Both the position numbers and the translations under genes were made by a program. The notes under the pieces were generated by a model. It was not told where the DNA came from, searched no databases, and saw only the letters and a program-made list of their open reading frames with translations. Below, piece after piece: positions 1 through 64,000 of a stretch of DNA of 64,000 nucleotides. Source of the stretch: an uncultured Clostridia bacterium. Its GTDB lineage: Bacteria > Bacillota > Clostridia > Christensenellales > CAG-917. The stretch lies in contig CANQNQ010000004.1 of the NCBI GenBank assembly GCA_947625225.1, forward strand, positions 64,443-128,442. The letters are read 5' to 3'. Within the stretch, counting starts at the first letter, position 1, and the number at the start of each line of letters is the position of its first letter.

Positions 1-432
1 CCAGTCCTGCGCCTCGGTGCCGCCCGCGCCCGCGTGCAGAGTGAGGATGGCGTTGAGCGCGTCGTACTTGCCGCTGAGCAGCGTGGCGAGGGACAGGCTT
101 TCCACCTGTTCGGACAGTTCGCGGATGGAAGCAAGCAGGTTTTCGTCCTCGGACTCGTCCTGCTCCAGCTCCACGATGTCCACCATGTCCGCCGCCTCGT
201 CTATGCGCGCTATCATCTTTTCAAATTTTTCCACCTTGCTGGACAGCTGACTTATCTCCTTGGATACCTTGCGCGCGTTGTCCGCGTCCTCCCAGAAGTT
301 GTCTGCGTTCTGCTGTTTTTCCAGCTCCGCAATGCGCTGTTTCAGCTTGGCGGGATTTATGCTGTCGTAGGCGCGCACCATCTCGGCGCGCATGTCGCTC
401 AGCGTCTTTCTAGGCTCATTATAGTCCAACAT
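1..432 (-). CDS. prfB: Peptide chain release factor 2, N-terminal part (gene runs off the left edge)
   Basis: Absent from the ORF track because no stop lies in the window. Minus-strand translation from ATG 432..430 gives MLDYNEPRKTLSDMRAEMVRAYDSINPAKLKQRIAELEKQQNADNFWEDADNARKVSKEISQL...LNAILTLHAGAGGTEAQDW. The HAGAGGTEAQDW block and the NFW.D...A.KV block are RF2 hallmarks. secA-prfB adjacency is typical of Firmicutes. Confidence 0.85.
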   Translation of the reverse strand, partial: MLDYNEPRKTLSDMRAEMVRAYDSINPAKLKQRIAELEKQQNADNFWEDADNARKVSKEISQLSSKVEKFEKMIARIDEAADMVDIVELEQDESEDENLLASIRELSEQVESLSLATLLSGKYDALNAILTLHAGAGGTEAQDW

Positions 433-513
433 ACAGTATGCCTCGTCCTCCGTGCCTGTTGGCACATTCAAATGTTTATATGGCGTATTTGATACGCTAA
501 CCCTGCTTTTATA

Positions 514-3177
514 TCAAACGTTTCTGCCGCAACAGTTTTTGTACTTAAGTCCCGAACCGCAGGGGCATGGGTCGTTTCTGCCCGGCTTTTTGTCGGATGC
601 GGCGACGCTCTTTTTGGCGGTGGCGATGTCCTTGCTCAGCTTTGCGTCGGATTCCCCATCGCGCTTTTCCACATGCACCTTAAGCAGTATGGACGCAGTT
701 TCGGTGTGGATGCGGTTGACCATGTCGTCAAACATCTCCCAGCCCTCTTCGCGGTAGGCGATGACGGGGTCGCGCTGGCCGTAGCCTCTCAGTCCTATGC
801 CTCTTCTCAGCGCGTCCATGGCGTCGATATGGTCCATCCACTTGGCGTCGACGGTCTTGAGCAGCACTATGCGCTCTATCTCGCCAAAGTTGACGCCCGC
901 TTTTTTGAGCTCCTCTATCTTGGCGTTGTACTGTTCCACCGCGGGAGTGACCACCGCTTCTTTAAGTTTGTACACGTTGAAGCAGGAGCAAAGCTCGGGG
1001 GTCATTATGTTGCTGCCCTCGGGGAGCATCCTCTTCTCGATGGCGTTGTTGAACGCCTCGTAGTCCCATGTGAGGTAGTCCACCTTGTAGTCGGCGTAGG
1101 CGGTGATTATATCCTCTGCGAGGTCGCCGATCATCTCCACTATCTGGTCGTGCACGTCAAGTCCGTCCAGCACCTTGCCGCGCTCCTTGTAAATTATCTC
1201 GCGCTGCGCGTTCATCACGTCGTCGTAGCTGAGCACCTGCTTGCGGATGGAGAAGTTTCTGCCCTCCACCAGCTTCTGCGCGCGCTCGATGGACTTGGTG
1301 ATGATGGCGTTTGAGATGGGCACGTCGTCGGACAGACTGAGCGCCGCCGCCATAGACTTCATCTTGTCGCCGCCGAATATGCGCGCCACGTCGTCCTCCA
1401 TGGAAATGTAAAACACCGTGCTGCCGGGGTCGCCCTGACGTCCCGCGCGGCCGCGGAGCTGGTTGTCTATACGCCTGCTCTCATGCCTTTCGGTGCCCAC
1501 TATTCTGAGACCGCCCTGCGCAATGACCTTTTCCTTTTCCTCATCGCAATGCGCCTTGAAGTCGTCATAGTGATGCCGATACACTTCCTTTGCGTTGATT
1601 ATCTCGGCGTCCTCTGTGTGGTAGGGGGAGCTTGCCAGCTCTATCACTTCGGGGGCGTAGCCGTCCTTTTCCATGCGCTGCTTCGCCTGAAATTCGGGAT
1701 TGCCGCCCAGCATTATATCCGTGCCGCGGCCCGCCATATTTGTAGCGATGGTGACTGCGCCAAATCTGCCCGCCTGCGCGATTATCTCCGCCTCCTGTTT
1801 GTGGAACTTGGCGTTGAGCACGTTGTGCGGGATTCCCTTTTTGCGCAGTATGGCGCTGAGCTCCTCCGACTTTTCCACGCTGACCGTGCCCACCAATATG
1901 GGCTGACCCGTGGCGTGGTGAGTGAGGATGTCCTCCACTATCGCCGTCAGCTTGCCGCCCTGCTTGGTGTATATCTTGTCGTGCTCGTCCACGCGTCTGG
2001 AGGGCTTGTTGGGCGGGATCGTCACGACGTCAAGCGAGTAAATGTCCTTAAACTCGTCCTCTTCCGTCTTGGCGGTACCCGTCATGCCGCTCAGCTTTGA
2101 GTACATCCTGAAGAAGTTTTGGAAAGTGATGGTGGCAAGCGTCTTGTTTTCGCTGCGGATGACCACGTGTTCCTTTGCCTCTATCGCCTGATGCAGCCCC
2201 TCGTTGTAGCGGCGGCCTATCATTATACGGCCCGTAAACTCGTCCACGATGAGCACTTCGCCGTCGCTGACGATGTAGTCCTTGTCCTTTTTCATCATAT
2301 AATGCGCCTTGAGGGCTTGCTGGATATGATGATAAAGATCCGTATTTTCAAGATCGGTGAGGTTGGTGACGCGGAAGAAGTACTCCGCCTTTGCCACGCC
2401 GTCGTCGGTGAGCATGATGGCGTGTTCCTTCTCCTCTATGGTGAAGTCCTTGCCCTCACGGCACTGCCTTGCAAAGTTGTCCGCGGACTTGTACATCTCG
2501 CTGGACTTGCCGCCCCTGCCCGATATAATCAGAGGCGTGCGCGCTTCGTCGATCAGGATGGAGTCCACCTCGTCGATGATGGCGAAGTTCAGCTCGCGCT
2601 GGACCTTTTCCGCCTTGCGCACCACCATGTTGTCCCTGAGGAAGTCAAAGCCCAACTCGTTGTTGGTGCAGTAGGTGATATCGCTGTTGTACGCGGCACG
2701 CTTTGCCTCGGGGGACATGCCGGGCACCACTATGCCCACGCTCAGCCCCAAAAACCTGTACAGCTTGCCCATCCAATTGGCGTCGCGGGTGGCGAGGTAG
2801 TCGTTGACGGTGACCACGTGCACGCCCTTGCCTGTCAGCGCGTTGAGGTAGGCGGGCAAGGTGGCGACAAGCGTTTTGCCTTCGCCGGTTGCCATCTCGG
2901 CGATCCTGCCCTGGTGCAGCGCAACGCCGCCCATCAGCTGCACAAAGAAGTGCCGCATGCCCAGCACGCGCTCGCCCGCTTCGCGCACGGTGGCGTATGC
3001 CTCCACAAGTATGTCGTCAAGCTTGGCGCCCTTTGCCAACCTGTCCTTGAATATGGCGGTCTGCCCGACAAGCTGTTCGTCGCTCATCGCGTGGTAGACG
3101 GGCGCAAGCGCTTCGATCTTTTCGGCGATCTTTTTGAGCTTGCTTACCTTTCTGTCGTTTTCATTGAAAATAGACAT
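514..3177 (-). CDS. secA: Preprotein translocase ATPase SecA (887 aa)
   Basis: N-terminus ...MRHFFVQLMGGVALHQGRIAEMATGEGKTLVATLPAYLNALTGKGVHVVTVNDYLATRD carries the Walker A motif. The C-terminal zinc-binding tail is CPCGSGLKYKNCCG. ATG at 3177. Confidence 0.97.
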   Translation of the reverse strand: MSIFNENDRKVSKLKKIAEKIEALAPVYHAMSDEQLVGQTAIFKDRLAKGAKLDDILVEAYATVREAGERVLGMRHFFVQLMGGVALHQGRIAEMATGEGKTLVATLPAYLNALTGKGVHVVTVNDYLATRDANWMGKLYRFLGLSVGIVVPGMSPEAKRAAYNSDITYCTNNELGFDFLRDNMVVRKAEKVQRELNFAIIDEVDSILIDEARTPLIISGRGGKSSEMYKSADNFARQCREGKDFTIEEKEHAIMLTDDGVAKAEYFFRVTNLTDLENTDLYHHIQQALKAHYMMKKDKDYIVSDGEVLIVDEFTGRIMIGRRYNEGLHQAIEAKEHVVIRSENKTLATITFQNFFRMYSKLSGMTGTAKTEEDEFKDIYSLDVVTIPPNKPSRRVDEHDKIYTKQGGKLTAIVEDILTHHATGQPILVGTVSVEKSEELSAILRKKGIPHNVLNAKFHKQEAEIIAQAGRFGAVTIATNMAGRGTDIMLGGNPEFQAKQRMEKDGYAPEVIELASSPYHTEDAEIINAKEVYRHHYDDFKAHCDEEKEKVIAQGGLRIVGTERHESRRIDNQLRGRAGRQGDPGSTVFYISMEDDVARIFGGDKMKSMAAALSLSDDVPISNAIITKSIERAQKLVEGRNFSIRKQVLSYDDVMNAQREIIYKERGKVLDGLDVHDQIVEMIGDLAEDIITAYADYKVDYLTWDYEAFNNAIEKRMLPEGSNIMTPELCSCFNVYKLKEAVVTPAVEQYNAKIEELKKAGVNFGEIERIVLLKTVDAKWMDHIDAMDALRRGIGLRGYGQRDPVIAYREEGWEMFDDMVNRIHTETASILLKVHVEKRDGESDAKLSKDIATAKKSVAASDKKPGRNDPCPCGSGLKYKNCCGRNV

Positions 3178-3229
3178 ATATCCCTCTTAATTTCGCGCGC
3201 GTATGCGCCGCGCGCTTAACTGTCAAATC

Positions 3230-3258
3230 ATTATACACTATTACATCTCTCATTTCAA
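3230..3258 (-). promoter_or_regulatory. Candidate sigma-A promoter for secA (TTGAAA-17-TATAAT)
   Basis: On the minus strand, -35 TTGAAA is at 3258..3253 and -10 TATAAT at 3235..3230, with a 17-nt spacer. A GC-rich hairpin (GCGCGCG...CGCGCGC) lies in the short 5' UTR. Confidence 0.5.
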
Positions 3259-3330
3259 GCGCACGATGAGGTAAAGCGCGCTTTAAGCGGTTTTTTTGCA
3301 AATTTCGGGCTTTTGCGCCCAAAACCCCGC

Positions 3331-4146
3331 TCAGATAAATGCGACGCCCGTCTCGCTTTCCACGGGCAACTTCTGCTTCGTGACCGCGGCGACAAGCACG
3401 CTCACGCTTCTTGCGCCCGCCTTTAGCAGCACGTCCGCGCACTCGTTTGCGGTGGCGCCGGTGGTGAACACGTCGTCGATAAGCAGCACTTTCCTGTCCT
3501 TTACCTCGTCAAATATGCACCTAAAAGCCTTTTTCAGATTTTCCGCCCTCTCGGCGCCCGTCAGCCGCTTCTGCGCGGAGGTGTCCCTCACCTTGATAAG
3601 CGCGGGCAGCAGAGGGATGTTGAGACGCGAGGCAACTTCCCTTGCCAACAGCTCGGATTGGTTGTATCCGCGCTTCTTTTCCTCAGACGGCGACATGGGC
3701 ACAAATACCGCTATTTCGCCCTCCATATCCCTTTTGAGAAACTCGTCCGCCATCAGCGCGGCGAGGGTGTACGCGATATACTTTCTGCCGCCGAACTTCA
3801 GCTGATATATGGCGTCCTTGGCAAGCCCGTCGTACAACAGCGGCGCGCGGCAAAGCCTGAATTTGTAATCGTTTTGCTGGCAGCGGTTGCAGTAGTCCGA
3901 CTCGTCCGTCAGCTTCACGCCGCAACTCAGGCATATATGGTCGCCCACAAATGGCATCTCCTCAAGGCACTTTGCGCACAGCCTGTAACGCGTGGGCGCG
4001 ATCAGCTCCGAACGACAGATGTCGCAGGTTATATCCGCGGGGAACATCGCCCCATCCGCGGCGCGGACCGCCCTTGTTGCGCCCGCCTTAATTTTTTCCT
4101 TGCAACGCGCGACGAATTGCGAAAATTTTTCCCGTTTAGAAGTCAT
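3331..4146 (-). CDS. ComF-family protein (ComFC-like, double zinc ribbon plus phosphoribosyltransferase fold)
   Basis: The CDICRSEL...CAKC...CLSCG...CNRCQ cysteine pairs are followed by the PRTase signature VLLIDDVFTTGATANECADVLLKAG. The ATG at 4146 overlaps the recD2 stop by 11 nt. An alternative start at 4047 (MFPADITCDIC) is possible. Confidence 0.8.
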   Translation of the reverse strand: MTSKREKFSQFVARCKEKIKAGATRAVRAADGAMFPADITCDICRSELIAPTRYRLCAKCLEEMPFVGDHICLSCGVKLTDESDYCNRCQQNDYKFRLCRAPLLYDGLAKDAIYQLKFGGRKYIAYTLAALMADEFLKRDMEGEIAVFVPMSPSEEKKRGYNQSELLAREVASRLNIPLLPALIKVRDTSAQKRLTGAERAENLKKAFRCIFDEVKDRKVLLIDDVFTTGATANECADVLLKAGARSVSVLVAAVTKQKLPVESETGVAFI

Positions 4147-6394
4147 CGCCCCTCGCCTCGTTCTCTATCAGATTTATAAGCAGCGAATATCGCCGCGCGG
4201 TCTCGTTGTTGCGCACCATGCGCTGCACCGTCTTTTTGGAACCTGCAAGCACCACCAGCCTCTTTGCGCGCGTGACCGCCGTGTACAGCAGATTGCGCGT
4301 CTGCAACAGGTAGTTGGACTCAAGCGCAATGACCACCGCGTCAAACTCGCAACCCTGCGATTTGTGTATGGTGACGGCGTACGCCAACGTCAGTTGATCG
4401 ATGTCGCTATATTGATAAACAGACACTTTATCATCATCAAAACGCACGGTAAACTGCATTATCTGCGTATTTATACTCTCCACCGTGCCTATGTCGCCGT
4501 TGAACACGCCCGTGCCGCGCTCCGTGCGGGAGCCCACCTGCTGCGTCCATTCCTGCTGGTAGTTGTTTTGCAATTGCATCACCTTGTCGCCCTCGCGGAA
4601 GATAAGATCGCCGTGCTTCAGCTCGCGCTTGTGCGGCGAGGGAGGATTGATGACGCGCTGCAATTCGCGGTTGAGGTTGACCGTACCCGCGTAGCTGCGC
4701 TTCATGGGACACAGCACCTGTATGTCCCGCGGTTGAATGCCAAGGTACTTTGGCAGGCGCTTTGTCACAAGCGCTATAGTCGTGGCGCATATGCTTTCGC
4801 CCGTGTCCTTCTCCTCAAAGAAGAAGTCGCTGCTCTTGTTGTCGAGGTCGGGCATCTCGCCCCTGTTTATCTTGTGGGCGTTGGGGACTATCTTGCTGTC
4901 CTCGGACTGCCTGTATATCTGCGTGAGGTAGCTCACCGAAAATCTGCCGCATTTGATGAGGTCGTTGAGTACGTTACCCGCGCCCACGGAGGCAAGCTGA
5001 TCCTTGTCCCCCACCAGCACCAACCTTGCGCCCTTGGGGAGCGCGTTGAGCAGGGCGTTGAACACAAACTCGTCCACCATGCTGACCTCGTCCACTATCA
5101 CCGCGTCAAGCGGCAGCGGACAATGTTCGTCAAAGGTGAAGTGCCCCTCGCCGTTTTTCCAATCCATCTCCAGCAGGCGGTGGATGGTCTTTGCGTCGGC
5201 GTCGGTTGCCTGCGCCAGGCGTTTTGCCGCCCTTCCCGTGGGAGCGCACAACGCCACCCTCTGTCCGAGGTTTTTGAACAGCCTGATGATGCATTTCACT
5301 ATGGTGGTCTTGCCCGTGCCGGGGCCGCCGGTGATTATATGCACGCCATTCTGGACGGCTTCGCGCACGGCGTCCTTCTGGTTGGGATGCAGCTCGAAGC
5401 CCGCTTCCCTCTCGAATCTGCCCACCTCGTAGTCCACGTCCACTCTGAAATCGGACGCTTGCTGTTTGAGCTGCAGAAGTCTGCGCGCAATGTTGCGCTC
5501 CGTGCGGTAGTTGCGCTTGAGCAGTATGGCGGTGTGCTCGCCCGTGTCGTACTTGACGAGGTCGCCCAAAAACACCAGATCCTGGATGACGTCCTGTATG
5601 CGGGAGTCCTCCACGACGGTTTCGCCGCCGAGCAACGTGCGCGTGCTCTCCACAAGCGTCGCCTCGGGCAGGTAGTTGTGACCCGCCTTGAGCGCGGCGT
5701 CCTTGAGAATATAAATTATTGCGGCGCTTATGCGGTGGTCGCTGTTCTTCTCTATGCCCAGCTCACCCGCTATCCTGTCCGCGGTGGCAAATCCTATGCC
5801 GTCTATGTCGTCGACAAGCATATACGGATTTTTGCGCACGTTGTCCTCCGTCTTGAGGTCGTACACCTTGTAGATGCGCAGCGCCATATTGATGGTGATG
5901 CCAAGCTCCTGCAAAAACATGATGGCGTTTTGCATCTTTTGCAGCTTGACGTAGCTCATGCCGAACTCGGTCGCCTTTTTGAGGGATATGCCCTTGACCT
6001 TGGCAAGCTCGAAGGGGAACTTCATCATCTCCAGACTGTCCACGCCGAATTTGGCGACGATGGCCTCCGCTGTGGCGGGACCTAAGCCCGCGATGAGCCC
6101 GCTGGACAAAAACTTCTTTATGCCGTCCAGCTTGGAGGGCTGACTCACCCATACTTTGTCCGCAAAAAACTGCTTGCCGTACAGCGTCTTGACCTCGAAC
6201 TTGCCCTCCGCGCGGACGTTTTGTCCCACGCTGACCTGCGGAAAGATACCGACAACGGTAAACACGCTGTCCTCGCATTGCAGATCGAGCACAGTATATC
6301 CCGTGTCGGGGCTGTTGAATATGACGCTTTTTATCTCGCCTTTTAGTTCCACACGTTCCTTGCGGGGCGCTTGCGCAAACGTCTGATTGCGCAA
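4136..6394 (-). CDS. recD2: RecD2-type ATP-dependent DNA helicase
   Basis: Walker A motif HIITGGPGTGKTT, then LVLVGDKDQLASVGAGNVL, and a C-terminal TIHKSQGCEF...LLYTAVTRAK block. The ORF-track start at 6394 is a TTG. A GTG at 6352 preceded by AAGGAA is a plausible true start (VELKGEIKSVIFNS...). Confidence 0.9.
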   Translation of the reverse strand: MRNQTFAQAPRKERVELKGEIKSVIFNSPDTGYTVLDLQCEDSVFTVVGIFPQVSVGQNVRAEGKFEVKTLYGKQFFADKVWVSQPSKLDGIKKFLSSGLIAGLGPATAEAIVAKFGVDSLEMMKFPFELAKVKGISLKKATEFGMSYVKLQKMQNAIMFLQELGITINMALRIYKVYDLKTEDNVRKNPYMLVDDIDGIGFATADRIAGELGIEKNSDHRISAAIIYILKDAALKAGHNYLPEATLVESTRTLLGGETVVEDSRIQDVIQDLVFLGDLVKYDTGEHTAILLKRNYRTERNIARRLLQLKQQASDFRVDVDYEVGRFEREAGFELHPNQKDAVREAVQNGVHIITGGPGTGKTTIVKCIIRLFKNLGQRVALCAPTGRAAKRLAQATDADAKTIHRLLEMDWKNGEGHFTFDEHCPLPLDAVIVDEVSMVDEFVFNALLNALPKGARLVLVGDKDQLASVGAGNVLNDLIKCGRFSVSYLTQIYRQSEDSKIVPNAHKINRGEMPDLDNKSSDFFFEEKDTGESICATTIALVTKRLPKYLGIQPRDIQVLCPMKRSYAGTVNLNRELQRVINPPSPHKRELKHGDLIFREGDKVMQLQNNYQQEWTQQVGSRTERGTGVFNGDIGTVESINTQIMQFTVRFDDDKVSVYQYSDIDQLTLAYAVTIHKSQGCEFDAVVIALESNYLLQTRNLLYTAVTRAKRLVVLAGSKKTVQRMVRNNETARRYSLLINLIENEARGDDF

Positions 6395-6412
6395 AACGCC
6401 CTTTTATTATGC

Positions 6413-6439
6413 AAAAACGATAGGGTTAGCCTATCGTTT
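6413..6439 (-). terminator. Intrinsic terminator after metK
   Basis: The minus strand reads AAACGATAGG-CTAAC-CCTATCGTTT followed by TTTTT. It begins 13 nt after the metK stop. Confidence 0.65.
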
Positions 6440-6451
6440 GCGCAAAATCAT

Positions 6452-7636
6452 TCAAAATTTGTACTTGCTAAGCGCGCTGAGTATCTCGTCGGTCTTGTCC
6501 GTCTGTTCCCAGCTGAAATCCGCTCTGCCGAAGTGTCCGTAGTTGGACGTCGCACGATATATGGGCCTTTGCAGGCACAGATTGCGGATTATCGCGGCGG
6601 GACGCAGATCGAACACTTCGCGCACGATCTTTGCTATCACGTCGTCGCCGACGACGCCCGTCCCATAGGTGTTGACGTACACGGACACGGGATGCGCCAT
6701 GCCTATCGCATACGCCACTTGCAGCTCCGCCTTGCGGCATATGCCGGACGCCACCAGGTTTTTGCAGATGTAGCGCGCCATATATGCGCCGCTTCTGTCC
6801 ACCTTGGTGGGGTCCTTGCCGCTGAGCGCGCCGCCGCCGTGGGGACAGAATCCGCCGTAGGTGTCCACGATTATCTTTCTGCCCGTAACGCCGCTGTCGC
6901 CCGCAGGTCCGCCTATCACGAACCTGCCCGTGGGATTGATGTATATCTTGGTGTTGTCGTCAAGATACTCGTCGGGGATGGAGGTCTCTATGACCTTTTT
7001 GATGATCTCCCTCTCGATGGTGTCGCTGTCCACGTCCTCGGAGTGCTGGCAGCTGACCACAACGGTGTCTACCCTTTCGGGAACGCCGTCTATGTACTCC
7101 ACCGTGACCTGCGCTTTGCCGTCGGGGCGCAGCCACTCAAGCTCGCCGCTCTTGCGCACCTCGGTAAGTTTTTTTGTGAGGGCGTGCGCAAGAATGATGG
7201 GCAGAGGCATAAGCTCCACGGTCTCGTCGGACGCGTAGCCGAACATCATGCCCTGATCGCCCGCGCCGATGCGCTCGAACTCGTCCTCACCCGCGGTATC
7301 CGTGGCGTCGTTTACCCCAAGCGCAATGTCCGGGGACTGCTCGTCAATGGAGCTGAGCACCGCGCACGTCTTGTAGTCAAAGCCGAGCGAGCTGTCGTTG
7401 TAGCCGACGTCCTTTATGACGCCGCGCACAATTGCGGGTATATCGCTGTAGTGGCTGGTGGTCACCTCGCCGAACACCATTACCATGCCCGTCGTGGCGC
7501 ACACCTCCACCGCTACGCGCGCGGAAGGATCATCCGCGATGATGTCGTCAAGTATTGCGTCCGCAATCTGATCGCACACCTTGTCGGGATGTCCTTCTGT
7601 CACACTTTCAGATGTAAAAAGTCCGTTTTTCATCAT
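6452..7636 (-). CDS. metK: S-adenosylmethionine synthase (394 aa)
   Basis: [30 protein letters not shown]..., [12 protein letters not shown] and DTYGG...[20 protein letters not shown] are canonical MetK motifs. Confidence 0.97.
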
Positions 7637-7642
7637 TGTAGA

Positions 7643-11530
<3,888 letters not shown>

Positions 11531-11542
11531 GGTAGTTCCTCC

Positions 11543-14500
11543 TTACTCCTCATCGGAATCATTTCCGCTGGCAAAATAATCGGTTATATCCGGGGTGCCC
11601 TCTGTGAGCGCGCTGAATATGCTTGCGTCGTCGTCCTCTTCGATGCCGTTGTCAAACAGCGTGCCCTCCGTGTCTGCGCCCGTCGCGCCGATGTCGAAGA
11701 TGTTGCCGTCAAGGATGTCGATCTCCTTGAGCTCCTCGGGCTTCTTGGACATGGGTTCGAAGTCCATATCCTCGTCGGAAGCGTCGCGCAGTTTGATCTC
11801 GTCGTGGTCCTCGGTGAGCACCTTGACGTCAAGACACAAGCTCTGCAACTCCTTGACAAGCACTTTGAAGGATTCGGGGATGCCCGGCTCCGACACATAG
11901 CTGCCCTTGACGATGGATTCGTAGGTCTTTACCCTGCCCACCACGTCGTCCGACTTGACGGTGAGGATCTCCTGCAGCATGTTTGCCGCGCCGTACGCTT
12001 CCAGCGCCCAGACTTCCATTTCGCCGAAGCGCTGTCCGCCGAATTGCGCCTTGCCGCCCAAAGGCTGCTGTGTGACCAGGCTGTAGGGGCCGGTGGACCT
12101 TGCGTGTATCTTGTCGTCAACAAGGTGATGCAGCTTGAGGTAGTACATATAGCCCACCGTTGCGCGGTTCTCGAAGGGTTCGCCCGTCCTGCCGTCGTAC
12201 AGCTGGATCTTGCCGTCCACTTCGCCGTCCTCGTTGACAAGTCCCGCCTCGTGGAACAGAGCCTTTATATCCTGCTCGTTTGCGCCGTCGAACACGGGAG
12301 TTGCCACCTTCCAATCAAGCATGTGCGCTATCAGTCCGAGGTGGACCTCCAGCACCTGACCTATGTTCATACGCGAAGGCACGCCGAGGGGGTTGAGCAC
12401 AATCTGCAGCGGAGTTCCGTCCGCCATGAAAGGCATATCTTCCTTGGGCAGCACTCTTGACACGACGCCCTTGTTGCCGTGGCGTCCCGCCATCTTGTCG
12501 CCGACGGAGATCTTTCTCTTCTGAGCGATGTACACGCGCACCAGCTTGTTCACGCCGGGCGCAAGTTCGTCCTTGTTTTTGCGGGTGAACACTTTGACGT
12601 CCACCACTATGCCGCTTTCACCGTTGGGCACGCGCAACGAGGTGTCGCGCACCTCTCTCGCCTTTTCGCCGAATATCGCGCGCAGCAATCTCTCTTCGGG
12701 AGTCAGTTCGGTCTCGCCCTTTGGCGTGACCTTGCCGACGAGGATGTCGCCCGCCTTGACCTCGGCGCCGACCATCACTATGCCGTCCTCGTCCAGGTTG
12801 GACAGCACTTCGTTGCTGAGGTTGGGGATGTCGCGCGTTATCTGCTCGTCGCCGAGCTTGGTGTCGCGGCACTCTATTTCGTACTCCTCGATGTGGATGG
12901 AGGTATACAGGTCGTCCCTTACCAGCTCCTCGCTGATGAGGACCGCGTCCTCGTAGTTGTAGCCTTCCCAGGACATAAAGCCTATCAGCATGTTTCTGCC
13001 CAGCGCCAGCTCGCCGTGGTCGCACGCGGGACCGTCCGCAAGCACGGTGCCTTCGCTTAGGAGGTTGCCCTCCTCGTCGTACTTTGCGCCGAAAACTCTG
13101 TCGCCCTTTGACACGATGGGATGCTGGTTGATGCAGGTGGACTGGTTGGAACGCTCGAATTTGCTGAGCGTGTACACGTCCTCGGTGCCGTCGAGGCATT
13201 CCACGATGATGGTGTCGCTGTCGACGTACTTGACAAAGCCGTCCTTCTTGGCTATCTTCAGCACGCCGCTGTCATAGGCTATCTTGTGCTCGACGCCGGT
13301 GGCTATCATGGGCGCTTCGGGCTTCAAGAGCGGCACCGCTTGCCTCTGCATATTGGAGCCCATCAGCGCGCGGTTGGTATCGTCGTTTTCAAGGAAGGGT
13401 ATCAACGCCGTCGCAATGGAGATCAGCTGTTTGGGGTTGACGTCCATGTAGTCCGCCCTGAACTTGGGCACCTCGCGTATATCCTTCTGTATACGGCAGT
13501 TGACGCGGGGACGCACGAAGCGGCTGGTCTCGTCCAGTTCCTCGTTGGCTTGCGCGATGACGTATTTGTCCTCCTCATCCGCCGCCATATACACCACTTC
13601 GTCCGTGACGACGGAGTCGATGACTTTGCCGTCCTCGTCGTAGGTTTTCTTTATCTTTCTGTACGGAGTTTCAATAAATCCATACTCGTTGACCTTCGCG
13701 TAGGAGGACAGCGAGGTGATAAGTCCTATGTTCTGACCTTCGGGGGTCTCTATTGGGCACATGCGTCCGTAATGGGAGTGGTGAACGTCGCGCACTTCGA
13801 AGCTGGCGCGCTCCCTGTTGAGGCCGCCGGGACCCAGAGCGGACAGCTTGCGCTTGTGCGTCAGCTCCGCAATGGGGTTGGGCTGGTCCATAAACTGCGA
13901 CAGCTGCGAGGAGCCGAAAAACTCCTTTATCGCGCTGGTCACGGGACGTATGTTGATAAGCGTCTGAGGCGTGATCTCCGAATTTTCCTGAGCGGCTGAC
14001 ATCCTCTCCTTGATGACTCTCTCCAGACGGGAGATGCCTATGCGGAACTGATTCTGAAGCAGCTCGCCCACGGCGCGTACGCGGCGGTTGGACAGGTGGT
14101 CGATGTCGTCGCAGGTGCCAAAGCCGTATCTGAGGCCGAGGTTGTAGTCGGTGGTGGCAACGATGTCGTCAAGCGTGATGTGCTTGTACACCAGCTCGTC
14201 GCGGGAAGCCTTGATGGCAAGCAACAGTTGATCGGGATCGTCGCCAAATTCCTCCATCAAACGCTTGAGGTTGGGATAGTACACCTTTTCGAGAATGCCC
14301 AGCTCGCGGGGATTGCAATCCACAAACGCGTCGAGGTCGACGGTGTTGTTGCCGATCAGCTTGAACTCGTGCTCGGCGCCCTCCGCGTCCACGTACTCGA
14401 GGTACGCGACGTTTACGGCGTTGTTTTGTATCTCCTTTGCCTTCTCCTCGCCGATGACGTCGCCCTTGACGGCAAGTATCTCGCCCGTGACGGGGCTGAC

Positions 14501-15391
14501 GATGTCCCTTGCCAGCTTGTAGCCCACAAGGCGGTTGGCGATGGACAGCTTCTTGTTGTATTTATAGCGGCCTACCCTTGCGAGGTCGTAGCGCTTGTAA
14601 TCATAGAATGTGTTGTGGATAAGCACGTTTGCGCCTTCCACAGTGGGCACCTCGCCCGGACGCAGACGGCGGAAAAGATCCAGCTTGCCCATATCTTCCG
14701 TCTTGCAGTTGGTGTCCTTTTCGCAGGTCTTGGCGATCATCTCGTCGCCGCCGAACAGATCGAGGAGCTGCTCGTCCGTGCCGTAGCCCAGCGCGCGCAA
14801 CAGCGTTGTGGAGGTTATCTTTCTGGTGCGGTCGACGTGCACCCACTGCACGCCGGTGGAATCCTGCTCGTACTCCAGCCAGGCGCCGCGATTGGGGATG
14901 ACGGTGGTGGCATAACGCGGCACGCCGTTTTTGTCAAGCACTCTGTCATTGTACACGCCGGGGCTTCTGACCAACTGGCTGACGATGACGCGCTCCGCGC
15001 CGTTGATGACAAAGGATCCGCTTTCGGTCATAAGCGGGAAATCGCCCATAAACACTTCCTGCTCGACCACTTCGCCCGTCTCCATGTTTTTGAGGCGCGC
15101 CCTCACCTTGAGGGGCACAGCGTATGTAGCGTCGCGATCCTTGCATTCCTTGACGCTGTACTTGGGCTCGCCGTCAAATCTGTGGGAAAGAAATTCCAAC
15201 TCCAGCTTGCCGGAGAAGTCCGAGATAGGCGAATAATCCCTGAACACCTCGTCGATGCCTTCACCGATAAAGCTGTTGTAAGATTTCTTCTGCACCTCGA
15301 TGAGGTACGGTATGGGAAGGACGTTTTTTATCTTGGAAAAATCGCGCCTTTCCGTGGTGCCGTACATTTGATTGTGAATTCTTTGGGACAT
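11543..15391 (-). CDS. rpoB: DNA-directed RNA polymerase subunit beta (1282 aa)
   Basis: Conserved beta-subunit blocks include [44 protein letters not shown] and [21 protein letters not shown] ribosome-binding site before the ATG at 15391. Confidence 0.98.
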
Positions 15392-15554
15392 ATATTCACT
15401 CCTTAAAAAAATTGCCTGATGTTGCCCTGTTTTGTCAAAATAGGGTATTGCTTTTTCGAGTTTGAGCGACTATAATATATCTGTCGCAAAAACCCCCTAC
15501 CCCCGCAGATATATATTTGCGAGGGCAGGCATTTGTATTATTGCGCAGTTTTTC

Positions 15555-15583
15555 ATTATATATTGATTTGTCAACCGTGTCAA
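15555..15583 (-). promoter_or_regulatory. Candidate sigma-A promoter for rpoB-rpoC-metK (TTGACA-17-TATAAT)
   Basis: On the minus strand, -35 TTGACA is at 15583..15578 and -10 TATAAT at 15560..15555, with an exact 17-nt spacer. This implies a 5' UTR of about 155 nt. Confidence 0.55.
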
Positions 15584-15758
15584 GAGTTTTGCGCCAATTA
15601 TTTATAATAAATTTTATATTTTTTTATTCTGCGTGCGCACGCGCGTTTTTGAGCGCCCGCATACGCTCATTTGGCGCAAATTTGACTTGCGCTTGAGCGC
15701 AATACGGCTTATAATCATCATTGTAAAGGCGCTGCTGTGGGAGGCGCCGGGAGGAAAT

Positions 15759-16001
15759 ATGCGTATAGACAAATTTTTGAAGCTGTCTCGCGTGATAAAG
15801 CGTCGCACCGTTGCGGCGGAGGCATGCGACGGCGGCAGGATAGAGATAGGCGGCAAGCCCGTCAAGCCCTCCAAAGAGGTCAAGGTGGGCGACGTCGTGA
15901 CCGTCACTTTCGGCAACCGCTCCATGTCCTTCGAGGTGCTCAGCGTGGACGAAAGACAGACCAAACAGAGCGCGGAGAGCATGTACCGCGTTATAGAATG
16001 A
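15759..16001 (+). CDS. rqcP: S4-domain RNA-binding protein, RqcP/YabO-like (80 aa)
   Basis: MRIDKFLKLSRVIKRRTVAAEACDGGRIEIGGKPVKPSKEVKVGDVVTVTFG... closely parallels B. subtilis YabO (MRLDKFLKVSRLIKRRTLAKEV...). GGGAGGA sits just upstream of the ATG at 15759. The ORF-track start at 15633 (GTG) is rejected. Confidence 0.8.
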   Translation: MRIDKFLKLSRVIKRRTVAAEACDGGRIEIGGKPVKPSKEVKVGDVVTVTFGNRSMSFEVLSVDERQTKQSAESMYRVIE

Positions 16002-16013
16002 TTTGGGTGACAT

Positions 16014-17123
16014 ATGAAAATCAACGTCATCATAACCGCGGGAGGCGGCAGCGTCCGCTTCGGGGAGGGCGACAAACTGTATATGCCGCTGGGCGCGACC
16101 TGCGTCGTGCTTGAGGCGACGCTCCCCTTTTTAGGCATAGAGGGCGTCTCGCGCGTGATCATTGCCGCCAAAGACGCAAGGGCGCTTGGCGACAGCATGA
16201 AGCGCTATGGCGTAAGCGACGGGCGCATAGTAGTCTCCCCCTGCGGCACAACGCGCACAAAGACCGTGAAGGCGGCGCTTGAATATGTCGAGGAGGACGC
16301 GGACTACATCCTCATCCACGACGGCGCGCGCTCATTTGTGACCGCCGATCTGATACGCAAAGTAATTGACGGCGCAAGCTGCGGAGCGTGTGTGCCGCTT
16401 GTCCCCCTCATCGATTCGCTGGTGCGCACAGACGGCGATATAACGCCATGCGACCGCGCAAATTTCCGTGGAGTGCAGACTCCATTCAGCGCAAGAAGAG
16501 ATTGGATGATAGAGGCGTACAAGACAGAAAATGACTTTTACGACGACGTTTCCGCGCTTAAAACGCTCGATTGCGTCAAAATAAACCATATCGACGGGGA
16601 TCCCGCAAACAGAAAGATAACCTACGCGTGTGACCTTGACGGGCGGGATATGCTTACGGGCATAGGCTACGACATACACCGTCTGACGGACGGCGACGGG
16701 CTGCCGTTGTGCGGCGTAAAGGTGCCCTGCGACTTTGCGTTTGTTGCGCACAGCGACGGCGACGTGCCCATCCACGCGCTGATGGACGCAATGCTGTCTG
16801 CGATGGGCGAAAAGGATATCGGCTGGCGCTTCCCCACCGACGACCCCGCCTACGACGATATAGACAGCACAGAGCTGCTTGAAAACGTGCTTGCCGAGAC
16901 GCGCGACAGAGGGCTTTGCGTGCACAACGCGGCGATAGCGATAATTGCCGAGAAGCCGCGCCTTGCGCCGTATATAGATCGAATGCAGTTGTCCCTCTCT
17001 CGCCTGTTGGCGCTCTCCCCCGACCGCATTGGCGTCACGGTGACCACCAACGAGGGCGTGGGCGAGCTTGGCGCATGCAAGGCGATAGCGGCGTACGCCT
17101 CGGTCACTTTGGCGCGCAAATAA
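16014..17123 (+). CDS. ispDF: Bifunctional IspD/IspF (MEP cytidylyltransferase fused to MEcPP synthase)
   Basis: The N-terminal half, VIITAGGGSVRFG...HDGARSFV, is IspD-like. The C-terminal half, GIGYDIHRL...VAHSDGDVPIHALMDAMLSAMGEKDIG...TTNEGVGELG, is IspF-like. Both lie in one ORF. Confidence 0.92.
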   Translation: MKINVIITAGGGSVRFGEGDKLYMPLGATCVVLEATLPFLGIEGVSRVIIAAKDARALGDSMKRYGVSDGRIVVSPCGTTRTKTVKAALEYVEEDADYILIHDGARSFVTADLIRKVIDGASCGACVPLVPLIDSLVRTDGDITPCDRANFRGVQTPFSARRDWMIEAYKTENDFYDDVSALKTLDCVKINHIDGDPANRKITYACDLDGRDMLTGIGYDIHRLTDGDGLPLCGVKVPCDFAFVAHSDGDVPIHALMDAMLSAMGEKDIGWRFPTDDPAYDDIDSTELLENVLAETRDRGLCVHNAAIAIIAEKPRLAPYIDRMQLSLSRLLALSPDRIGVTVTTNEGVGELGACKAIAAYASVTLARK

Positions 17124-17135
17124 AAAATCGTATAG

Positions 17136-17164
17136 AAAAACCGCTCTCTGCGAGCGGTTTTTTT
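17136..17164. terminator. Bidirectional intrinsic terminator between the convergent ispDF and DUF898 genes
   Basis: AAAAACCGCTC-TCTGC-GAGCGGTTTTTTT. The flanking A-run and T-run allow it to work on both strands. Confidence 0.75.
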
Positions 17165-17183
17165 GATCGTTTTTTTCAAAAAC

Positions 17184-17987
17184 TCAGTTTTCGAAGTGTA
17201 TATTCTCCGTTATCCACTGCTGCATCTTGACATAGGAGAAAACAGAGTATATGCCAAGCGTAATGATGTTGAGCAAGCCATACAGCGCCCATTTGCCCAA
17301 CAGTTCCCCGCCGGTACCGTCAAAGCGCATTTTGCGCCCCGCGATCACGCTGTTGTTTATCTGCCAACGCATAAACTTGCACTTGCCCCACGCGGCGTAA
17401 AAGCCGAGCGTGACAAATTCGAGCAAACCGCTGACGATACTTGTGCGCAGACGTTGACCTACGCTTCCTTCAAACTCGTTAAGATCCCTGCGCTCGCCCT
17501 CTATATAAGTGTGACGATTGAGCCACTCTTGCAGCTTCTTCGGGACCCAAATGCCATATATGCCCAGCGTGATGGCGCAAAGAAACATCCACCAATAGTA
17601 ATTGCCTACCAATTCTCCGCCTGTGCCGTCAAATGAGAGACGCTTGCCGTCTATGATCTTGTTGTTTATCCTCCAGCGGTATCTGCGGCAGAGCGCCCAC
17701 GGGGTGAATATGGTCAGCGTGACAAGCACAAGCAGAAAGTTGGTTATCTCAAGTCCCAACAACTTGCCGGCAGTGCCGACAAATTTGCTCTCACCGTCTG
17801 CAGCGCGTGAAGCAACTTCGTCGCGCTCTTCAACGGAACGCTTTTCGGCAACCTTTATATTGATGTTTTCGGGAGCGACGTACTTGGGATTTCTATACTT
17901 TCTTCCGCATCCCGGGCACTTCATCGTAGGCTCGTCCGCAAACACTTCAAACACTGCGCCGCAAGACGAACACCTGACCTTTGCCAT
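17184..17987 (-). CDS. Zinc-ribbon plus DUF898 (YjgN-like) membrane protein
   Basis: The N-terminus MAKVRCSSCGAVFEVFADEPTMKCPGCGRKYRN is followed by two copies of the DUF898 signature (F.GTGGEL.G......TLGIY..W). The true start is taken as ATG 17987, with GGAGG 6 nt upstream. The ORF-track start at 18002 is rejected. Confidence 0.75.
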   Translation of the reverse strand: MAKVRCSSCGAVFEVFADEPTMKCPGCGRKYRNPKYVAPENINIKVAEKRSVEERDEVASRAADGESKFVGTAGKLLGLEITNFLLVLVTLTIFTPWALCRRYRWRINNKIIDGKRLSFDGTGGELVGNYYWWMFLCAITLGIYGIWVPKKLQEWLNRHTYIEGERRDLNEFEGSVGQRLRTSIVSGLLEFVTLGFYAAWGKCKFMRWQINNSVIAGRKMRFDGTGGELLGKWALYGLLNIITLGIYSVFSYVKMQQWITENIHFEN

Positions 17988-18047
17988 AACTTTCCTCCCC
18001 ATTGTTTTGATCGGATGTTATATAGGTATGCGCCTATACCAATATAA

Positions 18048-18076
18048 ATTTTAACATATATCATACATATTATCAA
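18048..18076 (-). promoter_or_regulatory. Candidate promoter for the DUF898 gene (TTGATA-17-TAAAAT)
   Basis: On the minus strand, -35 is at 18076..18071 and -10 at 18053..18048, with a 17-nt spacer. Confidence 0.4.
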
Positions 18077-18087
18077 TAAAAGAAATT

Positions 18088-18111
18088 GCGAGCGGCACCC
18101 ACGCCGCTCGC
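18088..18111 (-). terminator. Hairpin downstream of the small membrane-protein gene
   Basis: GCGAGCGG-N8-CCGCTCGC forms an 8-bp GC-rich stem. On the minus strand it is followed by AATTTCTTTT. Confidence 0.45.
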
Positions 18112-18181
18112 TTGTATCCTATGTGGATATAAATTATTATGTTAAATTACTTGGCTTAGCACTTTCATTATTAGAAAATAA

Positions 18182-18589
18182 TTATTCTTCATATGACTCA
18201 AATGCTTCATTTGAAACAACAGGAGCAATATGAGTCTGCGAAGACGGCGCCTCCGCTTGTTTTTCCACCTTTCTGCATGCCGTTACTATATTTTTTATAC
18301 ATACCAATATTATCAACAAACCAGCAACTATTAAGATTACTCCTAATGCTTGTTTTATCGCCTCGCAAAAATCCGCTACAACGACTAAATTGTTCGCCGC
18401 TGTTTTAGTTGCATCGTATGAATATGTGTAAAAATCTGCGCCGAATCTCGCATCCCATTGAATTTCAGTAAAATAACTACTCTCTACAGAACAGGTAATA
18501 AGTCCAAAAATAAATGCTAAACACCCAACAAGCAATCCTATGCTAAATATCACGATTTCCAATACGTCCTTTTGTTTCTTGTTGCTCAT
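18182..18589 (-). CDS. Small hypothetical membrane protein (135 aa, about 3 TM helices), AT-rich
   Basis: MSNKKQKDVLEIVIFSIGLLVGCLAFIFGLITCS... Start at ATG 18589, preceded by GGAGGT. No recognisable family. Confidence 0.6.
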   Translation of the reverse strand: MSNKKQKDVLEIVIFSIGLLVGCLAFIFGLITCSVESSYFTEIQWDARFGADFYTYSYDATKTAANNLVVVADFCEAIKQALGVILIVAGLLIILVCIKNIVTACRKVEKQAEAPSSQTHIAPVVSNEAFESYEE

Positions 18590-18720
18590 CTGTCCTACCT
18601 CCAAATAGAATTTTTATAGTAATTTTTTTCTATACATGTATTTTAACAGATTATTTTTTCTAAGTCAATCAGTAATTAGGAATATAATGGTATAATCCTA
18701 CAAAAAGGAATAAAATTAGT

Positions 18721-19002
18721 ATGAACAGAATTAGAGAATTGCGTGAGGACATGGATTTAAGACAAATCGATGTCGCAAATGCAACCAATATAGATCAAAA
18801 AACGCTATCCAATTATGAAACAGGACGTACAAATCCTGACAGTTATGTAATAGTTACACTTGCAGAATTTTTTGGGGTTACATGCGACTATTTACTCGGC
18901 GTTACTGATAGAAATCTTGCCAATATGGATGATGCTATTGAGGAATTGGACGAAATTAACAAACGAATTGAAAGCGTCAAAAAATTTTTAACTAGCAAAT
19001 AA
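18721..19002 (+). CDS. XRE-family helix-turn-helix transcriptional regulator (93 aa)
   Basis: MNRIRELREDMDLRQIDVANATNIDQKTLSNYETGRTNPDSYVIVTLAEFFGVTCDYLLGVTD is a canonical HTH_3 pattern. It is divergent from the small membrane-protein gene. Confidence 0.85.
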   Translation: MNRIRELREDMDLRQIDVANATNIDQKTLSNYETGRTNPDSYVIVTLAEFFGVTCDYLLGVTDRNLANMDDAIEELDEINKRIESVKKFLTSK

Positions 19003-19042
19003 TTTTCCTTTTCTATGGTTCTATATATTTATCGTAAAAATA

Positions 19043-19075
19043 AAACATATCTAAATTGCGCGATATGTTTTATTT
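19043..19075. terminator. AT-rich hairpin between the convergent XRE and DUF1893 genes
   Basis: AAACATATC-N10-GATATGTTT is flanked by A/T runs on both sides. Confidence 0.4.
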
Positions 19076-19133
19076 ATATTTATATTGCATTAAAATTATA
19101 TAAATTGTAATTTAATAGATCAAAATCGTACGT

Positions 19134-19556
19134 TTACGCCTTGTTTTTGTCGTTTGCCGCAAGTTCCGCGACCTTCTTTTTTAGCGCGACGTACGCCTCC
19201 TCGGGCGAATCTATGCCCGCAACGGCGCACTCCATGGGGCACTGTCCCGTGCCCTGTCTGTTGATTATCATATCCGTCAGCGTGCCGTACTCGTACGCAA
19301 TGCCAAACCTTTTGAGCACGTCCTCGCCGCCGCGGCTGAGAGTGGCGGCATACACCTCTTTTACGCCGCCAAGCGCCATCAAAAGCGCCGCCGCCCTGCC
19401 GACTATCCTGTCCGCAACGCTCGCGCCGCTAAGCGCGTCCTCACCCTGCAAAAAGAGGAGCGACTTGACGCCACGCTCCTCAAAAGTGCTCACCGCGCCG
19501 TCTCTGACCACCGCCAGGGTAACGCCGTCCTTCAAATGCTGTATTGCGGGATTCAT
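19134..19556 (-). CDS. DUF1893 (TM1506-like) domain protein (140 aa)
   Basis: ...VADRIVGRAAALLMALGGVKEVYAATLSRGGEDVLKRFGI...INRQGTGQCPMECAV resembles the DUF1893 family as I remember it. Its start overlaps the upstream stop by 4 nt (ATGA). Confidence 0.7.
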   Translation of the reverse strand: MNPAIQHLKDGVTLAVVRDGAVSTFEERGVKSLLFLQGEDALSGASVADRIVGRAAALLMALGGVKEVYAATLSRGGEDVLKRFGIAYEYGTLTDMIINRQGTGQCPMECAVAGIDSPEEAYVALKKKVAELAANDKNKA

Positions 19557-20122
19557 TCCTTCTTTGCCTCGCGCTTGAGTATTGCGGCAAGCGCAATGAC
19601 GATTGCCGGCACCAGCAACGCCTGCACGTACAAGCCCGTCAGAGAGGTCTGCACGGACGCCCAGACGTGCGCAAAGGACGCGCCCGCAATGAGGTTGTAG
19701 ACCGCATATACGGTCCTGCCCGCCAGCTGCGCAAGCAGCACCGCGGGGAAGGCGAACAGCGAGTTTTTCTCTATCTTCTTGGCAAACAGACCGGTCACCG
19801 CTCCAAATGCCGCAAGCTCCAGAGTCATGTACGGCAACCTTTCAAGCGCGGGCATTGCAGAGCCTAGCGCCAATGTGGTGAACCCAAAGCTGACTATGGG
19901 CGCGATTATGCCCACGCCAAGTCCCCACTGCCAACCGAGCAGGCAACCCGCAAGCAGTGCGGGAAGATACATCGGCATCCATGCCGCGCCCGCCGACGCG
20001 CCGCCGATTATGTGCGCGATCTGCGGCAGACCCACAGACAAAATGACCATTGCCACGCTTATGGCGCCCTTTACGGACAGCCTTACAGCCAACTTTTGCT
20101 TAGCAAGAACTGCATTCAACAT
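19553..20122 (-). CDS. Putative ECF-transporter S component-like membrane protein (189 aa, 5-6 TM helices)
   Basis: An all-hydrophobic, small multi-pass protein (…GLPQIAHIIGGASAGAAWMPMYLPALLAGCLLG…). The family assignment is tentative and the substrate is unknown. Confidence 0.5.
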   Translation of the reverse strand: MLNAVLAKQKLAVRLSVKGAISVAMVILSVGLPQIAHIIGGASAGAAWMPMYLPALLAGCLLGWQWGLGVGIIAPIVSFGFTTLALGSAMPALERLPYMTLELAAFGAVTGLFAKKIEKNSLFAFPAVLLAQLAGRTVYAVYNLIAGASFAHVWASVQTSLTGLYVQALLVPAIVIALAAILKREAKKE

Positions 20123-20182
20123 AAGTCACCTCACGCCACCGCCCGCCATGCGGACAGCGGATATTGTATTTATATTATATAT

Positions 20183-20211
20183 ATAATAAAATTATCTCCT
20201 TAATAAGTCAA
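20183..20211 (-). promoter_or_regulatory. Candidate promoter for the ECF-S-like/DUF1893 pair (TTGACT-17-TATTAT)
   Basis: On the minus strand, -35 is at 20211..20206 and -10 at 20188..20183. Confidence 0.4.
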
Positions 20212-20240
20212 GTGCAAATTTTCAAAACATATATAACCAC

Positions 20241-20268
20241 AAAAGCTCCGCATTGCTGCGGAGCTTTT
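20241..20268 (-). terminator. Intrinsic terminator after the 352-aa zinc-ribbon membrane protein gene
   Basis: AAAAGCTCCGCA-TTGC-TGCGGAGCTTTT, 18 nt downstream of the stop at 20286. Confidence 0.7.
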
Positions 20269-20285
20269 CAAATGCCAATATCAGA

Positions 20286-21344
20286 TCACTTGTATTGCTT
20301 GTTGGTATCGCTGATGCGGAAGGAGAAGTAGGTCAACGCAACGAGTGACACGAAGGTCAAACCAATGTTTACGACATACGGATTGATATACAGCCTTATC
20401 ATCTCCAACACATTTGCGCCTTCTTCCAAACCGCCGCCAAACGCTTCCTTGAATTGGAGCGCCATGCCGCCGACGCCATAGAGTCCGCAGTAAGCAAGCG
20501 CTATGATGGAGAAGATCAGCGCGAACGCATAACCTGCCAACTTGCCGCTCTTGAGCTGCTTGTTCAAAGACTTGCCGGTCTTGATCTCGCTCGCCTTAAG
20601 GTCGGCAACGCTGAGGTGCATTGCGGACAACACGAACATCGTCAACGCAGCCATTGCGACAGGCACAAAGTTGATAGTGCTCCAGAAGACTTCACCCTTG
20701 ATAAGCTCTGTAAACTTCGTCTCTTTGAATATGTTGAGGTAATTGCCATAGCCGGATTGCAACACGTTTGCCGCGCGCAGACCGACGATAGCCAGCAACA
20801 ACAGGGAGAACGCAAGGATAAATCCATAGGCGACTCTCTTGCCGACGATCCTCTTCAGGGTCGTCTTTTTCTTTGCGGCATAGGCGATGTCGTCAAATTC
20901 CTGCTCGGACTCTTCTTCGACTTCCTCTTCGGCCGCTTCCTCAGCCTGTTCTTCAGCCTCATCGGACTCGTCGAGGTCGAGGATATCCTCATCGATAGCC
21001 TCTTCGGCAGCTTCCTCTTCCTGCTTCTCTGCCACAGGCTCCGTCTGCTGAGCCGCTGCGGGAGCGACCGCCGCTACGCCTGCCGCCGCCGCGCCATAAG
21101 GCATAAAGGGCTGCGCGCCGTAGGGAGCGCCATAGGGAGCGCCGTACATAGGCATACCGAAGCCGCCCATATACTGTGCGTTGGGAGGCGTCGCCAATGT
21201 TGCCGCCTGACCCATCATGCGAGCATACGGGTCATAATAGCTGTTGCGATACTTTTTGCCGCATTGAGGACAAGTGATCACTTCAAGAGTGGAATCGATT
21301 TCCACAATGTTGCCACAAGTTGAACATCTGAATTTTTTTGCCAT
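20286..21344 (-). CDS. Zinc-ribbon membrane protein with an acidic linker (352 aa)
   Basis: The N-terminus MAKKFRCSTCGNIVEIDSTLEVITCPQCGKKYRN is followed by a Pro/Ala/Gly/Tyr-rich stretch, an EEEAAEEAIDEDILDLDESDEAEEQAEEAAEEEVEEESE linker and about 5 TM helices. AAGGAG ribosome-binding site. Confidence 0.7.
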   Translation of the reverse strand: MAKKFRCSTCGNIVEIDSTLEVITCPQCGKKYRNSYYDPYARMMGQAATLATPPNAQYMGGFGMPMYGAPYGAPYGAQPFMPYGAAAAGVAAVAPAAAQQTEPVAEKQEEEAAEEAIDEDILDLDESDEAEEQAEEAAEEEVEEESEQEFDDIAYAAKKKTTLKRIVGKRVAYGFILAFSLLLLAIVGLRAANVLQSGYGNYLNIFKETKFTELIKGEVFWSTINFVPVAMAALTMFVLSAMHLSVADLKASEIKTGKSLNKQLKSGKLAGYAFALIFSIIALAYCGLYGVGGMALQFKEAFGGGLEEGANVLEMIRLYINPYVVNIGLTFVSLVALTYFSFRISDTNKQYK

Positions 21345-21372
21345 TTGCGTTTTTCTCCTTATTATTAACTAT

Positions 21373-21401
21373 ATTATATGCCTATGCTTGTATTAAGTCA
21401 A
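21373..21401 (-). promoter_or_regulatory. Candidate promoter for the 352-aa zinc-ribbon gene (TTGACT-17-TATAAT)
   Basis: On the minus strand, -35 is at 21401..21396 and -10 at 21378..21373, with a 17-nt spacer. It lies between the upstream terminator and the gene. Confidence 0.55.
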
Positions 21402-21430
21402 TGATAAATTTGCAATGTTTCAAAATTTTT

Positions 21431-21457
21431 TCAAAAAATCCGCTTGGCAAGCGGAAA
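21431..21457 (-). terminator. Intrinsic terminator of the orphan unit
   Basis: The minus strand reads TCCGCTT-GCC-AAGCGGA followed by TTTTTT. Confidence 0.65.
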
Positions 21458-21625
21458 ATTTGTCGTTCCCTCGCCCTTTTTGCACGCGCAATCCGGCAAG
21501 TAAGCGCAATTTTCCATTGCAATATTTCATCGACTTCACCCTCCCGCGAACTGCCGCGAGCGGACAAACATACCGGCGGATACCTGCCCCGGCGCCGAAT
21601 GGCGACACGCGCAAAGGCAATATCC
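21431..21625 (-). ncRNA. Candidate small RNA of about 190 nt (orphan promoter-to-terminator unit); class unknown
   Basis: The unit is bounded by a near-consensus promoter (21632..21660) and an intrinsic terminator (21431..21457). Its only internal ORF (36 aa, 21530..21420) has its stop codon beyond the terminator. Its 5' segment CCUUUGCGCGUGU can pair with the 3' segment GCGCGUGCAAAAAGG. Confidence 0.4.
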
Positions 21626-21631
21626 TTGATT

Positions 21632-21660
21632 ATTATAATATAAATTTCGCCGTCGGTCAA
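21632..21660 (-). promoter_or_regulatory. Candidate promoter of the orphan unit (TTGACC-17-TATAAT)
   Basis: On the minus strand, -35 TTGACC is at 21660..21655 and -10 TATAAT at 21637..21632, with a 17-nt spacer. Confidence 0.55.
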
Positions 21661-21975
21661 GAGTGGACTTCAAGCATTGTTAAGATTTTTTGTAAGCGTC
21701 GTTTTTCCCCGCCTTTTGCGCCGTAAACGCCGGCTTCGCCGCATTTTGCAGCACAAACATCGCAATCTCGAATTTGCGCAAAAACAACGTTTATAACGAC
21801 AAAACGGCATATAAACATCGCCTTTTGCATAAATTTACCAATTCTGCCGCTTGCCGTTTGGCGCAATTCTATTTGTATTTGCGCCCAAGCCCATGCGCGC
21901 ACGATTTGACGACCGCCTACATCTTTACGCAAAAATTTGCAAAAAAATACAATTTGAAAAATATTGCATATTCCC

Positions 21976-22004
21976 TTGACAGCGCGGGGACATTGTGATA
22001 AATT
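21976..22004 (+). promoter_or_regulatory. Candidate pyrG promoter (TTGACA-17-TAAATT)
   Basis: -35 TTGACA is at 21976..21981 and a weaker -10 TAAATT at 21999..22004. The implied leader is about 140 nt. Confidence 0.4.
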
Positions 22005-22066
22005 TATTTCTGTTTTTTGATGGATTGCATCAACAACATACGGATTTTGTTCACGGCGATTTTTTC

Positions 22067-22084
22067 TTAGGTGTCGACACCTAA
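22067..22084. promoter_or_regulatory. Perfect 18-bp palindrome in the pyrG leader (TTAGGTGTCGACACCTAA)
   Basis: Read directly from the sequence. It is followed by A9, then ACGCC-T7GT5GAA-GGCGT. It could be an operator or an RNA hairpin. Confidence 0.3.
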
Positions 22085-22152
22085 AAAAAAACGCCTTTTT
22101 TTGTTTTTGAAGGCGTAAAAAATGTAAATAACGGACTTATGGAGGACAAAAA

Positions 22153-23751
22153 ATGACAAAATACATCTTTGTTACCGGCGGCGTGGTGTCGGGACTTGGC
22201 AAAGGCATCGTTGCGGCTTCGTTGGGCAGGCTGCTGAAACTTCGCGGCTACAAGGTGGCGGCGCAGAAGTTCGACCCATACATGAACATCGACCCCGGCA
22301 CTATGAATCCCACACAGCACGGCGAAGTGTTTGTCACCCACGACGGCGCGGAGACGGATCTGGACCTTGGGCACTACGAGCGCTTCATTGACGAAAACCT
22401 CACCAAATTTTCAAATCTGACCAGCGGCAAGGTGTATTGGTCGGTGCTCAACAAGGAGCGCAACGGCGAGTACCTCGGGCAGACCGTGCAGATAATCCCC
22501 CACGTCACCAACGAGATAAAGAGTTTCATCCGCAAAAACGCCGAGGTGACGGGCGCGGACGTGGTGATCACCGAGATAGGCGGCACTATAGGCGACATCG
22601 AAAGCCAGCCATTCCTTGAGGCGATACGCCAATTCTCCACGGACGTGGGCAGAAAAAATTGCCTGTTTATCCACGTGGTGCTGGTGCCCTACATAAGCGG
22701 CTCTGACGAGTACAAATCCAAGCCCGCGCAGCACTCCACCAAGGAGTTGCAGGCGATGGGCATCAATCCCGACGTCATCATCACGCGCTCGGACGGCGAC
22801 TGCGGCGAGTCCATCCGCAAGAAGATAGCGCTGTTCTGCTCCGTCAAGGAGGACTGCGTGATCGCCAACACCACCGTGGACTGCCTGTACGAGGTGCCCA
22901 TGATGCTGCACGCAAACGGGCTGGATCGCGTCGTCTGCCGCGAGCTGGGACTCAAAAACAAATGCGACTTCGCGCCCTGGAAGAAGATGATAAAGGACAT
23001 CCACTCCCGCAAGGGCGTCACCACCGTCGCGATCGTGGGCAAATACGTGTCGCTGCACGACTCCTACCTGTCCATTGTTGAAGCGCTCAACCACGCGTCC
23101 TACGAGTGCCACACCTTTGTGCAGATAAAATGGGTGGACAGCGAGGAGCTCAACGCCTCCAACATCGCCCAAACGCTTGAGGGCGTGCAAGGCATACTTG
23201 TCCCCGGCGGTTTCGGCACAAGGGGCACGGAAGGCATGATAGAGGCGTGCCGCTACGCCCGCGAGCACAATATCCCCTACTTCGGCATATGCCTGGGCAT
23301 GCAGATAGCGGTGATAGAGTACGCGCGCAACGTTGCGCACATCACCGACGCCACCAGCGGCGAATTCAAGCGCGGCGGCTCGCACGTGATAGACCTCATG
23401 CCCGACCAGAACGGCAAACGCCTGGGCGGCACAATGAGGCTGGGCGCATATCCTTGCCACATCGCGGAGGGGACGCAGATGGCGCGCGCCTACGGCTCTA
23501 CCCTGATCGAGGAGCGCCACCGCCACCGCTACGAGTTCAACAACGAGTATCGTCAAAAACTGACCGATGCGGGGCTTGTGATAAGCGGCACATCCCCCGA
23601 CGGCGTAATAGTGGAAACCGTGGAAGTGGAGGGCAATTCTTTCTTCATCGGCGTGCAATTCCATCCCGAATTCACCTCCCGCCCCAACCACGCGGGTCCG
23701 CTGTTCAGGGAGTTCGTCGCCGCCGCAAAAAGCGCTGATCGGCGCAAATGA
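22153..23751 (+). CDS. pyrG: CTP synthase (532 aa)
   Basis: MTKYIFVTGGVVSGLGKGIVAASLGRLLK... at the N-terminus, and a glutaminase domain with GICLGMQ and HRHRYEFN. GGAGG ribosome-binding site. Confidence 0.97.
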   Translation: MTKYIFVTGGVVSGLGKGIVAASLGRLLKLRGYKVAAQKFDPYMNIDPGTMNPTQHGEVFVTHDGAETDLDLGHYERFIDENLTKFSNLTSGKVYWSVLNKERNGEYLGQTVQIIPHVTNEIKSFIRKNAEVTGADVVITEIGGTIGDIESQPFLEAIRQFSTDVGRKNCLFIHVVLVPYISGSDEYKSKPAQHSTKELQAMGINPDVIITRSDGDCGESIRKKIALFCSVKEDCVIANTTVDCLYEVPMMLHANGLDRVVCRELGLKNKCDFAPWKKMIKDIHSRKGVTTVAIVGKYVSLHDSYLSIVEALNHASYECHTFVQIKWVDSEELNASNIAQTLEGVQGILVPGGFGTRGTEGMIEACRYAREHNIPYFGICLGMQIAVIEYARNVAHITDATSGEFKRGGSHVIDLMPDQNGKRLGGTMRLGAYPCHIAEGTQMARAYGSTLIEERHRHRYEFNNEYRQKLTDAGLVISGTSPDGVIVETVEVEGNSFFIGVQFHPEFTSRPNHAGPLFREFVAAAKSADRRK

Positions 23752-23788
23752 GCGCATAAACCCCCAAAACAAGTAAATTAAATCATAC

Positions 23789-23838
23789 AAATATCGTACA
23801 TTTGTTCAATTATTACACAATATGTACGATATTTTTTT
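23789..23838 (+). terminator. Hairpin plus T-run after pyrG
   Basis: AAATATCGTACAT-N20-ATGTACGATATTT followed by TTTT. The stem is 13 bp but the loop is large. Confidence 0.5.
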
Positions 23839-23845
23839 AATTATA

Positions 23846-23874
23846 TTGACATCAAAGTAATAAACATTTACAAT
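23846..23874 (+). promoter_or_regulatory. Candidate promoter for the lipid kinase gene (TTGACA-17-TACAAT)
   Basis: -35 is at 23846..23851 and -10 at 23869..23874, with a 17-nt spacer. Confidence 0.5.
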
Positions 23875-23896
23875 AAAGGTAGCAAAAGGAGCATTT

Positions 23897-24766
23897 ATGT
23901 ACCATATCATCGTCAACCCCAAGGGCGGCAAGGGAAAGAGCCTCAAGGCGTTGAATTACGTCGAGCAGACGTTGAAGCAACATCACATCCCGTTTGAAAC
24001 GCACAGGACGGAATACATCGGCCACGCCACCGAGATCACGCGCGAGCTGAGCGCCACGCCCGACACCAAACTGCTGGTGCTTGGCGGCGACGGCAGTTTT
24101 TACGAAGTGCTCAACGGCATAGAGAATTTCGACAACGTGACGTTGGGTCTGTTGCCCTGCGGCACGGGAAACGACTTTATACGCGCAAGCAAGCATCCCA
24201 AAAACATCAAGGCGGCGATGGACGTCATACTGCTTGGCAATGAGGAATGCGTGGATTTCATCCAGCTTGACGACCGCCGCTGCATCAACGTGCTGGGCGC
24301 GGGCATGGACGTGGACGTGCTGCTGAAATACGCGGAGATGAAGCCATTCCACGGCAAGGTCAAGTACTACGCCTCGCTGTTCTACACGCTGGCGCACACG
24401 CGCTTCCACCACCTGAGGCTGACCGTGGACGGCGGCGAACCCATGGAGCGCAGCACGTTTATGATAGGCATAGGCAACGGACGCTGCATAGGCGGCGGCA
24501 TGCCCATCTGCCCCCACGCGGAAGTGGACGACGGCAAACTGAGCATAGTTGTGATAAACGAAGTCAAAAAGTGGACGATCCCCTTCAAGCTCCCCTACTT
24601 CCTCACGGGCAAGCAGGTTGGCCTTAGATGCGCGGAGGAATTTGAAGGCTCAGAGGTGCGCATCGAGGTGCTGGACGACAGCAAATTTGAGGCAGACGGC
24701 GAGATATTCGACTCAAAGGAGATCAACTGCAAGTTGGTGTCCAACAAGCTGAAGATATTCAGATAA
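23897..24766 (+). CDS. Diacylglycerol-kinase-family lipid kinase (YegS/DagK-like, 289 aa)
   Basis: MYHIIVNPKGGKGK...LLVLGGDGSFYEVLNG...LGLLPCGTGNDF matches the DAGK catalytic-domain signature. Confidence 0.88.
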   Translation: MYHIIVNPKGGKGKSLKALNYVEQTLKQHHIPFETHRTEYIGHATEITRELSATPDTKLLVLGGDGSFYEVLNGIENFDNVTLGLLPCGTGNDFIRASKHPKNIKAAMDVILLGNEECVDFIQLDDRRCINVLGAGMDVDVLLKYAEMKPFHGKVKYYASLFYTLAHTRFHHLRLTVDGGEPMERSTFMIGIGNGRCIGGGMPICPHAEVDDGKLSIVVINEVKKWTIPFKLPYFLTGKQVGLRCAEEFEGSEVRIEVLDDSKFEADGEIFDSKEINCKLVSNKLKIFR

Positions 24767-24801
24767 ACCTCATTTTCAAAACCAAAATTGTGTTATAAAA
24801 C

Positions 24802-24836
24802 AAACATAATCGGCGCTTTATGCGCCGATTATGTTT
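24802..24836. terminator. Bidirectional terminator between the convergent lipid kinase and alcohol dehydrogenase genes
   Basis: AAACATAATCGGCGC-TTTAT-GCGCCGATTATGTTT forms a 15-bp stem. Confidence 0.75.
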
Positions 24837-24879
24837 ATATAAACCCGTTTTGTTGCAATAATGCAAGCATTCCATCGCG

Positions 24880-26100
24880 TCACATGATCGCGCGGTATAT
24901 GCTTTCTATCTCCTTCTTGCCCCACACCTGCGGGCAGGGATACAGCGGATTTGCCTCGGCAAGCGCGTGCTCAATCATCTTGGGCAGGCGCTCCTCCTCG
25001 ATGAGAGGCGAGCCGTCGCGGCTGAGTATTTTGGTGGGGATGTTCATGGAGGCGTTGAGCTGCTCTATCCAGGCGATGAAGGCGTTTGCCTTTTCCTCCT
25101 TGGTGTTGCCCGCAAGGCCCACCACGTCGGCAAGCTGAGCCAGCTTCTTGTGCGCGCTCTTGCCGTACGCCTTGAGCACGTAAGGCAGTATAACGGCGTT
25201 TGCTAGGCCGTGGGGCACGCCGTACTCTCCGCCGAGCGTGTGCGCGACCGCGTGCACATAGCCAACGTACGCGCGCGTGAACGCCTTACCAGCGAGATAT
25301 GCCGCCTGCTGCATCTTGTTACGCGCCTCGAGGTCTGATCCGTCGTCGTACGCCTTCTTGAGGTATTGATTTATCAGCGTGATCGCCTCTACGGCGTCCT
25401 TCTTGGTCTGGGGCGTGTTTTCGCCGCCTATGTACGCTTCCACCGCGTGCGTCAGCGCGTCGATACCCGTTGTGGAGGTGATGTGCTGAGGCAGGGATTT
25501 GGTCAGTTCGGGGTCCATGACGACGTATCTGGGGATGAGCACCGGGTCGTTGATGGGATACTTTTCATGCGTTTCGGGGTTGGAGATGACCGCAGCCAGC
25601 GTCGCCTCCGAGCCTGTGCCGGACGTAGTGGGGATGGCGACCAGCGGGGGCAGCTTTTTCATGACTTTCAGTACGCCCTTCATCTGCGGGATGGTCTTCT
25701 TGGGGCGCGCCACCCTTGCGGCGATGCCCTTTGCGCAGTCCATTGCGGAACCGCCGCCCAGTGCGACGATCACGTCGCAGGCGTTGTTGCGGTACATCTT
25801 GAGGCCATCCTCGATGTTGCCGATTGTCGGATTGGGCACCACGTCGTGATAGACGCAGCCCTTCATGCCCTCAGCCTCGCATGCGGCAAGGATGGGGTCC
25901 GCCATACCCAGCTTGAACAGGCCGCCGTCGGTGACGATAAGTATGCTTTTGAATCCCTTCTCCTTGAGGAATGCGGGCAATTGCTTCACGCTGCCTGCGC
26001 CCGAAAGCGTGCCCTTGTTCTGTTTCCAGGGCAACAGCCACATTGCGCACCACATCGCCTTTTGAAAGACGCGGCAACCACACTTGTAAAACGCGTTCAT
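24880..26100 (-). CDS. Iron-containing alcohol dehydrogenase (406 aa)
   Basis: ...VIVALGGGSAMDCAKGIA...IPTTSGTGSE... and the histidine cluster HAVEAY...HAVAHTLGGEYGVPHG match the Fe-ADH family. Confidence 0.9.
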   Translation of the reverse strand: MNAFYKCGCRVFQKAMWCAMWLLPWKQNKGTLSGAGSVKQLPAFLKEKGFKSILIVTDGGLFKLGMADPILAACEAEGMKGCVYHDVVPNPTIGNIEDGLKMYRNNACDVIVALGGGSAMDCAKGIAARVARPKKTIPQMKGVLKVMKKLPPLVAIPTTSGTGSEATLAAVISNPETHEKYPINDPVLIPRYVVMDPELTKSLPQHITSTTGIDALTHAVEAYIGGENTPQTKKDAVEAITLINQYLKKAYDDGSDLEARNKMQQAAYLAGKAFTRAYVGYVHAVAHTLGGEYGVPHGLANAVILPYVLKAYGKSAHKKLAQLADVVGLAGNTKEEKANAFIAWIEQLNASMNIPTKILSRDGSPLIEEERLPKMIEHALAEANPLYPCPQVWGKKEIESIYRAIM

Positions 26101-26156
26101 AAACTCCTCCCGATCGCGCGCCTCGCAGAAGCAAGGAGCGCCGATCTGTTATTATA

Positions 26157-26185
26157 ATTTTAGCACACCGCCCCATGATAATCAA
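26157..26185 (-). promoter_or_regulatory. Candidate promoter for the ADH gene (TTGATT-17-TGcTAAAAT, extended -10)
   Basis: On the minus strand, -35 is at 26185..26180 and -10 at 26162..26157, with TG at -15/-14. Confidence 0.5.
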
Positions 26186-26213
26186 GCGTAAGCTTGGGAC
26201 GGCATGCGATCTG

Positions 26214-26247
26214 TCAAAAAATCAAGCGCAGTACGCCGCTTGATTTT
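26214..26247 (-). terminator. Intrinsic terminator after the DUF1858 gene
   Basis: The minus strand reads AATCAAGCG-N8-CGCTTGATT followed by TTTTT. Confidence 0.7.
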
Positions 26248-26262
26248 GCTGCCCGCCCGCGC

Positions 26263-26460
26263 TTACGCGATGGCGGCGTTGAGGGCCGCGACCAGCTGAT
26301 CCACGTCGATACCGTGGACGGCGGCAGCCTCTTCAAGAGTTTCGCCGTGCGCCAGCGCGCAATGCAGGCAATGCATACCGCTCTGCATCAGTATCTCGGC
26401 AAGCTTGTCGGGATCGCCCTGATTGAGTACGTCAATGATAAGCATATCTTTTGAAATCAT
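26263..26460 (-). CDS. DUF1858 domain protein (65 aa)
   Basis: MISKDMLIIDVLNQGDPDKLAEILMQSGMHCLHCALAHGETLEEAAAVHGIDVDQLVAALN is the typical small DUF1858 pattern. Confidence 0.8.
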   Translation of the reverse strand: MISKDMLIIDVLNQGDPDKLAEILMQSGMHCLHCALAHGETLEEAAAVHGIDVDQLVAALNAAIA

Positions 26461-26502
26461 ATAAGACCTCCAAAAATGTTTTGTGCAGTTTGCTGCATAG
26501 TT

Positions 26503-26530
26503 ATTATACCACGCTTGCGCGCAATTTCAA
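26503..26530 (-). promoter_or_regulatory. Candidate promoter for the DUF1858 gene (TTGAAA-16-TGgTATAAT)
   Basis: On the minus strand, -35 is at 26530..26525 and -10 at 26508..26503, with a 16-nt spacer and an extended -10 TG. Confidence 0.5.
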
Positions 26531-26562
26531 CACATTTTGCGGCAATATTTCAAGTTTGTGCC

Positions 26563-26690
26563 TTTGGCCAAATTTATCGGCAAAAAAGCAACCTTATGGG
26601 ACCTAGTAAGCACAAGTTTTTGCCGATAACGGCAAAAATATGCGCGTTTATGACCTCTTAAAGGAACAATTTTGCCGATAACGGCAAAAT
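26563..26690. repeat. Array of three TTTTGCCG-NTAN(-CGGCAAAA) elements spaced about 50 bp apart
   Basis: Two identical 20-bp hairpin/palindrome copies of TTTTGCCGATAACGGCAAAA lie at 26618..26637 and 26670..26689. A degenerate third copy (TTTGGCCAAATTTATCGGCAAAAAA) lies at 26563..26587. The array sits between the giant-gene terminator and the DUF1858 promoter. Confidence 0.6.
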
Positions 26691-26694
26691 TGCA

Positions 26695-26733
26695 TATAAA
26701 AGCAAAGGCAGGAGAACTCCTGCCTTTGCTTTG
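26695..26733 (-). terminator. Intrinsic terminator of the giant gene
   Basis: AGCAAAGGCAGGAG-AA-CTCCTGCCTTTGCT forms a stem of 12-14 bp. On the minus strand it is followed by TTTATAT, and it begins about 17 nt after the stop at 26750. Confidence 0.75.
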
Positions 26734-26749
26734 ACTCAAATGAGGTCTG

Positions 26750-29700
26750 TCATCCGTTGATGGTAACGGTTACCTCCTGGCCGCTTGCCGGATGTACCCA
26801 GCCGAGGCCGTAAGGTATCTTGTCGCCGGCTTTGACAGCGCTTGTGCCGTGGTTGGCGTCCGCGGATTTGGTCAGCACAACTGCGCCGTTGACGTCCACC
26901 AGCGGGCAGTACACGCAGCAGAGCGTATACACAACATTTCTGCTTCCGAACGTCGGCAGTGAGATGTTGCCGCTTGCCGCAGAGAGTATCACCGGGAAAG
27001 TGACGGGGCTGCCGCCGCTGAGCTTACTGACAGTGACTCTGCCCACCCAAGCCACGGGCACATCGCCAATTTGGGACGGGAGCTCATTTTGACCATACGA
27101 GCTGTTTACGGTAACTCCGCTTACTACGCCGCCGGATACTGTCGCCGAAACTGATGTATCCAAATCCATCTTGACGGTTATGGTCTGCTGAGTGCCGATC
27201 TGGATGGTGCCATTACCTGTTTTGCCACTCCAATCCCATTTGCCGTTCTTGGCAGTCCACTCTGCGCTTGCGGGCATAGAGGTGGTCAGGTAGTTGTACG
27301 CAATGTTGGAATCTGTGCCTACGCCTGCGCTCTTGAAGTCAGCCTGCTTCGTGGAATAGTTATATTTCGGGTTCCAACTCTTGAAGTAAACAGTGTACGC
27401 AGAAGGCAGTGACAGAGTCCTTGCATTCTTGGGCGAGACTGTATACGTTCCATCGACCTCGCTGGTGTACTGCTCATAAGCCTCTACACCTTCTTTGGTC
27501 TTGATGTTCCAGGTGGTTGTCGATGTATTGGTGGGATCGGGCTTGTAGGAAAGCGATGTTACCACCTTTCTCTGCACAAGCAGCGGGACGTCGTACTCCT
27601 GCACCACGCCATTGGCGGAGGTGAGGATGGCTGTGACGTAGGTCACGCCGCCCTTCCAGGTCGGGTTGTACTTGCCGTAGTTCCACTCCAGCCTGTTCCC
27701 GTCTGCCGCGCCGACCGTGAAGGTGCGAGAATCATTCATTCCGGTTCCCTGACTGATACTACCGTCGGTGGATCTACTGAAACTTGCAGGATTGAAGTAC
27801 AGCTCGATCGAGTCGGGCATCGTGGGATTGACCAGCGCCTGATCGTCATACGGGTCGATAGCTTCTGTCGCGGTTGCCTCGGTGCCATCTGAGCCATATT
27901 TGGCGTATGCGTCCAAAGATCTGAACGAACCGTCGTTGGGACGTTTCACCGAGCGGTCTGCCACGTACACGTCAAAGGTGAAGCGCTGCGAGCCGATATC
28001 CACGCCGTGGTTGTACTTAGTGTTGTCCACATACGCCCTGGCGATGTAAGGCGTGGCGCTGCCCTTGTAGTTGATGACCACATTGGACAGATCCCATGTG
28101 ACGTCGACATCGACGGTTTTGCCGTTTTCGAGCGTCAGTTTGAGCGTCTTGGGCAGGTACGTGTAAGTGCCAAGCTGTGCTTCATCAAGTTCAAAGTAGG
28201 TGTCTCCATCTATGCCGAATGTGCCGAGCTTGTCCTTCACGTAGCTGACGCCGTCGTCCGCAAGCGAGAAGCGCTGTCCTGTATACGTGCCCGTTCTCTC
28301 GCGGATATCATTGTTGCCGAGCGGGTCGACCACAAATGCGTTGAGCGTTGCATTCCAGAATTCGTTTGAATAGTCATCGGGCATCTTAACGTCTGTCGCC
28401 ACTGCGGAATTCACCAGGACGGGCACGTCGAACGTTGCAGCACAATTGTGGCCATACGAAGTGCTGGTCGCAGTCGCCTTGACGCGCGTGACGCCGCCCC
28501 TGTAGGAGTAATCCGCCGTGGAGTCGTCCCAAGTAAGGTTCATCTTGAGCGTCGTGACGTAGATGAAGATGTACAGCGTGCGCCCGTCTGCAGCGGCATA
28601 GCCGTCCTCGACATCGCCCGTATACTTGCTGTACGTCCTGTTGGACTCGTTGTACGTGTAGTAGACTTGCTGGTTGTTGCGGATGCCCTCCGTATAGGTC
28701 GAGCCGTCACGCGTGTACACCAAGTAGTTGGTGTGGCGCTTCTCCCACGTTGCGCTGTAGGAAGTGATGCCGAAGTTGGCGCTTCTGCCCTCGTTCCACC
28801 AGCTCTCTGCGGAGATGAACTGGCCGTCCACGTAGTAGGTCATCGAGTCTTTGAACATGCCGCTTGCCACCATGCTCTGCGTGTTGTACGGGTCGTACGA
28901 ATACTTGTAGTCGCCGTAGGACATGTCATCGTAGGCGATGTCGCTGTTGTACATGGTCAGCGCGGACGCGCGGATGACAAACTCTACCGTGAAGGGATCC
29001 ATCACCTCGAACGCGCCTGCCTCTTCCGGGTTCTTGCTCCACACATGCACGTTGACGTTGAAGCGGTTGGTGCCGGTGAGGTTCTCTATCTCGTCGATGG
29101 TGGGTACGCCGTTGACAATGGAGCCGTCCTCAAGCTTCTCGCCGTAAGTGATGTAGTACACGTCGGAGCTGTTGTTTGCAAACTTGAGGCGCAGCCTCAG
29201 AGGCATGTTGGCGGGAGTGAGCGTCGCATCCTTGGGTCCCGCATAGGAGTAGCGGTTGTAGAATGTGAACGTCGTGGGCAGATGCGTTGTGCGGCTGTAT
29301 GTGATGTCGATGTACCTGCCGTCCTCGCGCACGCCGCCTTCGAAGCCGACCACGGTTTGCGTTGTGATGTCGCGCCTTGAGGTGTCGGTGTACAGGTACT
29401 TGACCGCATTGCTGAACACCACCTCGCTGTCGAGGATATCTCTGTTGAGGATGGTGACGGGCACGTTGATGCTCTGCTTGACGAGGTAGTACCTCTGCAC
29501 GTTGCCCGAAGTGTACGGGACGTACTTGCCGGTGGCGTTCTTGACATAGTAGCCTTTTGCGTCCGCGATGGCGAACACGGTCTCCAGCATGAAGGAGGTG
29601 TTGCTCGTCTTGGAAGCTATCATCGCGTTGATGGGCGACCAATCCACTTCCACGCTGACCGTGTCGGTGCCGTTTGCAATGAAGTTTCCGCCAAAGCTCG

Positions 29701-32700
29701 AAGTGATCACATTGAGCGGATTGTCGTAGCCGTCGACATTTGCCGTGTAGTTGGGATCGATGATCAGCGAGCGATAGCGCGCGTTCTCGAAGGCGATGAA
29801 CGTCCTGTCCATCACGTACATATTGAACTCGAACTCTTTCTCGTCCTCGGGCAGCCAATTCGCTCCGGTGAAGTCGAATGTCGCCTTGAGCGTGAACACC
29901 TTGCCGAAGTAGTTCGCCACGTTGTCGTAGAACGCCTGCAGGCTGCCGCCCAGCTTGCTGTCGACCTCGGCGAGGTTGTAGTTGACCTTCAGGCTCTTGT
30001 TAGTTTTGCCGTTGATCTTCACATCAAGCGTGGAGCCGTTTGCGAACATATTGCCGAACTCGCCGCCATAGACGTCGTATGCCCAGATGGTATCCTTGGT
30101 GTTGTTGAGCACTTCCGTGATCTCCGCTTTCTCCAGGATCACATGGACGGGCAGGTTGCTGAGGGTCAAGTCGTTTCCGGAGACCGTCAGGTTCATATCC
30201 AATTCGCCGCCCTTTGTGGTGTACTGACCGCTCTTCACCGTCCACGAGAATTTTACGGTGTTGCCGTTGACGGTACCCTGTGTGGGCAAGCCGTCGAAGA
30301 AGTACTCGGCTTTCAGCGTATAGCCAAGCGTGCCCGCGTGCATATCGCCCGTGAAGTCCGCGCCGTGACTATCTTTGAACGCCGCGGCGGAGTTGATGGT
30401 GATCTCCGCGCTGCCTTTTACGCGCTGAGTGCCGTTCTTGCCGATGGGCAGGACGTAACTTCTGGTCATCTTGCCGGCGTTGATCTCCGCCAAGGTGGGC
30501 AATGTCCTGCTGTCCTGCCAGAGGACGGGCACCGTGGTGGACTTCGTCTCGCCGCCTATCATGACCGTAGCGGTCGACGCCCATTGAGGCTTGGCGCCGA
30601 AGATGGTGTACTCGCTGCCCTGATTGTTGAGCGACCATTGGACATCTACGCCGTAGTTTTCAAGATAGAGCTTAGCCGTCAGCTGAGCCGTCTTGACCGC
30701 GTTATTCTCGCCCATGCCGAGCTGATACGTGCGGGTGATGAAGTATTTGCCGTCCTCGTCCTGCTGCACGTTCTCGCTTGAGGTGAGCGCGTTGGAGTTG
30801 CTCCACAGGATCTTCGCGGCGATATCGCCATTGCCCTGCGCGGTGGTGACCGTAGCGGCGTCGGGCATTGACCACGCCGTGTACACGTCGTGCGTGAGCG
30901 TCAGCATGCCGTCTGCGGTGAGGTCGCCGCTGTTCAGCGTGAATGTGCCGCCTGTGACAGATTTTACCGCCGTGACGTTGTAGTCGGGCACGTTGACTTT
31001 GAATTCGGGGAGAGGATGTCCGCCCAAGCTCTCGTTCAGCGTGATCTGCTTGCCGCCGATCGCCACTTTGCCCAACGTCTCATTCCAGCTCTGGATGTAC
31101 GCGATGTACGGGGTGCCCTTGTCGCCGTCGGTGTAAGGCTCGTACTGGTTGGTGTTCTTGTTTAGCTTGTATTCGGGCGTATCGCCGTCGCCTACCTCGA
31201 CGTATTTGCCGTCCACCAGCTTGTATAACTTCGTGTCATAGATGGAGGTGTTCAGCGCGATCGGGAAGGGCTCAACGAGCACTGCGGTGCCCAGCAGCAT
31301 ATTGCCGTCGGTCTTGATGGCGCCCTTCTCGTCGACGTAGAAGTTGCCCCAATACGGCCTGCCGTTGTTGTTCTTGAAGTAGTACTCGGGATGCGCCGCA
31401 TACACCAGCGGATCTATGCCGAACGCCACGCCGTCGATGGTGTGCGTCTGCGCGTAGACGGTCGCGGTGTAGTTGCTTACATCCTGCATCTGCGCCGTCA
31501 GAGCGTTTGTCGCAGCGGCGTCTGTTCCGCCCTTGGTCGTCGCGTAGATATCGCCGCCGTTGAAGAAGCGGACAGACTTGAATTCGTTCTGCTGTTCAAC
31601 GGAGATACGCAGCGAGAAGGTCTGCGCCTCGTACACTCTATGCTTTTCGGGATCCGTGCCGACGTACTTGTGGCCCAAGCCGTCCTCCGTCGCGGTCATC
31701 CTGACCTTGGCGTACACCAGGCTCTGTCCGCTGATGTCCTGCACGGGCTTCTCGATGTTGAAGTTGGAGTTGGTGTAGTACACCACGGTGCTCCAATCGG
31801 GATACATGGTGTGCGTGACCGTATTGCCGTTCTCGTCGGTCAATTCGACGGAAGCCAGCGACTTATAGGCGTCGCTCTTGTACCACAGCGGGTTGAAGGT
31901 ATCCGCGTGCAGGATATCCATCGTCGCCACGCCTCTTTGCGTGAAGCTCTTGACGGTGATGGGCACGTAGAAGGTCTGCTTGCCGCTGTAGTCGGTGCCC
32001 AGATCCACCTTGATGTACAGCGGGTGCTCCTTGGCGTAGGCGTAGCCTTCGTAGGATATCATCGCGTCCTCGTCCAGCATGAACGTCGTGCCGCCCGCGA
32101 CGGTGTTGCTCTTGTGCGCGTCGACGTACTCGCCCTTGTCGTTGAGTATGTACACGGTCTTGGTATCGAACGTCAGCGCGGCGTCGGCGCTCTGCTCTTC
32201 CATGTTCGCGTCGTAGCTGATCTCGCGCGTGACGTAGCTGCCGTCCGCATTGCGCACTCTGAAGCGCAAGGTGGGTTTGTGAGCCGCGTCGGCGGTGAAC
32301 GTATCGCCCACAATGTTGTCAAACTTGACTTCCTTGTACTGATACGGGTCGAAGGTGTAATTTGTCTCCGCGGATGCGAAGGTGTAGCTGTTGACCACTA
32401 TCCTGATCATCACGGTCTGACCGATCATGTTGTCGGAGCCGATGGACTCGCTGCCCTTGAAGCCGGTGGTATGGCTGCCGTCCGCGTTGGTGCTTGTGTA
32501 TTCCACCTTGAACTTGCTTGCGCCCAGCGTGACAGGCACCGTGACGTCGAGACCCTTGTAGTAGTCATACTTGCCATCGCCCGTCTTGATCGCCGCCAAG
32601 GCTTTTTCAAGCTCGGTGGTATCAAACTTGACGTCGAGATCGTCAAACGTATCGCCGTTCAGCGAGTTGCCGTATATGCCCTTCGCCGTCGTCAGCTTGT

Positions 32701-35700
32701 TGAGGTACGCCACGAGATCAGAGATATCGCTTGTCATATTGATGGCGTCGATGGACAGAGTGAACTCATAGCCGTCCTTGCCCTGCGTGCTGCCCAGCTT
32801 GAGCGCGCTGTTGCCGTCCAGCGTTATACCGTTGCCGCTCAGCCCCGTCAGGCTTGCGATGTAGTAGTTTTTGACGGGGATGCCCAGCTTGCCGCTGACG
32901 GGAGTCGCGAAGCCCCATTGATAGGTGAAGCCGACGGTCAGATTTTCGCCCTGATCGCCGCGGCTGCCTGCGCCGCTCCAATTGAACGCAAAGTCGTCCA
33001 AATTCCACTTGAATGTGCCCGCGGGGACCTTCTTATCGACAAACTGATCTTTGAGTATGAAGTAGTAGGTGACGCCGCCTATATCCTGCGTGATATAGCT
33101 GCCGTCCGCCGAATTCTTGGCAAGGCCTGCGATATATGCGGGATAGAGGTTGTACTCCACATTGTTGTAAGTCACCGTGCTCATCACGGAGCTGTGGAAA
33201 GTGTGACCGCTGTCGACAGAAGCGCCCTTGCTGTCCGTGCCCTTTGTCGCCGTCGCCTTCTCCCAATTATTGTTGATACCGGTGCCCGCCGTAATCAGTA
33301 TGGCGTACGCCATGTTGCCTTCCGCGTCCTCCAGATAGGTGCCGAATCTGACGTCCGCATTCGAAGTGTCGTTGCGCAGGGACACCACCACTTCGTCGGG
33401 CAACTTGGTGTTGTAGGTGCTTGAGTCTTGTTTCATATCCAGCTGAATCGCCTTGGACTGATTGCCTGCCACAGCCTCCTTGACGCTGTTCATGTACTGA
33501 TAGTTGTTGGTGATGTACACGGGTATTGCATACATCACGGTGTTGAGTGCATAGCCGTACACGAAGCCGCCAATGCGAGGCTCGCTTGAATTGCTGGGCG
33601 TGTAGTCAATGGTGCTGGCGTCCCAAACAATTGAAGTGCCCGGGGCAGCCGTCGAACCCGCGAGGAAGGAATTTTGGGTGTTCCCGCCGTCTTTTTTACC
33701 ATATACAACGTTTGCTACACGCGGGAACTTGGTAGGATTGGTATAGAAGTAGTTGTCCGTCAGCCTGTCAAACGTGCCTATGTTCGAATTGGCTTGACCG
33801 TTTGCCGACAGATATCCCGCGCCCGTTGCGGGGTTGGTGATATATATGGCTTGCGGTACAGTCACTCCGGACGTATCGGTCAAGTTTGCGGAATCCGAAT
33901 CCAGGAAGCCCAGCATAGGATCTTGTACAGAACTGCTCTCATTTCCATATGGAGTGAGCGACAACATAAAGTAGTCCCAAGCGTTATTTAATGATGTGGT
34001 TGTTTTGTTCGTCTTGTTTGTACCATCATAATTGCTGGCGCCTGTGCTGGTTACCGTCCTGTTTTTGAATGAAGACACTGTGGTCGTTGCCGCGTTGTTG
34101 TACAGCATTGATGTGCCGACGCCGTTTTTCTTGCCGTTGACAAAGATCTCTATCGCCTGTATGCCGGGATGCATTGTGATGCCGCCATCGGTTATACCGT
34201 AATCGCTCTTTTGCGGATCAACGTCGATATAGATGTTGAGGCTGGGCGAAATATCTCCGCTTGCAAATGGCAGAGGCAGTATGTTGGAGATCAATCTGGA
34301 CAAATTGCCAATCGTATCAGTTACCAAACTGGACAAAACATTACCTTTCCACAAATCACCAACAGCAGTAACGTTTACTCCTTCCAGAATGAATTTGATA
34401 AATGCAGCCGGTATACTTCTGGCAAGAGGCTCTATCAACGCAACTTTCTGCTCCGTTGTGGCGTCATGTTGCAACAGATAATCAAGTTCATCAAACACCG
34501 CATCCAAGTGACCGGATACCGTCACATCACTGGTTGAACCATCGGGATTATGCTTCTTGAATGTGTATGCTGCTCCTGAATAAGTAGTGGCGTCCTTGCT
34601 CGTATCTGTGTCAACTTTACTCACATCGAAAGCATAAACGCCGTCCGGATTGGAATGAGATTTTCCGTTTATCATGTTGAGCAACAACACGTCAACCATA
34701 AGGATAAGCTCGTTGTAAGCGTCCTTGTTGAGCTCCACTTTGACGGAGATGTTGCCCATGCCGTTGTTGTGCATGGAAGATGACTTCATGCTACTGTAGT
34801 ACGGCCAATATCCGTTGGAATTGAACAGGTCAAGCTCCACACTCTTTATCAGGTTGGTCAACTGCAGAGGATAGGAGTAGCTTGTCTTGCCCGAATCCCA
34901 TCCGGTTACACCGCTGTTGCCGGCAGCGGGAACTGCATATTGATCGTTGTCACCGTCGCTACCGCTTACAAAATCAAACAGTTTGCCACTACCCATCATG
35001 CTGCCTAGATCCATCGGAAGGATAGCACCATTACCAATGGCTTGCATTATAGCGTCACCCACAGGGTTCCCACCTAAGCCGACAATCAAGTTGTTGGTTT
35101 GATTACCGATCCATAGATTGTTTCCACCAAACAATACCGGCACCGATACAACCGTACTTCCGCCATTAGTAGTCCAGCCGCCTCCTTTATCTGAGCCGGC
35201 AGTTCCTCTTGTCGCTTCAAGGTCGAGTTTCAGGATGTAGCCCGGATTGTCTTTGGTCATCGAGCCGTCGTGATATACTCTTTGTCCGCGCAGGAGAGTC
35301 TTAGTCTCTGTGTAGAATGATCTTGTACTTTCATCTCTTGGATTAGTTGCAACAGCGCTCCACACCTTGTTTTGTATCTCGATCTTGGCATAGAGGCCAA
35401 TACCGTCAAGGATGTTCTGGATAAGGTTGCTGGTGCCCGCCGTGTTGGACAACGTCAAGCCCGCATAGCCCACCTTGACCTCTTCGATGAGGTCTTTCGT
35501 CTTGAGTATGCCGGAGCCGAAGTTGATGTTGATGGGGTTGATGGTCGCGCTGAGCGAGGTGCCCTCGTTGTCAAGTCTGGCGTTGACCGCTATCTGCGAG
35601 ATACCGCTGTCGCCCGTAAGCAGGCTGAGGTCGATCTGCTCGATAGGCAGCTCAAATGGCAATGCGAGACCAAGCATGCCAAACACGCTGTTGAGCAAGC

Positions 35701-38700
35701 CCTTGTTGATGCTTATTGAAACCTTGCCGTTCTCTATGCCGAGGTTGACGGTCAAGCCGCCTGCCGCGCCCGCTTCGCCGGAAGAGCTTGTGCCGTCCGC
35801 AGAACCTATGGAATCGGCGGCGCTGAAGCCATCTGCCGCGCTCATTGCGGCGGAGGCAGTCGTTGCGCTCTGATAAGGCGACACGCCAAGCAGACCGCTG
35901 ATGCCCTGGAACTTGATCTTGCCCAAGCCGAGACCGGTGAGGTCGATGAATATCGCGTCGTTGTACGCGTGTGTGCTGTCAAACTTGCCGGCGGAGGACT
36001 CGTACGTCAAATTGCCGTTGTTCAATCTGGAAGAGCCGAGATAGTAGATCTTGGCGATCTCCTTGTTGACGGGGCTGCCCATGCTGAGCGTCAATTGCAG
36101 GTCGCTGAACAATATGCCGCCAATGCCGTAGGTGATCAGCGCCATGATGTTGAGGTCCGCCTGCAGGTCGACCTTCAACGTGACTGCGCCGTTGGGCAGC
36201 ACCAGGTTGAAGTCCGCCATGACAAAGCCGTATTTGCCGTCTGCACTCTCAAGATAAGCGCCGGAAGCGGCGTCGAGGTTATACCTCTTGTCGCCCGCTC
36301 TCCTCAGCTCGTCTTCGGACATATTTTCGACAAGTTTGTATGTGCCAAACAGGGACGAGCCTGCCAGAGTGTCCTTCAACAGGTTGGTCACCCAGCCCGC
36401 GAAGCTGTTGTCGTATTTCGCGTCTTTGTTTGTCAAGCCCGAGGCGTTGAGGGTCAGCTCGACGCCCATCTGTATGCCGATGGTGGGCAGCGTCATGCCG
36501 TCCTCGCCAAACAGCTTGTCAACGCTGACTCCGTCGCCGCCGATGAGGCTTGCTATGTCAAGGGTGCCCAGATTCACCCAGGTGCCGTCATCAAAGTCTA
36601 TCTTGCCGGTGTTTTCGCCCGCGGCGAAGAAGTCTGCCGAGGCGTAATTCTTCCTCAGCATGGTCACGCCGGGGATGTCCAAGCCGACGTACAGCGCGTC
36701 GCTGAGCCTCAGCGTCAAGCCCATGGCGGTCTTTTTGCCGGAAGCGTCCAGCTTGAGCATAATGTCGCCGATGTCGGGCAACAGATCCTGCTGCCACACG
36801 TCGGGATCCTCGCCGCGCAGCTGCATCACCTTGCTGTAGATGGCGTTGATGATGTCCGCGTTGAGCTGCAGCAATATCTTCTGCGGGTTGACAAGGATCA
36901 TCAGATAGGCATACTCCTTCATCAGCTGCTTCACCGTATCGATATCGCCTGCCGCCGCCAATGCGTCAACGGAACTTGTCGCCGCGGCGTCGGTGCCCAT
37001 CAGGTCGCCAAGCAGACCGCTGAGCATGCTGCCCAACGGACCTGTGCTGCCGCCCAGCTTGATGCCGCCCAGCTTCAACTTGGCGGTGGGGCCGAGGATG
37101 CCGCTGAGGTCTATGCCAACGTTGCCATCCTTGTCAAGATAGATGCCCAGCACCACACCGGTGCCGTCGCCGTTGACAGAATGCTTAAGCAAGTCGATGC
37201 GCGCCGCGATATTGAAGTCCTTGAGGTCAAGATATGCCTTGATGTCAAGGGTCAGGAAGGTGCCTTCCTTCTTGCCCAATGCGTTGGTTATGTTGATGTT
37301 GAAGGCGCTGCCCTTGATGGCGCTGCCTGCGCCGCCGCCCACAAGACCGAGGATCATGTCAAGCAATTGACCAAGCTCGATGGTGGTGTCGTCGGCGGTG
37401 GGATCGCCGTACAGCGACACGTTGATGGAGGTGGACAGCTCGACCTTGAGGTCGTTGATGCCCACGTAGGGATCCTTATACTCCTCGCCGTTGAGGTCCT
37501 TAAGTCTGGTACCCTTATCGTCAACGACATAGCCCTGCTCATCGCGCAGCACGCTCTGATACATCACAACGTTCTTGTCGACGGAGAAGTCCTTGTTGAC
37601 CGCCACGCCAAGGTCGGTGATGTGCACGCCAAAGCCGAAGTCGCCCAGCTTGAGGTATGCGCCGTCCGCAGCCTCTTCAAACGCGCCCGTTGCGGCGTTG
37701 AGGGTGTAGGCAGTGCCCTTCCAATTGGGATAAGCATAGCCGATCAGCGCGTACTCGTCGTTCATCACCAGCACGTACTTGGCGTCCTCCCTGGTGCAGC
37801 TTGTATCCGTGCACAGCACGTATTCGCCGCCCTCGAGGTGATAGTGCGCCATACCGGCAGGCAGATCATCGCCCTTGTTCCTCTGGCCATTCTCGCCGTA
37901 CATGTCGTTGTACTCTTTAAAGGTGAGGTAGTAGTCCGTGCCCATCTGGAAGCCCATGTTAAGGTCGATGGACGGAGCCTCGCCGTACAGGTTGATGGTC
38001 AAGCCCGAAGTGTCCGCACCCATGGATGTGAACAGCTTGGGCATATATTGCATGACGCCCGCGATGATCTCGTTGTCGGTGTCGGAGAACATCGCGATGA
38101 GGTCGCCAAGCAGCGTCTCGTTGAGGCCGACTGTGATAAAGTCGTTTGCGACAAGCAGTCTGCCTACGATCAGGTTGATTATGTCAAATATGTTTTCGGG
38201 CAGGATACCCGTGTCGACGTCCTCATCCGCGGAGGTGTACGCCTCGCTGGCGCCGCCAACGCCAAGCCCGCTGAGCAGACCCGCAATGTCTATGCCCTCA
38301 GCCTTTGCGTAGGAGAAGAAGTCGCCAAAGCCCACGATCTCCGCGATGTCCGTCACGTCCATCATCAGGTTAAGCTTGCCGGTGGTCTCGTCAAACTCCA
38401 GCCAGATGTACGCGGTGGCGGTATCGTCGCCGTGGAAGTTGGTGTCGTAGGTCACCTCAAGGTAGACCTTGGTGCCCTTAAGCGCGGCAATGATGTCGCG
38501 ATCCTCTGCGGGAGCAGTCAGCTGCGCGATGAGGTTGTTGATGGGCAGATACGCCTTGAGGTCGATGTCAAAGCCTATGGTGGACTCAAACGGCTCTGCG
38601 CCCTCCCCGCCTTCCTTGCCTTCTTCGTACAGAGATGTGACCAGCATGTACACAAAGTCCTCTATCTCCGCGCCGAAGAATTGGGTCATCTGATGCGTCC

Positions 38701-41700
38701 AGTTGATGACGTCCGTCAGCCTCATCTCGATTGCGAGGGACAGGTCGAGCTCCACAGTGTTGAGGCCGCCCAGCATTTCGGTGATCTCAAATTCCTTGGC
38801 GCCGCTGATGATGTCCTCAAGGTCAAGCGACAACGCCTGCGTGTAGTTTGCAAAGTCGTCCACCTTCTTGTACGCGATCACTTCGGGGCCGACAAGGTCC
38901 GCCTCGTTCATATCGGTGTAGCCGTTGCCGTTGGTGTCAAGCGGCAGATATTGCTCGCCGTCGATCGTTACGGGAGTTGCATAATTCGCCACGATCGGGT
39001 CATGAACTGTCGTCTTGTAAGTCTCGTTGTTGATGTCGGCAACCTTGACATATTGCAGATTGCCAACGCCCGTGAAGCCTTGCAGTTGCAGCTTGTTGAC
39101 CTCGATATAGCGGTTATTGTTGTTGCGGTCAAGCACCATCAGGTTGTTGGTGAAGTTGACAAAGCCGTCCTTGTTCACTATATCGCGATATACGCTGGTG
39201 GTCAGGTTGAGACCCGGCACGTCTTTAAGCTCGGTGTTGACGCCGTTGTACACGGTGTACAGATTTGCGTCATAGCCGGTAAGATGCTCCGAACCGAACG
39301 CGTAACGTCCGCCGATGCCGTCCTTGACCTCCACCATCACGGAGCCGGACTTGGAGTATCTCATCTCGGGAGCGTCTGTATACTGGCTGTAACGCGTGTC
39401 GATGTAAGCTTCCTCGCCGATGAGGCTCATCACGTTGTCCTCGTATTTGTACGCGCCTTCCGCGTCGACGTAGTACTCCTGGTCGCCGACCTTGGTCAGC
39501 TCGACATAGTCCTTTCCGTCGCCGTTCTTGCCGAAGTTGCCGTTTTCAAGGTCGTGATAGAAGTTGGCGTAGTAGAAGATGTAGTCGTAACCCGTCTGCT
39601 TCGTCTTGATATCCGCCTCGTCGCCAAACGCGATGTAGGAGGACTTGCCCATCTCGCCGTTGAGACCCTCGATCTGTATACCCATGTCGAGGATGGGCTT
39701 TGTGCCGTCCTCGTTGAGCAGCAGACCGCCCAGAGTCAACGCATAGGGATAGAGATCAAGCTTGAGGTACGCCTGCAGGTTGGGCAGCAGGTCGCTTATG
39801 GAGGAGCCTGCCAGCGACAGGTCGGGCAACAGCGAGTTGAATATCGCGCCGATGAAGCCCGCCGTGATGTCCACGCCTATCGCGCCCGTAAATATGTTGA
39901 TAAACAGACCTATATCCGTGCGGCCGTGACCCTCTTTGTACACACTGTACGGGTCGAAGTCCGCCGCGGGGATAGCCTCCTGCGTGGAGACAAGGTCGTT
40001 GTCAAGCACGCCGTCCAGCACGCCGTTGAGGATGTCCTCCAAGGAGTAGTCGCTCATATCCACGGCTATCTTGGCGTCCTTGCCAAGCAGCCACTCGAGG
40101 TCGAGATATATCGCGGACTTGCCGGTGTGCTCGTCGTGCGAGTAGTAGATGCCCAGCATGTGCGTCAGCGAGCCGTCCAGCAGCGCGCCTTCATAGTTGC
40201 CGCTTGCCCTGTCGTCCGCCGTGACGTAGCCGCCGGTAGCCAGCTTGTCGTTCTGCTCCATCCATGCGTCGATGGCGACGTCAAGGTCGCGCAGGAAGAA
40301 CCTGAGCGGCACAATGGAGATCTCAAAGCTGAGGTTGATCTTTATCTCGAAGTACAGCCTGAGCGTGGCATCGTCCGTCACCTGGAAGTTGCCCTCCAGC
40401 TGACCGAACACCGTGCCGAGCACGTCGCCAAGCGCCTCGTTGATGCCAAGGCGTGCGTCAAGGCCGCTGTTTGCCAGCACGTACAGCTGGTTGTTTGCCT
40501 TCAGCGCCTTTATTTCAGACTCATCGGTGACTGCCTGATAGCCGCCGTGATACTTCTTGTACGCGATGCCCTTAAGCGTCTCATCGGGCACTTCGCCGCC
40601 TTCGTGGAGCTGCTTGTAGAACTCGTTGTACGTTGCATAGTCAAGATATATCTTGCCCGCGTTGACAAACATGCTGCCCCTCAGCGTGATAGCCACGAAG
40701 TTCAGCTTGCCGACGGACAGATAATCGTCGTACATGTAATCGTTGTATTGCTCATCCGTAAAGTCGGGCTTTTGGATGACGCTTTCCTGCATGACGCGCA
40801 CGGAATACTCGCCCTCGCTATACTCGGTGCCGTCCGCTTTGGTCTCGCCGACCGCCAACTGACGCTTGGACTTGGCATTGTTGTCGTATCTCTTGTAGAT
40901 GTAAGGACGCCTCAGCTGCACAAATGCGGCGCTGTCCTCCGTCCTGCAGTCCACATAGTAGACGGTGTGTTTGTTGACCATCTCGGTCAGGAAGTCGGGG
41001 AATGTCTTCGCGCCATCCGTAACTTTGACGTACTGACCGCCCTCATCCTGTATGTACAAGGTGTCCGCGTTTATCGGGAAGTACTTGTTGTCATTCTCGA
41101 TATATCTGGGGTCTTTAAGATACTTTGTGGCGTCGAAACTGTCTGCCGTATAGTAGTCCTCAATGTACGCGCCCATACCGTCGGAAGCCTTGTCAACGCT
41201 GTCGAACACGTCCTCGACGACGTCCACAAAGCGCGCATCGGCGGGATAGTCCAGTTCCTGCGCCTTCGGGTCGTTTCCAAGGACATATTTGTACGGGATG
41301 GCGCCCAGCTGCGGGAAGTTGAGGCTGAGTCCTATGGAGTGATTCCACAGATACAGGTTGAGCTTGAGCAGCGGGTTGCGGGCTTCGAGTTCCTCAGCCA
41401 AATACAGACCCTCTGCCTCGGTATAATTGCCATCTGCCGCCTGCACGTAGAGTTTGGGCATCTCAATGCCGATTGTTTCATACTCCTTGTCCTTCTCGGC
41501 CGCGTCGATCTGCGCTCTGTTGGCGTCGGTGTATGCAACGTAGGCGTCACCCACCTTGATGTAAGTGACGGTGGCGGTCACGTCGTAATAGGCATATGGG
41601 TTGCCGTTTGCGTCCTTTTCGCCCTCCGACATCTTGGTGTCATAATTCGCCTTGTCGATCTCGCTCATGTCTGCCTTGAGCGCCATGCCGCCGTCGCTGT

Positions 41701-44700
41701 CGACGTAGTACATGCCTTTATCGGTATCCTTCGTGTAAGTTGTAACGCTGAATCTCTGACGAGAAGCGTTCAACAGGCTCTGCAATTCCACATAACCGGG
41801 TGCGCGGAGCATGTCGCGCAAAGCGTTCACTCTCGCTTCGTCATCGCTCACGCTCTCCTTGTACTGCTTGTAAAGCTCATCATATGCTTCCACAACGCTA
41901 TTCAACAGCTTGTCCTCATCAACGTATCTGAACTTGGACATATCCGTGTAGAGGTACAGCGACGGATAGTTGACAAACTCCGACGCGTCAAATTGCAGCG
42001 CGTCGTCGCCCATGATCAAGGTGAGGATCGTGTTGATGTAGTCGGGCTTGAGCAGTATGGAGATATACTTGCTGGTGATGCTGAAGCCGTACACCAAGCC
42101 GCGGATGTAGTCCGCAATGGTGGCGTTTTCGCCGCTGAGCAGAGGCAGATCTATCGCCGCGTCAGCTTGGGTATCCGCCGCCGCCATAGCCTCCGCCGCG
42201 CCGCCTGCGGACGTGCCGCCAAGCGAGCCGAGCAGGTCGTTGACCATGTTGGAAGGCACCTCGAGGCTGGGCAGGTTGAAGTAGGTCAGATCGACGTACA
42301 GACCGCCCTCGGTGTGCATATAATTGCCGTTGTCATTCTGGTAGCAGTTGACGGAGTCGTAGGTATACCTATCTGCGGGCGCGACATACGCGTTGTTGAC
42401 CGCATAGCGCGTGCCCTCATACTCCTCGCCTTCGCCTATCTCGACATAGTTGCCGTTTTCGTCCTGCTTGTAGGCGCCGTCTACCGCCTCTATGTATTGA
42501 GACTTCTCCTCGGCGGTGAGGATGACGTAACTGCCCACGCCCTCGTTCACCACATATTTGTAGTTGCCAAATCCCGCCTTGTAGTAGTGGTCGTATCTGT
42601 CGGCGGGTTTCACATAGTCTGCGCTATCCTCGTTGAGGTTATCGGCCTCCAGCTTCTTATAGCTGCCGCTGGAGAGGTAGATACCCACCAAGGTGTGGTA
42701 ATCTTCATCGCCGCTGCCCTTCGTCTCCAGAATGAGGCTGAGGTCGATGTAGTTGAGCAGCTCGGTGACGTGGTCGAGGATGTTGATCTGTCCGTCAAAC
42801 ACCGCGCGGAGCAGTTCCACAACGTCCAGGAAGCCCATTTCGCCGTCCTGATTCTCCACGGTGATGAGGTGCGTGCGGGCGTAGTTGGCAAGACCAAGCA
42901 GCTGCACGTCCACATCCAGCCTGAGGCGGATGGAGCGTTCCACATCGCCGCCGTCGTCGCCAAGTGCGGAGATCAGCACGGATTCGGGATCGAGATCGAA
43001 GCCAAGCAGCTCGAACACGGAGGAGAGGTCGACGCTGTTGTCATCGCCGGGCTTGAAGTCGGTGGTGATGTCGATGATCTCGTTAAGCGTGACATGGTCG
43101 AGGTCGCCAAAGCCGGTGTATCCGTCGAGGTCCTCGCTGTTGATGACGGATGTGCGGGAGTTGCTGAATCTTACGCCCAGATCCTTGATGGCAAGGCCAA
43201 GCTGCAAGTTCATATCATGCTTACCGTAGTCGCTTACGGTGGTTATGTTTGCCGCCGCGCCGTCCACGCAGTAGAAGATGTTGTAGACTTTTTCGCCTTC
43301 TAATTCAATCGGAGAAGCGGCAAGTTCCTCCATCGCGCTGTTGGAAAGCACTTCATACACTTCAAACGCGCCGTCTTTGTCGCTCAACCTGTACTTCTTG
43401 TACAGGGTCTGCCCGTCGGTCACGTCGTTGGGCATCAGCGGACGGATATATCTGCCGTTGCCGCCCATGATGTAGGTGCCGGCCGTATCCTCAACAAACA
43501 CATAGTACCTGGTGTTGGTGGTGATGTCCGTCAAGTCATTGTAGACGGCAAGCAGGTCCGCAGTGAGTTCGCCCGGCTTGTTCTGCTCTTTGGTCATGGT
43601 CGCGGTCGAATAGTACCTGTCGCCCGGCAAGCCAAGCGTAGCGGACAGCGAGAGGTCGATGTCGTCCTCTGTGTTGAGTTCCACAGACAGGTTGCCGTTT
43701 ATCTCCTCGTAGAACAGATCCCTGATGGGGAAGCCCAGCAGGTCATCGGGCAGGTACTCAAGCACCAGCTCGAACAGCACGTCGCCGATTACCAGCGCAA
43801 GGTCGTTCTTGTTGAGGAAGAGCAACAGCGCCAGATCGGGGTTGTCGTAGTCGATATTGTTGTTGCCTGCGCCCATACCGCCGACTGCGGCGTTTGCGGA
43901 GGCAAGAGCTTCATCGCCGCTTGAGCTGCCGCTGCCCACGCCCCGTATCATATCGAACAGGCTGCGCAGCACGGTCTCCACGTTGATGTCGCTCATGCTC
44001 ATCTTCGGGATGCCGAAGACGTTGCTGAGGTCAAAGTACAGGCCTCCGTTGAAGAAGTAGATGCCCGCCCACAGCAGGTCGAAACCTGTGCTGGTGACCT
44101 GCACCAATTCCAACTTCAACTCAAGGTCGCTGAAGGAATGCATATCCAGAGTCAGCGCAAAGTCAAGTCTGAAGTGCGCGGAGCTGTAGCCTATCGCGGT
44201 GTTGGGGACGTCAAGTCTTACGCCCGCCAGCTCGCCGAGGATGCCCGCAAAGATCATGCCGAAGTCAAGCGCGCCGGATGTGATGTCAAGATTAAGCTCC
44301 ACCGAGAACTCCAGCGTGATGATGCTGTCGGACAGCTTGGTCACGGGGACTTCCTCTATCTCGGGCTTGGTCTCAAGCGCGTTGTACTCATCGCGGATAT
44401 AGCCGTGCTCTTTGCCGTCCGAGGTCGTGTAGCTGTGCGCCACGCCGTCACGGATGTAGTCGGGCAACAGCTGGTCGCCGCCGCCGCCGATACCGATGTC
44501 TATCGCGCCTATCCTCAGGCCGAGGCTGAGCGTGCCCATCTGCAACGCAACGCCAAGAGAGAACTCGCTGAGGTCGGTGTAGCTCCTCACCGTGCGGTAA
44601 TAGAGATAATCTTTATCATTGCTCAGATCCGCTTCGGGCTCGCGCACGTAGCCGAACAGCCTGTCCTCAAGCTTCGCCTGCGAATAGGAGCCGTTGTAGC

Positions 44701-47700
44701 TTACAAACGTGTGCAGATTGTGCGCGTCGTCGTTGACGTAGATGGTGGTCGGGATGTACTCGGTCTGAGTAAGTCCGCCTTCGGCGCCTTCCACGGCCTT
44801 TTCCATGCCAAAGTACATGCCGTAGTTGCGCAGCGCCAGGTGGGTCTTGCCGTCCGCGCCGCCGCCGGCGACGTCTATGCCCAGATACAGATCGGAGGAG
44901 GCGGTGGTGTCCTTGCCCTTGGTGACAAATTGCACCTTGTTGTACACCGCGTTGTCCAACACAAAGTAGTCGCCGCTTTCTATGCCGGTGACAACATCGC
45001 CCTTGTATTCAACCGCCGTATAGTCTTCTTCTCCATCCTTCTGCCACAGCGTGGTGCTGTCCACGGGATAGAAGCTGTAGTTGCCGTTTGCGCCGATCGC
45101 GACATAATAGTCGCTCATATCGCCGTCGTCGATATATTCTTTGAATGTTTCTTCTTCGTAATACTTATATATTTCTTGTCTGAACAGATCTTCCTTCTTA
45201 AACTTATTGAACAGGTCGGGATCGGTCGTTTCAAGTTCCGCAAGGGGCTTGTACTCGTCCGCGCCTATCTCGAAGTCAACGGACAGCTCCATGTTTTCAA
45301 ACACATCCGCGATGTCGCCCAGGCCGTCCACAAAGCTGCCAAGCACGATAGCGATCAGAGCCTTGGTCAGCTGGATCTTGATGGCTTCGTCGGAGTACAC
45401 CAGCGCGATGAGGGCGTTGCGGGTCTCCACATCGATGGGATCCGTTATCTCGTCCGCCGCCGCGGAGGCTTCTTCGCCGAACACTCCGGACAGACCTTCC
45501 CTGTAAATGCGGCGGGCATATGCCTCGAAATCGTCCACGCGCGCATACTGCTCCGCTGAGGTCGCGATGCCCGTGCCGTCGATGTAAAGCGAACCTGCAT
45601 TGAGATAAATGCCCGCAAGCACGATGGGCTCGCCGTTGTCGTATCTGGCAAATCTGCCCTGCTCGTTGGTCTTGACCAACTGGATGGCAAGCTCCAGAGT
45701 GCTGAGGTCGGTGCCCTCGCTGTTGACAAAGTTCTTTATCTTGGTCAGGAAGTCCGCGTCGGACGCCTCAAACAGTTTGGCGAGGTCGACGTGCGCAAGG
45801 TCGATGTTGGCGGCTATCTTCAAGCCGATGCCGCTGTTGTACTGACCCGCGGTCTGCAGTTGTATCATCAGATCGCCCAGCAGGTTGGACAGCATGCCCA
45901 TGCTGCCAATGTCGTAGGTGGCGACGTCGGCGCTGTTGAAGTACAGCATACCGCTTGCCGTCAGCGACACGTACTGCTCGCCCTCGTTGTCGCCCTTGTC
46001 GGCGCCGTTTGCAAGCGCAAGTATGGTGTCGAGGTACTGCTCGAAGTCGATGTAGTTCATCTGCGCGTCGGGATCGAGCAGGCTGCCCGCGCCGGGATCC
46101 TCAAATCCTACGCCGACGTCAAGGCCGAGCGTCATCTCGGTGGCGTACGGGACGATCTTGTCCTCGGAAGGAGCGTTGAAGTTGGCAAACGCCAGCAGCA
46201 TCTTCAAAGTGAGCGCGCCGTTGGACGTGAAGCCCTCAAAGTGCTTGTTGTCGGCAAGCGTCACATACAGGCCGCTTGCGTAATCGCCGTCCTCCACAAG
46301 TTCGAGGTTCTCCGCGGGGATGTTGAGAGTCGCGCCAAACACGTTCTTGAAAGTCTCGCTGGTGAACATCTTGTAGAACATATTGCTGTTGAACAGCAGG
46401 TTGATGGCCTCTATCCTCCACAGCGCTTTGTTGGTAGTCCACGTCCTGGACTGCAGCGCGATGGACTTGACCAAGGTGTTGAGTATCATCTGCAACGTGT
46501 TGGTCACGCCCGAAGAGCCCTCGGGTGCGGCGGCAAGCGCTTCCTCCGCGCTGCCGGACGCGGAATTGATGAGGTCCATTATCCTCTGCAGGCTCATCTT
46601 CACCTGAGGCCCGCCTATGCCGGACAGATCCGCATAGATCACTCTGTCGATGAGGTAGAAGTCCACAAACGACCTGTCGCTCGGTTGCACAGCGGTTTCG
46701 TAGGTGAAGTCAAGGCTGACGCGCGCTTCGAGAGCGCCGAGTATGGTGTTGGTATCAAACGTCGGTATGGAGTCGAAGTCAAGCGTGCTGAGGTCGCCAA
46801 GACCCAGCTTATCGAGGTCGAGCTTGCCCGTGATGTGCAGCATCAGACCGTCGTAAATGGCATGTCCAAACAGCAGGTCAAGTCCAAGCTGGTCAAGCAA
46901 TTGCTTGAGCGGGAATGTGGACTTGTCCGCGCTGAGGATGCCGTCGTTGTTGTTGAAGTGGTAGCTGGGCAGCATAGTGCCCGCGATGCCGTCAAGCGGC
47001 AGCAGACCAAACACGAAGTCAAGCACCGCGTTGAGGTCGAAGGGAGTGCGCACGTACTGTCCGCCCTTGTCCTGCACGAAGCGGCCGTCGGAGACCCTGC
47101 GCATATACCTCTCGCTCTCGTCGTAGGCGCTCAACTCCTGCGCGTCCGCAATGTAACGGTAGGTCGCGCCGGTGGAGTACTCGATGAACAGCTTGAGGTC
47201 GATGGTGACTACTCTCACCTCGCTTCTGTCCACAAAGTGGTCGACGTATTCGTTTTCGTCCACGCGGGTGTATGTTGTTCCGTCGAAACTTTTCTTAAGA
47301 ATGTATTGCTCGGGAGCGCCGTCGCCCGCGGCAGTCTCTTTGACCAGATAGTACACGTCTCTGTCGCCCGCGTCGCCCGTCAGCACGTCCTTCTGAGAGA
47401 TCTTTTGGCTCACTTCGCTTTCAAGTTCATCATACAGAGGATCGCTGTTGCCGGTGATGACGTCGATGTTGTCGATGCCCAGCGACAGGTCGATGAGGTT
47501 GCTGCCAAGGTCCAGCCTTGCCATGACGCCCGTTTCGTCTATCTGCAACAGAGCGTTGAGGATAAGGTCGAGATCCAGCGTATTAAGCAGGTTGTCAAAG
47601 TTGAAGTTGACGGACGGGATCTGCGTGAGCACAGCCGCGATTATGCCGGCGATGACTGCCTGACCTATGGTCAGCTGCAGGCTGCCCTGTCCAAGCTCGA

Positions 47701-50700
47701 TTATAGCGGCAAGGTCCGTATCCGTGATATCCTCGGGATCTGCCGCCGCCATGGCTTCCGCTCCGCCCCCCGCGTCGGGACCGGGCATGGGCGTATCGCC
47801 GCCGATGGCGCTGTTGGCGGTGCCCAACAACTCCTTTACTTTGTCGCCGATCAGTTTGGAGAGACCGACGTTTTCAAGATATATCGCCTCATCGGACAGT
47901 ACGCCGAGATCGACATATATTGATGAACCAAATATATAAATAGCAATTATATTACCTAAATCACCTTCGGTAAGCTCTATCATCAACCTGGTGCGGCTGG
48001 GATCGTCCAGCGCAAGGTTGCCGCCCACCCTGAGGTCGAGCGCATAGAAGTTGTCCTGTGTGATGTCTATGCCAAGTTTGGTCGCAAATTCCACGCCGAA
48101 TGCGTCAAGCAGATTATGAAGTTTCAGCTCCTCGGACTGCGCCTTCAGCGTGAGGTCAAGCGAGAGCTGCGCGTTGAGCGAAATGCTGTCCAGCTTGTCA
48201 AGAGAAGTGTAGATGTCGCGGTTGAAGTCGAGGGGCAGTATCTGCGCCTCTTTGCCGACGCCAAGCGCTATCTTGCTGAGGGTCACGCCGATGGAGAGCG
48301 GCTGTATGCCAACGCTGAAGTTTATCCTGTAATCGCTTGCATTGGACTTCCACAGCAGTTGCAGATAGCTGTTTGTGGTGTCAAGCGCGGGCATCTGATC
48401 GGGAGTGAGGCTCTTGCCCGTGATCATATTGACCAACGCCGTCACAAGACCCGTGGCGAAGTTGATCTTGAGACCTTCCTCGCCAAGCGCTATGCGGCTG
48501 ATCAGCTGAGGCAGGAGCTTCAGCAGGGTGTCCACTGTGCTGCCGCCGCTTGCGCCGCTCTGCGGATCGTCTGCGGAGTATGCCTCCGCGCTGCCGCCCG
48601 CCGCGGGATCCGACGTGGAGTTGCCTCCGCCTATGCTCTTGATGAGGTCGCCGAGGTTGAAGTTGCTTATCGCAAGATGGAAGCCGTCGGACAGGTCGAT
48701 ATACATCGTGCTGGAAGGCACGTCGTTTACCTCGCCGTTGTACACAAGCCTCACCATCAACAAAGCGTGCTCGCGCCTTGCCGCGTCGTCTTCAAGACCC
48801 ATTATGGTCTCGATGTCCTCGTTGTACAGCTCTATGGCGATGCCGGAGTGGGACAGTATGTAGTCAATGTCGAACAGGTCGCCTATGGCGTAGATCTGCT
48901 CGCCCTCCTTGACGCTTGCAGCGTTGACTTTGACGTACATATCGCCGTCAAGCACATATACGTCGCCGTCCGTCTTGTCGACGGGCACGAAGCTTCTGCC
49001 GTCGGGCAGGTACTTCTTGACGTACAGTTTTGCGGTCGTATCGGGTTGAGTGGTGCCGTCCGTGTTGCTTATGACGGGACGTTGTACAACGCCGCCCGCG
49101 TCACGCTGCGCCGCCTCATAAAGCTGCGCGCCGTCGCTGAGCCAATACAGCTCCGCATAACGCGCCGAGACTGCCGCGAGGTCGGAGTCGTCCACGGGGA
49201 CAAACCTTGCGTTGTCGCGGATATCCACGGTGACGTTGGGGTTGAAGCGCGCGTTGAGCGCAATGCGGAAGCCGATGGCCTGCTCCACGGAGCTGGGCAC
49301 CGTGTATTGCATCACCAATCTCTGGATGAAGTTCTTTATTTCAACGTCTTTGACGTCTACGAGCGCGTTGATCCAATCGCCTATCTGCCAATCGGGATAC
49401 ACGCCGTTTTCGGCGCCAAAGGATATCGTGCCCTGCAACTCTGCCGATACAGTGGGCATGATGAGGTCGCCCGACGCATTGAACAGGTTGAGGTCGGTGT
49501 AAGATTCGACAAGCGAATTCTCATCGAAGTAGTCGTGGATCTTGTGTGGCTTGCCGCTTCTCGTGACGAAGCAGTCGGTCAGTGCGCCAACAGTGATTTT
49601 GGTGTTGCCAATGCTCAGCTTCAGCGAGCCTGTGGACTCGCCGTAGCTGTTTTTGACTGCGCCTTCAAGCACAATGCCGTCCTCTGTGCCCTTCTTGAGC
49701 GCGTCGAATGCGACGTCAAGGTACAGCTCGAAGTCCTGCATGGATATGCCGACCAGCTTGTACAGCGCGTCGACAATGCCTTCCATCAGCTCTATGCGCA
49801 GATGCTCGGAGGACAGCGTAACAAGCACGTTGATAAGCACGTCTATCGCCGCGGCGTCATCGCCGGGAGCCGCCGCCATCGCTTCTACGCCCTCAGCGGC
49901 CTGTCCGTTGAGGTTGACGACGGTGTCCTTTGCGACAAGACCCATGATGAGGCCCATCAGGTCGATGTCGGTCGCAAATTGATTGAAGCCGAAGTTGCTA
50001 AGGTCCGCATACAACATGCCGTCCACGTAGTACAGACCTATAAGCAGGCTCTTTTCGCCCCACTTGTTGCCGATAAGCTCGATGACAAATGCGGATTGAT
50101 TGTATGTGGTAAGGATATCCGTCTTGCCGACAAGATATTGGACGACGGGCGCAAGGTCAAGTCTGCCCGAAATGCGCAACTCATATCCAAAGTCTATGGC
50201 GTCGTCAAACACTATATCCAGATCCTGGAGATCGACGCCGCCCTGATCCGCCTTGAACTCTATGCCCAGATTGAGGTCGAGCGAGACGAGAGGATTGTTG
50301 TAAATGTCAACGTATGTATCCGCGTCTTCGGGCAGGTAGTTGCTCACGGTGTCGTGCAGACCCGCGTCAATGCCCTCTATTGCAAGGTTGAGGTCCATCA
50401 GATCGCCAAGCTTCACGCCGAAGCCCACTTGCACGCCGGGCAGGTTCAGACCCTTGGAGAAGTCAAGCCACAGCTGAGCGGAGGATTCGCCGCTTGTGAT
50501 CATGGGGTTGAGCTGTATGCCGCCAAGGTTGCCGACCAGCTCCTGCAATGCGCCGAATGTGAGCGCAAGTTTGATGACGTTCTGTCCAAACGAAACTTCG
50601 CTCAACATGCCCGCGACGATGCTGAGGATGCTGTCAATGGACATGCCGCCGCTCTCTTCGGGAGCAGCCGCATATGCCTCCTCTGCGCTGTCTTCGCCGC

Positions 50701-53347
50701 CGACGGCGCTTGCAAGCTGAGGAACAACGTCCCTGAGGTCGATCTTTACCTTGTCCAGCTTAAGCGCGGAAAGTTGCGCGTCAACGTACACAAATCCGTC
50801 CTGCAGATACACAGCAAGCAACGGTTTGTTTGTGCCCGCCTCGGACGGTTTGTTTGTGCCCGCCTCGGACGGTTTGTTTGTGCCCGCCTCTTTAAGTTCA
50901 ATGGCTGCCGAAGAGGTAAGCAGCGCGGAGATATTAAATCCGCTGCCCGCCACAAGACCGGACAGGTCGATGTCCGCGTCAATGTTCATCTCAATGCCGG
51001 TATCTATGCGCCCAAGCTCAAGCAACAACGCCACCACGATCTTGTCGTAGGCGGTGCCGATGTTTGCATTGTGCAAGATGTCTTCGATCGGGATGTCCAC
51101 TCCGCCCAGCGCCGCTTCCAGCGTTGAGATGTCCAGCTTGATGGAAGTGCCCGCGGTGAGATGGAACAGGTCTGCGTTGAGCACGCCGTCCCTGGTGATG
51201 GACAGATATTTTGCCGCATTGTCCTCTACTTCCTTAAACTTCTGCTTCCATATATCCTTGTTGGAAAGCGAACCGAAGGTTAGCTCGCCGCCCAGGTACA
51301 GCGTGGACACCAGCGGGTTTTCGGGATCGCCAAGCTGCAGGTTGACAAGCTCCAACGTCTTGGACTCGCCCACGCCGTTGTTCTTGTAGACCAATGCCAC
51401 GGGATCGTCGCCGTTGACGATGGGTATCTTTGCGCCGTCAAGGTCGCTGCCGGGGGTGAACACCATGCCGAAGATGGCGTTGAGTATGGTCTCGGTCAGC
51501 TCGACTTTGAGACCGGTGATGTTGAATATGTCTCCGTTTTTGTACAGAGTGGTGCTGTCAAGTATCATCCTGACAAGGGTCAGCACGTCGACGGTGCCGT
51601 CTCCCTCGTCCGCGGCGATGGCGTCGTGCGGAATGATTATGTCCGCGTTGCCAACCAGCCTGTCATACTCGGCGGCGGAAGCGCCCAAGCCGTTTATGGC
51701 GCCCACAACGGTGTCGAACAGGTCGGTGACCGCGCCTTTGAGCAGCTCGTTGATGTTGATGTCCGTCACCTTGAAGTAGGTGTTGCTGTCGCCAAGCAGA
51801 CCGCTTGCGTCAATGTACACGCAGTTGGTCTCGCCCGAATAGTACGCGCCAACGCGCGGCTTTGTGCCGTCGCCCGTGGCAAGCTCCGCCATAATGCGGG
51901 TCTTGGAGTAATCCTTGGTGTTTATCTCGCCCTGCACCGTCAGCGTGACGGTGATGGTCTGTCCAAGAGAAGTGATCGCCGTGTTGAAGAGGGGCTGCAG
52001 GCTTCCCAACATGTCGGGATCGAGGTTGTTTTGCAAAATATTTGTGAACAGCGAACCGAACGAACCCAATGCGTCGTTTATGGTAAACTGCTTGTTTGCA
52101 AAGTCTATTTCGAGGTTTACGCTGCCGTCGATGGTCAGCAGCGAGTAGTTTTCGTCCATCTCCTTTATCTTTTGATAGAAGGACACGGCGTTGCCTTCCT
52201 CGTCAAGCTCCATGCGGGAGCCGAGGAAATCCACAAGTTTAAGGTCGGGCGTGCCGACAAATCTTGCCTTGGACTCGCCCAGCATTATGCCGATCTCCTC
52301 CTGGAATCTGCCGTACTTTTCCTCGAGATCGGGCAGACCGTATGAATTGAGGTTGAGACCGATGTCCGTGTACATCTGCTGCAATTTGCCGTCCTGGATG
52401 TCCGCGGTGATGTTGAGCGCAATGCCGCTGAGGCTGGCAAGTTTGCCAAGGTCGAGGCCGATGACGTCCTCCACAAGGCCGATGATGTCCTCGGGAATGA
52501 CGCCCTGCAACAGAGGAAGAATCGTTGCGACAAGCGACAAGTCCACGGGAAGCTCTATAACGGTGTGACCGTTGCCGTAATCATAGTAGTGGCTGGAGGA
52601 ATTTGAAAGCAGCAGACCGACGATCAATTGCTCTATCGTCATGTCGATAAGGTCGATCTGCATATTGGGCAAAAGACCCTTGATGAGGTCGTTGAGGTTG
52701 TAGTTGAACAACTTGTTGTACACGATGTCGGAGATGTTGAGTTGGTGGAAAGCGTTGGCAAAAGCGCCCACAAACGAGGGTACGTCGAGGTTGTCCGTCC
52801 ACAAGACGTGCACGCCTTCGTCGCGCTTGATGCCTCTCAGATCCGCAACAAGCTTGCCCTCGAAGTAGTAGATGCCCAAAACCAATTGACCCCGACCCGC
52901 ACTTGCCATGGCGGAGGCGGAATCCTTGTCGATGATGCCGCCCACAAAGTCGTCGGGCACAAACTTCCTTATCTCTATCAACAGCTGGTTTTCTTCAGCG
53001 TCGGCGTCGCCCATGGTGTCGAGGTGACCCGCAAATCTCAGCACGGACAAGCTCTCATAAGCGGACTTTGAAAAGCCCAACACAAATGAGGTGTCAAAGT
53101 TGAGGTATCTGGCGTCCTTCTCCTCGGCGGAGGCGGCCATCGCCGCGTCCTTCAGCATTATCCACGCCTGCTGGGAGTCAATGCGCGACTGGTCCTCAAC
53201 GTCGGTGTTGGGGCCTCCGCCGCTCTGTCCCGGAATGACAGGGGGTGCGCTGGGATTGTTATCCGTTGGATTACATGCGACCAAAGCGACGGTAAGCACC
53301 ATCACCAGGATAAGCATCAACACAACTGCGATTTTTTGTCTTCTCAT
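26750..53347 (-). CDS. Giant predicted lipoprotein, 8,865 aa, novel modular architecture (putative surface fibril/adhesin; function unknown)
   Basis: The reading frame is open for 26.6 kb without interruption. The start is taken as ATG 53347, with GGAGG 7 nt upstream. The N-terminus MRRQKIAVVLMLILVMVLTVALVAC-NPTDNN is a lipoprotein signal with an L-V-A-C lipobox. Module-end and linker motifs recur at the protein level without nucleotide repetition, which argues for real coding. The gene has its own promoter and terminator. Confidence 0.9.
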   Translation of the reverse strand: MRRQKIAVVLMLILVMVLTVALVACNPTDNNPSAPPVIPGQSGGGPNTDVEDQSRIDSQQAWIMLKDAAMAASAEEKDARYLNFDTSFVLGFSKSAYESLSVLRFAGHLDTMGDADAEENQLLIEIRKFVPDDFVGGIIDKDSASAMASAGRGQLVLGIYYFEGKLVADLRGIKRDEGVHVLWTDNLDVPSFVGAFANAFHQLNISDIVYNKLFNYNLNDLIKGLLPNMQIDLIDMTIEQLIVGLLLSNSSSHYYDYGNGHTVIELPVDLSLVATILPLLQGVIPEDIIGLVEDVIGLDLGKLASLSGIALNITADIQDGKLQQMYTDIGLNLNSYGLPDLEEKYGRFQEEIGIMLGESKARFVGTPDLKLVDFLGSRMELDEEGNAVSFYQKIKEMDENYSLLTIDGSVNLEIDFANKQFTINDALGSFGSLFTNILQNNLDPDMLGSLQPLFNTAITSLGQTITVTLTVQGEINTKDYSKTRIMAELATGDGTKPRVGAYYSGETNCVYIDASGLLGDSNTYFKVTDININELLKGAVTDLFDTVVGAINGLGASAAEYDRLVGNADIIIPHDAIAADEGDGTVDVLTLVRMILDSTTLYKNGDIFNITGLKVELTETILNAIFGMVFTPGSDLDGAKIPIVNGDDPVALVYKNNGVGESKTLELVNLQLGDPENPLVSTLYLGGELTFGSLSNKDIWKQKFKEVEDNAAKYLSITRDGVLNADLFHLTAGTSIKLDISTLEAALGGVDIPIEDILHNANIGTAYDKIVVALLLELGRIDTGIEMNIDADIDLSGLVAGSGFNISALLTSSAAIELKEAGTNKPSEAGTNKPSEAGTNKPLLAVYLQDGFVYVDAQLSALKLDKVKIDLRDVVPQLASAVGGEDSAEEAYAAAPEESGGMSIDSILSIVAGMLSEVSFGQNVIKLALTFGALQELVGNLGGIQLNPMITSGESSAQLWLDFSKGLNLPGVQVGFGVKLGDLMDLNLAIEGIDAGLHDTVSNYLPEDADTYVDIYNNPLVSLDLNLGIEFKADQGGVDLQDLDIVFDDAIDFGYELRISGRLDLAPVVQYLVGKTDILTTYNQSAFVIELIGNKWGEKSLLIGLYYVDGMLYADLSNFGFNQFATDIDLMGLIMGLVAKDTVVNLNGQAAEGVEAMAAAPGDDAAAIDVLINVLVTLSSEHLRIELMEGIVDALYKLVGISMQDFELYLDVAFDALKKGTEDGIVLEGAVKNSYGESTGSLKLSIGNTKITVGALTDCFVTRSGKPHKIHDYFDENSLVESYTDLNLFNASGDLIMPTVSAELQGTISFGAENGVYPDWQIGDWINALVDVKDVEIKNFIQRLVMQYTVPSSVEQAIGFRIALNARFNPNVTVDIRDNARFVPVDDSDLAAVSARYAELYWLSDGAQLYEAAQRDAGGVVQRPVISNTDGTTQPDTTAKLYVKKYLPDGRSFVPVDKTDGDVYVLDGDMYVKVNAASVKEGEQIYAIGDLFDIDYILSHSGIAIELYNEDIETIMGLEDDAARREHALLMVRLVYNGEVNDVPSSTMYIDLSDGFHLAISNFNLGDLIKSIGGGNSTSDPAAGGSAEAYSADDPQSGASGGSTVDTLLKLLPQLISRIALGEEGLKINFATGLVTALVNMITGKSLTPDQMPALDTTNSYLQLLWKSNASDYRINFSVGIQPLSIGVTLSKIALGVGKEAQILPLDFNRDIYTSLDKLDSISLNAQLSLDLTLKAQSEELKLHNLLDAFGVEFATKLGIDITQDNFYALDLRVGGNLALDDPSRTRLMIELTEGDLGNIIAIYIFGSSIYVDLGVLSDEAIYLENVGLSKLIGDKVKELLGTANSAIGGDTPMPGPDAGGGAEAMAAADPEDITDTDLAAIIELGQGSLQLTIGQAVIAGIIAAVLTQIPSVNFNFDNLLNTLDLDLILNALLQIDETGVMARLDLGSNLIDLSLGIDNIDVITGNSDPLYDELESEVSQKISQKDVLTGDAGDRDVYYLVKETAAGDGAPEQYILKKSFDGTTYTRVDENEYVDHFVDRSEVRVVTIDLKLFIEYSTGATYRYIADAQELSAYDESERYMRRVSDGRFVQDKGGQYVRTPFDLNAVLDFVFGLLPLDGIAGTMLPSYHFNNNDGILSADKSTFPLKQLLDQLGLDLLFGHAIYDGLMLHITGKLDLDKLGLGDLSTLDFDSIPTFDTNTILGALEARVSLDFTYETAVQPSDRSFVDFYLIDRVIYADLSGIGGPQVKMSLQRIMDLINSASGSAEEALAAAPEGSSGVTNTLQMILNTLVKSIALQSRTWTTNKALWRIEAINLLFNSNMFYKMFTSETFKNVFGATLNIPAENLELVEDGDYASGLYVTLADNKHFEGFTSNGALTLKMLLAFANFNAPSEDKIVPYATEMTLGLDVGVGFEDPGAGSLLDPDAQMNYIDFEQYLDTILALANGADKGDNEGEQYVSLTASGMLYFNSADVATYDIGSMGMLSNLLGDLMIQLQTAGQYNSGIGLKIAANIDLAHVDLAKLFEASDADFLTKIKNFVNSEGTDLSTLELAIQLVKTNEQGRFARYDNGEPIVLAGIYLNAGSLYIDGTGIATSAEQYARVDDFEAYARRIYREGLSGVFGEEASAAADEITDPIDVETRNALIALVYSDEAIKIQLTKALIAIVLGSFVDGLGDIADVFENMELSVDFEIGADEYKPLAELETTDPDLFNKFKKEDLFRQEIYKYYEEETFKEYIDDGDMSDYYVAIGANGNYSFYPVDSTTLWQKDGEEDYTAVEYKGDVVTGIESGDYFVLDNAVYNKVQFVTKGKDTTASSDLYLGIDVAGGGADGKTHLALRNYGMYFGMEKAVEGAEGGLTQTEYIPTTIYVNDDAHNLHTFVSYNGSYSQAKLEDRLFGYVREPEADLSNDKDYLYYRTVRSYTDLSEFSLGVALQMGTLSLGLRIGAIDIGIGGGGDQLLPDYIRDGVAHSYTTSDGKEHGYIRDEYNALETKPEIEEVPVTKLSDSIITLEFSVELNLDITSGALDFGMIFAGILGELAGVRLDVPNTAIGYSSAHFRLDFALTLDMHSFSDLELKLELVQVTSTGFDLLWAGIYFFNGGLYFDLSNVFGIPKMSMSDINVETVLRSLFDMIRGVGSGSSSGDEALASANAAVGGMGAGNNNIDYDNPDLALLLFLNKNDLALVIGDVLFELVLEYLPDDLLGFPIRDLFYEEINGNLSVELNTEDDIDLSLSATLGLPGDRYYSTATMTKEQNKPGELTADLLAVYNDLTDITTNTRYYVFVEDTAGTYIMGGNGRYIRPLMPNDVTDGQTLYKKYRLSDKDGAFEVYEVLSNSAMEELAASPIELEGEKVYNIFYCVDGAAANITTVSDYGKHDMNLQLGLAIKDLGVRFSNSRTSVINSEDLDGYTGFGDLDHVTLNEIIDITTDFKPGDDNSVDLSSVFELLGFDLDPESVLISALGDDGGDVERSIRLRLDVDVQLLGLANYARTHLITVENQDGEMGFLDVVELLRAVFDGQINILDHVTELLNYIDLSLILETKGSGDEDYHTLVGIYLSSGSYKKLEADNLNEDSADYVKPADRYDHYYKAGFGNYKYVVNEGVGSYVILTAEEKSQYIEAVDGAYKQDENGNYVEIGEGEEYEGTRYAVNNAYVAPADRYTYDSVNCYQNDNGNYMHTEGGLYVDLTYFNLPSLEVPSNMVNDLLGSLGGTSAGGAAEAMAAADTQADAAIDLPLLSGENATIADYIRGLVYGFSITSKYISILLKPDYINTILTLIMGDDALQFDASEFVNYPSLYLYTDMSKFRYVDEDKLLNSVVEAYDELYKQYKESVSDDEARVNALRDMLRAPGYVELQSLLNASRQRFSVTTYTKDTDKGMYYVDSDGGMALKADMSEIDKANYDTKMSEGEKDANGNPYAYYDVTATVTYIKVGDAYVAYTDANRAQIDAAEKDKEYETIGIEMPKLYVQAADGNYTEAEGLYLAEELEARNPLLKLNLYLWNHSIGLSLNFPQLGAIPYKYVLGNDPKAQELDYPADARFVDVVEDVFDSVDKASDGMGAYIEDYYTADSFDATKYLKDPRYIENDNKYFPINADTLYIQDEGGQYVKVTDGAKTFPDFLTEMVNKHTVYYVDCRTEDSAAFVQLRRPYIYKRYDNNAKSKRQLAVGETKADGTEYSEGEYSVRVMQESVIQKPDFTDEQYNDYMYDDYLSVGKLNFVAITLRGSMFVNAGKIYLDYATYNEFYKQLHEGGEVPDETLKGIAYKKYHGGYQAVTDESEIKALKANNQLYVLANSGLDARLGINEALGDVLGTVFGQLEGNFQVTDDATLRLYFEIKINLSFEISIVPLRFFLRDLDVAIDAWMEQNDKLATGGYVTADDRASGNYEGALLDGSLTHMLGIYYSHDEHTGKSAIYLDLEWLLGKDAKIAVDMSDYSLEDILNGVLDGVLDNDLVSTQEAIPAADFDPYSVYKEGHGRTDIGLFINIFTGAIGVDITAGFIGAIFNSLLPDLSLAGSSISDLLPNLQAYLKLDLYPYALTLGGLLLNEDGTKPILDMGIQIEGLNGEMGKSSYIAFGDEADIKTKQTGYDYIFYYANFYHDLENGNFGKNGDGKDYVELTKVGDQEYYVDAEGAYKYEDNVMSLIGEEAYIDTRYSQYTDAPEMRYSKSGSVMVEVKDGIGGRYAFGSEHLTGYDANLYTVYNGVNTELKDVPGLNLTTSVYRDIVNKDGFVNFTNNLMVLDRNNNNRYIEVNKLQLQGFTGVGNLQYVKVADINNETYKTTVHDPIVANYATPVTIDGEQYLPLDTNGNGYTDMNEADLVGPEVIAYKKVDDFANYTQALSLDLEDIISGAKEFEITEMLGGLNTVELDLSLAIEMRLTDVINWTHQMTQFFGAEIEDFVYMLVTSLYEEGKEGGEGAEPFESTIGFDIDLKAYLPINNLIAQLTAPAEDRDIIAALKGTKVYLEVTYDTNFHGDDTATAYIWLEFDETTGKLNLMMDVTDIAEIVGFGDFFSYAKAEGIDIAGLLSGLGVGGASEAYTSADEDVDTGILPENIFDIINLIVGRLLVANDFITVGLNETLLGDLIAMFSDTDNEIIAGVMQYMPKLFTSMGADTSGLTINLYGEAPSIDLNMGFQMGTDYYLTFKEYNDMYGENGQRNKGDDLPAGMAHYHLEGGEYVLCTDTSCTREDAKYVLVMNDEYALIGYAYPNWKGTAYTLNAATGAFEEAADGAYLKLGDFGFGVHITDLGVAVNKDFSVDKNVVMYQSVLRDEQGYVVDDKGTRLKDLNGEEYKDPYVGINDLKVELSTSINVSLYGDPTADDTTIELGQLLDMILGLVGGGAGSAIKGSAFNINITNALGKKEGTFLTLDIKAYLDLKDFNIAARIDLLKHSVNGDGTGVVLGIYLDKDGNVGIDLSGILGPTAKLKLGGIKLGGSTGPLGSMLSGLLGDLMGTDAAATSSVDALAAAGDIDTVKQLMKEYAYLMILVNPQKILLQLNADIINAIYSKVMQLRGEDPDVWQQDLLPDIGDIMLKLDASGKKTAMGLTLRLSDALYVGLDIPGVTMLRKNYASADFFAAGENTGKIDFDDGTWVNLGTLDIASLIGGDGVSVDKLFGEDGMTLPTIGIQMGVELTLNASGLTNKDAKYDNSFAGWVTNLLKDTLAGSSLFGTYKLVENMSEDELRRAGDKRYNLDAASGAYLESADGKYGFVMADFNLVLPNGAVTLKVDLQADLNIMALITYGIGGILFSDLQLTLSMGSPVNKEIAKIYYLGSSRLNNGNLTYESSAGKFDSTHAYNDAIFIDLTGLGLGKIKFQGISGLLGVSPYQSATTASAAMSAADGFSAADSIGSADGTSSSGEAGAAGGLTVNLGIENGKVSISINKGLLNSVFGMLGLALPFELPIEQIDLSLLTGDSGISQIAVNARLDNEGTSLSATINPININFGSGILKTKDLIEEVKVGYAGLTLSNTAGTSNLIQNILDGIGLYAKIEIQNKVWSAVATNPRDESTRSFYTETKTLLRGQRVYHDGSMTKDNPGYILKLDLEATRGTAGSDKGGGWTTNGGSTVVSVPVLFGGNNLWIGNQTNNLIVGLGGNPVGDAIMQAIGNGAILPMDLGSMMGSGKLFDFVSGSDGDNDQYAVPAAGNSGVTGWDSGKTSYSYPLQLTNLIKSVELDLFNSNGYWPYYSSMKSSSMHNNGMGNISVKVELNKDAYNELILMVDVLLLNMINGKSHSNPDGVYAFDVSKVDTDTSKDATTYSGAAYTFKKHNPDGSTSDVTVSGHLDAVFDELDYLLQHDATTEQKVALIEPLARSIPAAFIKFILEGVNVTAVGDLWKGNVLSSLVTDTIGNLSRLISNILPLPFASGDISPSLNIYIDVDPQKSDYGITDGGITMHPGIQAIEIFVNGKKNGVGTSMLYNNAATTTVSSFKNRTVTSTGASNYDGTNKTNKTTTSLNNAWDYFMLSLTPYGNESSSVQDPMLGFLDSDSANLTDTSGVTVPQAIYITNPATGAGYLSANGQANSNIGTFDRLTDNYFYTNPTKFPRVANVVYGKKDGGNTQNSFLAGSTAAPGTSIVWDASTIDYTPSNSSEPRIGGFVYGYALNTVMYAIPVYITNNYQYMNSVKEAVAGNQSKAIQLDMKQDSSTYNTKLPDEVVVSLRNDTSNADVRFGTYLEDAEGNMAYAILITAGTGINNNWEKATATKGTDSKGASVDSGHTFHSSVMSTVTYNNVEYNLYPAYIAGLAKNSADGSYITQDIGGVTYYFILKDQFVDKKVPAGTFKWNLDDFAFNWSGAGSRGDQGENLTVGFTYQWGFATPVSGKLGIPVKNYYIASLTGLSGNGITLDGNSALKLGSTQGKDGYEFTLSIDAINMTSDISDLVAYLNKLTTAKGIYGNSLNGDTFDDLDVKFDTTELEKALAAIKTGDGKYDYYKGLDVTVPVTLGASKFKVEYTSTNADGSHTTGFKGSESIGSDNMIGQTVMIRIVVNSYTFASAETNYTFDPYQYKEVKFDNIVGDTFTADAAHKPTLRFRVRNADGSYVTREISYDANMEEQSADAALTFDTKTVYILNDKGEYVDAHKSNTVAGGTTFMLDEDAMISYEGYAYAKEHPLYIKVDLGTDYSGKQTFYVPITVKSFTQRGVATMDILHADTFNPLWYKSDAYKSLASVELTDENGNTVTHTMYPDWSTVVYYTNSNFNIEKPVQDISGQSLVYAKVRMTATEDGLGHKYVGTDPEKHRVYEAQTFSLRISVEQQNEFKSVRFFNGGDIYATTKGGTDAAATNALTAQMQDVSNYTATVYAQTHTIDGVAFGIDPLVYAAHPEYYFKNNNGRPYWGNFYVDEKGAIKTDGNMLLGTAVLVEPFPIALNTSIYDTKLYKLVDGKYVEVGDGDTPEYKLNKNTNQYEPYTDGDKGTPYIAYIQSWNETLGKVAIGGKQITLNESLGGHPLPEFKVNVPDYNVTAVKSVTGGTFTLNSGDLTADGMLTLTHDVYTAWSMPDAATVTTAQGNGDIAAKILWSNSNALTSSENVQQDEDGKYFITRTYQLGMGENNAVKTAQLTAKLYLENYGVDVQWSLNNQGSEYTIFGAKPQWASTATVMIGGETKSTTVPVLWQDSRTLPTLAEINAGKMTRSYVLPIGKNGTQRVKGSAEITINSAAAFKDSHGADFTGDMHAGTLGYTLKAEYFFDGLPTQGTVNGNTVKFSWTVKSGQYTTKGGELDMNLTVSGNDLTLSNLPVHVILEKAEITEVLNNTKDTIWAYDVYGGEFGNMFANGSTLDVKINGKTNKSLKVNYNLAEVDSKLGGSLQAFYDNVANYFGKVFTLKATFDFTGANWLPEDEKEFEFNMYVMDRTFIAFENARYRSLIIDPNYTANVDGYDNPLNVITSSFGGNFIANGTDTVSVEVDWSPINAMIASKTSNTSFMLETVFAIADAKGYYVKNATGKYVPYTSGNVQRYYLVKQSINVPVTILNRDILDSEVVFSNAVKYLYTDTSRRDITTQTVVGFEGGVREDGRYIDITYSRTTHLPTTFTFYNRYSYAGPKDATLTPANMPLRLRLKFANNSSDVYYITYGEKLEDGSIVNGVPTIDEIENLTGTNRFNVNVHVWSKNPEEAGAFEVMDPFTVEFVIRASALTMYNSDIAYDDMSYGDYKYSYDPYNTQSMVASGMFKDSMTYYVDGQFISAESWWNEGRSANFGITSYSATWEKRHTNYLVYTRDGSTYTEGIRNNQQVYYTYNESNRTYSKYTGDVEDGYAAADGRTLYIFIYVTTLKMNLTWDDSTADYSYRGGVTRVKATATSTSYGHNCAATFDVPVLVNSAVATDVKMPDDYSNEFWNATLNAFVVDPLGNNDIRERTGTYTGQRFSLADDGVSYVKDKLGTFGIDGDTYFELDEAQLGTYTYLPKTLKLTLENGKTVDVDVTWDLSNVVINYKGSATPYIARAYVDNTKYNHGVDIGSQRFTFDVYVADRSVKRPNDGSFRSLDAYAKYGSDGTEATATEAIDPYDDQALVNPTMPDSIELYFNPASFSRSTDGSISQGTGMNDSRTFTVGAADGNRLEWNYGKYNPTWKGGVTYVTAILTSANGVVQEYDVPLLVQRKVVTSLSYKPDPTNTSTTTWNIKTKEGVEAYEQYTSEVDGTYTVSPKNARTLSLPSAYTVYFKSWNPKYNYSTKQADFKSAGVGTDSNIAYNYLTTSMPASAEWTAKNGKWDWSGKTGNGTIQIGTQQTITVKMDLDTSVSATVSGGVVSGVTVNSSYGQNELPSQIGDVPVAWVGRVTVSKLSGGSPVTFPVILSAASGNISLPTFGSRNVVYTLCCVYCPLVDVNGAVVLTKSADANHGTSAVKAGDKIPYGLGWVHPASGQEVTVTING
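26753..35755 (-). other. C-terminal ~3,000-aa region of the giant protein: Thr/Asn/Tyr/Gly-rich, with recurring Ig-like W...GG...VPV units
   Basis: At least 10 degenerate units match the pattern [VIL]xW(D/S)xS...(K/R)GG...V.A.....Q..(D)VP(V/L)xV. Examples are VDVTWDLSNVVINYKGSATPYIARAYV...FTFDVYVADRSV, MNLTWDDSTADYSYRGGVTRVKATA...FDVPVLVNSAVA and RLEWNYGKYNPTWKGGVTYVTAILTS...YDVPLLVQRKVV. The protein ends ...CCVYCPLVDVNG...EVTVTING with no LPXTG. Confidence 0.55.
35756..52900 (-). repeat. Protein-level array of about 13 large degenerate modules (about 260-745 aa each) in the giant protein
   Basis: Each module ends with a motif like ..(L)(L/V)xGIY(L/Y)xxGxLYxDLSxxG.. followed 25-60 aa later by a low-complexity linker with the core [AS]E[AE]x[AS][AS]A[DP]. 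Linker cores lie at about 51590-51700, 50657-50695, 49862-49909, 48569-48589, 47726-47761, 46505-46558, 45449-45475, 43886-43915, 42148-42225, 39950-39992, 38212-38270, 36936-37003 and 35756-35870. After each linker comes an amphipathic ..ID.LL.LL..L...I.L.....L.I.L...L..A.....-type segment. Confidence 0.7.
50821..50890 (-). repeat. Perfect 24-bp tandem repeat, 2.9 copies, in frame (EAGTNKPS x3)
   Basis: ACGGTTTGTTTGTGCCCGCCTCGG is repeated at 50821, 50845 and 50869 on the plus-strand text. It encodes KEAGTNKPSEAGTNKPSEAGTNKPLLAVYLQDGFVYVD. Confidence 0.95.
53273..53347 (-). other. Lipoprotein signal peptide and lipobox of the giant protein
   Basis: It has an RRQK n-region, a 17-residue hydrophobic core and an LVAC lipobox. 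The Cys25 codon is at 53275..53273, followed by a Pro/Gly/Asn-rich tether (NPTDNNPSAPPVIPGQSGGGPN). Confidence 0.8.
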
Positions 53348-53417
53348 ACATCTTCCTCCAAACCCACACATACGCCTTAACGTGTACGCAACGTACGCAT
53401 AGATTTTATACGGTAGT

Positions 53418-53446
53418 ATTATACTCCCGAAAATCCCCTTTGTCAA
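53418..53446 (-). promoter_or_regulatory. Perfect-consensus sigma-A promoter of the giant gene (TTGACA-17-TATAAT)
   Basis: On the minus strand, -35 TTGACA is at 53446..53441 and -10 TATAAT at 53423..53418, with an exact 17-nt spacer. This predicts a 5' UTR of about 64 nt. The ORF-track TTG start coincides with the -35 element. Confidence 0.65.
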
Positions 53447-53585
53447 TATGCTATCTTCAAATCTTCAACATTAAAATGCGCCCGCTTCGCCCGCGCTCCG
53501 CGGCACTGCCTCGACGCGCAAACCCTCAAAAAACGCATGATTTCAAAAGGCGCATATGGGGCAATATTTTTGTAAAAATTTTACG

Positions 53586-53619
53586 AATTTTGCCACCTCA
53601 GGTGCGCATTTTGCCAAAA
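53586..53619 (+). repeat. 30-bp intergenic repeat, copy A (AATTTTGCCACCTCAGGTGCGCATTTTGCCAAAA)
   Basis: The core is the inverted repeat CACCT-C-AGGTG, flanked by direct TTTTGCC repeats. It lies about 140-150 bp from the -35 elements of both divergent promoters (giant gene and acyltransferase). Confidence 0.8.
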
Positions 53620-53758
53620 ATTATCTGCGCGTCGGCACGCCGCGCCCGTCCTCTTTTTGACGTTTGAAACGCGCTTCCCGCCGCGCCGCTTCCGGCGTAA
53701 AAACTCTTAATAAATTTGCCGTATTGCGGCATAAAGCCGCAAAACAAACTTATTTTTA

Positions 53759-53787
53759 TTGACGGTGTCGTCCGCGCATGGTATACT
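53759..53787 (+). promoter_or_regulatory. Candidate promoter of the DUF1624 acyltransferase gene (TTGACG-17-TATACT); leaderless mRNA predicted
   Basis: -35 is at 53759..53764 and -10 at 53782..53787. The ATG at 53794 starts 7 nt after the -10 element, and there is no Shine-Dalgarno sequence. Confidence 0.5.
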
Positions 53788-53793
53788 CAAAAT

Positions 53794-54687
53794 ATGGTAA
53801 ACGCACAGCCCAAAATCGCATATTCCACGTCGCGCAACTATCTTCCGAAGCCCTCCAAGCGCATCTGGGAGCTGGACTTTTTGCGCGGCCTGTGCGTCAT
53901 ACTGATGGTGCTGGACCACACCGCCCTGCTGGTGGGCACGTGGTTTGCGCCCGCATGGTACGGCTACGACTTCTTTGAGGCGGGGCTGGGCGACGCGTTC
54001 TGCCGCTTTTGCTATTGGTGGTGCGACAGTCTTGACCGCACGATAGCCCACAACGTGGTGCTGGTGGTGTTTTTTGCAATATCCGGCATATCCTGCTACT
54101 TTTCGCGCTCAAACTTCAAGCGCGGCGGGCAGCTGCTGGCGGTGGCGGAATTGTATACGCTGGTCACCCTGTTTATGGAATACGTGCTGGGCATCACGGG
54201 CGAGGTGGTCACCTTCGGCGTGCTGCACTTCCTTGCCTGCGCCATACTGATATACTCGCTGGTAGACGTTGTTTGCAGACACGACACAAAGACGGTCACC
54301 ATATGGGCGGCAGGGATAATAAGCATAACGCTGCTGTTGTACTTCTGCTACACGCCGCCCGCAAGCACGCCCAAAATTTTCTACATAGTTTTCCCGCCTC
54401 ACGACATCTTCGGCAACAAATCGCTGTTTTACACGCAGACGGAGATGTCGCCCGGCGACCTGTTTTCCCTCATCCCATACCTTGCGCACTTCTTTCTGGG
54501 CGTGATGATAGCTCCCTTCCTTTACGGGGAGCGAGTGTCCCTGCTGCCAAGGCTGGACGGCAAGTGGAACAAGCCCGTGGCGTTTGTGGGCAGACACGCC
54601 CTGATCATATATCTGGCGCACGTCGCCGCCATGGCGGGCATATGCGCGGTGGCGGGCTACATTGCCTTCGGCACGTGGGGATTTTAA
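53794..54687 (+). CDS. DUF1624-type (heparan-alpha-glucosaminide N-acetyltransferase-like) membrane acyltransferase (297 aa)
   Basis: KRIWELDFLRGLCVILMVLDHTALLVG... followed by about 8 more TM helices. The start is moved from the ORF-track 53716 to ATG 53794 because the promoter lies inside the longer ORF. Confidence 0.75.
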   Translation: MVNAQPKIAYSTSRNYLPKPSKRIWELDFLRGLCVILMVLDHTALLVGTWFAPAWYGYDFFEAGLGDAFCRFCYWWCDSLDRTIAHNVVLVVFFAISGISCYFSRSNFKRGGQLLAVAELYTLVTLFMEYVLGITGEVVTFGVLHFLACAILIYSLVDVVCRHDTKTVTIWAAGIISITLLLYFCYTPPASTPKIFYIVFPPHDIFGNKSLFYTQTEMSPGDLFSLIPYLAHFFLGVMIAPFLYGERVSLLPRLDGKWNKPVAFVGRHALIIYLAHVAAMAGICAVAGYIAFGTWGF

Positions 54688-54707
54688 GCGCATACAGGGT
54701 GTCAAAA

Positions 54708-54730
54708 TTTGGCAAAATGTGCACCTGAGG
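54708..54730 (-). repeat. 30-bp intergenic repeat, copy B (inverted relative to A; conserved core 23 bp)
   Basis: The reverse complement reads CCTCAGGTGCACATTTTGCCAAA, compared with copy A CCTCAGGTGCGCATTTTGCCAAA (1 mismatch). It lies in the 3' UTR of the acyltransferase gene, before its terminator. Confidence 0.75.
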
Positions 54731-54771
54731 TTTGAAAATCAGCAAATTTCAACTCAAAAATCGTATAATAC

Positions 54772-54797
54772 AAAAGGGCTGTCCTCAGCCTTTTTTT
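54772..54797 (+). terminator. Terminator of the acyltransferase gene
   Basis: AAAAGGGCTG-TCCT-CAGCCTTTTTTT. Confidence 0.65.
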
Positions 54798-54800
54798 CAC

Positions 54801-54826
54801 AAAAAAAAGCCCGCCGACAGGCAGGC
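54801..54826 (-). terminator. Terminator of the esterase/membrane-protein operon
   Basis: The minus strand reads GCCTGCC-TGTC-GGCGGGC followed by TTTTTTTT. Confidence 0.6.
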
Positions 54827-54846
54827 ATTTTTGCAAAATTTTGATG

Positions 54847-55956
54847 TTATTTGTTGTAACTGTGTTCCTTATATATGTCCGCGACGGAGCGCCTCTTCAG
54901 TTTGCCGTCCACAAAGTTTTTTATCTTGACGGTGTACATCTTGCTCAGCCTCCGCCTTATCAGTCCCACGATAAACAGCCATATGCGCAACGTCAGCTGA
55001 ATGAGCGCCACGGCAAATGATATCACAAACATCAGCCACCGCACCACTCCCACGTCGGACATAGCCAGCGCCGCCATGTCTATCGCGGTCAGCACCAGAA
55101 AGGACAGGCTTACAAATGATTTGAATATTTGTATCACCTTTTTGTAGCTCTTTGCGTCCCGCTTGCCCTTCTTGGGATTGTGGAAAGCCACTATCACAAA
55201 ACCTATAAATATGCCCACGTACAGCGCGAGCGCCGCTATAAGCACGTAGTTGAACACCGAATCCACCCACCGGCGCCCAATGTAGACGCACGTGGTCGCG
55301 ATAGCAAACACCGTGGACAGCAACGTCCATATGAGGCTTATCACGCTCAGCGTGGATTCCTTGCGCTTCTCGTGCTTGAGTTCCTTGCCTATCACCTCGG
55401 CGTCGGCGACATGTTTTATGCTCTGCCTCTCCAGCTCCTCTATCGCCTTACGCTTTTCCTCCCTTTCCTTGGCGGCTTGCGCGTCTTGCGATATTGGGGC
55501 GGCATTTTTTGCCGTCACAGGGGCATTTTGTACACCTGAGGTGGGGTTTTTTGCGCCCATATCGGCTTTTTGCGGTTGTCCGACGGCGTCCTCATCGGGG
55601 ACTTTTCCCGCCCTCTTGTCCTTGCCAAACGGTTTGAACAAAAACCTGCGTTTGCCCTCTTTTGCGGGCGCATTGGTCTGTGCAGCGGTGCCTACGGTCG
55701 CCTTTGCGTTATCCTCGCTTGCGGAAGCGTTGACCTGTACTGCGGCGCTTTCGGTCGCCTCTACACTATTTTTCTCAACAGGCGTTTCGCTTGCCTTGTC
55801 GACTTGCGCGTCCAACAAAACCTCGGCGTTTTCGACGTCGTTTGAGCGCGTCATATCCTCCGCCTCATCATCTGTGGACGATATCCGCCTGAATATACCG
55901 AGAATGCCGTTTTTGGGGACGGCATTCTCTGTTTTTTGCTTTTTGAAACCGGACAT
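54847..55956 (-). CDS. Hypothetical membrane protein with a long disordered N-terminal region and 4 C-terminal TM helices (369 aa)
   Basis: The N-terminal ~190 aa are low-complexity and Ala/Glu/Lys/Asn/Val-rich, followed by LSVISLIWTLLSTVFAIATTCVYIG... helices. No recognisable family. Confidence 0.6.
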   Translation of the reverse strand: MSGFKKQKTENAVPKNGILGIFRRISSTDDEAEDMTRSNDVENAEVLLDAQVDKASETPVEKNSVEATESAAVQVNASASEDNAKATVGTAAQTNAPAKEGKRRFLFKPFGKDKRAGKVPDEDAVGQPQKADMGAKNPTSGVQNAPVTAKNAAPISQDAQAAKEREEKRKAIEELERQSIKHVADAEVIGKELKHEKRKESTLSVISLIWTLLSTVFAIATTCVYIGRRWVDSVFNYVLIAALALYVGIFIGFVIVAFHNPKKGKRDAKSYKKVIQIFKSFVSLSFLVLTAIDMAALAMSDVGVVRWLMFVISFAVALIQLTLRIWLFIVGLIRRRLSKMYTVKIKNFVDGKLKRRSVADIYKEHSYNK

Positions 55957-55964
55957 AGCTTGAC

Positions 55965-56879
55965 TCAGACTTCCTTTGCCGCAACTCTGTCAAGGAAGTC
56001 GCCCACCAGCTTTACGTTTTCCGCAGCCAACTTGGTCGTCCAGCTGAGCGGGAAGCAGTGGTTGTCGCCAAACTTGGTGGAGTGATGCTGCTCGACGTAC
56101 ACGCCGTACCCCTTGAGCTTCTCTATAAGTTTCTCGCCCTGCCCACCGCAGAGGAAGTCCTTCTCGGCATAAGTCACAAAAGACTTGGGAAAGTTTTCGT
56201 CCACATAGTCGAAGGGACCCAGCACGTCGCGGTACTCGTACTCGTCAAGCTGTTTGGTGTGGATGCCGCAGAAGTCGTGCAACACTTTGTCCGTCAGATT
56301 GAGCGGCAGGTGTCTGTTGAGCGCCTCGTTGATGTCGTATATGCCGCAATCAAGGCTTGCCGTCCTGAAGCGGAGGTCGGTGCTTACCCCAAACCTCTCC
56401 TGCAACTGCTTGTTGGCCGTCACGCACGCCAGCATAGCGGCAAAGTATCCGCCCGCGCTGTCGCCGGACACGCACATGTTGTCAAGGTCGAGGTTGTACT
56501 TCTCCGCATTGGCGCCCACCCAATTGAGCGCGCGCACCAGATCCTGCACTCCGCGAGGGAAATATTCCTTGGGACCCAGCGAGTGATTGACATTGACTAC
56601 AAAGAAACCCTTGTTTGCCACCCACTTGGCAAGGCCGCGACGGTAATACTTGTCGCCCGCAACAAAGCCGCCGCCATGGATATAGAAGAACACGGGGTAC
56701 TTCTCGTCCCCTTCCTTTTTGACGTAATAGGTGTCAAGCTTTTCCATCTCGCCCTCGCCATAAGCGATGTCCTTTTCGATTTGGAAGTCGACGCCTTCAA
56801 ACTTCAGCATCTTCTGCTTGTTTTGAGACCTGTCGCAGAACTTGTCCACGCACACAAACAAAAATTGAGCTAATGTCAT
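55965..56879 (-). CDS. Alpha/beta-hydrolase esterase/lipase, HSL-like (304 aa)
   Basis: Oxyanion motif YIHGGGFVAGDK and nucleophile elbow VSGDSAGG. Confidence 0.85.
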   Translation of the reverse strand: MTLAQFLFVCVDKFCDRSQNKQKMLKFEGVDFQIEKDIAYGEGEMEKLDTYYVKKEGDEKYPVFFYIHGGGFVAGDKYYRRGLAKWVANKGFFVVNVNHSLGPKEYFPRGVQDLVRALNWVGANAEKYNLDLDNMCVSGDSAGGYFAAMLACVTANKQLQERFGVSTDLRFRTASLDCGIYDINEALNRHLPLNLTDKVLHDFCGIHTKQLDEYEYRDVLGPFDYVDENFPKSFVTYAEKDFLCGGQGEKLIEKLKGYGVYVEQHHSTKFGDNHCFPLSWTTKLAAENVKLVGDFLDRVAAKEV

Positions 56880-56909
56880 AACGCATATACCCCTTTATTT
56901 ATTGACATA

Positions 56910-56938
56910 ATTTTACCACATTCGTCGGGCGGTTGCAA
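56910..56938 (-). promoter_or_regulatory. Candidate promoter for the esterase operon (TTGCAA-17-TGgTAAAAT)
   Basis: On the minus strand, -35 is at 56938..56933 and -10 at 56915..56910, with an extended -10 TG. Confidence 0.45.
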
Positions 56939-56990
56939 CAGCTTTTTGAAAATATGCAACGTTTGTATGGTATCCGTTTAAATAAAAAAC

Positions 56991-57021
56991 TGCCAAAATG
57001 CGCACCTGAGGTGGCAAAATT
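56991..57021 (-). repeat. 30-bp intergenic repeat, copy C (same orientation as B)
   Basis: The reverse complement reads AATTTTGCCACCTCAGGTGCGCATTTTGGCA, matching copy A with 1 mismatch over 31 nt. It lies between the terminator of the condensation-like gene and the esterase promoter. Confidence 0.8.
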
Positions 57022-57034
57022 TGCGTTTTTCAAC

Positions 57035-57070
57035 AAAAAAAACTCCGACCCCGAAAACGGTGGATCGGAG
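57035..57070 (-). terminator. Terminator after the condensation-like gene
   Basis: The minus strand reads CTCCGA-N16-TCGGAG followed by T8. Confidence 0.55.
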
Positions 57071-57090
57071 GCTTGTTCCGCTTTGTGATA

Positions 57091-58386
57091 TTACTCCGCA
57101 CAGGCGCAGAAATCGTCAAAATTGCGCTCCAGTACGTCAAAGTAGTTGTTGACTATCGCCACGTCCTTGGAAGTGCCGTGCGTGGTCGTGGACAGCGTCA
57201 TCTCGCCCTTCAAGGTCGTTACGGACATAAGGAAGTAGGGCTTGTTCTTCACCGCGCCCGACATAAATCCGTCCGTGATCGTCGTGCCGTCAAACGTAAG
57301 TTTTTTCTCGTCAAGCACGCCTATGTTGCTTACGGCAAGCAGCGGATTGTCGTAGCCCATCTTGATGGCAAACTCCGCAATGTCCTGCGGCAGTATGGTG
57401 TACGCCAACTTGAGAAGAGGCAAAGAGTACAGCCCGATGTACTTGTCGCGCTTGTGCTTCTTCATGGCGCGCAACACGTTGACTACTGTGTCGCGTATCG
57501 TCTCGCCCTTTTCAAGCGTGCGGCAGGCAAGCCACGCCGTGTGGTTGGTGAGCCCGCCGTTTGCGCCTCCCTCCACAATGTGCTTTCTCAGGTCTATCGC
57601 GCAGGACACCGTGAGGCTGTCATTGTCCTTAAGTCCGCATATCTCGTAGAGCGTGCGCACGACCATAGCCATGATCGCGTCGTTGACAGTGATGCCCATC
57701 TGCTTCGCGACCGCGCGCATATTGGCAAACCTCTCGGCGGATATCTTACGCTTTATTATCCTGTTGACGTCCGCGACAGAAGCCTCCGTCCACGGAAATT
57801 GCACCTTGTCCACGCTCTTAGCCACATTGTGGTACAAGCCCCTGGCGTGCTTGAGGTCGTCGCCCTCCATCTTGGAGTATACCTGGTCGAAACTGCGCGA
57901 GCCCGTCTTGATGTGCAACTCGGCATGTTCGCCCTCCTTAAACGCGTTGTAGTTTTCGCACAGCGTGGTGATAAAGTACTTCAGATCGCCGCCGTCCATG
58001 CACATATGGTTGACGCGCAGCGCCAGCACCGTCTTGTTTCCGTCCTGCTCGAAGAGCGCTATCTTTATCTGCACATTGTTTTCAAAGGGTATAACGCCAA
58101 GCAAAAACTCGTCAGCGTCCCTGTCGGCGTTGTCGGTGACGGTGACGGACAGGATGTCGTCGACGGTGTACGCCTCCTCCTGCCAATACGGCTCGGTGGC
58201 GGTGACGTTGAAACTGCTGTGCAGCACGGGCGCCTTTTCCACCATATAGATTATGACGTTTTTAAGCGCGTCTTTATCCAGGATGCCGTCGTAGCAAAGC
58301 TTAAGATGCACCATCCTGTCATAGAAGTTCCTGAACAGAAATTGCATTCTGTCCCACATTTCCGCTTTAAGTCTTTCTTTTTTCAT
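57091..58386 (-). CDS. Stand-alone condensation-domain-like HxxxDG acyltransferase (431 aa)
   Basis: The motif ALRVNHMCMDGGDLKYF is an HxxxDG active-site variant of the NRPS C-domain/PapA5 type, and the overall size fits one C domain. No adenylation or carrier domains lie nearby. Confidence 0.65.
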   Translation of the reverse strand: MKKERLKAEMWDRMQFLFRNFYDRMVHLKLCYDGILDKDALKNVIIYMVEKAPVLHSSFNVTATEPYWQEEAYTVDDILSVTVTDNADRDADEFLLGVIPFENNVQIKIALFEQDGNKTVLALRVNHMCMDGGDLKYFITTLCENYNAFKEGEHAELHIKTGSRSFDQVYSKMEGDDLKHARGLYHNVAKSVDKVQFPWTEASVADVNRIIKRKISAERFANMRAVAKQMGITVNDAIMAMVVRTLYEICGLKDNDSLTVSCAIDLRKHIVEGGANGGLTNHTAWLACRTLEKGETIRDTVVNVLRAMKKHKRDKYIGLYSLPLLKLAYTILPQDIAEFAIKMGYDNPLLAVSNIGVLDEKKLTFDGTTITDGFMSGAVKNKPYFLMSVTTLKGEMTLSTTTHGTSKDVAIVNNYFDVLERNFDDFCACAE

Positions 58387-58463
58387 AACCGCACTTTATC
58401 CATGCAATATACGTAGCACAACATCGTTTTGCGCTGTATTTTGGTGATTTTGAGATGGGCGGA

Positions 58464-59333
58464 TCAGTCGTCCCACTGCGTCCAGTACGCCTCGTCCGTC
58501 TTGATATAATCTTCCTCTATCTTCTGCTTTTCGCTCTTGTTTTTGCGCTTGGCGCGCTTGACCATAAACACGGCAAATTCCACGACCAGCACCACCACGC
58601 CGCCAAGGCAGAGTATCCAGCCCGGATGCCAGATGTGCACCGTGGGATTTGCGTAGTTGGCAAGCGCAAGACCAAGGATGAGATACAGCATGACGCAGAA
58701 TAACTCCACAAATACGGGAAGCTCAAACCACCTGAGCTTGGACGATGTCAAAAACGCTATCGCCGTATCCACGCCCAGCAGCAACGGGACCATCGCGAGG
58801 AAGATGAGATAGCTGCCTTCCACTTTGGTCAACAGCTCCATAACGAGGTATATGAACACCGTCAGCAACACCTCGCACACGGCGACGATCGCCCTTACGG
58901 GTATGTACTTTTTGGCCTTGACAAGACGCACCGCGACAAATCCCAACGCCACCGTCACGCCCGCAAACAGTCCGCCCAGCATAATGAGCCAGCCCGGATG
59001 CCACAGATGAGTGGTCACGCCCATAATCACATACGCCAACGTCAGCGCCACCGCCACCGCCAATGCAATGGAAATGCCCGCGGATATCTTGCGCTTAATG
59101 ACGTCGGACTTGACCATATGCGCCTCGAAATCCTTCAGCCTCTGAGGCAGATCCCCGAAACTCTCGACCGTCAACTTGTAGATGAGGTCGTCGTCGGTGA
59201 TGCCCTTGATGCGCAGCTCCTGCTCCTTGTCGAGCATTTCGACAAGCAACTGCTTCCTCAGCTCCATAGCCGCCTTGGTAGGCGCTATAAGTCTGAATTG
59301 TCTTTCAAGATAAGCTTTGAAGCGTTCTTTCAT
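58464..59333 (-). CDS. Membrane protein with an N-terminal cytoplasmic helical domain and duplicated H[LI]WHPGW...LGG TM modules (289 aa)
   Basis: MKERFKAYLERQFRLIAPTKAAMELRKQLLVEMLDKEQEL... is followed by two similar 3-TM halves (THLWHPGWLIMLGGLFAG / VHIWHPGWILCLGGVVVL). The start is set at ATG 59333, with GGAGGA 6 nt upstream. Confidence 0.65.
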   Translation of the reverse strand: MKERFKAYLERQFRLIAPTKAAMELRKQLLVEMLDKEQELRIKGITDDDLIYKLTVESFGDLPQRLKDFEAHMVKSDVIKRKISAGISIALAVAVALTLAYVIMGVTTHLWHPGWLIMLGGLFAGVTVALGFVAVRLVKAKKYIPVRAIVAVCEVLLTVFIYLVMELLTKVEGSYLIFLAMVPLLLGVDTAIAFLTSSKLRWFELPVFVELFCVMLYLILGLALANYANPTVHIWHPGWILCLGGVVVLVVEFAVFMVKRAKRKNKSEKQKIEEDYIKTDEAYWTQWDD

Positions 59334-59817
59334 ATGCGATCCTCCGATTGTTGTCATAAAATATACAACATTTATGATAAAAGGTTACATATTTTTTATC
59401 AGTATATCACAACCCAAAATATTTGCATAGCAAATTGAGGTACATTCGCCCGCTCGCGACAAAAAATTTTTAGGCGCGTCCTTTGTTTTCGACTTGATTT
59501 ATGATCACATAATGACGCACAACAGCAACTTTATCGTATATTTCAGCAATATAAACACCGCATTTTGTAGTATAAATGCCAAATAATATAATTTGAAGAA
59601 TTGTATGCCCGTCGTCTGTTTCGCCGTATATATCACAGGCGGCAAATGCAAAACGGGCGCCCTTAAGGCGACTCCCAAGATCCCCACGCACTTTCATGAG
59701 CTATCAAACCTATACTATTGACAACCGAGTGAAGCCAAAGCAAAAAACGGCGAGACAAAAGCGCACTTCCCATAGTGAACAAAAACAAAATTTTTAGAAT
59801 TGTGCTTTCAAGCGATG

Positions 59818-59853
59818 ACAAAACTCTCGGATAAATTCATCCGAGAGTTTTTG
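59818..59853 (-). terminator. Terminator after the YdeI-like gene
   Basis: AAAACTCTCGGA-TAAATTCA-TCCGAGAGTTTT forms a 12-bp stem with T-runs on both strands. Confidence 0.7.
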
Positions 59854-59892
59854 CCATTTACTGTGTGGTATCTCTTCTTATTGACATTTAGC

Positions 59893-60243
59893 TTATAGCA
59901 ACCGTCCGCCGTCATTCCATTCGCCATACATAATGCCCCGCCGAGTGTTGTAAATGAATTTTTCCAACCGGCTTTGAAATAGAGCTGGTATCTTTTTCTT
60001 GATTTGAATGGTATCAATCCGAACTCTTTTGTATAGATCGGGGAATTTTTGAAAATTCGCCCATACTTCTCCGTCCGATTGCAATGCTTTCAAAACAGCA
60101 TCCACATACCAAAAAGTGTCGCCGCCCAGCGGTCTGCCGCGCTTTACAACCGCCCAACATTCGCTTTCTACCATGTGGTTATCTTCAAGCCATGCCCGAA
60201 ATTCGTCCCTATTTTTCGCATCGAGCAAATTATTTACTTCCAT
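59893..60243 (-). CDS. Short YdeI/OmdA-family-like protein (116 aa), possibly internally shortened
   Basis: The N-terminus ...RDEFRAWLEDNHMVESECWAVV and the C-terminus ...VWANFQKFPDLYKRVRIDTIQIKKKIPALFQSRLEKFI resemble the two ends of YdeI-type proteins, without the middle portion. Confidence 0.45.
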   Translation of the reverse strand: MEVNNLLDAKNRDEFRAWLEDNHMVESECWAVVKRGRPLGGDTFWYVDAVLKALQSDGEVWANFQKFPDLYKRVRIDTIQIKKKIPALFQSRLEKFIYNTRRGIMYGEWNDGGRLL

Positions 60244-60272
60244 TTTTTCATCTTGCTCCGCTAAATTGAAAT

Positions 60273-60590
60273 TTACCGCTTTTTCGTTTTCGGCATCGGC
60301 AGGTCGTCATACATTGTCTCGAATAATCCTATCAAAAAAGCCTTATCGTCCACATTGTCCACAAGCAACATTTCCTTTGCGCCCTCATACGGCAAAGAAT
60401 ACTCCGCTTTGGACATATAGGATAGAGCGGATCTTACGGGTTTTACGAGCAATCTGTCATCGTATATACCGCCGACAAGTTTGCCGCGATAGTAGATCAA
60501 AAATTCACCCATCATAGGCTTGTAGGTGATGTCCTTTAAGTTGGATAGTTGTTCTGAAATGAAATTCAAATATTCCTTGCTTGACGGCAT
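60273..60590 (-). CDS. TfoX N-terminal-domain protein (105 aa)
   Basis: MPSSKEYLNFISEQLSNLKDITYKPMMGEFLIYYRGKLVGGIYDDRLLVKP... Start at ATG 60590 after GGAGG. The ORF-track GTG at 60623 is rejected. Confidence 0.7.
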   Translation of the reverse strand: MPSSKEYLNFISEQLSNLKDITYKPMMGEFLIYYRGKLVGGIYDDRLLVKPVRSALSYMSKAEYSLPYEGAKEMLLVDNVDDKAFLIGLFETMYDDLPMPKTKKR

Positions 60591-60619
60591 AATTCCTCCG
60601 CTGGATTGAAATTTATTTT

Positions 60620-61453
60620 TCACTTAACAATAATGTATTCCAACATACTCAGTTCTCGCTCAACCTGCTTGTAATAGTCGCTTTGCAGATATTGCGGTGC
60701 GAATTTTTCTCTGTTACAAATCGCTTCGTTCAGCGTCTTTGGTATGGGAAGCGGTTGCAGGTCGGCAAAATCGTTCAGTGGAATGAGGACAGAATATGTA
60801 TCTTCGGTCAGGTAGCTTTTTGCAATTTGCCGAAACTTCGGGAAGTCGCAAGGCTGTGATGGCTCCATATAGAAATAATAGTGTACCGCTTCATCGACAT
60901 ACCAACACAAGTTGCGGAGAATGTTGATCTCTTTTTTCAACTCGGCTTTTGCCTTGTTCTTCAAGCTCAACGCAATCTTTTGCATTTGCCCGTAGAGCGG
61001 CAGCTTCTTGATGGTATCGTTTACGGCAGACAAAACCGCGTCTTTGAGGCTGTCGTCCACTTCCGCCATATGGTACAGCGAAAAGACCTCGTGCGAGACA
61101 CAGGAAAAAAGGCATTTTTCGCCTTGAAACAGAGCTAAATTTTCAAGCAATGGCGGTTCGCCCCCAAACATACAGGTAAGGCTTTCGTCGAGAATGTGCT
61201 TTTTTAGCGGTTCGGTCAGTCGGAAGCGGAAAAGGTTGCCACACATTCTACCGTCACTTTCTCCGTGCCTAGAATATAGAAACGCGGGAATGATATCTTC
61301 ATATTGAGTGCCGTACAAATCGTAAATATCTTTCAGCCCATAAATATCACTGCCAAAAAATTCAGCTGTATCACAGACGGATAATAGCATTTTCGCAACG
61401 CTTTGCCCTACTGCCTCAAACTGCGTGTAACAAGGAATATCTTCAAAATACAT
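60620..61453 (-). CDS. Hypothetical cytoplasmic protein (277 aa)
   Basis: A clean ORF with a GGAGAG ribosome-binding site and lower GC than the core genes. No family recognised. Confidence 0.55.
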   Translation of the reverse strand: MYFEDIPCYTQFEAVGQSVAKMLLSVCDTAEFFGSDIYGLKDIYDLYGTQYEDIIPAFLYSRHGESDGRMCGNLFRFRLTEPLKKHILDESLTCMFGGEPPLLENLALFQGEKCLFSCVSHEVFSLYHMAEVDDSLKDAVLSAVNDTIKKLPLYGQMQKIALSLKNKAKAELKKEINILRNLCWYVDEAVHYYFYMEPSQPCDFPKFRQIAKSYLTEDTYSVLIPLNDFADLQPLPIPKTLNEAICNREKFAPQYLQSDYYKQVERELSMLEYIIVK

Positions 61454-61511
61454 AATCTCTCCACTAAATTCCCGATCATCGCTAAAATTATACTATATCA
61501 TTGCAAACACT

Positions 61512-62027
61512 TCAAGCCGAAAAGCGCATAGCCCTTTGGCGACGACGCTCTGTTGCCTCTTTGGAATTATCGATAAATTGATAAATTACTCCATATTCGA
61601 AAGAAAAATCTTTTTCAGCGGACAGTTCCCACTCGTTTACGTCGATAATCTGCTGCCCTTTGATTTCGGTCTTTTTACCCAGCCAAAGGTTAACAATCAT
61701 AAATACGTCTTGTTTGAGAAGCTGTTTTTTTGCAAACGCTTTCAGCCATTTGAGTTCTTCAAGCGCATTTGTCGCATAGTTTTCCGATATAACAGAGCGA
61801 TACCTCGTTTCGTAATCAAGCCCAAACTCACTGTCTATGGCATAAAGGCAAAAGTCTTTAAAAACGTTGCATAAACATTGTTTTTCCTGTTCGGTCAACT
61901 CTGTTCTGAACGCTATCCCGCTGTCGTACCACACATCACCGTCATGTATGGTTTGGAAAATGTTTTTGTATTTGTAAGTCGTCTTTTGAAGCGGTGTTTC
62001 CAAAGCCAAAAAGCATTTCATCGACAT
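61512..62027 (-). CDS. Hypothetical protein (171 aa)
   Basis: A clean ORF with a GAGGAAAAA ribosome-binding site and its own promoter. No family recognised. Confidence 0.55.
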   Translation of the reverse strand: MSMKCFLALETPLQKTTYKYKNIFQTIHDGDVWYDSGIAFRTELTEQEKQCLCNVFKDFCLYAIDSEFGLDYETRYRSVISENYATNALEELKWLKAFAKKQLLKQDVFMIVNLWLGKKTEIKGQQIIDVNEWELSAEKDFSFEYGVIYQFIDNSKEATERRRQRAMRFSA

Positions 62028-62063
62028 AATTTTTCCTCTGCTACATTACTGATTATCGCTTCA

Positions 62064-62092
62064 ACTATACCATAAACAGGGACGAAAATCAA
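62064..62092 (-). promoter_or_regulatory. Candidate promoter for the 171-aa gene (TTGATT-17-TGgTATAGT)
   Basis: On the minus strand, -35 is at 62092..62087 and -10 at 62069..62064. Confidence 0.45.
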
Positions 62093-62126
62093 GCGAGGCG
62101 GGTATCACGCCAAAAATTTCATTATA

Positions 62127-62167
62127 AACCCCGCCGACAGAGCATTTCGCTCCGTCGGCGGGGTTTT
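62127..62167. terminator. Strong GC-rich hairpin (terminator) downstream of the 425-aa lipoprotein gene
   Basis: AACCCCGCCGAC-N15-GTCGGCGGGGTT with T-rich flanks on both strands, about 240 nt after the stop at 62405. Confidence 0.6.
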
Positions 62168-62404
62168 CTATCTTTTCTTCTACAAGTGACATAATACGTC
62201 ATTTGCTTTTTTTGACTTATGGCGCAAGCAACTAATATCGCGCAACGGCAACTTTATCGTATTTTAACATACAAAAAGTCAACTTAAACTTGCCGTATTG
62301 CAATTTTCAAATGTTTTTTACAAAGCCAAAGGCGCCCGCAGATGCAACCGGACGCCCTTGAATCACATGAGTTTATTCTTTTGTAAAAACTATTATTGTT
62401 CTCG

Positions 62405-63682
62405 TTATGCTTGCGCCTTGGGATAGGTTATGTTGCCATTGGTGCAAACCACGGTAAACGTGATGTCGACATAGACGGATTCCTCTTTCTCTTCATCATA
62501 GTGGTCATACACGTGGGTCCAATCCTGTGCCAGATTTTTATACTGTTCTTCCCATTGTTGTGTGGTGCCGCCAAAGTTGATCGTTTTGAGAGCAGTATTA
62601 TCGGAAACTCTCACAAACGGCTTGTCGCTGACGGGTATCGTGATCTCCTTTATTTTCCCGCTCAACCGCACTTCGCCGATGGCCTTCTCTACAACTACTG
62701 CGTTCAACGCGTCTTCATCGTTCAAATACAGCTCCGCTCTCTCAATATCGTATTCGCCTATTTTCGCGGGCACGGTGAGCGTGGCGGGCAATTCATTGTA
62801 AAAGTAATTCGCGCGATATTTGCCGGTGCCTACATTTTCATAATCTTGGGTTTGCTCGTTATAGTGATAGTCCGTTATCTCATCGATATGCCAGCCCGGC
62901 TTGTTTATAAGTTTTGCATAATAGTAACCGGCCTGTTCATTGATTTTGATATAGCTGTCGTCGGTGTAGTTTATTGACATAAACTTCTGCTCATTTGCAA
63001 TGCTCACATTGTCTTTATCATAAGGCATATATCCTTCCATTGCGTCGCAGTTGCCTTTCATAGGCTCCATATACCAATATGCCACGGCGCCTTCTTCCAC
63101 GTCAAAATAGAAAGGCGCAACGGTGTTTGACTCGTTTTTATCGATGCCCCTGTGCAGTTTGCCTTCCATAAACTCGATCTGTTCCTGCGCAAATTTTTTG
63201 ATCGTTGAAGGGCGTTTGCTCTGAAGCGCTTTTTGATAAACGGCGTTGTCGGAAATTATCTTTTTGCCGTCTCTGACTACCCCTTCATACTCATCTTTTT
63301 CAGCATCATAAGCTGACTTCGCGTCCGCCTCATTTTCAAACACTGCCCACTCAAAGTCCTCATCTTCCGCATGGAAACCTACGCGCACAAAGCCGCCCGT
63401 AAAATCAGTATCTCTAGGGTCGACATTGTAATACTCAAGATTGAATGACGCTGTGCCTTCCTCGGCATTGGCGTCTATGGCTTCCGCAGCAACCAAAAAG
63501 TAGTTGAAAAGCGCGTCGATATCCGACTTGGACTCTTCCACCACCTTCTTAATTCCTTCGGTCATTTCAACGCTGTCGGAATTGTTGTTCTTTTTGTCGT
63601 TGTTGCAAGCTACAAGTGCAAATGCCATCACCGGCACAAGAACCGCTATCAGCAACATCCTGATGTGTTTGGTTTGCTTCAT
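62405..63682 (-). CDS. Predicted lipoprotein (425 aa), function unknown
   Basis: MKQTKHIRMLLIAVLVPVMAFALVAC-NNDKKNNN has the same L-V-A-C lipobox as the giant protein. AGGAGG ribosome-binding site. Confidence 0.75.
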   Translation of the reverse strand: MKQTKHIRMLLIAVLVPVMAFALVACNNDKKNNNSDSVEMTEGIKKVVEESKSDIDALFNYFLVAAEAIDANAEEGTASFNLEYYNVDPRDTDFTGGFVRVGFHAEDEDFEWAVFENEADAKSAYDAEKDEYEGVVRDGKKIISDNAVYQKALQSKRPSTIKKFAQEQIEFMEGKLHRGIDKNESNTVAPFYFDVEEGAVAYWYMEPMKGNCDAMEGYMPYDKDNVSIANEQKFMSINYTDDSYIKINEQAGYYYAKLINKPGWHIDEITDYHYNEQTQDYENVGTGKYRANYFYNELPATLTVPAKIGEYDIERAELYLNDEDALNAVVVEKAIGEVRLSGKIKEITIPVSDKPFVRVSDNTALKTINFGGTTQQWEEQYKNLAQDWTHVYDHYDEEKEESVYVDITFTVVCTNGNITYPKAQA

Positions 63683-63846
63683 TTATTCCTCCTTTTGCGC
63701 TTGCGCGCGGGTAATCGGGTTGGGCGCGCCGCATATATAAATATATGTTTTTGCACGCAACAGCATAGAAATTATAATGCTTTTGCATATAAAAGTCAAC
63801 GCATTTGCGGCTTAAATGTAATGCATTTGCATAGTATAATAGATGC

Positions 63847-64000
63847 ATGGACGTACTCACAAAAATTCGAAAGCTGCAAAGTGAACGCAATTGGTCCGAC
63901 TACAAGCTCGCGCAGGAAGCCGATATCCCCGTGGCGACCCTTTCGTCGCTGTTTCAGCGTGGCAATCTGCCAAAAGTAGATACGTTGCAGTGCATCTGCA
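63847..64000 (+). CDS. XRE-family HTH regulator, N-terminal part (runs off the right edge)
   Basis: Absent from the ORF track. The translation is MDVLTKIRKLQSERNWSDYKLAQEADIPVATLSSLFQRGNLPKVDTLQCIC. A TATAAT at 63835..63840 sits 6 nt before the ATG, and there is no Shine-Dalgarno sequence. Confidence 0.65.
   Translation, partial: MDVLTKIRKLQSERNWSDYKLAQEADIPVATLSSLFQRGNLPKVDTLQCIC

Follow-up and report, generated by a model that had tools for sequence, protein, structure and literature searches.

The window, by which we mean the whole analysed stretch of 64,000 nt, contains on its minus strand a gene for a protein of 8,865 amino acids, together with its own expression signals and a divergently transcribed neighbour. 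The features are as follows.

26750..53347, minus strand: giant CDS (8,865 aa plus stop; 964.7 kDa; pI 4.3)
53418..53446, minus strand: sigma-70-type promoter TTGACA-17-TATAAT, agreeing with the consensus at 12/12 positions
53355..53359, minus strand: ribosome-binding site GGAGG, 7 nt upstream of the ATG, by direct reading of the sequence
26699..26732, minus strand: intrinsic terminator hairpin, a 15-bp perfect stem followed by UUUU
50821..50890, minus strand: perfect tandem repeat (24 bp x 2.9), encoding (SEAGTNKP)x3 within a linker
53716..54687, plus strand: membrane acyltransferase (HGSNAT_cat / Acyl_transf_3, Pfam E = 4.5e-25), a divergently transcribed, conserved neighbour whose true start probably lies inside this ORF

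In the ORF list, the open frame extends from 26750 to 53446 (minus strand), and translation from the ATG at 53347 yields a single terminal stop and not one N. The in-frame TTG at 53446 falls within the -35 hexamer and, therefore, the ATG at 53347 is the real start. The terminator hairpin folds with -27.6 kcal/mol (z = -4.6), and none of 200 shuffled sequences was equally stable. It was absent from the output of a simple terminator scan. The gene has a GC content of 0.559 and a GC3 of 0.76, compared with 0.78 for rpoB, rpoC and secA and 0.58 for the AT-rich islets; its RSCU values correlate with those of the same three core genes (r = 0.955), and codon usage is even along the gene. Direct DNA repeats of at least 30 bp are absent from the gene and there is just one short tandem repeat, so that repeat collapse is not a concern. 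A previous sequence-only reading of this DNA had described one uninterrupted minus-strand ORF forming a single, self-contained transcription unit, a product close to 1 MDa and a core-like rather than islet-like GC content and codon style, all of which the 8,865 codons, the three expression signals, the computed mass and the codon statistics bear out.

Collinear orthologues carrying the same lipobox were found in at least 49 GTDB species with 25–50% identity, and the homologue profiling that had been proposed led exclusively to MAGs from gut or rumen that bear the label Christensenella or Clostridia. The cultured Christensenella and Catabacter yielded no hit. The gene is single-copy in every related species found. 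At 41 of the 49 loci, the frame covers at least 4,000 codons from the conserved lipobox and is still open at the end of the fetched DNA. Collinearity among the orthologues covers aa 1 to ~4700 and aa ~6350–8865, and one orthologue fragment (P0006) may extend the distal coverage upstream to an estimated ~aa 5,100. The C-terminus is conserved as well, with the alignments stopping ~20–35 residues short of the end. A homologue of the acyltransferase is located upstream and on the opposite strand at 46 of 51 related loci; further conserved neighbours are an esterase and a stand-alone condensation-domain protein. Core-like codon usage, collinear orthologues and conserved synteny across the 49 species agree with the earlier view of the gene as a long-term resident. 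The giant gene is intact, conserved, single-copy and strongly promoted.

An assembly artefact, a chimera or a decaying pseudogene is extremely improbable in view of these data. The homologue in a long-read MAG (L019) is broken into three frames and another one (L004) stops after 2,368 codons, but the breaks in L019 are what would be expected from uncorrected nanopore indels, and the apparent split of the homologue at locus L001, which totals ~9,340 aa, is a 10-N scaffold gap. Moreover, 41 independent assemblies from different studies are open over at least 4,000 codons and collinear, while the ORF in the window lacks stops, Ns and DNA repeats and shows uniform codon usage. Phase variation, suggested by two database fragments that end near aa 1,145–1,160, was considered separately and rejected: one fragment, on a 4.8-kb contig, was most likely cut by the contig end, and the orthologous ORF at locus L013 continues past this point; the other fragment terminates at a 10-N scaffold gap.

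Between species, the giant protein shares 26–44% identity, compared with 64–73% for the flanking esterase and condensation genes, and it carries a net charge of -600 with Asp and Glu making up ~14% of its residues. Divergence faster than that of the flanking genes and extreme acidity are together consistent with surface exposure. In protein catalogues (5.8 billion clustered proteins, 1.84 billion representatives) the matches were truncated fragments only, and a search with a profile of 42 orthologous N-termini recovered just the same three fragments; the family is largely missing from the searchable catalogues because of the size of the protein. No relatives of the family were found on viral contigs, and we found no description of it in the literature. 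The host genome had been suspected to be small, which is plausible given that the chromosome of a related complete MAG measures 1.65 Mb; the giant gene would occupy ~1.6% of such a genome.

The N-terminus of the protein carries the following signal.

53273..53347, minus strand: lipoprotein signal peptide (aa 1–24) and Cys25, lipobox LVAC (sequence reading, orthologue conservation)

The signal peptide, MRRQKIAVVLMLILVMVLTVALVA, cut before C (Cys25), consists of the n-region MRRQK, the h-region IAVVLMLILVMVLTVALV and the lipobox L-V-A-C25, with K/R among the first 7 residues and an uncharged h-region. By reading, it conforms to the classical PROSITE lipobox rule, and all elements that we used to define a lipoprotein, namely a positive n-region, a hydrophobic h-region and [LVI][ASTVI][GAS]-C with the Cys at position 15–35, are present. 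The lipobox is kept as [LF][VA]AC[NDGS] in ~43 orthologues, with A24 and C25 being invariant (alignment A2). The signal peptide is the only strong hydrophobic segment, there being no other transmembrane-like stretch in the protein. LPXTG yielded 0 matches, and the protein ends with ...EVTVTING and has no C-terminal hydrophobic segment. Judged from its sequence, the N-terminus is a canonical lipoprotein signal and a predicted substrate of Lgt and Lsp, in line with the lipobox LVAC at Cys25 and the missing LPXTG sorting signal of the sequence-only reading.

The mature protein is divided by a switch in composition, and the proximal part contains the following features.

35630..53050, minus strand: proximal acidic, Leu-rich region, aa ~100–5906 (composition; 13–14 degenerate alpha/beta modules)
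Modules 1–7, minus strand: aa 118–177 (partial), 441–638, 768–963, 1041–1211, 1487–1671, 1735–1928 and 2147–2329 (hhalign, HMM)
Modules 8–14, minus strand: aa 2465–2701, 3029–3223, 3671–3808, 4314–4533, 4922–5112, 5337–5529 and 5702–5906 (hhalign, HMM)

According to profile comparisons, the first ~5,900 residues are 13–14 degenerate copies of one new alpha/beta module, set apart by Tyr-rich inserts of variable length. Its hallmark is the hairpin 'LLGIYYxDGxLYxDLS', and 250–650 aa separate the YYxDGxLY motifs. BLASTP of the protein against itself detected no internal repeats. When MSA tiles were compared by hhalign, 78 of 1,830 pairs reached at least 90% probability, versus none of 900 pairs at 50% or above in the reversed control. 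A module HMM built without the window sequence found 13 matches in the giant protein (iE 1e-13 to 1e-30), of which three lay outside all positions included in the training. The module is absent from Pfam, NCBIfam and PDB: its profile matched nothing in the protein database at E <= 1e-3, and a Pfam scan of 139 module instances returned no recurrent family. Four modules aligned by an independent HMM share a pattern of five strands, helix, linker, helix, hairpin and helix, which is taken from a low-confidence AlphaFold2 model with a pLDDT of just 35.6, a consequence of the MSA containing only 4 sequences. The strands alternate hydrophobic and polar residues, and helices account for about one-third of each module.

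A meander of five strands leading into a helix and a loop, alternating strands and an N-terminal membrane anchor are also what one would expect if the modules formed a long hydrophobic groove, i.e., a bridge-like lipid-transfer conduit of the 'repeating beta-groove' type (AsmA/TamB/VPS13). We consider this very improbable, as no Pfam match to AsmA, TamB or DUF3971 was obtained at E < 1 and hhalign of alignments A2 and A5 against E. coli TamB (a single TamB sequence as template) gave probabilities of 0.2% and 0.1%. The helical third of each module and the extreme acidity of the protein do not fit either, and the five-strand pattern itself comes from the low-confidence model. These Clostridia are not known to possess an outer membrane as the target of such a bridge. 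The hallmark hairpin furthermore bears a superficial likeness to YD repeats which, together with the giant size and surface location, might point to a stalk-borne polymorphic toxin or contact-dependent effector like the Rhs, CDI or MafB proteins. This reading is largely refuted, and we regard it as highly improbable: the hairpin recurs every 250–650 aa instead of every ~20 aa, there were 0 YD-core matches and no RHS, YD or toxin Pfam matches in the protein, and the extreme C-terminus is conserved, not hypervariable. The gene beyond the terminator, downstream of the giant CDS, is Fe-ADH, and no immunity-like small ORF is located there.

Each module is followed by a variable, low-complexity G/S/D-rich linker in which a motif of the form (S/G)-E-A-hydrophobic-x-A-A-D is conserved.

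47738..47758, minus strand: linker motif example AEAMAAADP, aa 1864–1870 (regex and cross-species conservation)
Equivalent sites, minus strand: near aa 575, 890, 1155, 1588, 2269, 2626, 3146, 3719, 4458, 5035, 5461 and 5834 (the last by reading)

The regex matched 11 times in the giant protein, compared with 1.24 +/- 1.1 expected matches in 500 shuffles. There are ~13 sites per protein at positions shared across species (site 3146, for instance, in 33/38), and the Ala of the 'EA' is at least 90% conserved among the 139 module instances. Such strong conservation of a short linear motif amid variable linkers would fit a surface polyprotein or stapled fibre. In the first case, a dedicated protease would act on the motif and release or rearrange about a dozen subunits; in the second, an enzyme that modifies or cross-links the motif would attach the stalk to the wall at numerous points. 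Possible modifying enzymes are encoded by conserved neighbours (the membrane acyltransferase, the condensation-domain protein and the esterase), but the locus has no linked protease gene, the conserved synteny may reflect only slow genome rearrangement, and the motif may have a purely structural role, for instance as a short helix that docks on the module; we judge this explanation to be distinctly unlikely. It overlaps with the reading as a fibre or adhesin and alters how the protein would work. In a broader and rather unlikely version, the N-terminal 5,900 residues may be a new envelope organelle, a stalk of modules whose linker motif is recognised by a dedicated processing, modifying or wall-cross-linking enzyme. 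If so, the protein would be a surface polyprotein, or a fibre stapled at many points, that is restricted to the Christensenella-like gut lineage, and it could underlie this lineage's aggregation and its interactions with partners and host.

The distal part of the protein is of a different nature.

26753..35629, minus strand: distal Thr/Asn/Tyr-rich, Leu-poor region, aa 5907–8865 (composition switch at ~aa 5900; the last module ends at aa 5906)
26753..30352, minus strand: modelled C-terminal 1,200 aa, aa 7666–8865 (AlphaFold2: all-beta, ~12 Ig/FN3-like beta-sandwich domains)
28061..28180, minus strand: Big_4 (PF07532) Ig-like domain, aa 8390–8429 (E = 2e-5; 24.5 bits versus the Pfam cut-off of 22.1)

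AlphaFold2 modelled aa 7666–8865 with a mean pLDDT of 83.1 (44-sequence MSA), and the best Foldseek matches of this model were multi-Ig/FN3 ectodomains (Robo2, Sevenless, CEA, cadherins), SpyCEP and phage Ig-like proteins. According to the model, the C-terminal 1,200 residues form a string of Ig/FN3-like beta-sandwiches, and two internal similarities were detected in the distal region (7812–7949 with 8426–8567 and 8243–8333 with 8528–8615). We infer that the whole distal region, aa 5907–8865, is a chain of ~30 such domains, with composition as the sole basis for aa 5907–7665. Big_4 is the only curated family above threshold in the giant protein and occurs also in the orthologue fragments P0004 and P0008. 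The previous claim that the protein contains no nameable domain at all therefore fails for this one domain. It stands for the N-terminal two-thirds as far as family libraries are concerned, although with 13–14 cryptic modules this part is not featureless. The suggested Foldseek comparison revealed the Ig/FN3-like chains for the C-terminal model.

Known families were searched with ten overlapping tiles of the giant protein, judging hallmark families at E < 1 in Pfam. At this threshold there was no match to SLH, LysM, CWB2, GW, FIVAR or RTX, including the FIVAR/GA helical repeats of the Ebh/Embp type, and wall-binding repeats (SLH, CWB2, LysM, GW, choline-binding) were found neither in Pfam nor in NCBIfam. 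For the RTX/T1SS type, 0 GGxGxD motifs and no HemolysinCabind match were obtained, and the protein has a Sec/SPII signal instead. NCBIfam, PHROGs and PADLOC gave no match to the protein, PDB sequence and profile searches with both halves of the protein and with alignments A2, A5 and A4 returned nothing meaningful, and counts of calcium-binding, RTX, glycosylation-sequon, RGD and YD motifs showed no enrichment. A ligand-binding, lectin or catalytic tip domain was not recognised. The absence of Gram-positive surface hallmarks and of a toxin-like C-terminus in the sequence-only reading is upheld by these searches, and the Pfam tiles and PDB comparisons speak against the protein being a concatenation of described adhesin domains.

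The lack of a recognisable lectin or ligand-binding tip is compatible with a non-adhesive envelope scaffold or coat, a polyanionic structural layer that, like an S-layer or in place of teichoic acids, organises or protects the wall of these small-genome gut Clostridia. The net charge of -600, the strong consensus promoter and the presence of a single copy in every related species found would also suit such a role. However, SLH, CWB2 and other wall-binding repeats are missing, one would sooner expect rapid divergence and a distal Ig-like chain in exposed fibrils, and a lattice would be poorly supported by a single lipid anchor for each megadalton, making this alternative unlikely.

We lean, with modest confidence, towards the giant gene being, in this window, the founding example of an undescribed family of giant lipid-anchored surface fibres or adhesins in uncultured Christensenella-like gut Clostridia. 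An N-terminal lipid anchor is atypical among giant adhesins, and alpha/beta modules with disordered linkers are not known to form a stalk elsewhere; both points count against this reading. With no ligand-binding or catalytic tip identified, the label 'adhesin' rests on analogy and is suggested by the likeness to other beta-sandwich-rich surface proteins. In this family of fibres, the preprotein would be exported by Sec, Cys25 would be diacylglycerol-modified, and cleavage by signal peptidase II would leave the N-terminus tethered on the outside of the cytoplasmic membrane. The acidic modular region would form a long stalk that crosses and then leaves the cell wall, from which the ~3,000-residue beta-sandwich chain would project outward and contact host mucus, food particles or partner microbes, or form a protective coat. 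The linker motif, as a putative recognition site, could serve in processing, modification or wall attachment.

Within the human gut community, Christensenella-like Clostridia rank with the most heritable and most health-associated groups; the majority are uncultured and have small genomes. Devoting ~1.6% of a ~1.65-Mb genome to one conserved, strongly promoted surface protein of ~1 MDa suggests that it likely shapes encounters with the host, food particles, phages and partner microbes. The family has barely entered the protein catalogues and curated libraries assign almost nothing to it. Its main module and linker motif are new and offer concrete starting points for predicting structures, for metaproteomics and for studies with antibodies or cryo-ET.

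Among known systems, the giant Ig-like-repeat adhesins comprise Staphylococcus Ebh/Embp, Salmonella SiiE, Marinomonas MpIBP and Pseudomonas LapA. The present protein resembles them in being megadalton-sized and secreted, in having one end fixed to the cell, a long extender and a distal beta-sandwich chain, and in being acidic and fast-evolving. It differs in its anchor, an N-terminal lipobox in place of a C-terminal transmembrane segment, LPXTG or an outer-membrane retention module, in lacking FIVAR/GA, RTX, a T1SS signal and near-identical tandem repeats, and in that two-thirds of it consist of a module absent from the family and structure databases. Mollicutes possess large surface lipoproteins and endoproteolytically processed adhesins, such as the P97/P102 families of Mycoplasma hyopneumoniae. 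These are likewise lipid- or membrane-tethered surface proteins, in small-genome relatives of the Bacillota, and their short cleavage motifs sit in disordered acidic linkers, of which the EA-x-x-AAD motif might be an analogue. Compared with the present protein, they are 10- to 50-fold smaller and unrelated in sequence, and cleavage of the giant protein is purely hypothetical. With TamB, YhdP and VPS13 it shares an N-terminal membrane anchor and, according to the model, a very long chain composed of degenerate repeats of about five strands followed by a helix or loop; it differs from them in having no detectable homology, much helix, extreme acidity, a distal Ig-like chain and a host lineage without a known second membrane. 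Giant proteins from metagenomes include those of Omnitrophota and the RCC1-type giants of Oscillospiraceae among the gut Clostridia, which have many transmembrane regions and SecA-like domains or consist wholly of RCC1, Listeria-Bacteroides repeat, YG or dockerin repeats without anchors (West-Roberts et al., bioRxiv 10.1101/2023.11.21.568195). Searched by term, that preprint (bioRxiv 10.1101/2023.11.21.568195) mentions neither Christensenella-like taxa nor lipoproteins, and the present family, unlike those giants, has one lipobox, a different module and none of those repeats. What they have in common are very long, mostly unannotated genes in uncultured bacteria, gut Clostridia included, that are obscured by assembly fragmentation.

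The minus strand of the window holds a single open frame from 53446 to 26750, and starting at the ATG at 53347 it encodes 8,865 residues, free of internal stops and ambiguous bases, which upholds the uninterrupted ORF of the sequence-only reading. The signals of a self-contained gene that it had proposed, an own promoter, a GGAGG and a strong terminator, were also recovered:

53446-53418, minus strand: promoter of the giant gene, TTGACA-17-TATAAT, 12/12 match to the consensus
7 nt 5' of the ATG, minus strand: ribosome-binding site GGAGG
directly past the stop codon, minus strand: terminator, a hairpin with a perfect 15-bp stem, then UUUU

The terminator hairpin reaches -27.6 kcal/mol (z-score -4.6), and equally good folds occurred in 0 of 200 shuffles. 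The protein starts with a textbook lipoprotein signal, MRRQK-IAVVLMLILVMVLTVALV-A-C25, in which MRRQK is the n-region; the lipobox proposed at Cys25 thus stands, and it recurs at related loci as ...[LF][VA]-A-C-[NDGS]. No strongly hydrophobic segment was found along the giant protein besides the signal peptide. With a GC content of 0.559 and a GC3 of 0.76 the giant gene is like rpoB, rpoC and secA of the same window, with which its relative synonymous codon usage correlates at r = 0.955, whereas the AT-rich islets have a GC3 of 0.58; the assignment to the style of the core genes rather than of the islets was therefore correct.

Direct repeats of at least 30 bp are absent from the giant-gene DNA, and its sole tandem repeat is a perfect 24-bp x 2.9 array at 50821-50890, so that repeat-driven mis-assembly is of no concern. 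This array encodes (SEAGTNKP)x3 in the linker ahead of the third of the modules described below and is likely a site of length polymorphism. When one genome of each GTDB species was scanned with a pattern, 49 loci emerged that code for proteins related to residues 1-1,500, all of them in gut or rumen metagenome-assembled genomes and none in a cultured isolate. The lineage labels, taken as given in the records, are Christensenella sp., Clostridia or Clostridiales bacterium, Firmicutes bacterium CAG:475 or CAG:238 and Candidatus Limadaptatus, apart from a few names evidently due to mis-binning, and on our reading of these labels the family belongs to the Christensenellales. The gene is single in each genome; two loci occur in one case only, L030 and L044, and these are consecutive pieces of one gene. 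At 41 loci a frame of at least 4,000 codons runs from the conserved lipobox and is open up to the end of the retrieved DNA, and 37 of these frames are collinear with residues 1 to about 4700 of the giant protein at 25-50% identity throughout.

The distal part was traced separately. An exhaustive HMMER search of 1.84 billion representative proteins with the last 1,200 residues gave only 43 matches, nearly all of which reach to ~20-35 residues from the query C-terminus, usually at their own C-terminal ends, and each of which maps collinearly on the giant protein. From these alignments we read them as probable fragments of orthologues; jointly they span about residues 6350-8865, and via the database fragment P0006 the coverage possibly begins at ~5,100. 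The longest match in the representative library has 3,708 aa, and a search of 5.8 billion proteins returned three relatives, all fragments of 1,145-1,353 aa; searchable protein databases contain the family solely as truncated fragments. A homologue on a 46-kb contig (locus L001) consists of parts of 1,160 and 8,183 residues and should measure ~9,340 aa, because the break between them is a 10-N scaffold gap (L001 13483-13518). In the sole long-read MAG, a 1.65-Mb chromosome (CP091723.1), the homologue lies in frames of 1,085, 2,645 and 1,332 codons, a state that probably stems from uncorrected long-read indels and not from pseudogenisation. The giant gene is conserved and not an artefact; that it is an assembly artefact or a pseudogene after all is extremely improbable. 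Between species the giant protein changes far more quickly than the genes beside it: its N-terminal 1,100 residues share 26-44% identity compared with 64-73% for the adjacent esterase and condensation-domain genes.

The giant protein was scanned as ten overlapping 1,000-aa tiles against Pfam, NCBIfam, PHROGs and PADLOC. The sole Pfam family above threshold was Big_4 at residues 8390-8429 (24.5 bits, cut-off 22.1), and there was no credible match in NCBIfam, PHROGs or PADLOC, nor any in the PDB by sequence or by family profile. The usual surface-protein hallmarks were rightly said to be absent, since LPXTG, RTX, SLH, LysM, CWB2, GW and FIVAR are all missing according to Pfam and motif counts. 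A lipid bridge of the AsmA/RBG type is very improbable; the family profiles lack similarity to TamB and Pfam gave no match, although this is a weak test. BLASTP of the giant protein against itself detected no internal repeats at 1e-3.

The amino-acid make-up flips near residue 5,900: before this point Leu accounts for 9-15% and the chain is strongly acidic, whereas beyond it the share of Leu drops to 5-7% and there is more Thr, Asn and Tyr. In the proximal region, residues ~100-5906, a hairpin motif, LLGIYYxDGxLYxDLS, recurs, which was first seen by aligning database fragments and by regex and iterative-HMM searches. When a 38-species alignment was cut into 150-column tiles and all non-overlapping pairs were compared with hhalign, 78 of 1,830 pairs reached a probability of at least 90%, compared with 0 of 900 at 50% or more (maximum 25%) in a reversed-template control. 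An HMM trained solely on module instances from other species found 13 strong modules (iE 1e-13 to 1e-30) plus one partial in the giant protein. Three of them (4922-5112, 5337-5529 and 5702-5906) fall in a region absent from the HMM training, and the final one stops at residue 5906, the exact point of the composition change. Module starts are spaced by 250-650 residues and separated by Tyr-rich, hairpin-like inserts of species-dependent length. AlphaFold2 modelled residues 1-1150 with low confidence (pLDDT 35.6), yet with an identical element order in four modules aligned by the independent HMM. The predicted order is a five-strand meander, helix, linker, helix, beta-hairpin and helix, with which the hydrophobicity pattern of a 139-instance alignment is consistent. 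The Tyr-rich inserts lie at residues ~1390-1487, 2740-2810, 3560-3670, 3880-4260 and 4580-4700 (window ~39250-49180), carry recurring G-x-Y-x-x-V-like hairpin motifs and match no Pfam repeat family.

About 40 residues past the hairpin, each module carries a linker motif, (S/G)-[ED]-A-[MLFYV]-[STA]-A-[AS]-D, within a G/S/D-rich segment of variable length (for example AEAMAAADP, SEAVSAADE and DAMTAADG). A loose regex found 11 sites against 1.24 +/- 1.1 in shuffles, and two further copies that fit less well, together with another in the last module, bring the total to about 13. Positions are kept across species (site 3146 in 33/38, site 1155 in 25/38), and among the 139 module instances no column other than the Ala of 'EA' is conserved to at least 90%. 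Since a short motif is conserved amid otherwise free-drifting linkers, it may be a recognition site. That the motif serves to build a polyprotein or 'stapled' fibre is unlikely; we know of no counterpart of it that can be named. At the site equivalent to residue 1155, one relative (L043) has about 100 extra residues.

For the last 1,200 residues, AlphaFold2 with a 44-sequence alignment gave a mean pLDDT of 83.1 and predicted a chain that is all-beta and comprises about 12 domains, each roughly 100 aa long. The top Foldseek matches of this model were multi-Ig/FN3 ectodomains (Sevenless, Robo2, CEA, cadherins and contactins), SpyCEP and phage proteins with multi-Ig, BACON or FN3 domains; their low TM-scores are what a flexible chain would give. 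From its composition and weak internal similarities we infer that the entire distal region of ~3,000 residues, 5907-8865, forms a chain of about 30 beta-sandwich domains. No lectin, enzyme or toxin domain emerged. A polymorphic toxin is highly improbable, given that the C-terminus is conserved and that YD repeats and toxin and immunity features are absent.

The giant gene is flanked by the following genes:

3' of the terminator: Fe-dependent alcohol dehydrogenase, DAGK/YegS-type kinase and CTP synthase
5' of the giant gene, divergent: membrane acyltransferase of the HGSNAT_cat / Acyl_transf_3 type
farther 5': 369-aa membrane protein, BD-FAE esterase, stand-alone condensation-domain protein and 297-aa multi-pass membrane protein

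The genes on the 5' side form a conserved neighbourhood (window 53716-59357). In 46 of 51 related loci the acyltransferase is likewise upstream and on the other strand, a pairing that may reflect either functional coupling or only slow gene-order decay; the esterase and condensation genes are found at about 21 loci, and secA and rpoBC, although inside the window, are unlinked to the giant gene in relatives. The family of the two multi-pass membrane proteins was not recognised. Many relatives add a ~650-aa protein without Pfam match and a bPH_2 protein, both missing from the window. The palindrome TTTGCCGTTATCGGCAAA occurs in two exact copies (26619-26636 and 26671-26688, 52 bp apart; chance expectation 0.04 matches). 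They sit between the giant-gene terminator and a site resembling a promoter (26530-26503) that belongs to the alcohol dehydrogenase gene, and look like paired operators of that dehydrogenase gene. The AT-rich islets (18000-22000 and 58000-64000; GC 0.42-0.49 versus about 0.56 elsewhere) contain mostly ORFs without a Pfam family, among them a second lipoprotein-type ORF (62405-63682, minus strand, 425 aa, starting MKQTKHIRMLLIAVLVPVMAFALVAC...) with the same LVAC lipobox as the giant protein. Another islet protein, of 352 aa, combines a zinc-ribbon-like N-terminus with an acidic stretch of low complexity.

We lean, with somewhat better than even confidence, towards a giant fibre or adhesin on the cell surface that is anchored by a lipid. 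This reading is based on the Sec/SPII-type signal, the lack of another membrane segment or a C-terminal sorting signal, the acidic modules and the distal beta-sandwich chain, as well as on the fast divergence and single-copy conservation across the lineage. The protein would be exported and lipidated at Cys25, its N-terminus would hold it at the outside of the cytoplasmic membrane, the modular region of 5,800 residues would act as a stalk through the wall and beyond, and the beta-sandwich chain would be the exposed end. By our own estimate the molecule could be well over 100 nm long if every domain, when extended, contributes about 4 nm. Its computed mass is 964.7 kDa, its pI 4.3 and its net charge -600; a non-adhesive polyanionic coat is unlikely, if conceivable.

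A metagenomic survey of giant genes lists other giants of gut Clostridia, of the RCC1, Listeria-Bacteroides-repeat, YG and dockerin types, and a term search finds in it no mention of Christensenella-like taxa or lipoproteins (bioRxiv 10.1101/2023.11.21.568195). Our other literature searches returned no description of the family. With giant bacterial adhesins the giant protein has in common one anchored end, a long extender and Ig-like domains. However, compared with the described adhesin families its anchor is an N-terminal lipobox, near-identical tandem repeats are lacking, and two-thirds of its mass consist of a module missing from Pfam, NCBIfam, PHROGs, PADLOC and the PDB. The giant protein is outside any described family, and we regard it as founding a family of its own whose architecture is new among giant surface proteins.

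Follow-up and report, generated by a model that had tools for sequence, protein, structure and literature searches.

A giant predicted lipoprotein from an uncultured Clostridia bacterium carries a degenerate array of modules of a previously uncatalogued family

The giant gene and its surroundings

The window, a 64-kb stretch of DNA from an uncultured Clostridia bacterium, contains a giant gene on its minus strand (26750..53347; 8,865 codons from the ATG at 53347 plus a stop codon, according to the ORF list). The precursor has a computed mass of 965 kDa and a computed pI of 4.3, with cysteine accounting for 0.1% of its residues. Amino acids are numbered along the minus-strand ORF 26750..53446, in which the signal peptide beginning at ATG 53347 starts at aa 34; all peptides quoted in a first-pass annotation of the window are present in the translation of this ORF. 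A GGAGGA ribosome-binding site lies 6 nt before the ATG, and ~70 nt upstream of the ATG is a sigma-70-type promoter match (53418..53446, minus strand; TTGACA-17-TATAAT, 12/12 positions; a consensus match only). The TTG that is mechanically called as the start of the giant ORF appears in fact to be the −35 hexamer.

The signal peptide and lipobox MRRQKIAVVLMLILVMVLTVALVAC (53273..53347, minus strand; aa 34–58) consist of MRRQK, then IAVVLMLILVMVLTVA, then LVAC, a layout that fits a positive region, a hydrophobic region and a lipobox (pattern [LVI][ASTVI][GAS]C, matched by eye), with Cys 58 as the putative lipidated residue. Judged by sequence, the product qualifies as a predicted bacterial lipoprotein and signal peptidase II substrate. 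On the other side of the promoter match, a membrane acyltransferase gene (Pfam HGSNAT_cat/Acyl_transf_3; 53716..54687, plus strand) is transcribed divergently from the giant gene, and it adjoins the giant gene, directly upstream, in the four related genomes L001–L004 (tblastn, 40–53% identity). Scans of the 64-kb window for tRNAs and Rfam families returned no matches.

Conserved junctions in a degenerate module array

The first-pass annotation had delimited a module array at 35756..52900 (minus strand; aa 183–5897, from the first hairpin through the last linker; 622 kDa, pI 4.2) and had described ~13 degenerate modules, conserved at their starts and ends and spaced at about 260–745 aa. Profile–profile comparison, leave-one-out HMMs and an independent HMM all agree with this description: residues ~183–5960 hold 13 strong junctions and one degenerate first junction, at a measured spacing of 270–737 aa. 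The order within a junction is end strands, a Tyr-Tyr-Asp hairpin (LLGIYxxxGxLYxDL), strand, helix and linker, and then helix, short hairpin and helix.

All junctions lie on the minus strand. The first, degenerate hairpin, J0 (LVLGIYYFEGKLVADLRG; 52832..52888, aa 187–205), was identified with an end-element HMM and the leave-one-out test; no linker follows it, and its independent-HMM score of 14.9 bits was no better than the controls. J1 to J13 are based on the junction profile and the independent HMM. J1 (51431..51952, aa 499–672) scored 97.0 bits, and 75.8 bits with the independent HMM. It is followed by J2 (50411..50998, aa 817–1012), J3 (49649..50188, aa 1087–1266), J4 (48311..48904, aa 1515–1712), which has a longer hairpin loop, J5 (47537..48046, aa 1801–1970), J6 (46253..46849, aa 2200–2398), J7 (45248..45832, aa 2539–2733) and J8 (43658..44179, aa 3090–3263). 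At J9 (41930..42502, aa 3649–3839) the hairpin is split by a ~110-aa insert, with the first strand at aa ~3585 and the second at ~3715. The remaining junctions are J10 (39752..40291, aa 4386–4565), J11 (37985..38575, aa 4958–5154), J12 (36722..37258, aa 5397–5575) and J13 (35567..36115, aa 5778–5960), the last of which extends slightly beyond the end originally given for the array.

Conservation among the modules is confined to the protein level, as the first-pass annotation had stated. We found no DNA repeat families beyond chance-level matches of 25–53 nt, and the sole tandem array (24 nt × 2.9, 50821–50890) encodes AGTNKPSE ×3 within J2. Self-BLAST of the whole protein returned the identity match only, while self-BLAST of fragments gave 127 non-self matches at E < 1 compared with 15–35 in block shuffles. 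Paralogous modules are just ~20% identical, the best pairwise module BLAST E-value is a weak 2.6e-5, and six large modules cannot be aligned to the minimal module over their full length, all of which could be taken to mean that there is no true repeat and that a long beta-rich protein simply looks modular through its composition or secondary structure.

However, the profile-based tests point the other way. When 15 provisional modules were compared using hhalign, 11 of the 105 pairs reached a probability of ≥40%, with M3 and M5 matching at 93% over 190 columns, compared to ≤6% for reversed sequences; the matches were colinear, with starts aligned to starts and ends to ends. Leave-one-out HMMs recovered the hairpin ends in ten of ten cases, each above its reversed control. 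Iterative HMMs of entire modules drifted, their envelopes spreading over the junctions, and we used junction-centred profiles instead. The independent HMM, for which 139 distant proteins supplied 527 junctions and neither the window nor its close relatives contributed any, detected 13 junctions at 55–91 bits (reversed maximum, 14.4 bits; shuffled, 4.1 bits), with matches starting near aa 499, 817, 1087, 1515, 1801, 2200, 2539, 3090, 3649, 4386, 4958, 5397 and 5778; three matches (aa 1525, 3709 and 4424) cover the junction in part only. The junction also recurs 12–17 times in the top-scoring unrelated giants. Leave-one-out recovery, the independent HMM and this recurrence refute the look-alike explanation, to which we attach next to no credence. 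The self-comparison check that the first-pass annotation had proposed, run in equivalent form, left its claim standing.

The basic module is ~300 aa long, with a predicted order of helix, short beta-hairpin, helix, long amphipathic beta-strands, Tyr-Tyr-Asp hairpin, strand and a ~19-residue helix. We modelled one whole module using AlphaFold2, in a segment (47537..48904, minus strand; aa 1515–1970) spanning the end of M4, a linker, the minimal module M5, a linker and the start of M6 (mean pLDDT 69.5, pTM 0.57, 260 residues ≥70); a model from a 5-sequence alignment was discarded (pLDDT 38). The predicted strands are 8–14 residues long and strictly amphipathic, as read from aa 1694–1846 against the AlphaFold2 strand boundaries, with two short helices interspersed. 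The amphipathic segment previously placed at module starts does recur, but is recast here as the predicted helix, short beta-hairpin and helix.

A variable middle had also been described, and module size indeed varies there. Compared with the minimal module, for which the profile was obtained by coverage-filtered iteration, M2, M3, M7, M12 and M13 have loop inserts, and the insert positions of alignable modules are mostly loops in the AlphaFold2 model. The middles of the other six large modules (M4, M6 and M8–M11, of 12 inter-junction modules) do not align with it end to end: M8 aligns in part, and M4, M6 and M9–M11 at one junction only. The larger modules are the basic ~300-aa unit with expanded or replaced middles. 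Readings of the Tyr/Gly-rich inserts as YD/Rhs, choline-binding/YG or Listeria-Bacteroides repeats were rejected for want of Pfam support.

The linkers between modules are 22–49 aa long, acidic and composed of Ala, Gly, Ser, Asp and Glu, and most of each modelled linker has a pLDDT <50 and is therefore predicted to be disordered. They had been called low-complexity; a linker is present, but it is not featureless, since it carries a conserved motif, EA-x-[AT]-A-A-[DE]. Across 691 family junctions in 153 proteins, the two hairpin tyrosines (77% and 80%), the hairpin aspartate (72%) and the motif alanine (66%) are conserved.

The module was said to belong to no described repeat family, and our searches bear this out. 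For aa 34–5000, no Pfam or NCBIfam family matched at E ≤ 0.1; among 34 family module sequences, no Pfam family matched two or more, even with the threshold relaxed to E ≤ 1; and the relatives P0039, P0028, P0005, P0041 and P0192 had no Pfam family at E ≤ 0.01. PDB sequences gave no phmmer matches at E ≤ 1 and no profile hmmsearch matches at E ≤ 10. Using the pLDDT-69.5 model as query, disordered linkers included, Foldseek returned no match at E ≤ 1e-3 in PDB or BFVD, and its top rows were non-significant (best E 0.039; TM ≤0.16, probability ≤0.25, identity 5–12%). The proposed check for a known family, run in equivalent form, accordingly gave none at high confidence. A literature search recovered no paper on this giant-lipoprotein module family; the Clostridia giants described in a preprint (10.1101/2023.11.21.568195) are different, being of RCC1 and Listeria-Bacteroides-repeat type. 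With 13 of its junctions detected by a profile built without the query, the giant protein belongs to a new, junction-defined module family.

The independent HMM detected no junctions in the C-terminal ~2,900 aa. This non-module region (26753..35566, minus strand; aa 5961–8898; 320 kDa) is rich in Thr, Ser, Asn and Tyr, looks beta-structured and has one unnamed homologue in a word-indexed search. The only hit to a recognised adhesin or ligand-binding domain in the giant protein is a borderline Big_4 match at aa 8423–8462 (window 28061–28180; E 1e-4), which at 22.2 bits lies 0.1 bit above the Pfam cut-off of 22.1.

Family, selection and possible roles

A profile search of 1.84 billion representative sequences identified 178 relatives at E ≤ 1e-3, whereas a first homologue search had given two unnamed ones; at least 178 clusters at 50% identity belong to the family. 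The top-scoring relatives are 5,000–7,900 aa long with 12–17 matched junctions each, and the median junction spacing in the family is 318 aa. Of the other representatives, 22 are ≥5,000 aa long, and 20 of them have a signal peptide and lipobox. The family comes from metagenome-assembled Clostridia, the named relatives being uncultured Clostridiales bins and a ‘Christensenella sp.’ bin only; the genus Christensenella attracts interest in studies of association with host health. Source names are all ‘hypothetical protein’ save one, given after a Carboxypeptidase-regulatory-like domain, and Carboxypeptidase-regulatory-like (Ig-like) domains are found on a piece downstream of the module array of one family member. 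The first-pass annotation had not noted the lipoprotein signal, the linker motif, the family of at least 178 clusters or the ~300-aa basic module. These results establish a domain family absent from existing catalogues and a group of predicted lipoproteins close to a megadalton in size, provide in the junction profile an annotation handle for hundreds of giant ‘hypothetical proteins’ and make the conserved linker motif a concrete, testable feature.

The array had been described as ancient and under selection, and comparison of orthologues supports both points: orthologues at 36–46% identity are colinear module by module, and dN/dS for two close orthologues was 0.15 overall. It was 0.10–0.13 in folded elements, 0.24–0.29 in linker flanks and 0.12 in the linker motif (a small sample of 99 codons), so constraint on the motif matches that on the folded core. 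The giant protein is ~41% identical to its orthologue in L003, compared with 64–83% for neighbouring genes; it thus diverges at about double the rate of the adjacent genes, yet under purifying selection. This combination is what marks major, exposed components of the cell surface; together with the perfect promoter match, it makes the giant protein a prime candidate for the attachment of these gut bacteria to, or their interaction with, their surroundings. In a chromosome the size of the 1.65-Mb L003 genome, the 26.6 kb of the giant gene would represent ~1.6% of the sequence.

From these features we infer that the protein is an acidic tether, lipid-anchored and built like beads on a string, at the far end of which sits a beta-rich region of 2,900 aa; we rate this proposal as evenly poised between right and wrong. 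The N-terminal cysteine would lipid-anchor the protein in the cytoplasmic membrane, and the module array would form a long, flexible, negatively charged tether crossing the wall zone and keeping the beta-rich C-terminal region at a distance from the cell. This outer region, perhaps together with the tyrosine-rich loop inserts, may attach to host material, to particles or to other cells, and the linker motif could be a recognition site for modification, docking or cleavage. A pure spacer role would leave unexplained both module cores at a dN/dS of ~0.1 and the family-wide conservation of the linker motif.

Alternatively, the protein might be a bacterial polyprotein, in which EA-x-[AT]-A-A-[DE] is a protease site in every linker and the precursor is cut into ~14 paralogous proteins of 30–80 kDa plus a C-terminal piece, for example for a surface layer. 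A short motif within disordered, fast-evolving linkers is conserved in most of the 691 junctions (Ala 66%), with a dN/dS of 0.12 against 0.24–0.29 in its flanks, though on a sample of just 99 codons, and the small residues at the would-be −3 and −1 positions resemble signal-peptidase-type sites. Proline at +1 blocks type I signal peptidase, however, and three linker motifs in the window read AAAP; with several such sites, this enzyme was rejected as the one acting on the motif. No protease domain was found by Pfam in the giant protein or adjoining it, and only the first module would stay lipid-anchored, with no other retention mechanism evident for the released pieces. We consider cleavage into separate proteins improbable.

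Somewhat less doubtful, but still unlikely, is that the modules are working domains of sheet plus helices that bind a hydrophobic or glycan ligand, and are not spacers. The array would then be a multivalent binder, scavenger or envelope organiser, for example capturing lipids or sterols for a small-genome bacterium or forming a protein matrix in the wall zone. Along the strands, hydrophobic residues alternate with polar ones with hardly an exception (as in ISLNAQLSLDLTLK and YRINFSVGI), which predicts a single sheet with one face covered by helices. The weak top Foldseek rows are rich in sheet-plus-helix ligand binders (Osh6p, juvenile-hormone-binding protein, SPLUNC1, PRELID1, MTP, ApoB100 and MR1/CD1), the module cores are under strong purifying selection and the related L003 genome is small, at just 1.65 Mb. 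Against this, no fold match was significant (best E 0.039, TM ≤0.16, probability ≤0.25), the modules lack sequence similarity to any lipid-transfer family, and sheets covered by helices on one side are very widespread among protein structures.

The boldest proposal is that the ~300-aa unit is a new fold and the linker motif a processing or modification site, making the protein a polyprotein or a serially modified chain. We regard it as a long shot; if it were true, the gene would yield ~14 paralogous ligand-binding surface domains with which a small-genome gut bacterium captures hydrophobic nutrients or attaches to a partner.

Comparison with known systems

In its predicted fold, the module resembles TULIP/BPI-like, helix-grip (PRELID1) and MHC-like platforms, in which a single amphipathic sheet is covered by helices; with Foldseek values of E ≥0.039, TM ≤0.16 and identity 5–12%, this similarity is a lead only. 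A second point of comparison is the repeating beta-groove or AsmA-like bridge proteins (TamB, YhdP and AsmA, and the eukaryotic VPS13 type), which are likewise very long, with degenerate units visible only at the protein or profile level and dominated by amphipathic beta-strands with interspersed helices. However, AsmA, TamB, YhdP and DUF490-type profiles from Pfam and NCBIfam gave no match at E ≤ 0.1, and predicted disordered linkers separate the units, so that a continuous groove as in AsmA-like proteins would not be expected. The anchor also differs, being a lipobox here and an N-terminal transmembrane helix in AsmA-like proteins. Clostridia, the host class, in general have a single membrane, and the hosts are not known to have a second membrane to bridge to.

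Closer counterparts are the giant repeat-built surface proteins of Gram-positive bacteria, such as Ebh of Staphylococcus aureus, SasG/Aap and the ‘periscope’ proteins. Like these, the giant protein is near-megadalton in size, acidic and predicted to be extracellular, and its many tandem modules probably form an elongated structure that projects another region. It differs from the Ebh/SasG type in its anchor, an N-terminal lipobox instead of a C-terminal LPXTG or membrane segment, and in its modules, which are ~300 aa long, mixed alpha/beta and undescribed, without a match to FIVAR, GA, G5, Rib or any other Pfam model, and are separated by disordered linkers with a conserved motif. Unlike in periscope proteins, the repeats are ancient, ~20% identical and without DNA similarity, and for this reason the recombination-driven changes in length that define periscope proteins are not expected.

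Nanohaloarchaea, with genomes of ~1 Mb, encode membrane-anchored ‘SPEARE’-type surface proteins of 8,880–9,409 aa and pI 4.0–4.1, which combine Ig-like or fibronectin-like domains with a VirB4/TraG-like ATPase and have been proposed to bind host cells (PMC10266531). The protein described here, at 8,865 aa and pI 4.3, shares with them a Sec signal, predicted membrane anchoring, a small-genome setting and divergence above that of the rest of the genome; it differs from these archaeal giants in having no sequence relationship to them and no ATPase or other enzymatic domain. Overall, we regard the domain family as new and the kind of protein that contains it as known.

The giant gene and its setting

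The module array lies in a minus-strand ORF at 26750..53446 in the ORF list. A sigma-70 promoter consensus match (TTGACA-17-TATAAT, 12/12 positions; minus strand, 53418–53446) stands ~70 nt ahead of the giant gene's start codon, which, judging from the sequence, is likely ATG 53347, preceded by GGAGGA. TTG 53446 was rejected as the start, being really the −35 box of the promoter match. From ATG 53347 the protein begins with MRRQKIAVVLMLILVMVLTVALVAC, a signal peptide with a lipobox at its end, and the precursor comprises 8,865 aa (965 kDa, pI 4.3, 0.1% Cys). Residues are numbered here from the TTG codon, residue n starting at window position 53446-3(n-1); the stretch described in the first-pass annotation (35756–52900) corresponds to aa 183–5897. 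The translated upstream region looks conserved among orthologous loci (…IRYACM…), suggesting that the giant gene may have a conserved promoter and leader.

The flanking genes (secA, recD2-like, metK, rpoC, rpoB, pyrG and Fe-ADH) are ordinary chromosomal genes, and G+C across the giant gene is ~56%. Positions 18001–22000 and 58001–64000 have G+C of 0.42–0.49, clearly below the rest of the window (0.53–0.58), and no tRNA or Rfam families were found in these two stretches. Long plus-strand ORFs opposite the giant gene (35969–43303, 44138–45559, 45791–47923 and 48116–51127) reach 2,444 aa. They were rejected as genes and are shadow ORFs, which arise because the sense codons TTA, CTA and TCA are nearly missing from the giant ORF (40 of 8,898 codons); the two examined, at 35969 and 48116, lie in the codon-aligned antisense frame.

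Recurrence and anatomy of the module

About 13 degenerate modules spaced 260–745 aa apart had been described from the sequence, and every peptide quoted in that description was found in the translation. Simple motif searches revealed a hairpin and a linker motif recurring at matching intervals, and fragment self-BLAST gave 127 non-self matches at E<1 compared to 15–35 in block-shuffled controls (best pair, aa 914–1092 and 1615–1793; E 2.6e-5). When 15 provisional modules were compared by hhalign using profiles from a small orthologue alignment, 11 module pairs reached at least 40% probability, with a maximum of 6% for reversed templates. Modules M3 and M5 aligned end to end (93%, E 2.5e-7, 190 columns), and every alignment that exceeded the reversed-template maximum was colinear, starts pairing with starts and ends with ends. 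In a leave-one-out analysis of ten hairpin ends, the omitted copy was the next-best match each time and exceeded the reversed control.

Using a junction-centered alignment (A3; 13 window junctions and 11 from two homologues), a profile search of 1.84 billion representative proteins returned 178 at E<=1e-3 and 42 at E<=1e-30, and the top-scoring relatives were 5,000–7,900 aa long with 12–17 separately matched stretches. The cleanest test was an independent HMM (527 junctions, 139 relatives) that excluded the window and the 13 relatives nearest to it. This model recovered 13 window junctions at 55–91 bits, compared to maxima of 14.4 for the reversed window and 4.1 for shuffled sequence. The junctions (J1–J13) start at aa 499, 817, 1087, 1515, 1801, 2200, 2539, 3090, 3649, 4386, 4958, 5397 and 5778, and their spacing of 270–737 aa essentially matches the original estimate. 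With the same HMM, the degenerate first hairpin (J0, 14.9 bits) scored no better than controls, and no junctions above controls were found in the last 2,900 aa. The alternative that the giant protein contains no true repeat, to which we give practically no credence, is refuted by the leave-one-out recovery, the multiple junctions in top-scoring relatives and the independent HMM. Both the observation and the interpretation of a module array stand, the repeat being supported by all five of these analyses. As had been noted, the array lacks nucleotide repeats, showing only chance-sized DNA matches and one tandem (24 nt × 2.9, 100% identical; 50821–50890), which encodes three AGTNKPSE units directly ahead of the J2 hairpin, apparently a loop that expanded recently by slippage.

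The consensus of 691 junctions, drawn from 153 proteins, opens with a pair of amphipathic end strands (..L.LdLkA.LDL, then sELaIEL) and continues with the hairpin lLGIYy.dg.LYIDL, in which two Tyr (77% and 80%) and an Asp (72%) are conserved. A strand (LG.pKiKI) and a helix (NL.dLL) come next, and then a linker composed of Ala, Gly, Ser, Asp, Glu and Thr, whose median length is 28 aa in the family and which spans 22–49 aa in the window. The linker carries a motif with the family consensus e-A-x-[ATS]-[AST]-A-[DE] (first Ala 66% conserved), followed by an acidic stretch and the next module start. In the window it reads EA-x-[AT]-A-A-[DE/P] and lies inside every otherwise low-complexity linker, for example at aa 922–929 (~50660–50683), 1186–1193 (~49868–49891), 1896–1903 (~47738–47761), 2301–2308 (~46523–46546) and 3751–3758 (~42173–42196). 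Its eight columns have a dN/dS of 0.12 (99 codons) versus 0.24–0.29 in the linker flanks, so the motif behaves like folded core, unlike the linker. A polyprotein whose chain is cut or modified at this motif seems to us quite improbable.

For structure prediction, coverage-filtered HMM iteration yielded 74 full-length minimal modules from 40 family proteins, from which a 34-sequence alignment (A4) was built. AlphaFold2 with five sequences reached a pLDDT of only 38; with A4, aa 1515–1970 gave a mean pLDDT of 69.5 and pTM of 0.57, M5 lying mostly at 75–92 and most of each linker below 50. Predicted elements of M5 are, in order, a helix (aa 1637–1648), a short hairpin (1649–1654 and 1658–1663), a helix (1665–1676), strands of 6, 9, 14 and 14 residues, two short helices, strands of 14 and 8 residues, a terminal hairpin (1832–1839 and 1842–1846), a short strand and a 19-residue helix (1862–1880). 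The strand pair proposed for the module end is thus confirmed, and the proposed amphipathic start is present but predicted to be a helix-hairpin-helix. In the long strands, hydrophobic residues take turns with polar ones in a nearly perfect pattern (for example, ISLNAQLSLDLTLK), and this feature of the sequence suggests a single sheet with helices over one face.

Junction spacing in the family peaks at 275–325 aa (median 318). End-to-end alignment to a 437-column minimal-module profile was obtained for M2, M3, M5, M7, M12 and M13, with inserts of 12–96 aa at a few positions, mostly loops in the model. No such alignment was obtained for M4, M6 and M8–M11: M8 matches about half of the profile and the others only one junction. 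In these six modules the middle is enlarged or substituted, and short Tyr/Gly/Asp motifs (RYxxxxDGxYV) abound there. A variable middle as the source of size variation, as first proposed, therefore holds in outline, but middle homology was not demonstrated for half of the modules. RYxxxxDGxYV(xV) is a second, short repeat type without a Pfam match, which fills the expanded middles and recurs from one module to another (aa 1440–1530, 2020–2135, 2750–2960, 3270–3400, 3600–3720, 3900–4330, 4600–4870, 5170–5300 and 5700–5760) and in the C-terminal region (for example, 7100–7110, 7410–7450 and 7960–7990). Its presence varies among orthologues, as in a 47-aa insert in M3 of family protein P0001.

Relatives, neighborhood and selection

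A word-indexed protein search with the giant protein found two homologues only (32–33% identity), and a one-genome-per-species scan found four loci with orthologues (36–46%), derived from two uncultured Clostridia/Clostridiales bins, an unclassified bacterium bin and a 'Christensenella sp.' MAG (1.65-Mb chromosome). Two loci have intact colinear N-terminal stretches of ~5,670 aa, reaching the end of the fetched sequence. Among 22 other representatives of at least 5,000 aa, 20 begin with a signal peptide and lipobox; they contain 5–16 detected junctions in the first ~2,900–5,800 aa, and the C-terminal part after these is free of modules. Names in cluster look-ups were only 'hypothetical protein [Eubacteriales/Clostridia bacterium]' and one 'carboxypeptidase-like regulatory domain-containing protein'; on one relative's contig, the record for the product of a piece downstream of the module array lists CarboxypepD_reg domains. 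Orthologous giant genes in L001 (a Logan ERR4565261 contig) and L003 (a long-read MAG, CP091723.1) appear as 4–7 overlapping ORFs with apparent frameshifts, probably assembly or long-read errors, and gene callers consequently report the family as many fragments. In a further locus, L006, the gene is broken in two (3,629 and 4,850 aa).

A divergent membrane acyltransferase gene (HGSNAT_cat / Acyl_transf_3 / OpgC-like; plus strand, 53716–54687) adjoins the giant gene and is kept in 4/4 loci with an upstream region (40–53% identity; L001 361–1119, L002 4377–5405, L003 8726–9475 and L004 3519–4547). Because HGSNAT_cat/Acyl_transf_3-type enzymes usually acylate extracytoplasmic glycans, it is possible that this enzyme modifies the giant protein or its linkers.

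The giant protein is ~41% identical to its L003 orthologue, compared to 71% for the neighboring esterase (55965–56879) and 64–83% for the ORF at 57091–58386 (neighbors overall, 64–83%). Divergence of the gene thus far outpaces that of its surroundings, even though dN/dS across the array is 0.15 between the two closest orthologues (92% amino acid identity). Values fall to 0.10–0.13 in the end strands, hairpin, post-hairpin element and start element. The array is real coding sequence under constraint, in line with the earlier claim of selection.

Proposed role and comparison with known systems

It is established that matches to a promoter and an RBS precede the coding sequence, that the signal peptide ends in a lipobox, and that 13–14 paralogous alpha/beta modules are joined by acidic linkers, predicted to be disordered, which share a conserved motif. 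The C-terminal 2,900 aa are distinct from the array, conservation extends across the family, and selection is purifying. We infer, with about even confidence, that the giant protein is a lipid-tethered flexible stalk presenting a distal beta-rich binding region. The lipidated Cys would tether it to the membrane, the array would form an extended, flexible stalk of beads-on-a-string type with a strong negative charge, and the distal region, perhaps together with Tyr-rich loop inserts, would bind external material. That the modules themselves are multivalent ligand binders is unlikely in our judgment.

The module had not been recognized at first as any described repeat family, and we found no match to the array in Pfam or NCBIfam, none to the module among PDB sequences (single sequence or profile) and none for its model by Foldseek at E<=1e-3 in PDB or BFVD. 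The best PDB row had an E value of 0.039 and TM of 0.12; as a lead only, several sheet-plus-helix lipid binders and MHC-like platforms appear among the top rows, none of which is significant. No description of the giant-lipoprotein family was found in the literature searched. The module is a new domain family without a detectable fold relative, and the proteins carrying it are a new family of near-megadalton lipoproteins, meriting a family description and structural follow-up. It is not yet a new mechanism, and the overall kind, a giant modular bacterial surface protein, is already known. Giant repeat-built surface proteins of Gram-positive bacteria are among the closest kinds, and functionally closest are the giant acidic membrane-anchored surface proteins of nanohaloarchaea, which have small genomes (PMC10266531). 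AsmA-like repeating beta-groove proteins resemble the array in being built from degenerate units of amphipathic strands but differ in sequence, anchoring and disordered interruptions.

Follow-up and report, generated by a model that had tools for sequence, protein, structure and literature searches.

Gene, anchor and module architecture

The window that we analysed is a stretch of 64,000 nucleotides from an uncultured Clostridia bacterium. It carries on its minus strand, at 26750..53446, an open reading frame of 8,898 codons which, from the list of open reading frames and the translation, encodes a giant surface lipoprotein; the gene is chromosomal and 26.7 kb in size. The translation places the probable true start at an ATG (residue 34) and a lipoprotein signal peptide, MRRQKIAVVLMLILVMVLTVALVA|C, at 53272..53347 on the minus strand, with residue 58 read as the lipobox cysteine. 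Full-length homologues start at the equivalent methionine and have the same ...LVACNP lipobox. The divergent neighbour at 53716..54687 on the plus strand encodes a membrane acyltransferase (HGSNAT_cat / Acyl_transf_3 by Pfam). It may be noted that an acyltransferase gene of 41% identity also sits close to the giant gene of L005, a distant homologue (tblastn, E 1e-56), and that a PIG-L deacetylase gene is found directly upstream of the giant gene in three homologue loci and a GH20 gene in two.

The N-terminal part of the protein, about 5,900 residues, consists of 13 large modules, and the C-terminal part of about 3,000 residues has a different, Ig-like make-up with a weak match to Big_4 in Pfam. 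A search of the first 5,000 residues against Pfam and NCBIfam matched no family, and a profile search of PDB with the modules gave 0 matches. For fold matches we required a Foldseek E value of at most 0.001; against PDB the best values for our two structural models were 0.23 and 0.035, and none passed. The top matches, all of them outside this threshold, were ApoB100 and hot-dog folds.

Each of the 13 junctions has the same layout, whereby a conserved hairpin at the module end (G-I-Y...L-Y-V-D-L-S) is followed by an amphipathic helix and then by an acidic linker, some 35 residues long, in which Gly, Ser and Ala abound and Lys and Arg are nearly absent, and which carries in its middle the short motif [E/D]-A-hydrophobic-[A/T/S]-A-[A/D]-[D/E]. 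The first module end, GIYYFEGKLVADL at about residue 200, was missed by our junction model. The linkers had earlier been described as otherwise unconstrained Gly/Ser/Ala/Asp/Glu/Pro stretches, and the composition of the linker flanks agrees with this, at 79% G/S/A/D/E/P/T/N, 15% acidic and 1% basic residues.

Motif copies in the linkers

A sequence-only reading of this DNA had quoted 12 linker peptides sharing a conserved core and placed it in every linker between modules. All 12 are present in the translation of 26750-53446 (minus strand), and their seven-residue cores run from residue 923 to 5866 (window 35831-50680). From the N-terminus, and all on the minus strand, the translation and the matrix scores described below give copy 1, EAYAAAP (residues 923-929, 50660..50680), and copy 2, EAMAAAP (1188-1194, 49865..49885). 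These are followed by copy 3, EAYSADD (1621-1627, 48566..48586), copy 4, EAMAAAD (1897-1903, 47738..47758), and copy 5, EALAAAP (2302-2308, 46523..46543), which are covered by a structural model, and by copy 6, EASAAAD (2659-2665, 45452..45472, translation and matrix score). Copy 7, EALASAN (3179-3185, 43892..43912), occupies positions 100-106 of the junction model. The same translation and matrix scoring give copy 8, EAMAAAD (3752-3758, 42173..42193), copy 9, EAIPAAD (4490-4496, 39959..39979), copy 10, EAYTSAD (5068-5074, 38225..38245), and copy 11, DALAAAG (5494-5500, 36947..36967). The last linker (copy 12, residues 5866-5884, 35795..35851) holds three degenerate copies in tandem, AAMSAAD and the weaker GFSAAD and SIGSAD, with matrix scores of 21.9, 7.8 and 8.5. 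The earlier list stood as regards its 12 members and left one junction without a motif; this 13th junction in the junction model (residues 538-658) also carries one, copy 0, DAIAADE, at residues 608-614 (51605..51625, minus strand), in keeping with the family consensus [ED]-A-x-[TAS]-A-[AD]-[DE].

With a position matrix the 12 sites scored 18.3-30.4 bits and no other, non-overlapping site among the 8,898 residues scored above 8.7, a scoring that is partly circular as the matrix was trained on the same 12 sites. In 200 shuffles of the whole protein the top score was 18.18, against 18.26 for the lowest real site. Further, 10 of the 12 linkers match [ED]A.[TAS][ATS][ADS], while 500 shuffles of each linker with its composition preserved gave an expectation of 0.6 and a maximum of 4; the linker limits were taken from flanking alignment columns of a junction model itself built with the motif inside. 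The matrix and the shuffles together confirm that the seven-residue linker motif of the giant lipoprotein is real and non-random, as had been claimed. Codons at synonymous positions vary freely among the copies, so selection acts on the protein level. The same variation speaks against a repeat at the DNA or RNA level as the origin of the motif, and the differing codons together with the dissimilar flanks of paralogous junctions speak against gene conversion as the cause of the likeness.

Conservation of the motif in relatives

The giant lipoprotein belongs to a small uncharacterised family that has no Pfam, NCBIfam or PDB match. A word-indexed search for homologues with residues 880-2400 found none, so an exhaustive HMMER search was needed to recover the family; a scan of a genome collection with the single giant protein also found no relative. 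The HMMER search yielded 29 representatives labelled "hypothetical protein [Clostridia bacterium]", giants of 7,300-7,900 residues among them, and the module order is collinear between relatives.

Across 116 junctions of the 29 homologues, which are about 30% identical, the motif is the sole conserved island of the linker. Its consensus is [E54/D24]-A89-x-[T/A/S]-A68-[A/D]-[D/E], where positions 4-6 read [T37/A33/S13]-A68-A51 and position 7 reads D49/E16/G11 (percentages). The motif columns hold 1.4-2.4 bits of information and 0.6 at the variable third position; the flanking linker columns are mostly below 0.5 bits and none exceeds 0.91. The 89% conservation of Ala at position 2 may be set beside that of the module-end strands (Asp 89%, Tyr 87% and 96%). 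An independent MAFFT alignment of 68 junctions had just three columns of at least 90%, namely Y51, D60 and the motif Ala. Homologues lacking the motif in their linkers had been named as what would refute the proposal, and the comparison went the other way: 57 of 113 homologue linkers match the pattern against 4.8 expected, with about half failing the strict pattern. For copy 4, the orthologous sites in 14 homologues align as E-A-x-T-A-x-D, and in the two most distant giants (P0012 and P0018) the motif is degraded to about E-A-x-x-T-x-[DE]. The tethers on either side range from 1-28 residues before the motif to 8-42 after it (about 11 and 18 are typical), and with lengths so variable the motif does not serve as a fixed spacer in the structure.

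We also compared paralogous with orthologous junctions. The flanks of paralogous junctions share a mean BLAST score of 0.7 bits as opposed to 103 bits for orthologous ones. The motifs themselves are more alike among paralogues (13.2) than among orthologues (11.9; permutation p = 0.005, with the lineage composition bias incompletely controlled), and this excess is seen in only 39 of 72 protein pairs. The within-protein flavour of the motif comes out strongly in P0002, P0006 and the giant lipoprotein described here and is not seen with degenerate motifs; examples are EA[YML]AAA in this protein, EAVTAA in P0006 and [DE]ALAADD in P0003. The motif does not co-vary with the neighbouring module. At the level of sequence comparison, these results show one common constraint governing the motif at all junctions, independent of module identity.

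Structure prediction of the linker

In the AlphaFold model of one junction (window 43577-44209), built from the 68-sequence junction alignment, the module end has pLDDT 87-94 and the module start 73-80. Residues 97-115 between them, containing the motif at 100-106, are coil below 50 pLDDT with no helix and no local rise, and nowhere in the chain is pLDDT lower than at the motif itself (block mean 41). The three motif sites in model 1 (731 residues) are likewise coil of low pLDDT, at about 30 for copy 3, 29-37 for copy 4 and about 34 for copy 5. The linker motif is therefore predicted to be disordered, a prediction that comes from 18-68 sequences and is compatible with contact-induced folding against another part of the 8,900-residue chain. 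Support is found here for the view that linear motifs conserved within disordered linkers mark recognition sites as opposed to elements of the fold, as the motif is kept in paralogous junctions and in relatives of about 30% identity, is modelled as coil and is independent of the module.

Possible roles of the motif

We tentatively favour the reading that the disordered linkers present a short linear motif to a single factor acting from outside the chain, for which an endopeptidase is the most probable candidate. It draws on the sequence comparisons and the models, and the motif is probably a tag for one outside factor because the relatives keep it too. The giant lipoprotein is taken to leave the cell through the Sec route, with a lipid anchor at Cys58 and display on the outside of a single-membrane Clostridia cell, so that its linkers are exposed loops. 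All motif copies may then be read in extended conformation by the same factor, of which the likeliest candidate is a secreted or wall-associated endopeptidase that would nick the chain between modules, the pieces being either released or kept in non-covalent association. Both the existence of a reader and its protease nature are what we infer. No peptidase gene was seen in the 64-kb window or within 10-20 kb around four homologous genes. A more specific version, in which the motif is a lineage-specific address code read by a co-evolving putative extracellular enzyme that makes one nick per module and leaves about 14 non-covalently assembled surface pieces, is in our judgement rather doubtful.

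Apart from such an outside reader, the motif may act within the chain, folding on contact as helix or strand against the elements at the module end and start, and latching or stiffening the junction or capping edge strands. As the linker-adjacent elements are conserved at all the paralogous junctions (Y 96%, Y 87%, D 89%), generic docking within the chain would account for a uniform motif as well. A2, A5 and A6 together with the acidic ends in the logo would suit the small-residue face of a two-turn helix, and the collinear module order suggests an intact rod, which it fits at least as well as a cut one. Yet the motif has the lowest pLDDT and no secondary structure despite its confident flanks, the tethers vary widely on both sides, and V and T, which are common at positions 3-4 in the relatives, are poor helix formers. 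We regard this within-chain role as unlikely, though well worth weighing. An interaction beyond the chain is also conceivable in which 13 weak copies act as a multivalent sticker for a wall polymer, a cation or a neighbouring molecule of the same protein, and so bundle the rods or fix them in the envelope. Identical short motifs that recur at regular intervals on flexible, acidic spacers are what such a sticker would look like, and it would provide the single constraint common to all copies, but a small motif made mostly of Ala offers little binding energy and no partner is known, so that we give it little chance.

The sequence-only reading had named cleavage by type I signal peptidase after A-x-A in each linker, giving about 13 pieces after export, and, as an alternative, a site for cross-linking, glycosylation or another modification. 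The register A-x-A|A, with the cut after position 4, does meet the -3/-1 rule in 10 of the 12 sites of this protein, but it passes only 52 of 106 homologue sites, and other registers pass at most 65 of 106 (61%). Hydropathy over the best 10-residue stretch within the 35 upstream residues has a mean of 1.33 (maximum 2.49) as opposed to 3.67 in the protein's real signal peptide; 4-5 acidic residues fall within the same 35 residues, and the preceding helix lies 1-28 residues from the motif. Proline at +1 blocks cleavage by signal peptidase I, and Pro stands directly after A-A-A in 3 of the 12 sites. The enzyme is very unlikely to be the reader of the motif, judging from these sequence features: the upstream residues lack a hydrophobic core, no register keeps to the -3/-1 rule in all of the family, and Pro sometimes occupies +1. 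This part of the earlier reading is not upheld; the broader polyprotein idea, with cleavage into about 13 pieces, may still be right. A non-cleavage covalent modification, such as O-glycosylation at Thr/Ser of position 4 or 5 or a cross-link, would be in line with position 4 being Thr or Ser in 50% of the homologue sites and with the sugar-related genes that adjoin the giant gene (PIG-L, GH20, HGSNAT-type). On the other side, Ser, Thr, Lys, Gln and Cys are all missing from 7 of the 12 cores of this protein, which leaves the motif without a conserved acceptor; most of the 12 cores are made up of just Glu and Ala with one hydrophobic residue and either Asp or Pro, and the best conserved residues of the motif are Ala and Glu/Asp. 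An O-glycosylation sequon is opposed by the lack of a conserved Ser/Thr, position 4 being Ala in 33% of homologue sites. The neighbouring genes resemble a GlcNAc catabolism set and not glycosyltransferases, and a neighbour of 274-277 residues has no signal peptide. Covalent modification of any such kind appears improbable to us, and glycosylation as the common function of the copies is unlikely with 7 of 12 cores free of Ser/Thr.

Some further candidates were considered and set aside. Internal pseudo-signal peptides that restart translocation were dropped as the preceding helix is amphipathic and acidic, and autoproteolysis by N-O/N-S acyl shift (SEA, GPS or CwpV type) was dropped as there is no conserved Ser/Thr/Cys nucleophile. 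The likeness of A-E-x-A-A to the peptidoglycan stem peptide and of E-E-x-x-A-A to chemoreceptor methylation sites was dropped for what we take to be wrong spacing, chirality or cell compartment.

Comparison with known systems

The reading as a tag for an outside endopeptidase has its nearest parallels among proteins of other bacteria. P97/P102 adhesins of Mycoplasma hyopneumoniae have an endoproteolytic cleavage motif, S/T-X-F|X-D/E, in stretches predicted to be disordered, and their fragments remain at the cell surface, the cleavage being proven and the protease unknown (PMC3322551). Our case is alike in having a short motif in a disordered region of a large surface protein of the Firmicutes/Mollicutes lineage with an acidic residue just downstream. 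It differs in that the linker motif has no conserved Phe and none at P1, comes back regularly at each junction between the modules of a single repetitive protein, and is kept in its family; here it is known from sequence. In the LapA-like giant adhesins a di-alanine site of T-A-A-G type is cut by LapG, a BTLCP cysteine protease, so that a dedicated protease reading a T/A-A-A core controls the surface display of a giant adhesin (PMC10990149). Many homologue motif sites read T-A-A-D or T-A-A-G in a similar manner. LapA, however, has a single site in an N-terminal retention module, type 1 secretion and periplasmic cleavage in double-membrane bacteria, whereas the giant lipoprotein has 13 linker sites, a Sec/lipobox signal peptide and a Clostridia host, whose RpoB is 77% identical to that of an uncultured Clostridia genome. 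The LapG core is [T/A/P]-A-A-[G/V]; the linker motif reads [T37/A33/S13]-A68-A51 at positions 4-6 and mostly Asp/Glu at position 7 (D49/E16/G11), and no BTLCP protease gene was seen in the 64-kb window or the four homologue loci.

Secreted Firmicutes proteases that read a short motif recurring in flexible regions of surface proteins, and release these proteins, are represented by the Pro-Pro endopeptidases PPEP-1 and PPEP-2, with sites in surface adhesins of C. difficile (CD2831, CD3246) and Paenibacillus alvei. The PPEP motifs are Pro-rich (VNP|PVP, PLP|PVP) and clustered near the sortase anchor with the protease gene nearby; the giant lipoprotein has neither such a Pro-rich motif nor clustering at a sortase anchor nor a nearby protease gene. 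As a giant repetitive surface protein of Gram-positive bacteria, Ebh of S. aureus offers another comparison. The giant lipoprotein shares with this type a megadalton-scale membrane-anchored stalk of many repeated modules, but its modules match no described domain, and we know of no conserved linker motif described in Ebh-type giant surface proteins. A full-text literature search for the motif peptides returned one unrelated paper, and a search for giant Clostridia lipoproteins returned nothing relevant.

Significance

In eukaryotes, regulation through short linear motifs in disordered regions is well known, and few such motifs have been defined in bacteria. Here one motif occurs 13 times in a single protein and is kept across an unannotated family of surface lipoproteins of 5,000-9,000 residues from uncultured gut Clostridia. 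If it is not a cut site, it would still be the most conserved feature of the stalk besides the module-end strands. Were the address-code version to be true, the cut-site consensus would be [E/D]-A-x-[A/T/S]-A-[A/D]-[D/E]. Should cleavage take place at the motif, this would establish a new protease-substrate pair as well as a chromosomal surface polyprotein in a bacterium. The motif offers a testable handle on the maturation, display or shedding of these giant proteins.

Copies of the motif in the giant lipoprotein

The sequence-only reading had listed 12 peptides with a shared core from the linkers between the large N-terminal modules of the giant lipoprotein, and all 12 are present in the translation, with cores lying between residues 923 and 5866 (window 35831-50680). 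A position matrix run over the whole protein scored these sites at 18.3-30.4 bits against 8.7 for the next independent site, though it was trained on the 12 sites themselves and the result is partly circular. In 200 whole-protein shuffles no site scored as high as the lowest of the 12. We also used a junction profile that spans the module-end strands, the linker and the opening strands of the module that follows, in which the flank columns set the linker boundaries. It found 13 junctions, and the 13th (residues 538-658) carries a consensus-compatible DAIAADE at residue 608, which had been overlooked. The linkers do have the biased make-up described for them (outside the motif 79% G/S/A/D/E/P/T/N, 15% acidic and 1% basic). 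Yet the pattern [ED]A.[TAS][ATS][ADS] was matched in 10 of the 12 linkers vs 0.6 in composition-preserving shuffles of each linker, so the motif is no by-product of Ala- or Glu-rich composition. Since synonymous codons differ among the 12 copies, it is the peptide, rather than any DNA or RNA element, that is conserved.

Conservation in the family

No relatives of the protein were found by word-indexed search, but when residues 1150-2349 were searched exhaustively with HMMER, 29 cluster representatives emerged, 16 at E < 1e-30. The family includes proteins of 7,286-7,924 residues starting with the same lipobox; the few named homologues are entered as 'hypothetical protein [Clostridia bacterium]' (MDD4839585.1, MDE6059947.1). 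No Pfam family, NCBIfam family or PDB sequence matched the modules, and Foldseek returned 0 matches with E <= 0.001 for two AlphaFold models of the protein. Neither the family nor its module has been described.

The junction profile gave 116 junctions in relatives (E < 1e-3). A loss of the motif from homologous linkers, which the sequence-only reading had named as evidence against a processing or modification site, is not what we see, as 57 of 113 match the degenerate pattern where 4.8 are expected. By per-column information over the 116 junctions the motif is the sole information island of the linkers, with frequencies [E54/D24]-A89-x(V/L/T)-[T37/A33/S13]-A68-[A51/D21]-[D49/E16]; 5 of the 9 linker columns before it and 5 of the 7 after it are below 0.5 bits, the maximum being 0.91. 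The motif Ala (89%) is as conserved as the Asp (89%) in the module-end signature G-I-Y...L-Y-V-D-L-S, and the two Tyr there come close (96% and 87%). A MAFFT alignment made independently from 68 junctions, with consensus E-A-x-x-A-A-D at the motif, has exactly three columns at or above 90%, namely the module-end Tyr, the module-end Asp and the motif Ala. At the junction orthologous to residue 1897, 14 relatives keep E-A-x-T-A-x-D between variable flanks, and in P0012 and P0018, the remotest giants, the motif is reduced to about E-A-x-x-T-x-[DE]. The motif is characteristic of the family, and it is strongest in the giant lipoprotein of the window.

The linkers of three homologues (P0006, P0007, P0015; e.g. 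'TAVTAAECTTHTDADGDGVCDVCGAAVTADGEND' in P0006) contain small inserts with Cys, of the form D-x-[DN]-x-D-G-x-C-D-x-C-G, that resemble metal- or calcium-binding mini-modules. They adjoin the motif or separate two copies of it, several in a row in one P0015 linker, which suggests exposed loops tolerating insertions. In another homologue (P0021; locus L006, 8331-8440) the giant gene is broken within a linker by a single in-frame TAG, some 15 codons ahead of the variant SAVASDE, and the reading frame carries on beyond it in the ORF called next. Sequencing error, pseudogene formation, read-through or a natural split at the linker could each account for it. The giant gene of a low-GC relative (L007, 5426-19689) is called as two overlapping ORFs of 2,087 and >6,730 residues. 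Here the break falls within a module, not a linker, and is probably a frameshift or assembly error.

Predicted structure and shared constraint

The quality of a 731-residue model of two whole modules is modest (mean pLDDT 56), and all three of its motif sites are coil at pLDDT 29-37. Much better (mean pLDDT 75.5) is an AlphaFold model centred on one junction (residues 3080-3290, 68-sequence alignment). Its module-end strands (87-94) are followed by a helix at positions 77-92, coil at 93-127 and the strands of the next module (73-80); positions 97-115 are the sole internal stretch below 50, and the motif is at 100-106. The tether from the preceding helix to the motif has a median of 11 residues (range 1-28) and that from the motif to the next module 18 (8-42). 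With coil at low pLDDT and variable tethers, the motif is predicted to float in a flexible loop.

On comparing linker-masked flanks, the mean BLAST score was 103 bits for orthologous junctions and 0.7 bits for paralogous ones. Likeness of the motif itself between paralogous junctions within a protein (BLOSUM sum 13.2; 3.26 of 7 identical) at least equals that between orthologous junctions from different proteins (11.9; 2.89 of 7; permutation p for the difference 0.005). What holds robustly is that the motif does not co-vary with the neighbouring module. Flavours such as EA[YML]AAA[DP] in the window's giant, EAVTAA[DE] in P0006 and [DE]ALAADD in P0003 suggest that each protein has its own version. 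Paralogous motifs are closer in 8 of 8 comparisons for the window's giant but in only 39 of 72 over all protein pairs, because degenerate-motif proteins pull the opposite way; the flavour result is therefore graded as suggestive. A putative reader of the motif would be the same at all junctions.

Possible readers of the motif

The motif is short, disordered, made mostly of small residues with acidic ends and one hydrophobic position, and under a single common constraint, and so may be a short linear motif on an exposed, flexible, acidic loop, read by one factor. Small residues over an unstructured stretch of 6-7 residues are typical of substrates extended in an enzyme cleft; we therefore rank an endopeptidase first among candidate readers. 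PPEP-1 sites in C. difficile adhesins are a precedent for cleavage at a motif. Others are the surface adhesins of Mycoplasma, which carry S/T-X-F|X-D/E in disordered regions and whose cleavage products remain on the cell (PMC3322551), and LapA-like giant adhesins, which LapG cuts at a di-alanine site (PMC10990149). T-A-A-D and T-A-A-G are the reading of many homologue sites. In each of the three systems sequence, secretion route or site number differs, and the motif belongs to none. No peptidase gene lies within the 64-kb window or next to four homologous giant genes.

The main rival is intramolecular docking of the motif on the module ends, which are conserved. A local rise in confidence or a helix is often seen where a segment folds on binding; the junction model has neither at the motif. 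AlphaFold thus argues against docking, but not decisively at the depth of the present alignments. Type I signal peptidase, earlier proposed from the A-x-A pattern, is not supported, as the stretch ahead of the motif lacks a hydrophobic core (hydropathy 1.3 vs 3.67 for the protein's own signal peptide) and holds 4-5 acidic residues. Moreover, the helix-to-motif distance is not fixed, the -3/-1 rule holds in at most 61% of homologue sites in any register, and Pro directly follows A-A-A in three own sites. O-glycosylation and acyl-shift autoproteolysis are likewise unsupported as a shared function, 7 of the 12 own cores being without Ser, Thr or Cys.

Gene and surroundings

The ORF has 8,898 codons (window 26750-53446, minus strand). 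Within 53345-53446 (minus) its mechanically listed TTG start adds 33 residues ahead of the probable real start, an ATG at residue 34 (53345-53347, minus), after which comes a classical lipobox (LVA|C, Cys58). Beginning at residue 34, MRRQKIAVVLMLILVMVLTVALVA|CNP forms the lipoprotein signal peptide and lipobox, and full-length homologues start at the equivalent Met; the TTG is probably not used. Given the lipobox signal peptide and a host that we take to be single-membraned, the product would be lipid-anchored and displayed outside the cell. An in-frame perfect tandem repeat of EAGTNKPS (about 3 copies; window 50822-50890, residues 853-875) sits in the loop ahead of the second module's module-end strand, possibly as an insertion that is recent or variable in length. 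Residues about 5,900-8,898 (window 26750-35750) differ in make-up, being Thr/Asn/Tyr-rich and Ig-like with one weak Big_4 match. This C-terminal third is without linker motif, wall-sorting signal or C-terminal anchor and is presumably the distal, ligand-facing end.

Housekeeping genes surround the giant gene (secA, comFC-like, recD2, metK, rpoC, rpoB, ispDF, pyrG). RpoB shares 77% identity with its counterpart in an uncultured human-gut Clostridia genome, the next-best matches (61-69%) being nearly all Clostridia assemblies, including Christensenellaceae. An HGSNAT-type membrane acyltransferase adjoins the giant gene divergently (window 53716-54687), and a 41% identical one lies nearby in the homologous locus L005. 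Directly upstream of the giant gene in L005 (3920-7490) and L007 (2152-5306) are a GH20 hexosaminidase, an unnamed protein of 274-277 residues without signal peptide and a PIG-L deacetylase, the last also directly upstream in L004 (350-1144). The neighbourhood is conserved in distant relatives, and its gene content points to a link of the giant gene with GlcNAc-containing glycans.
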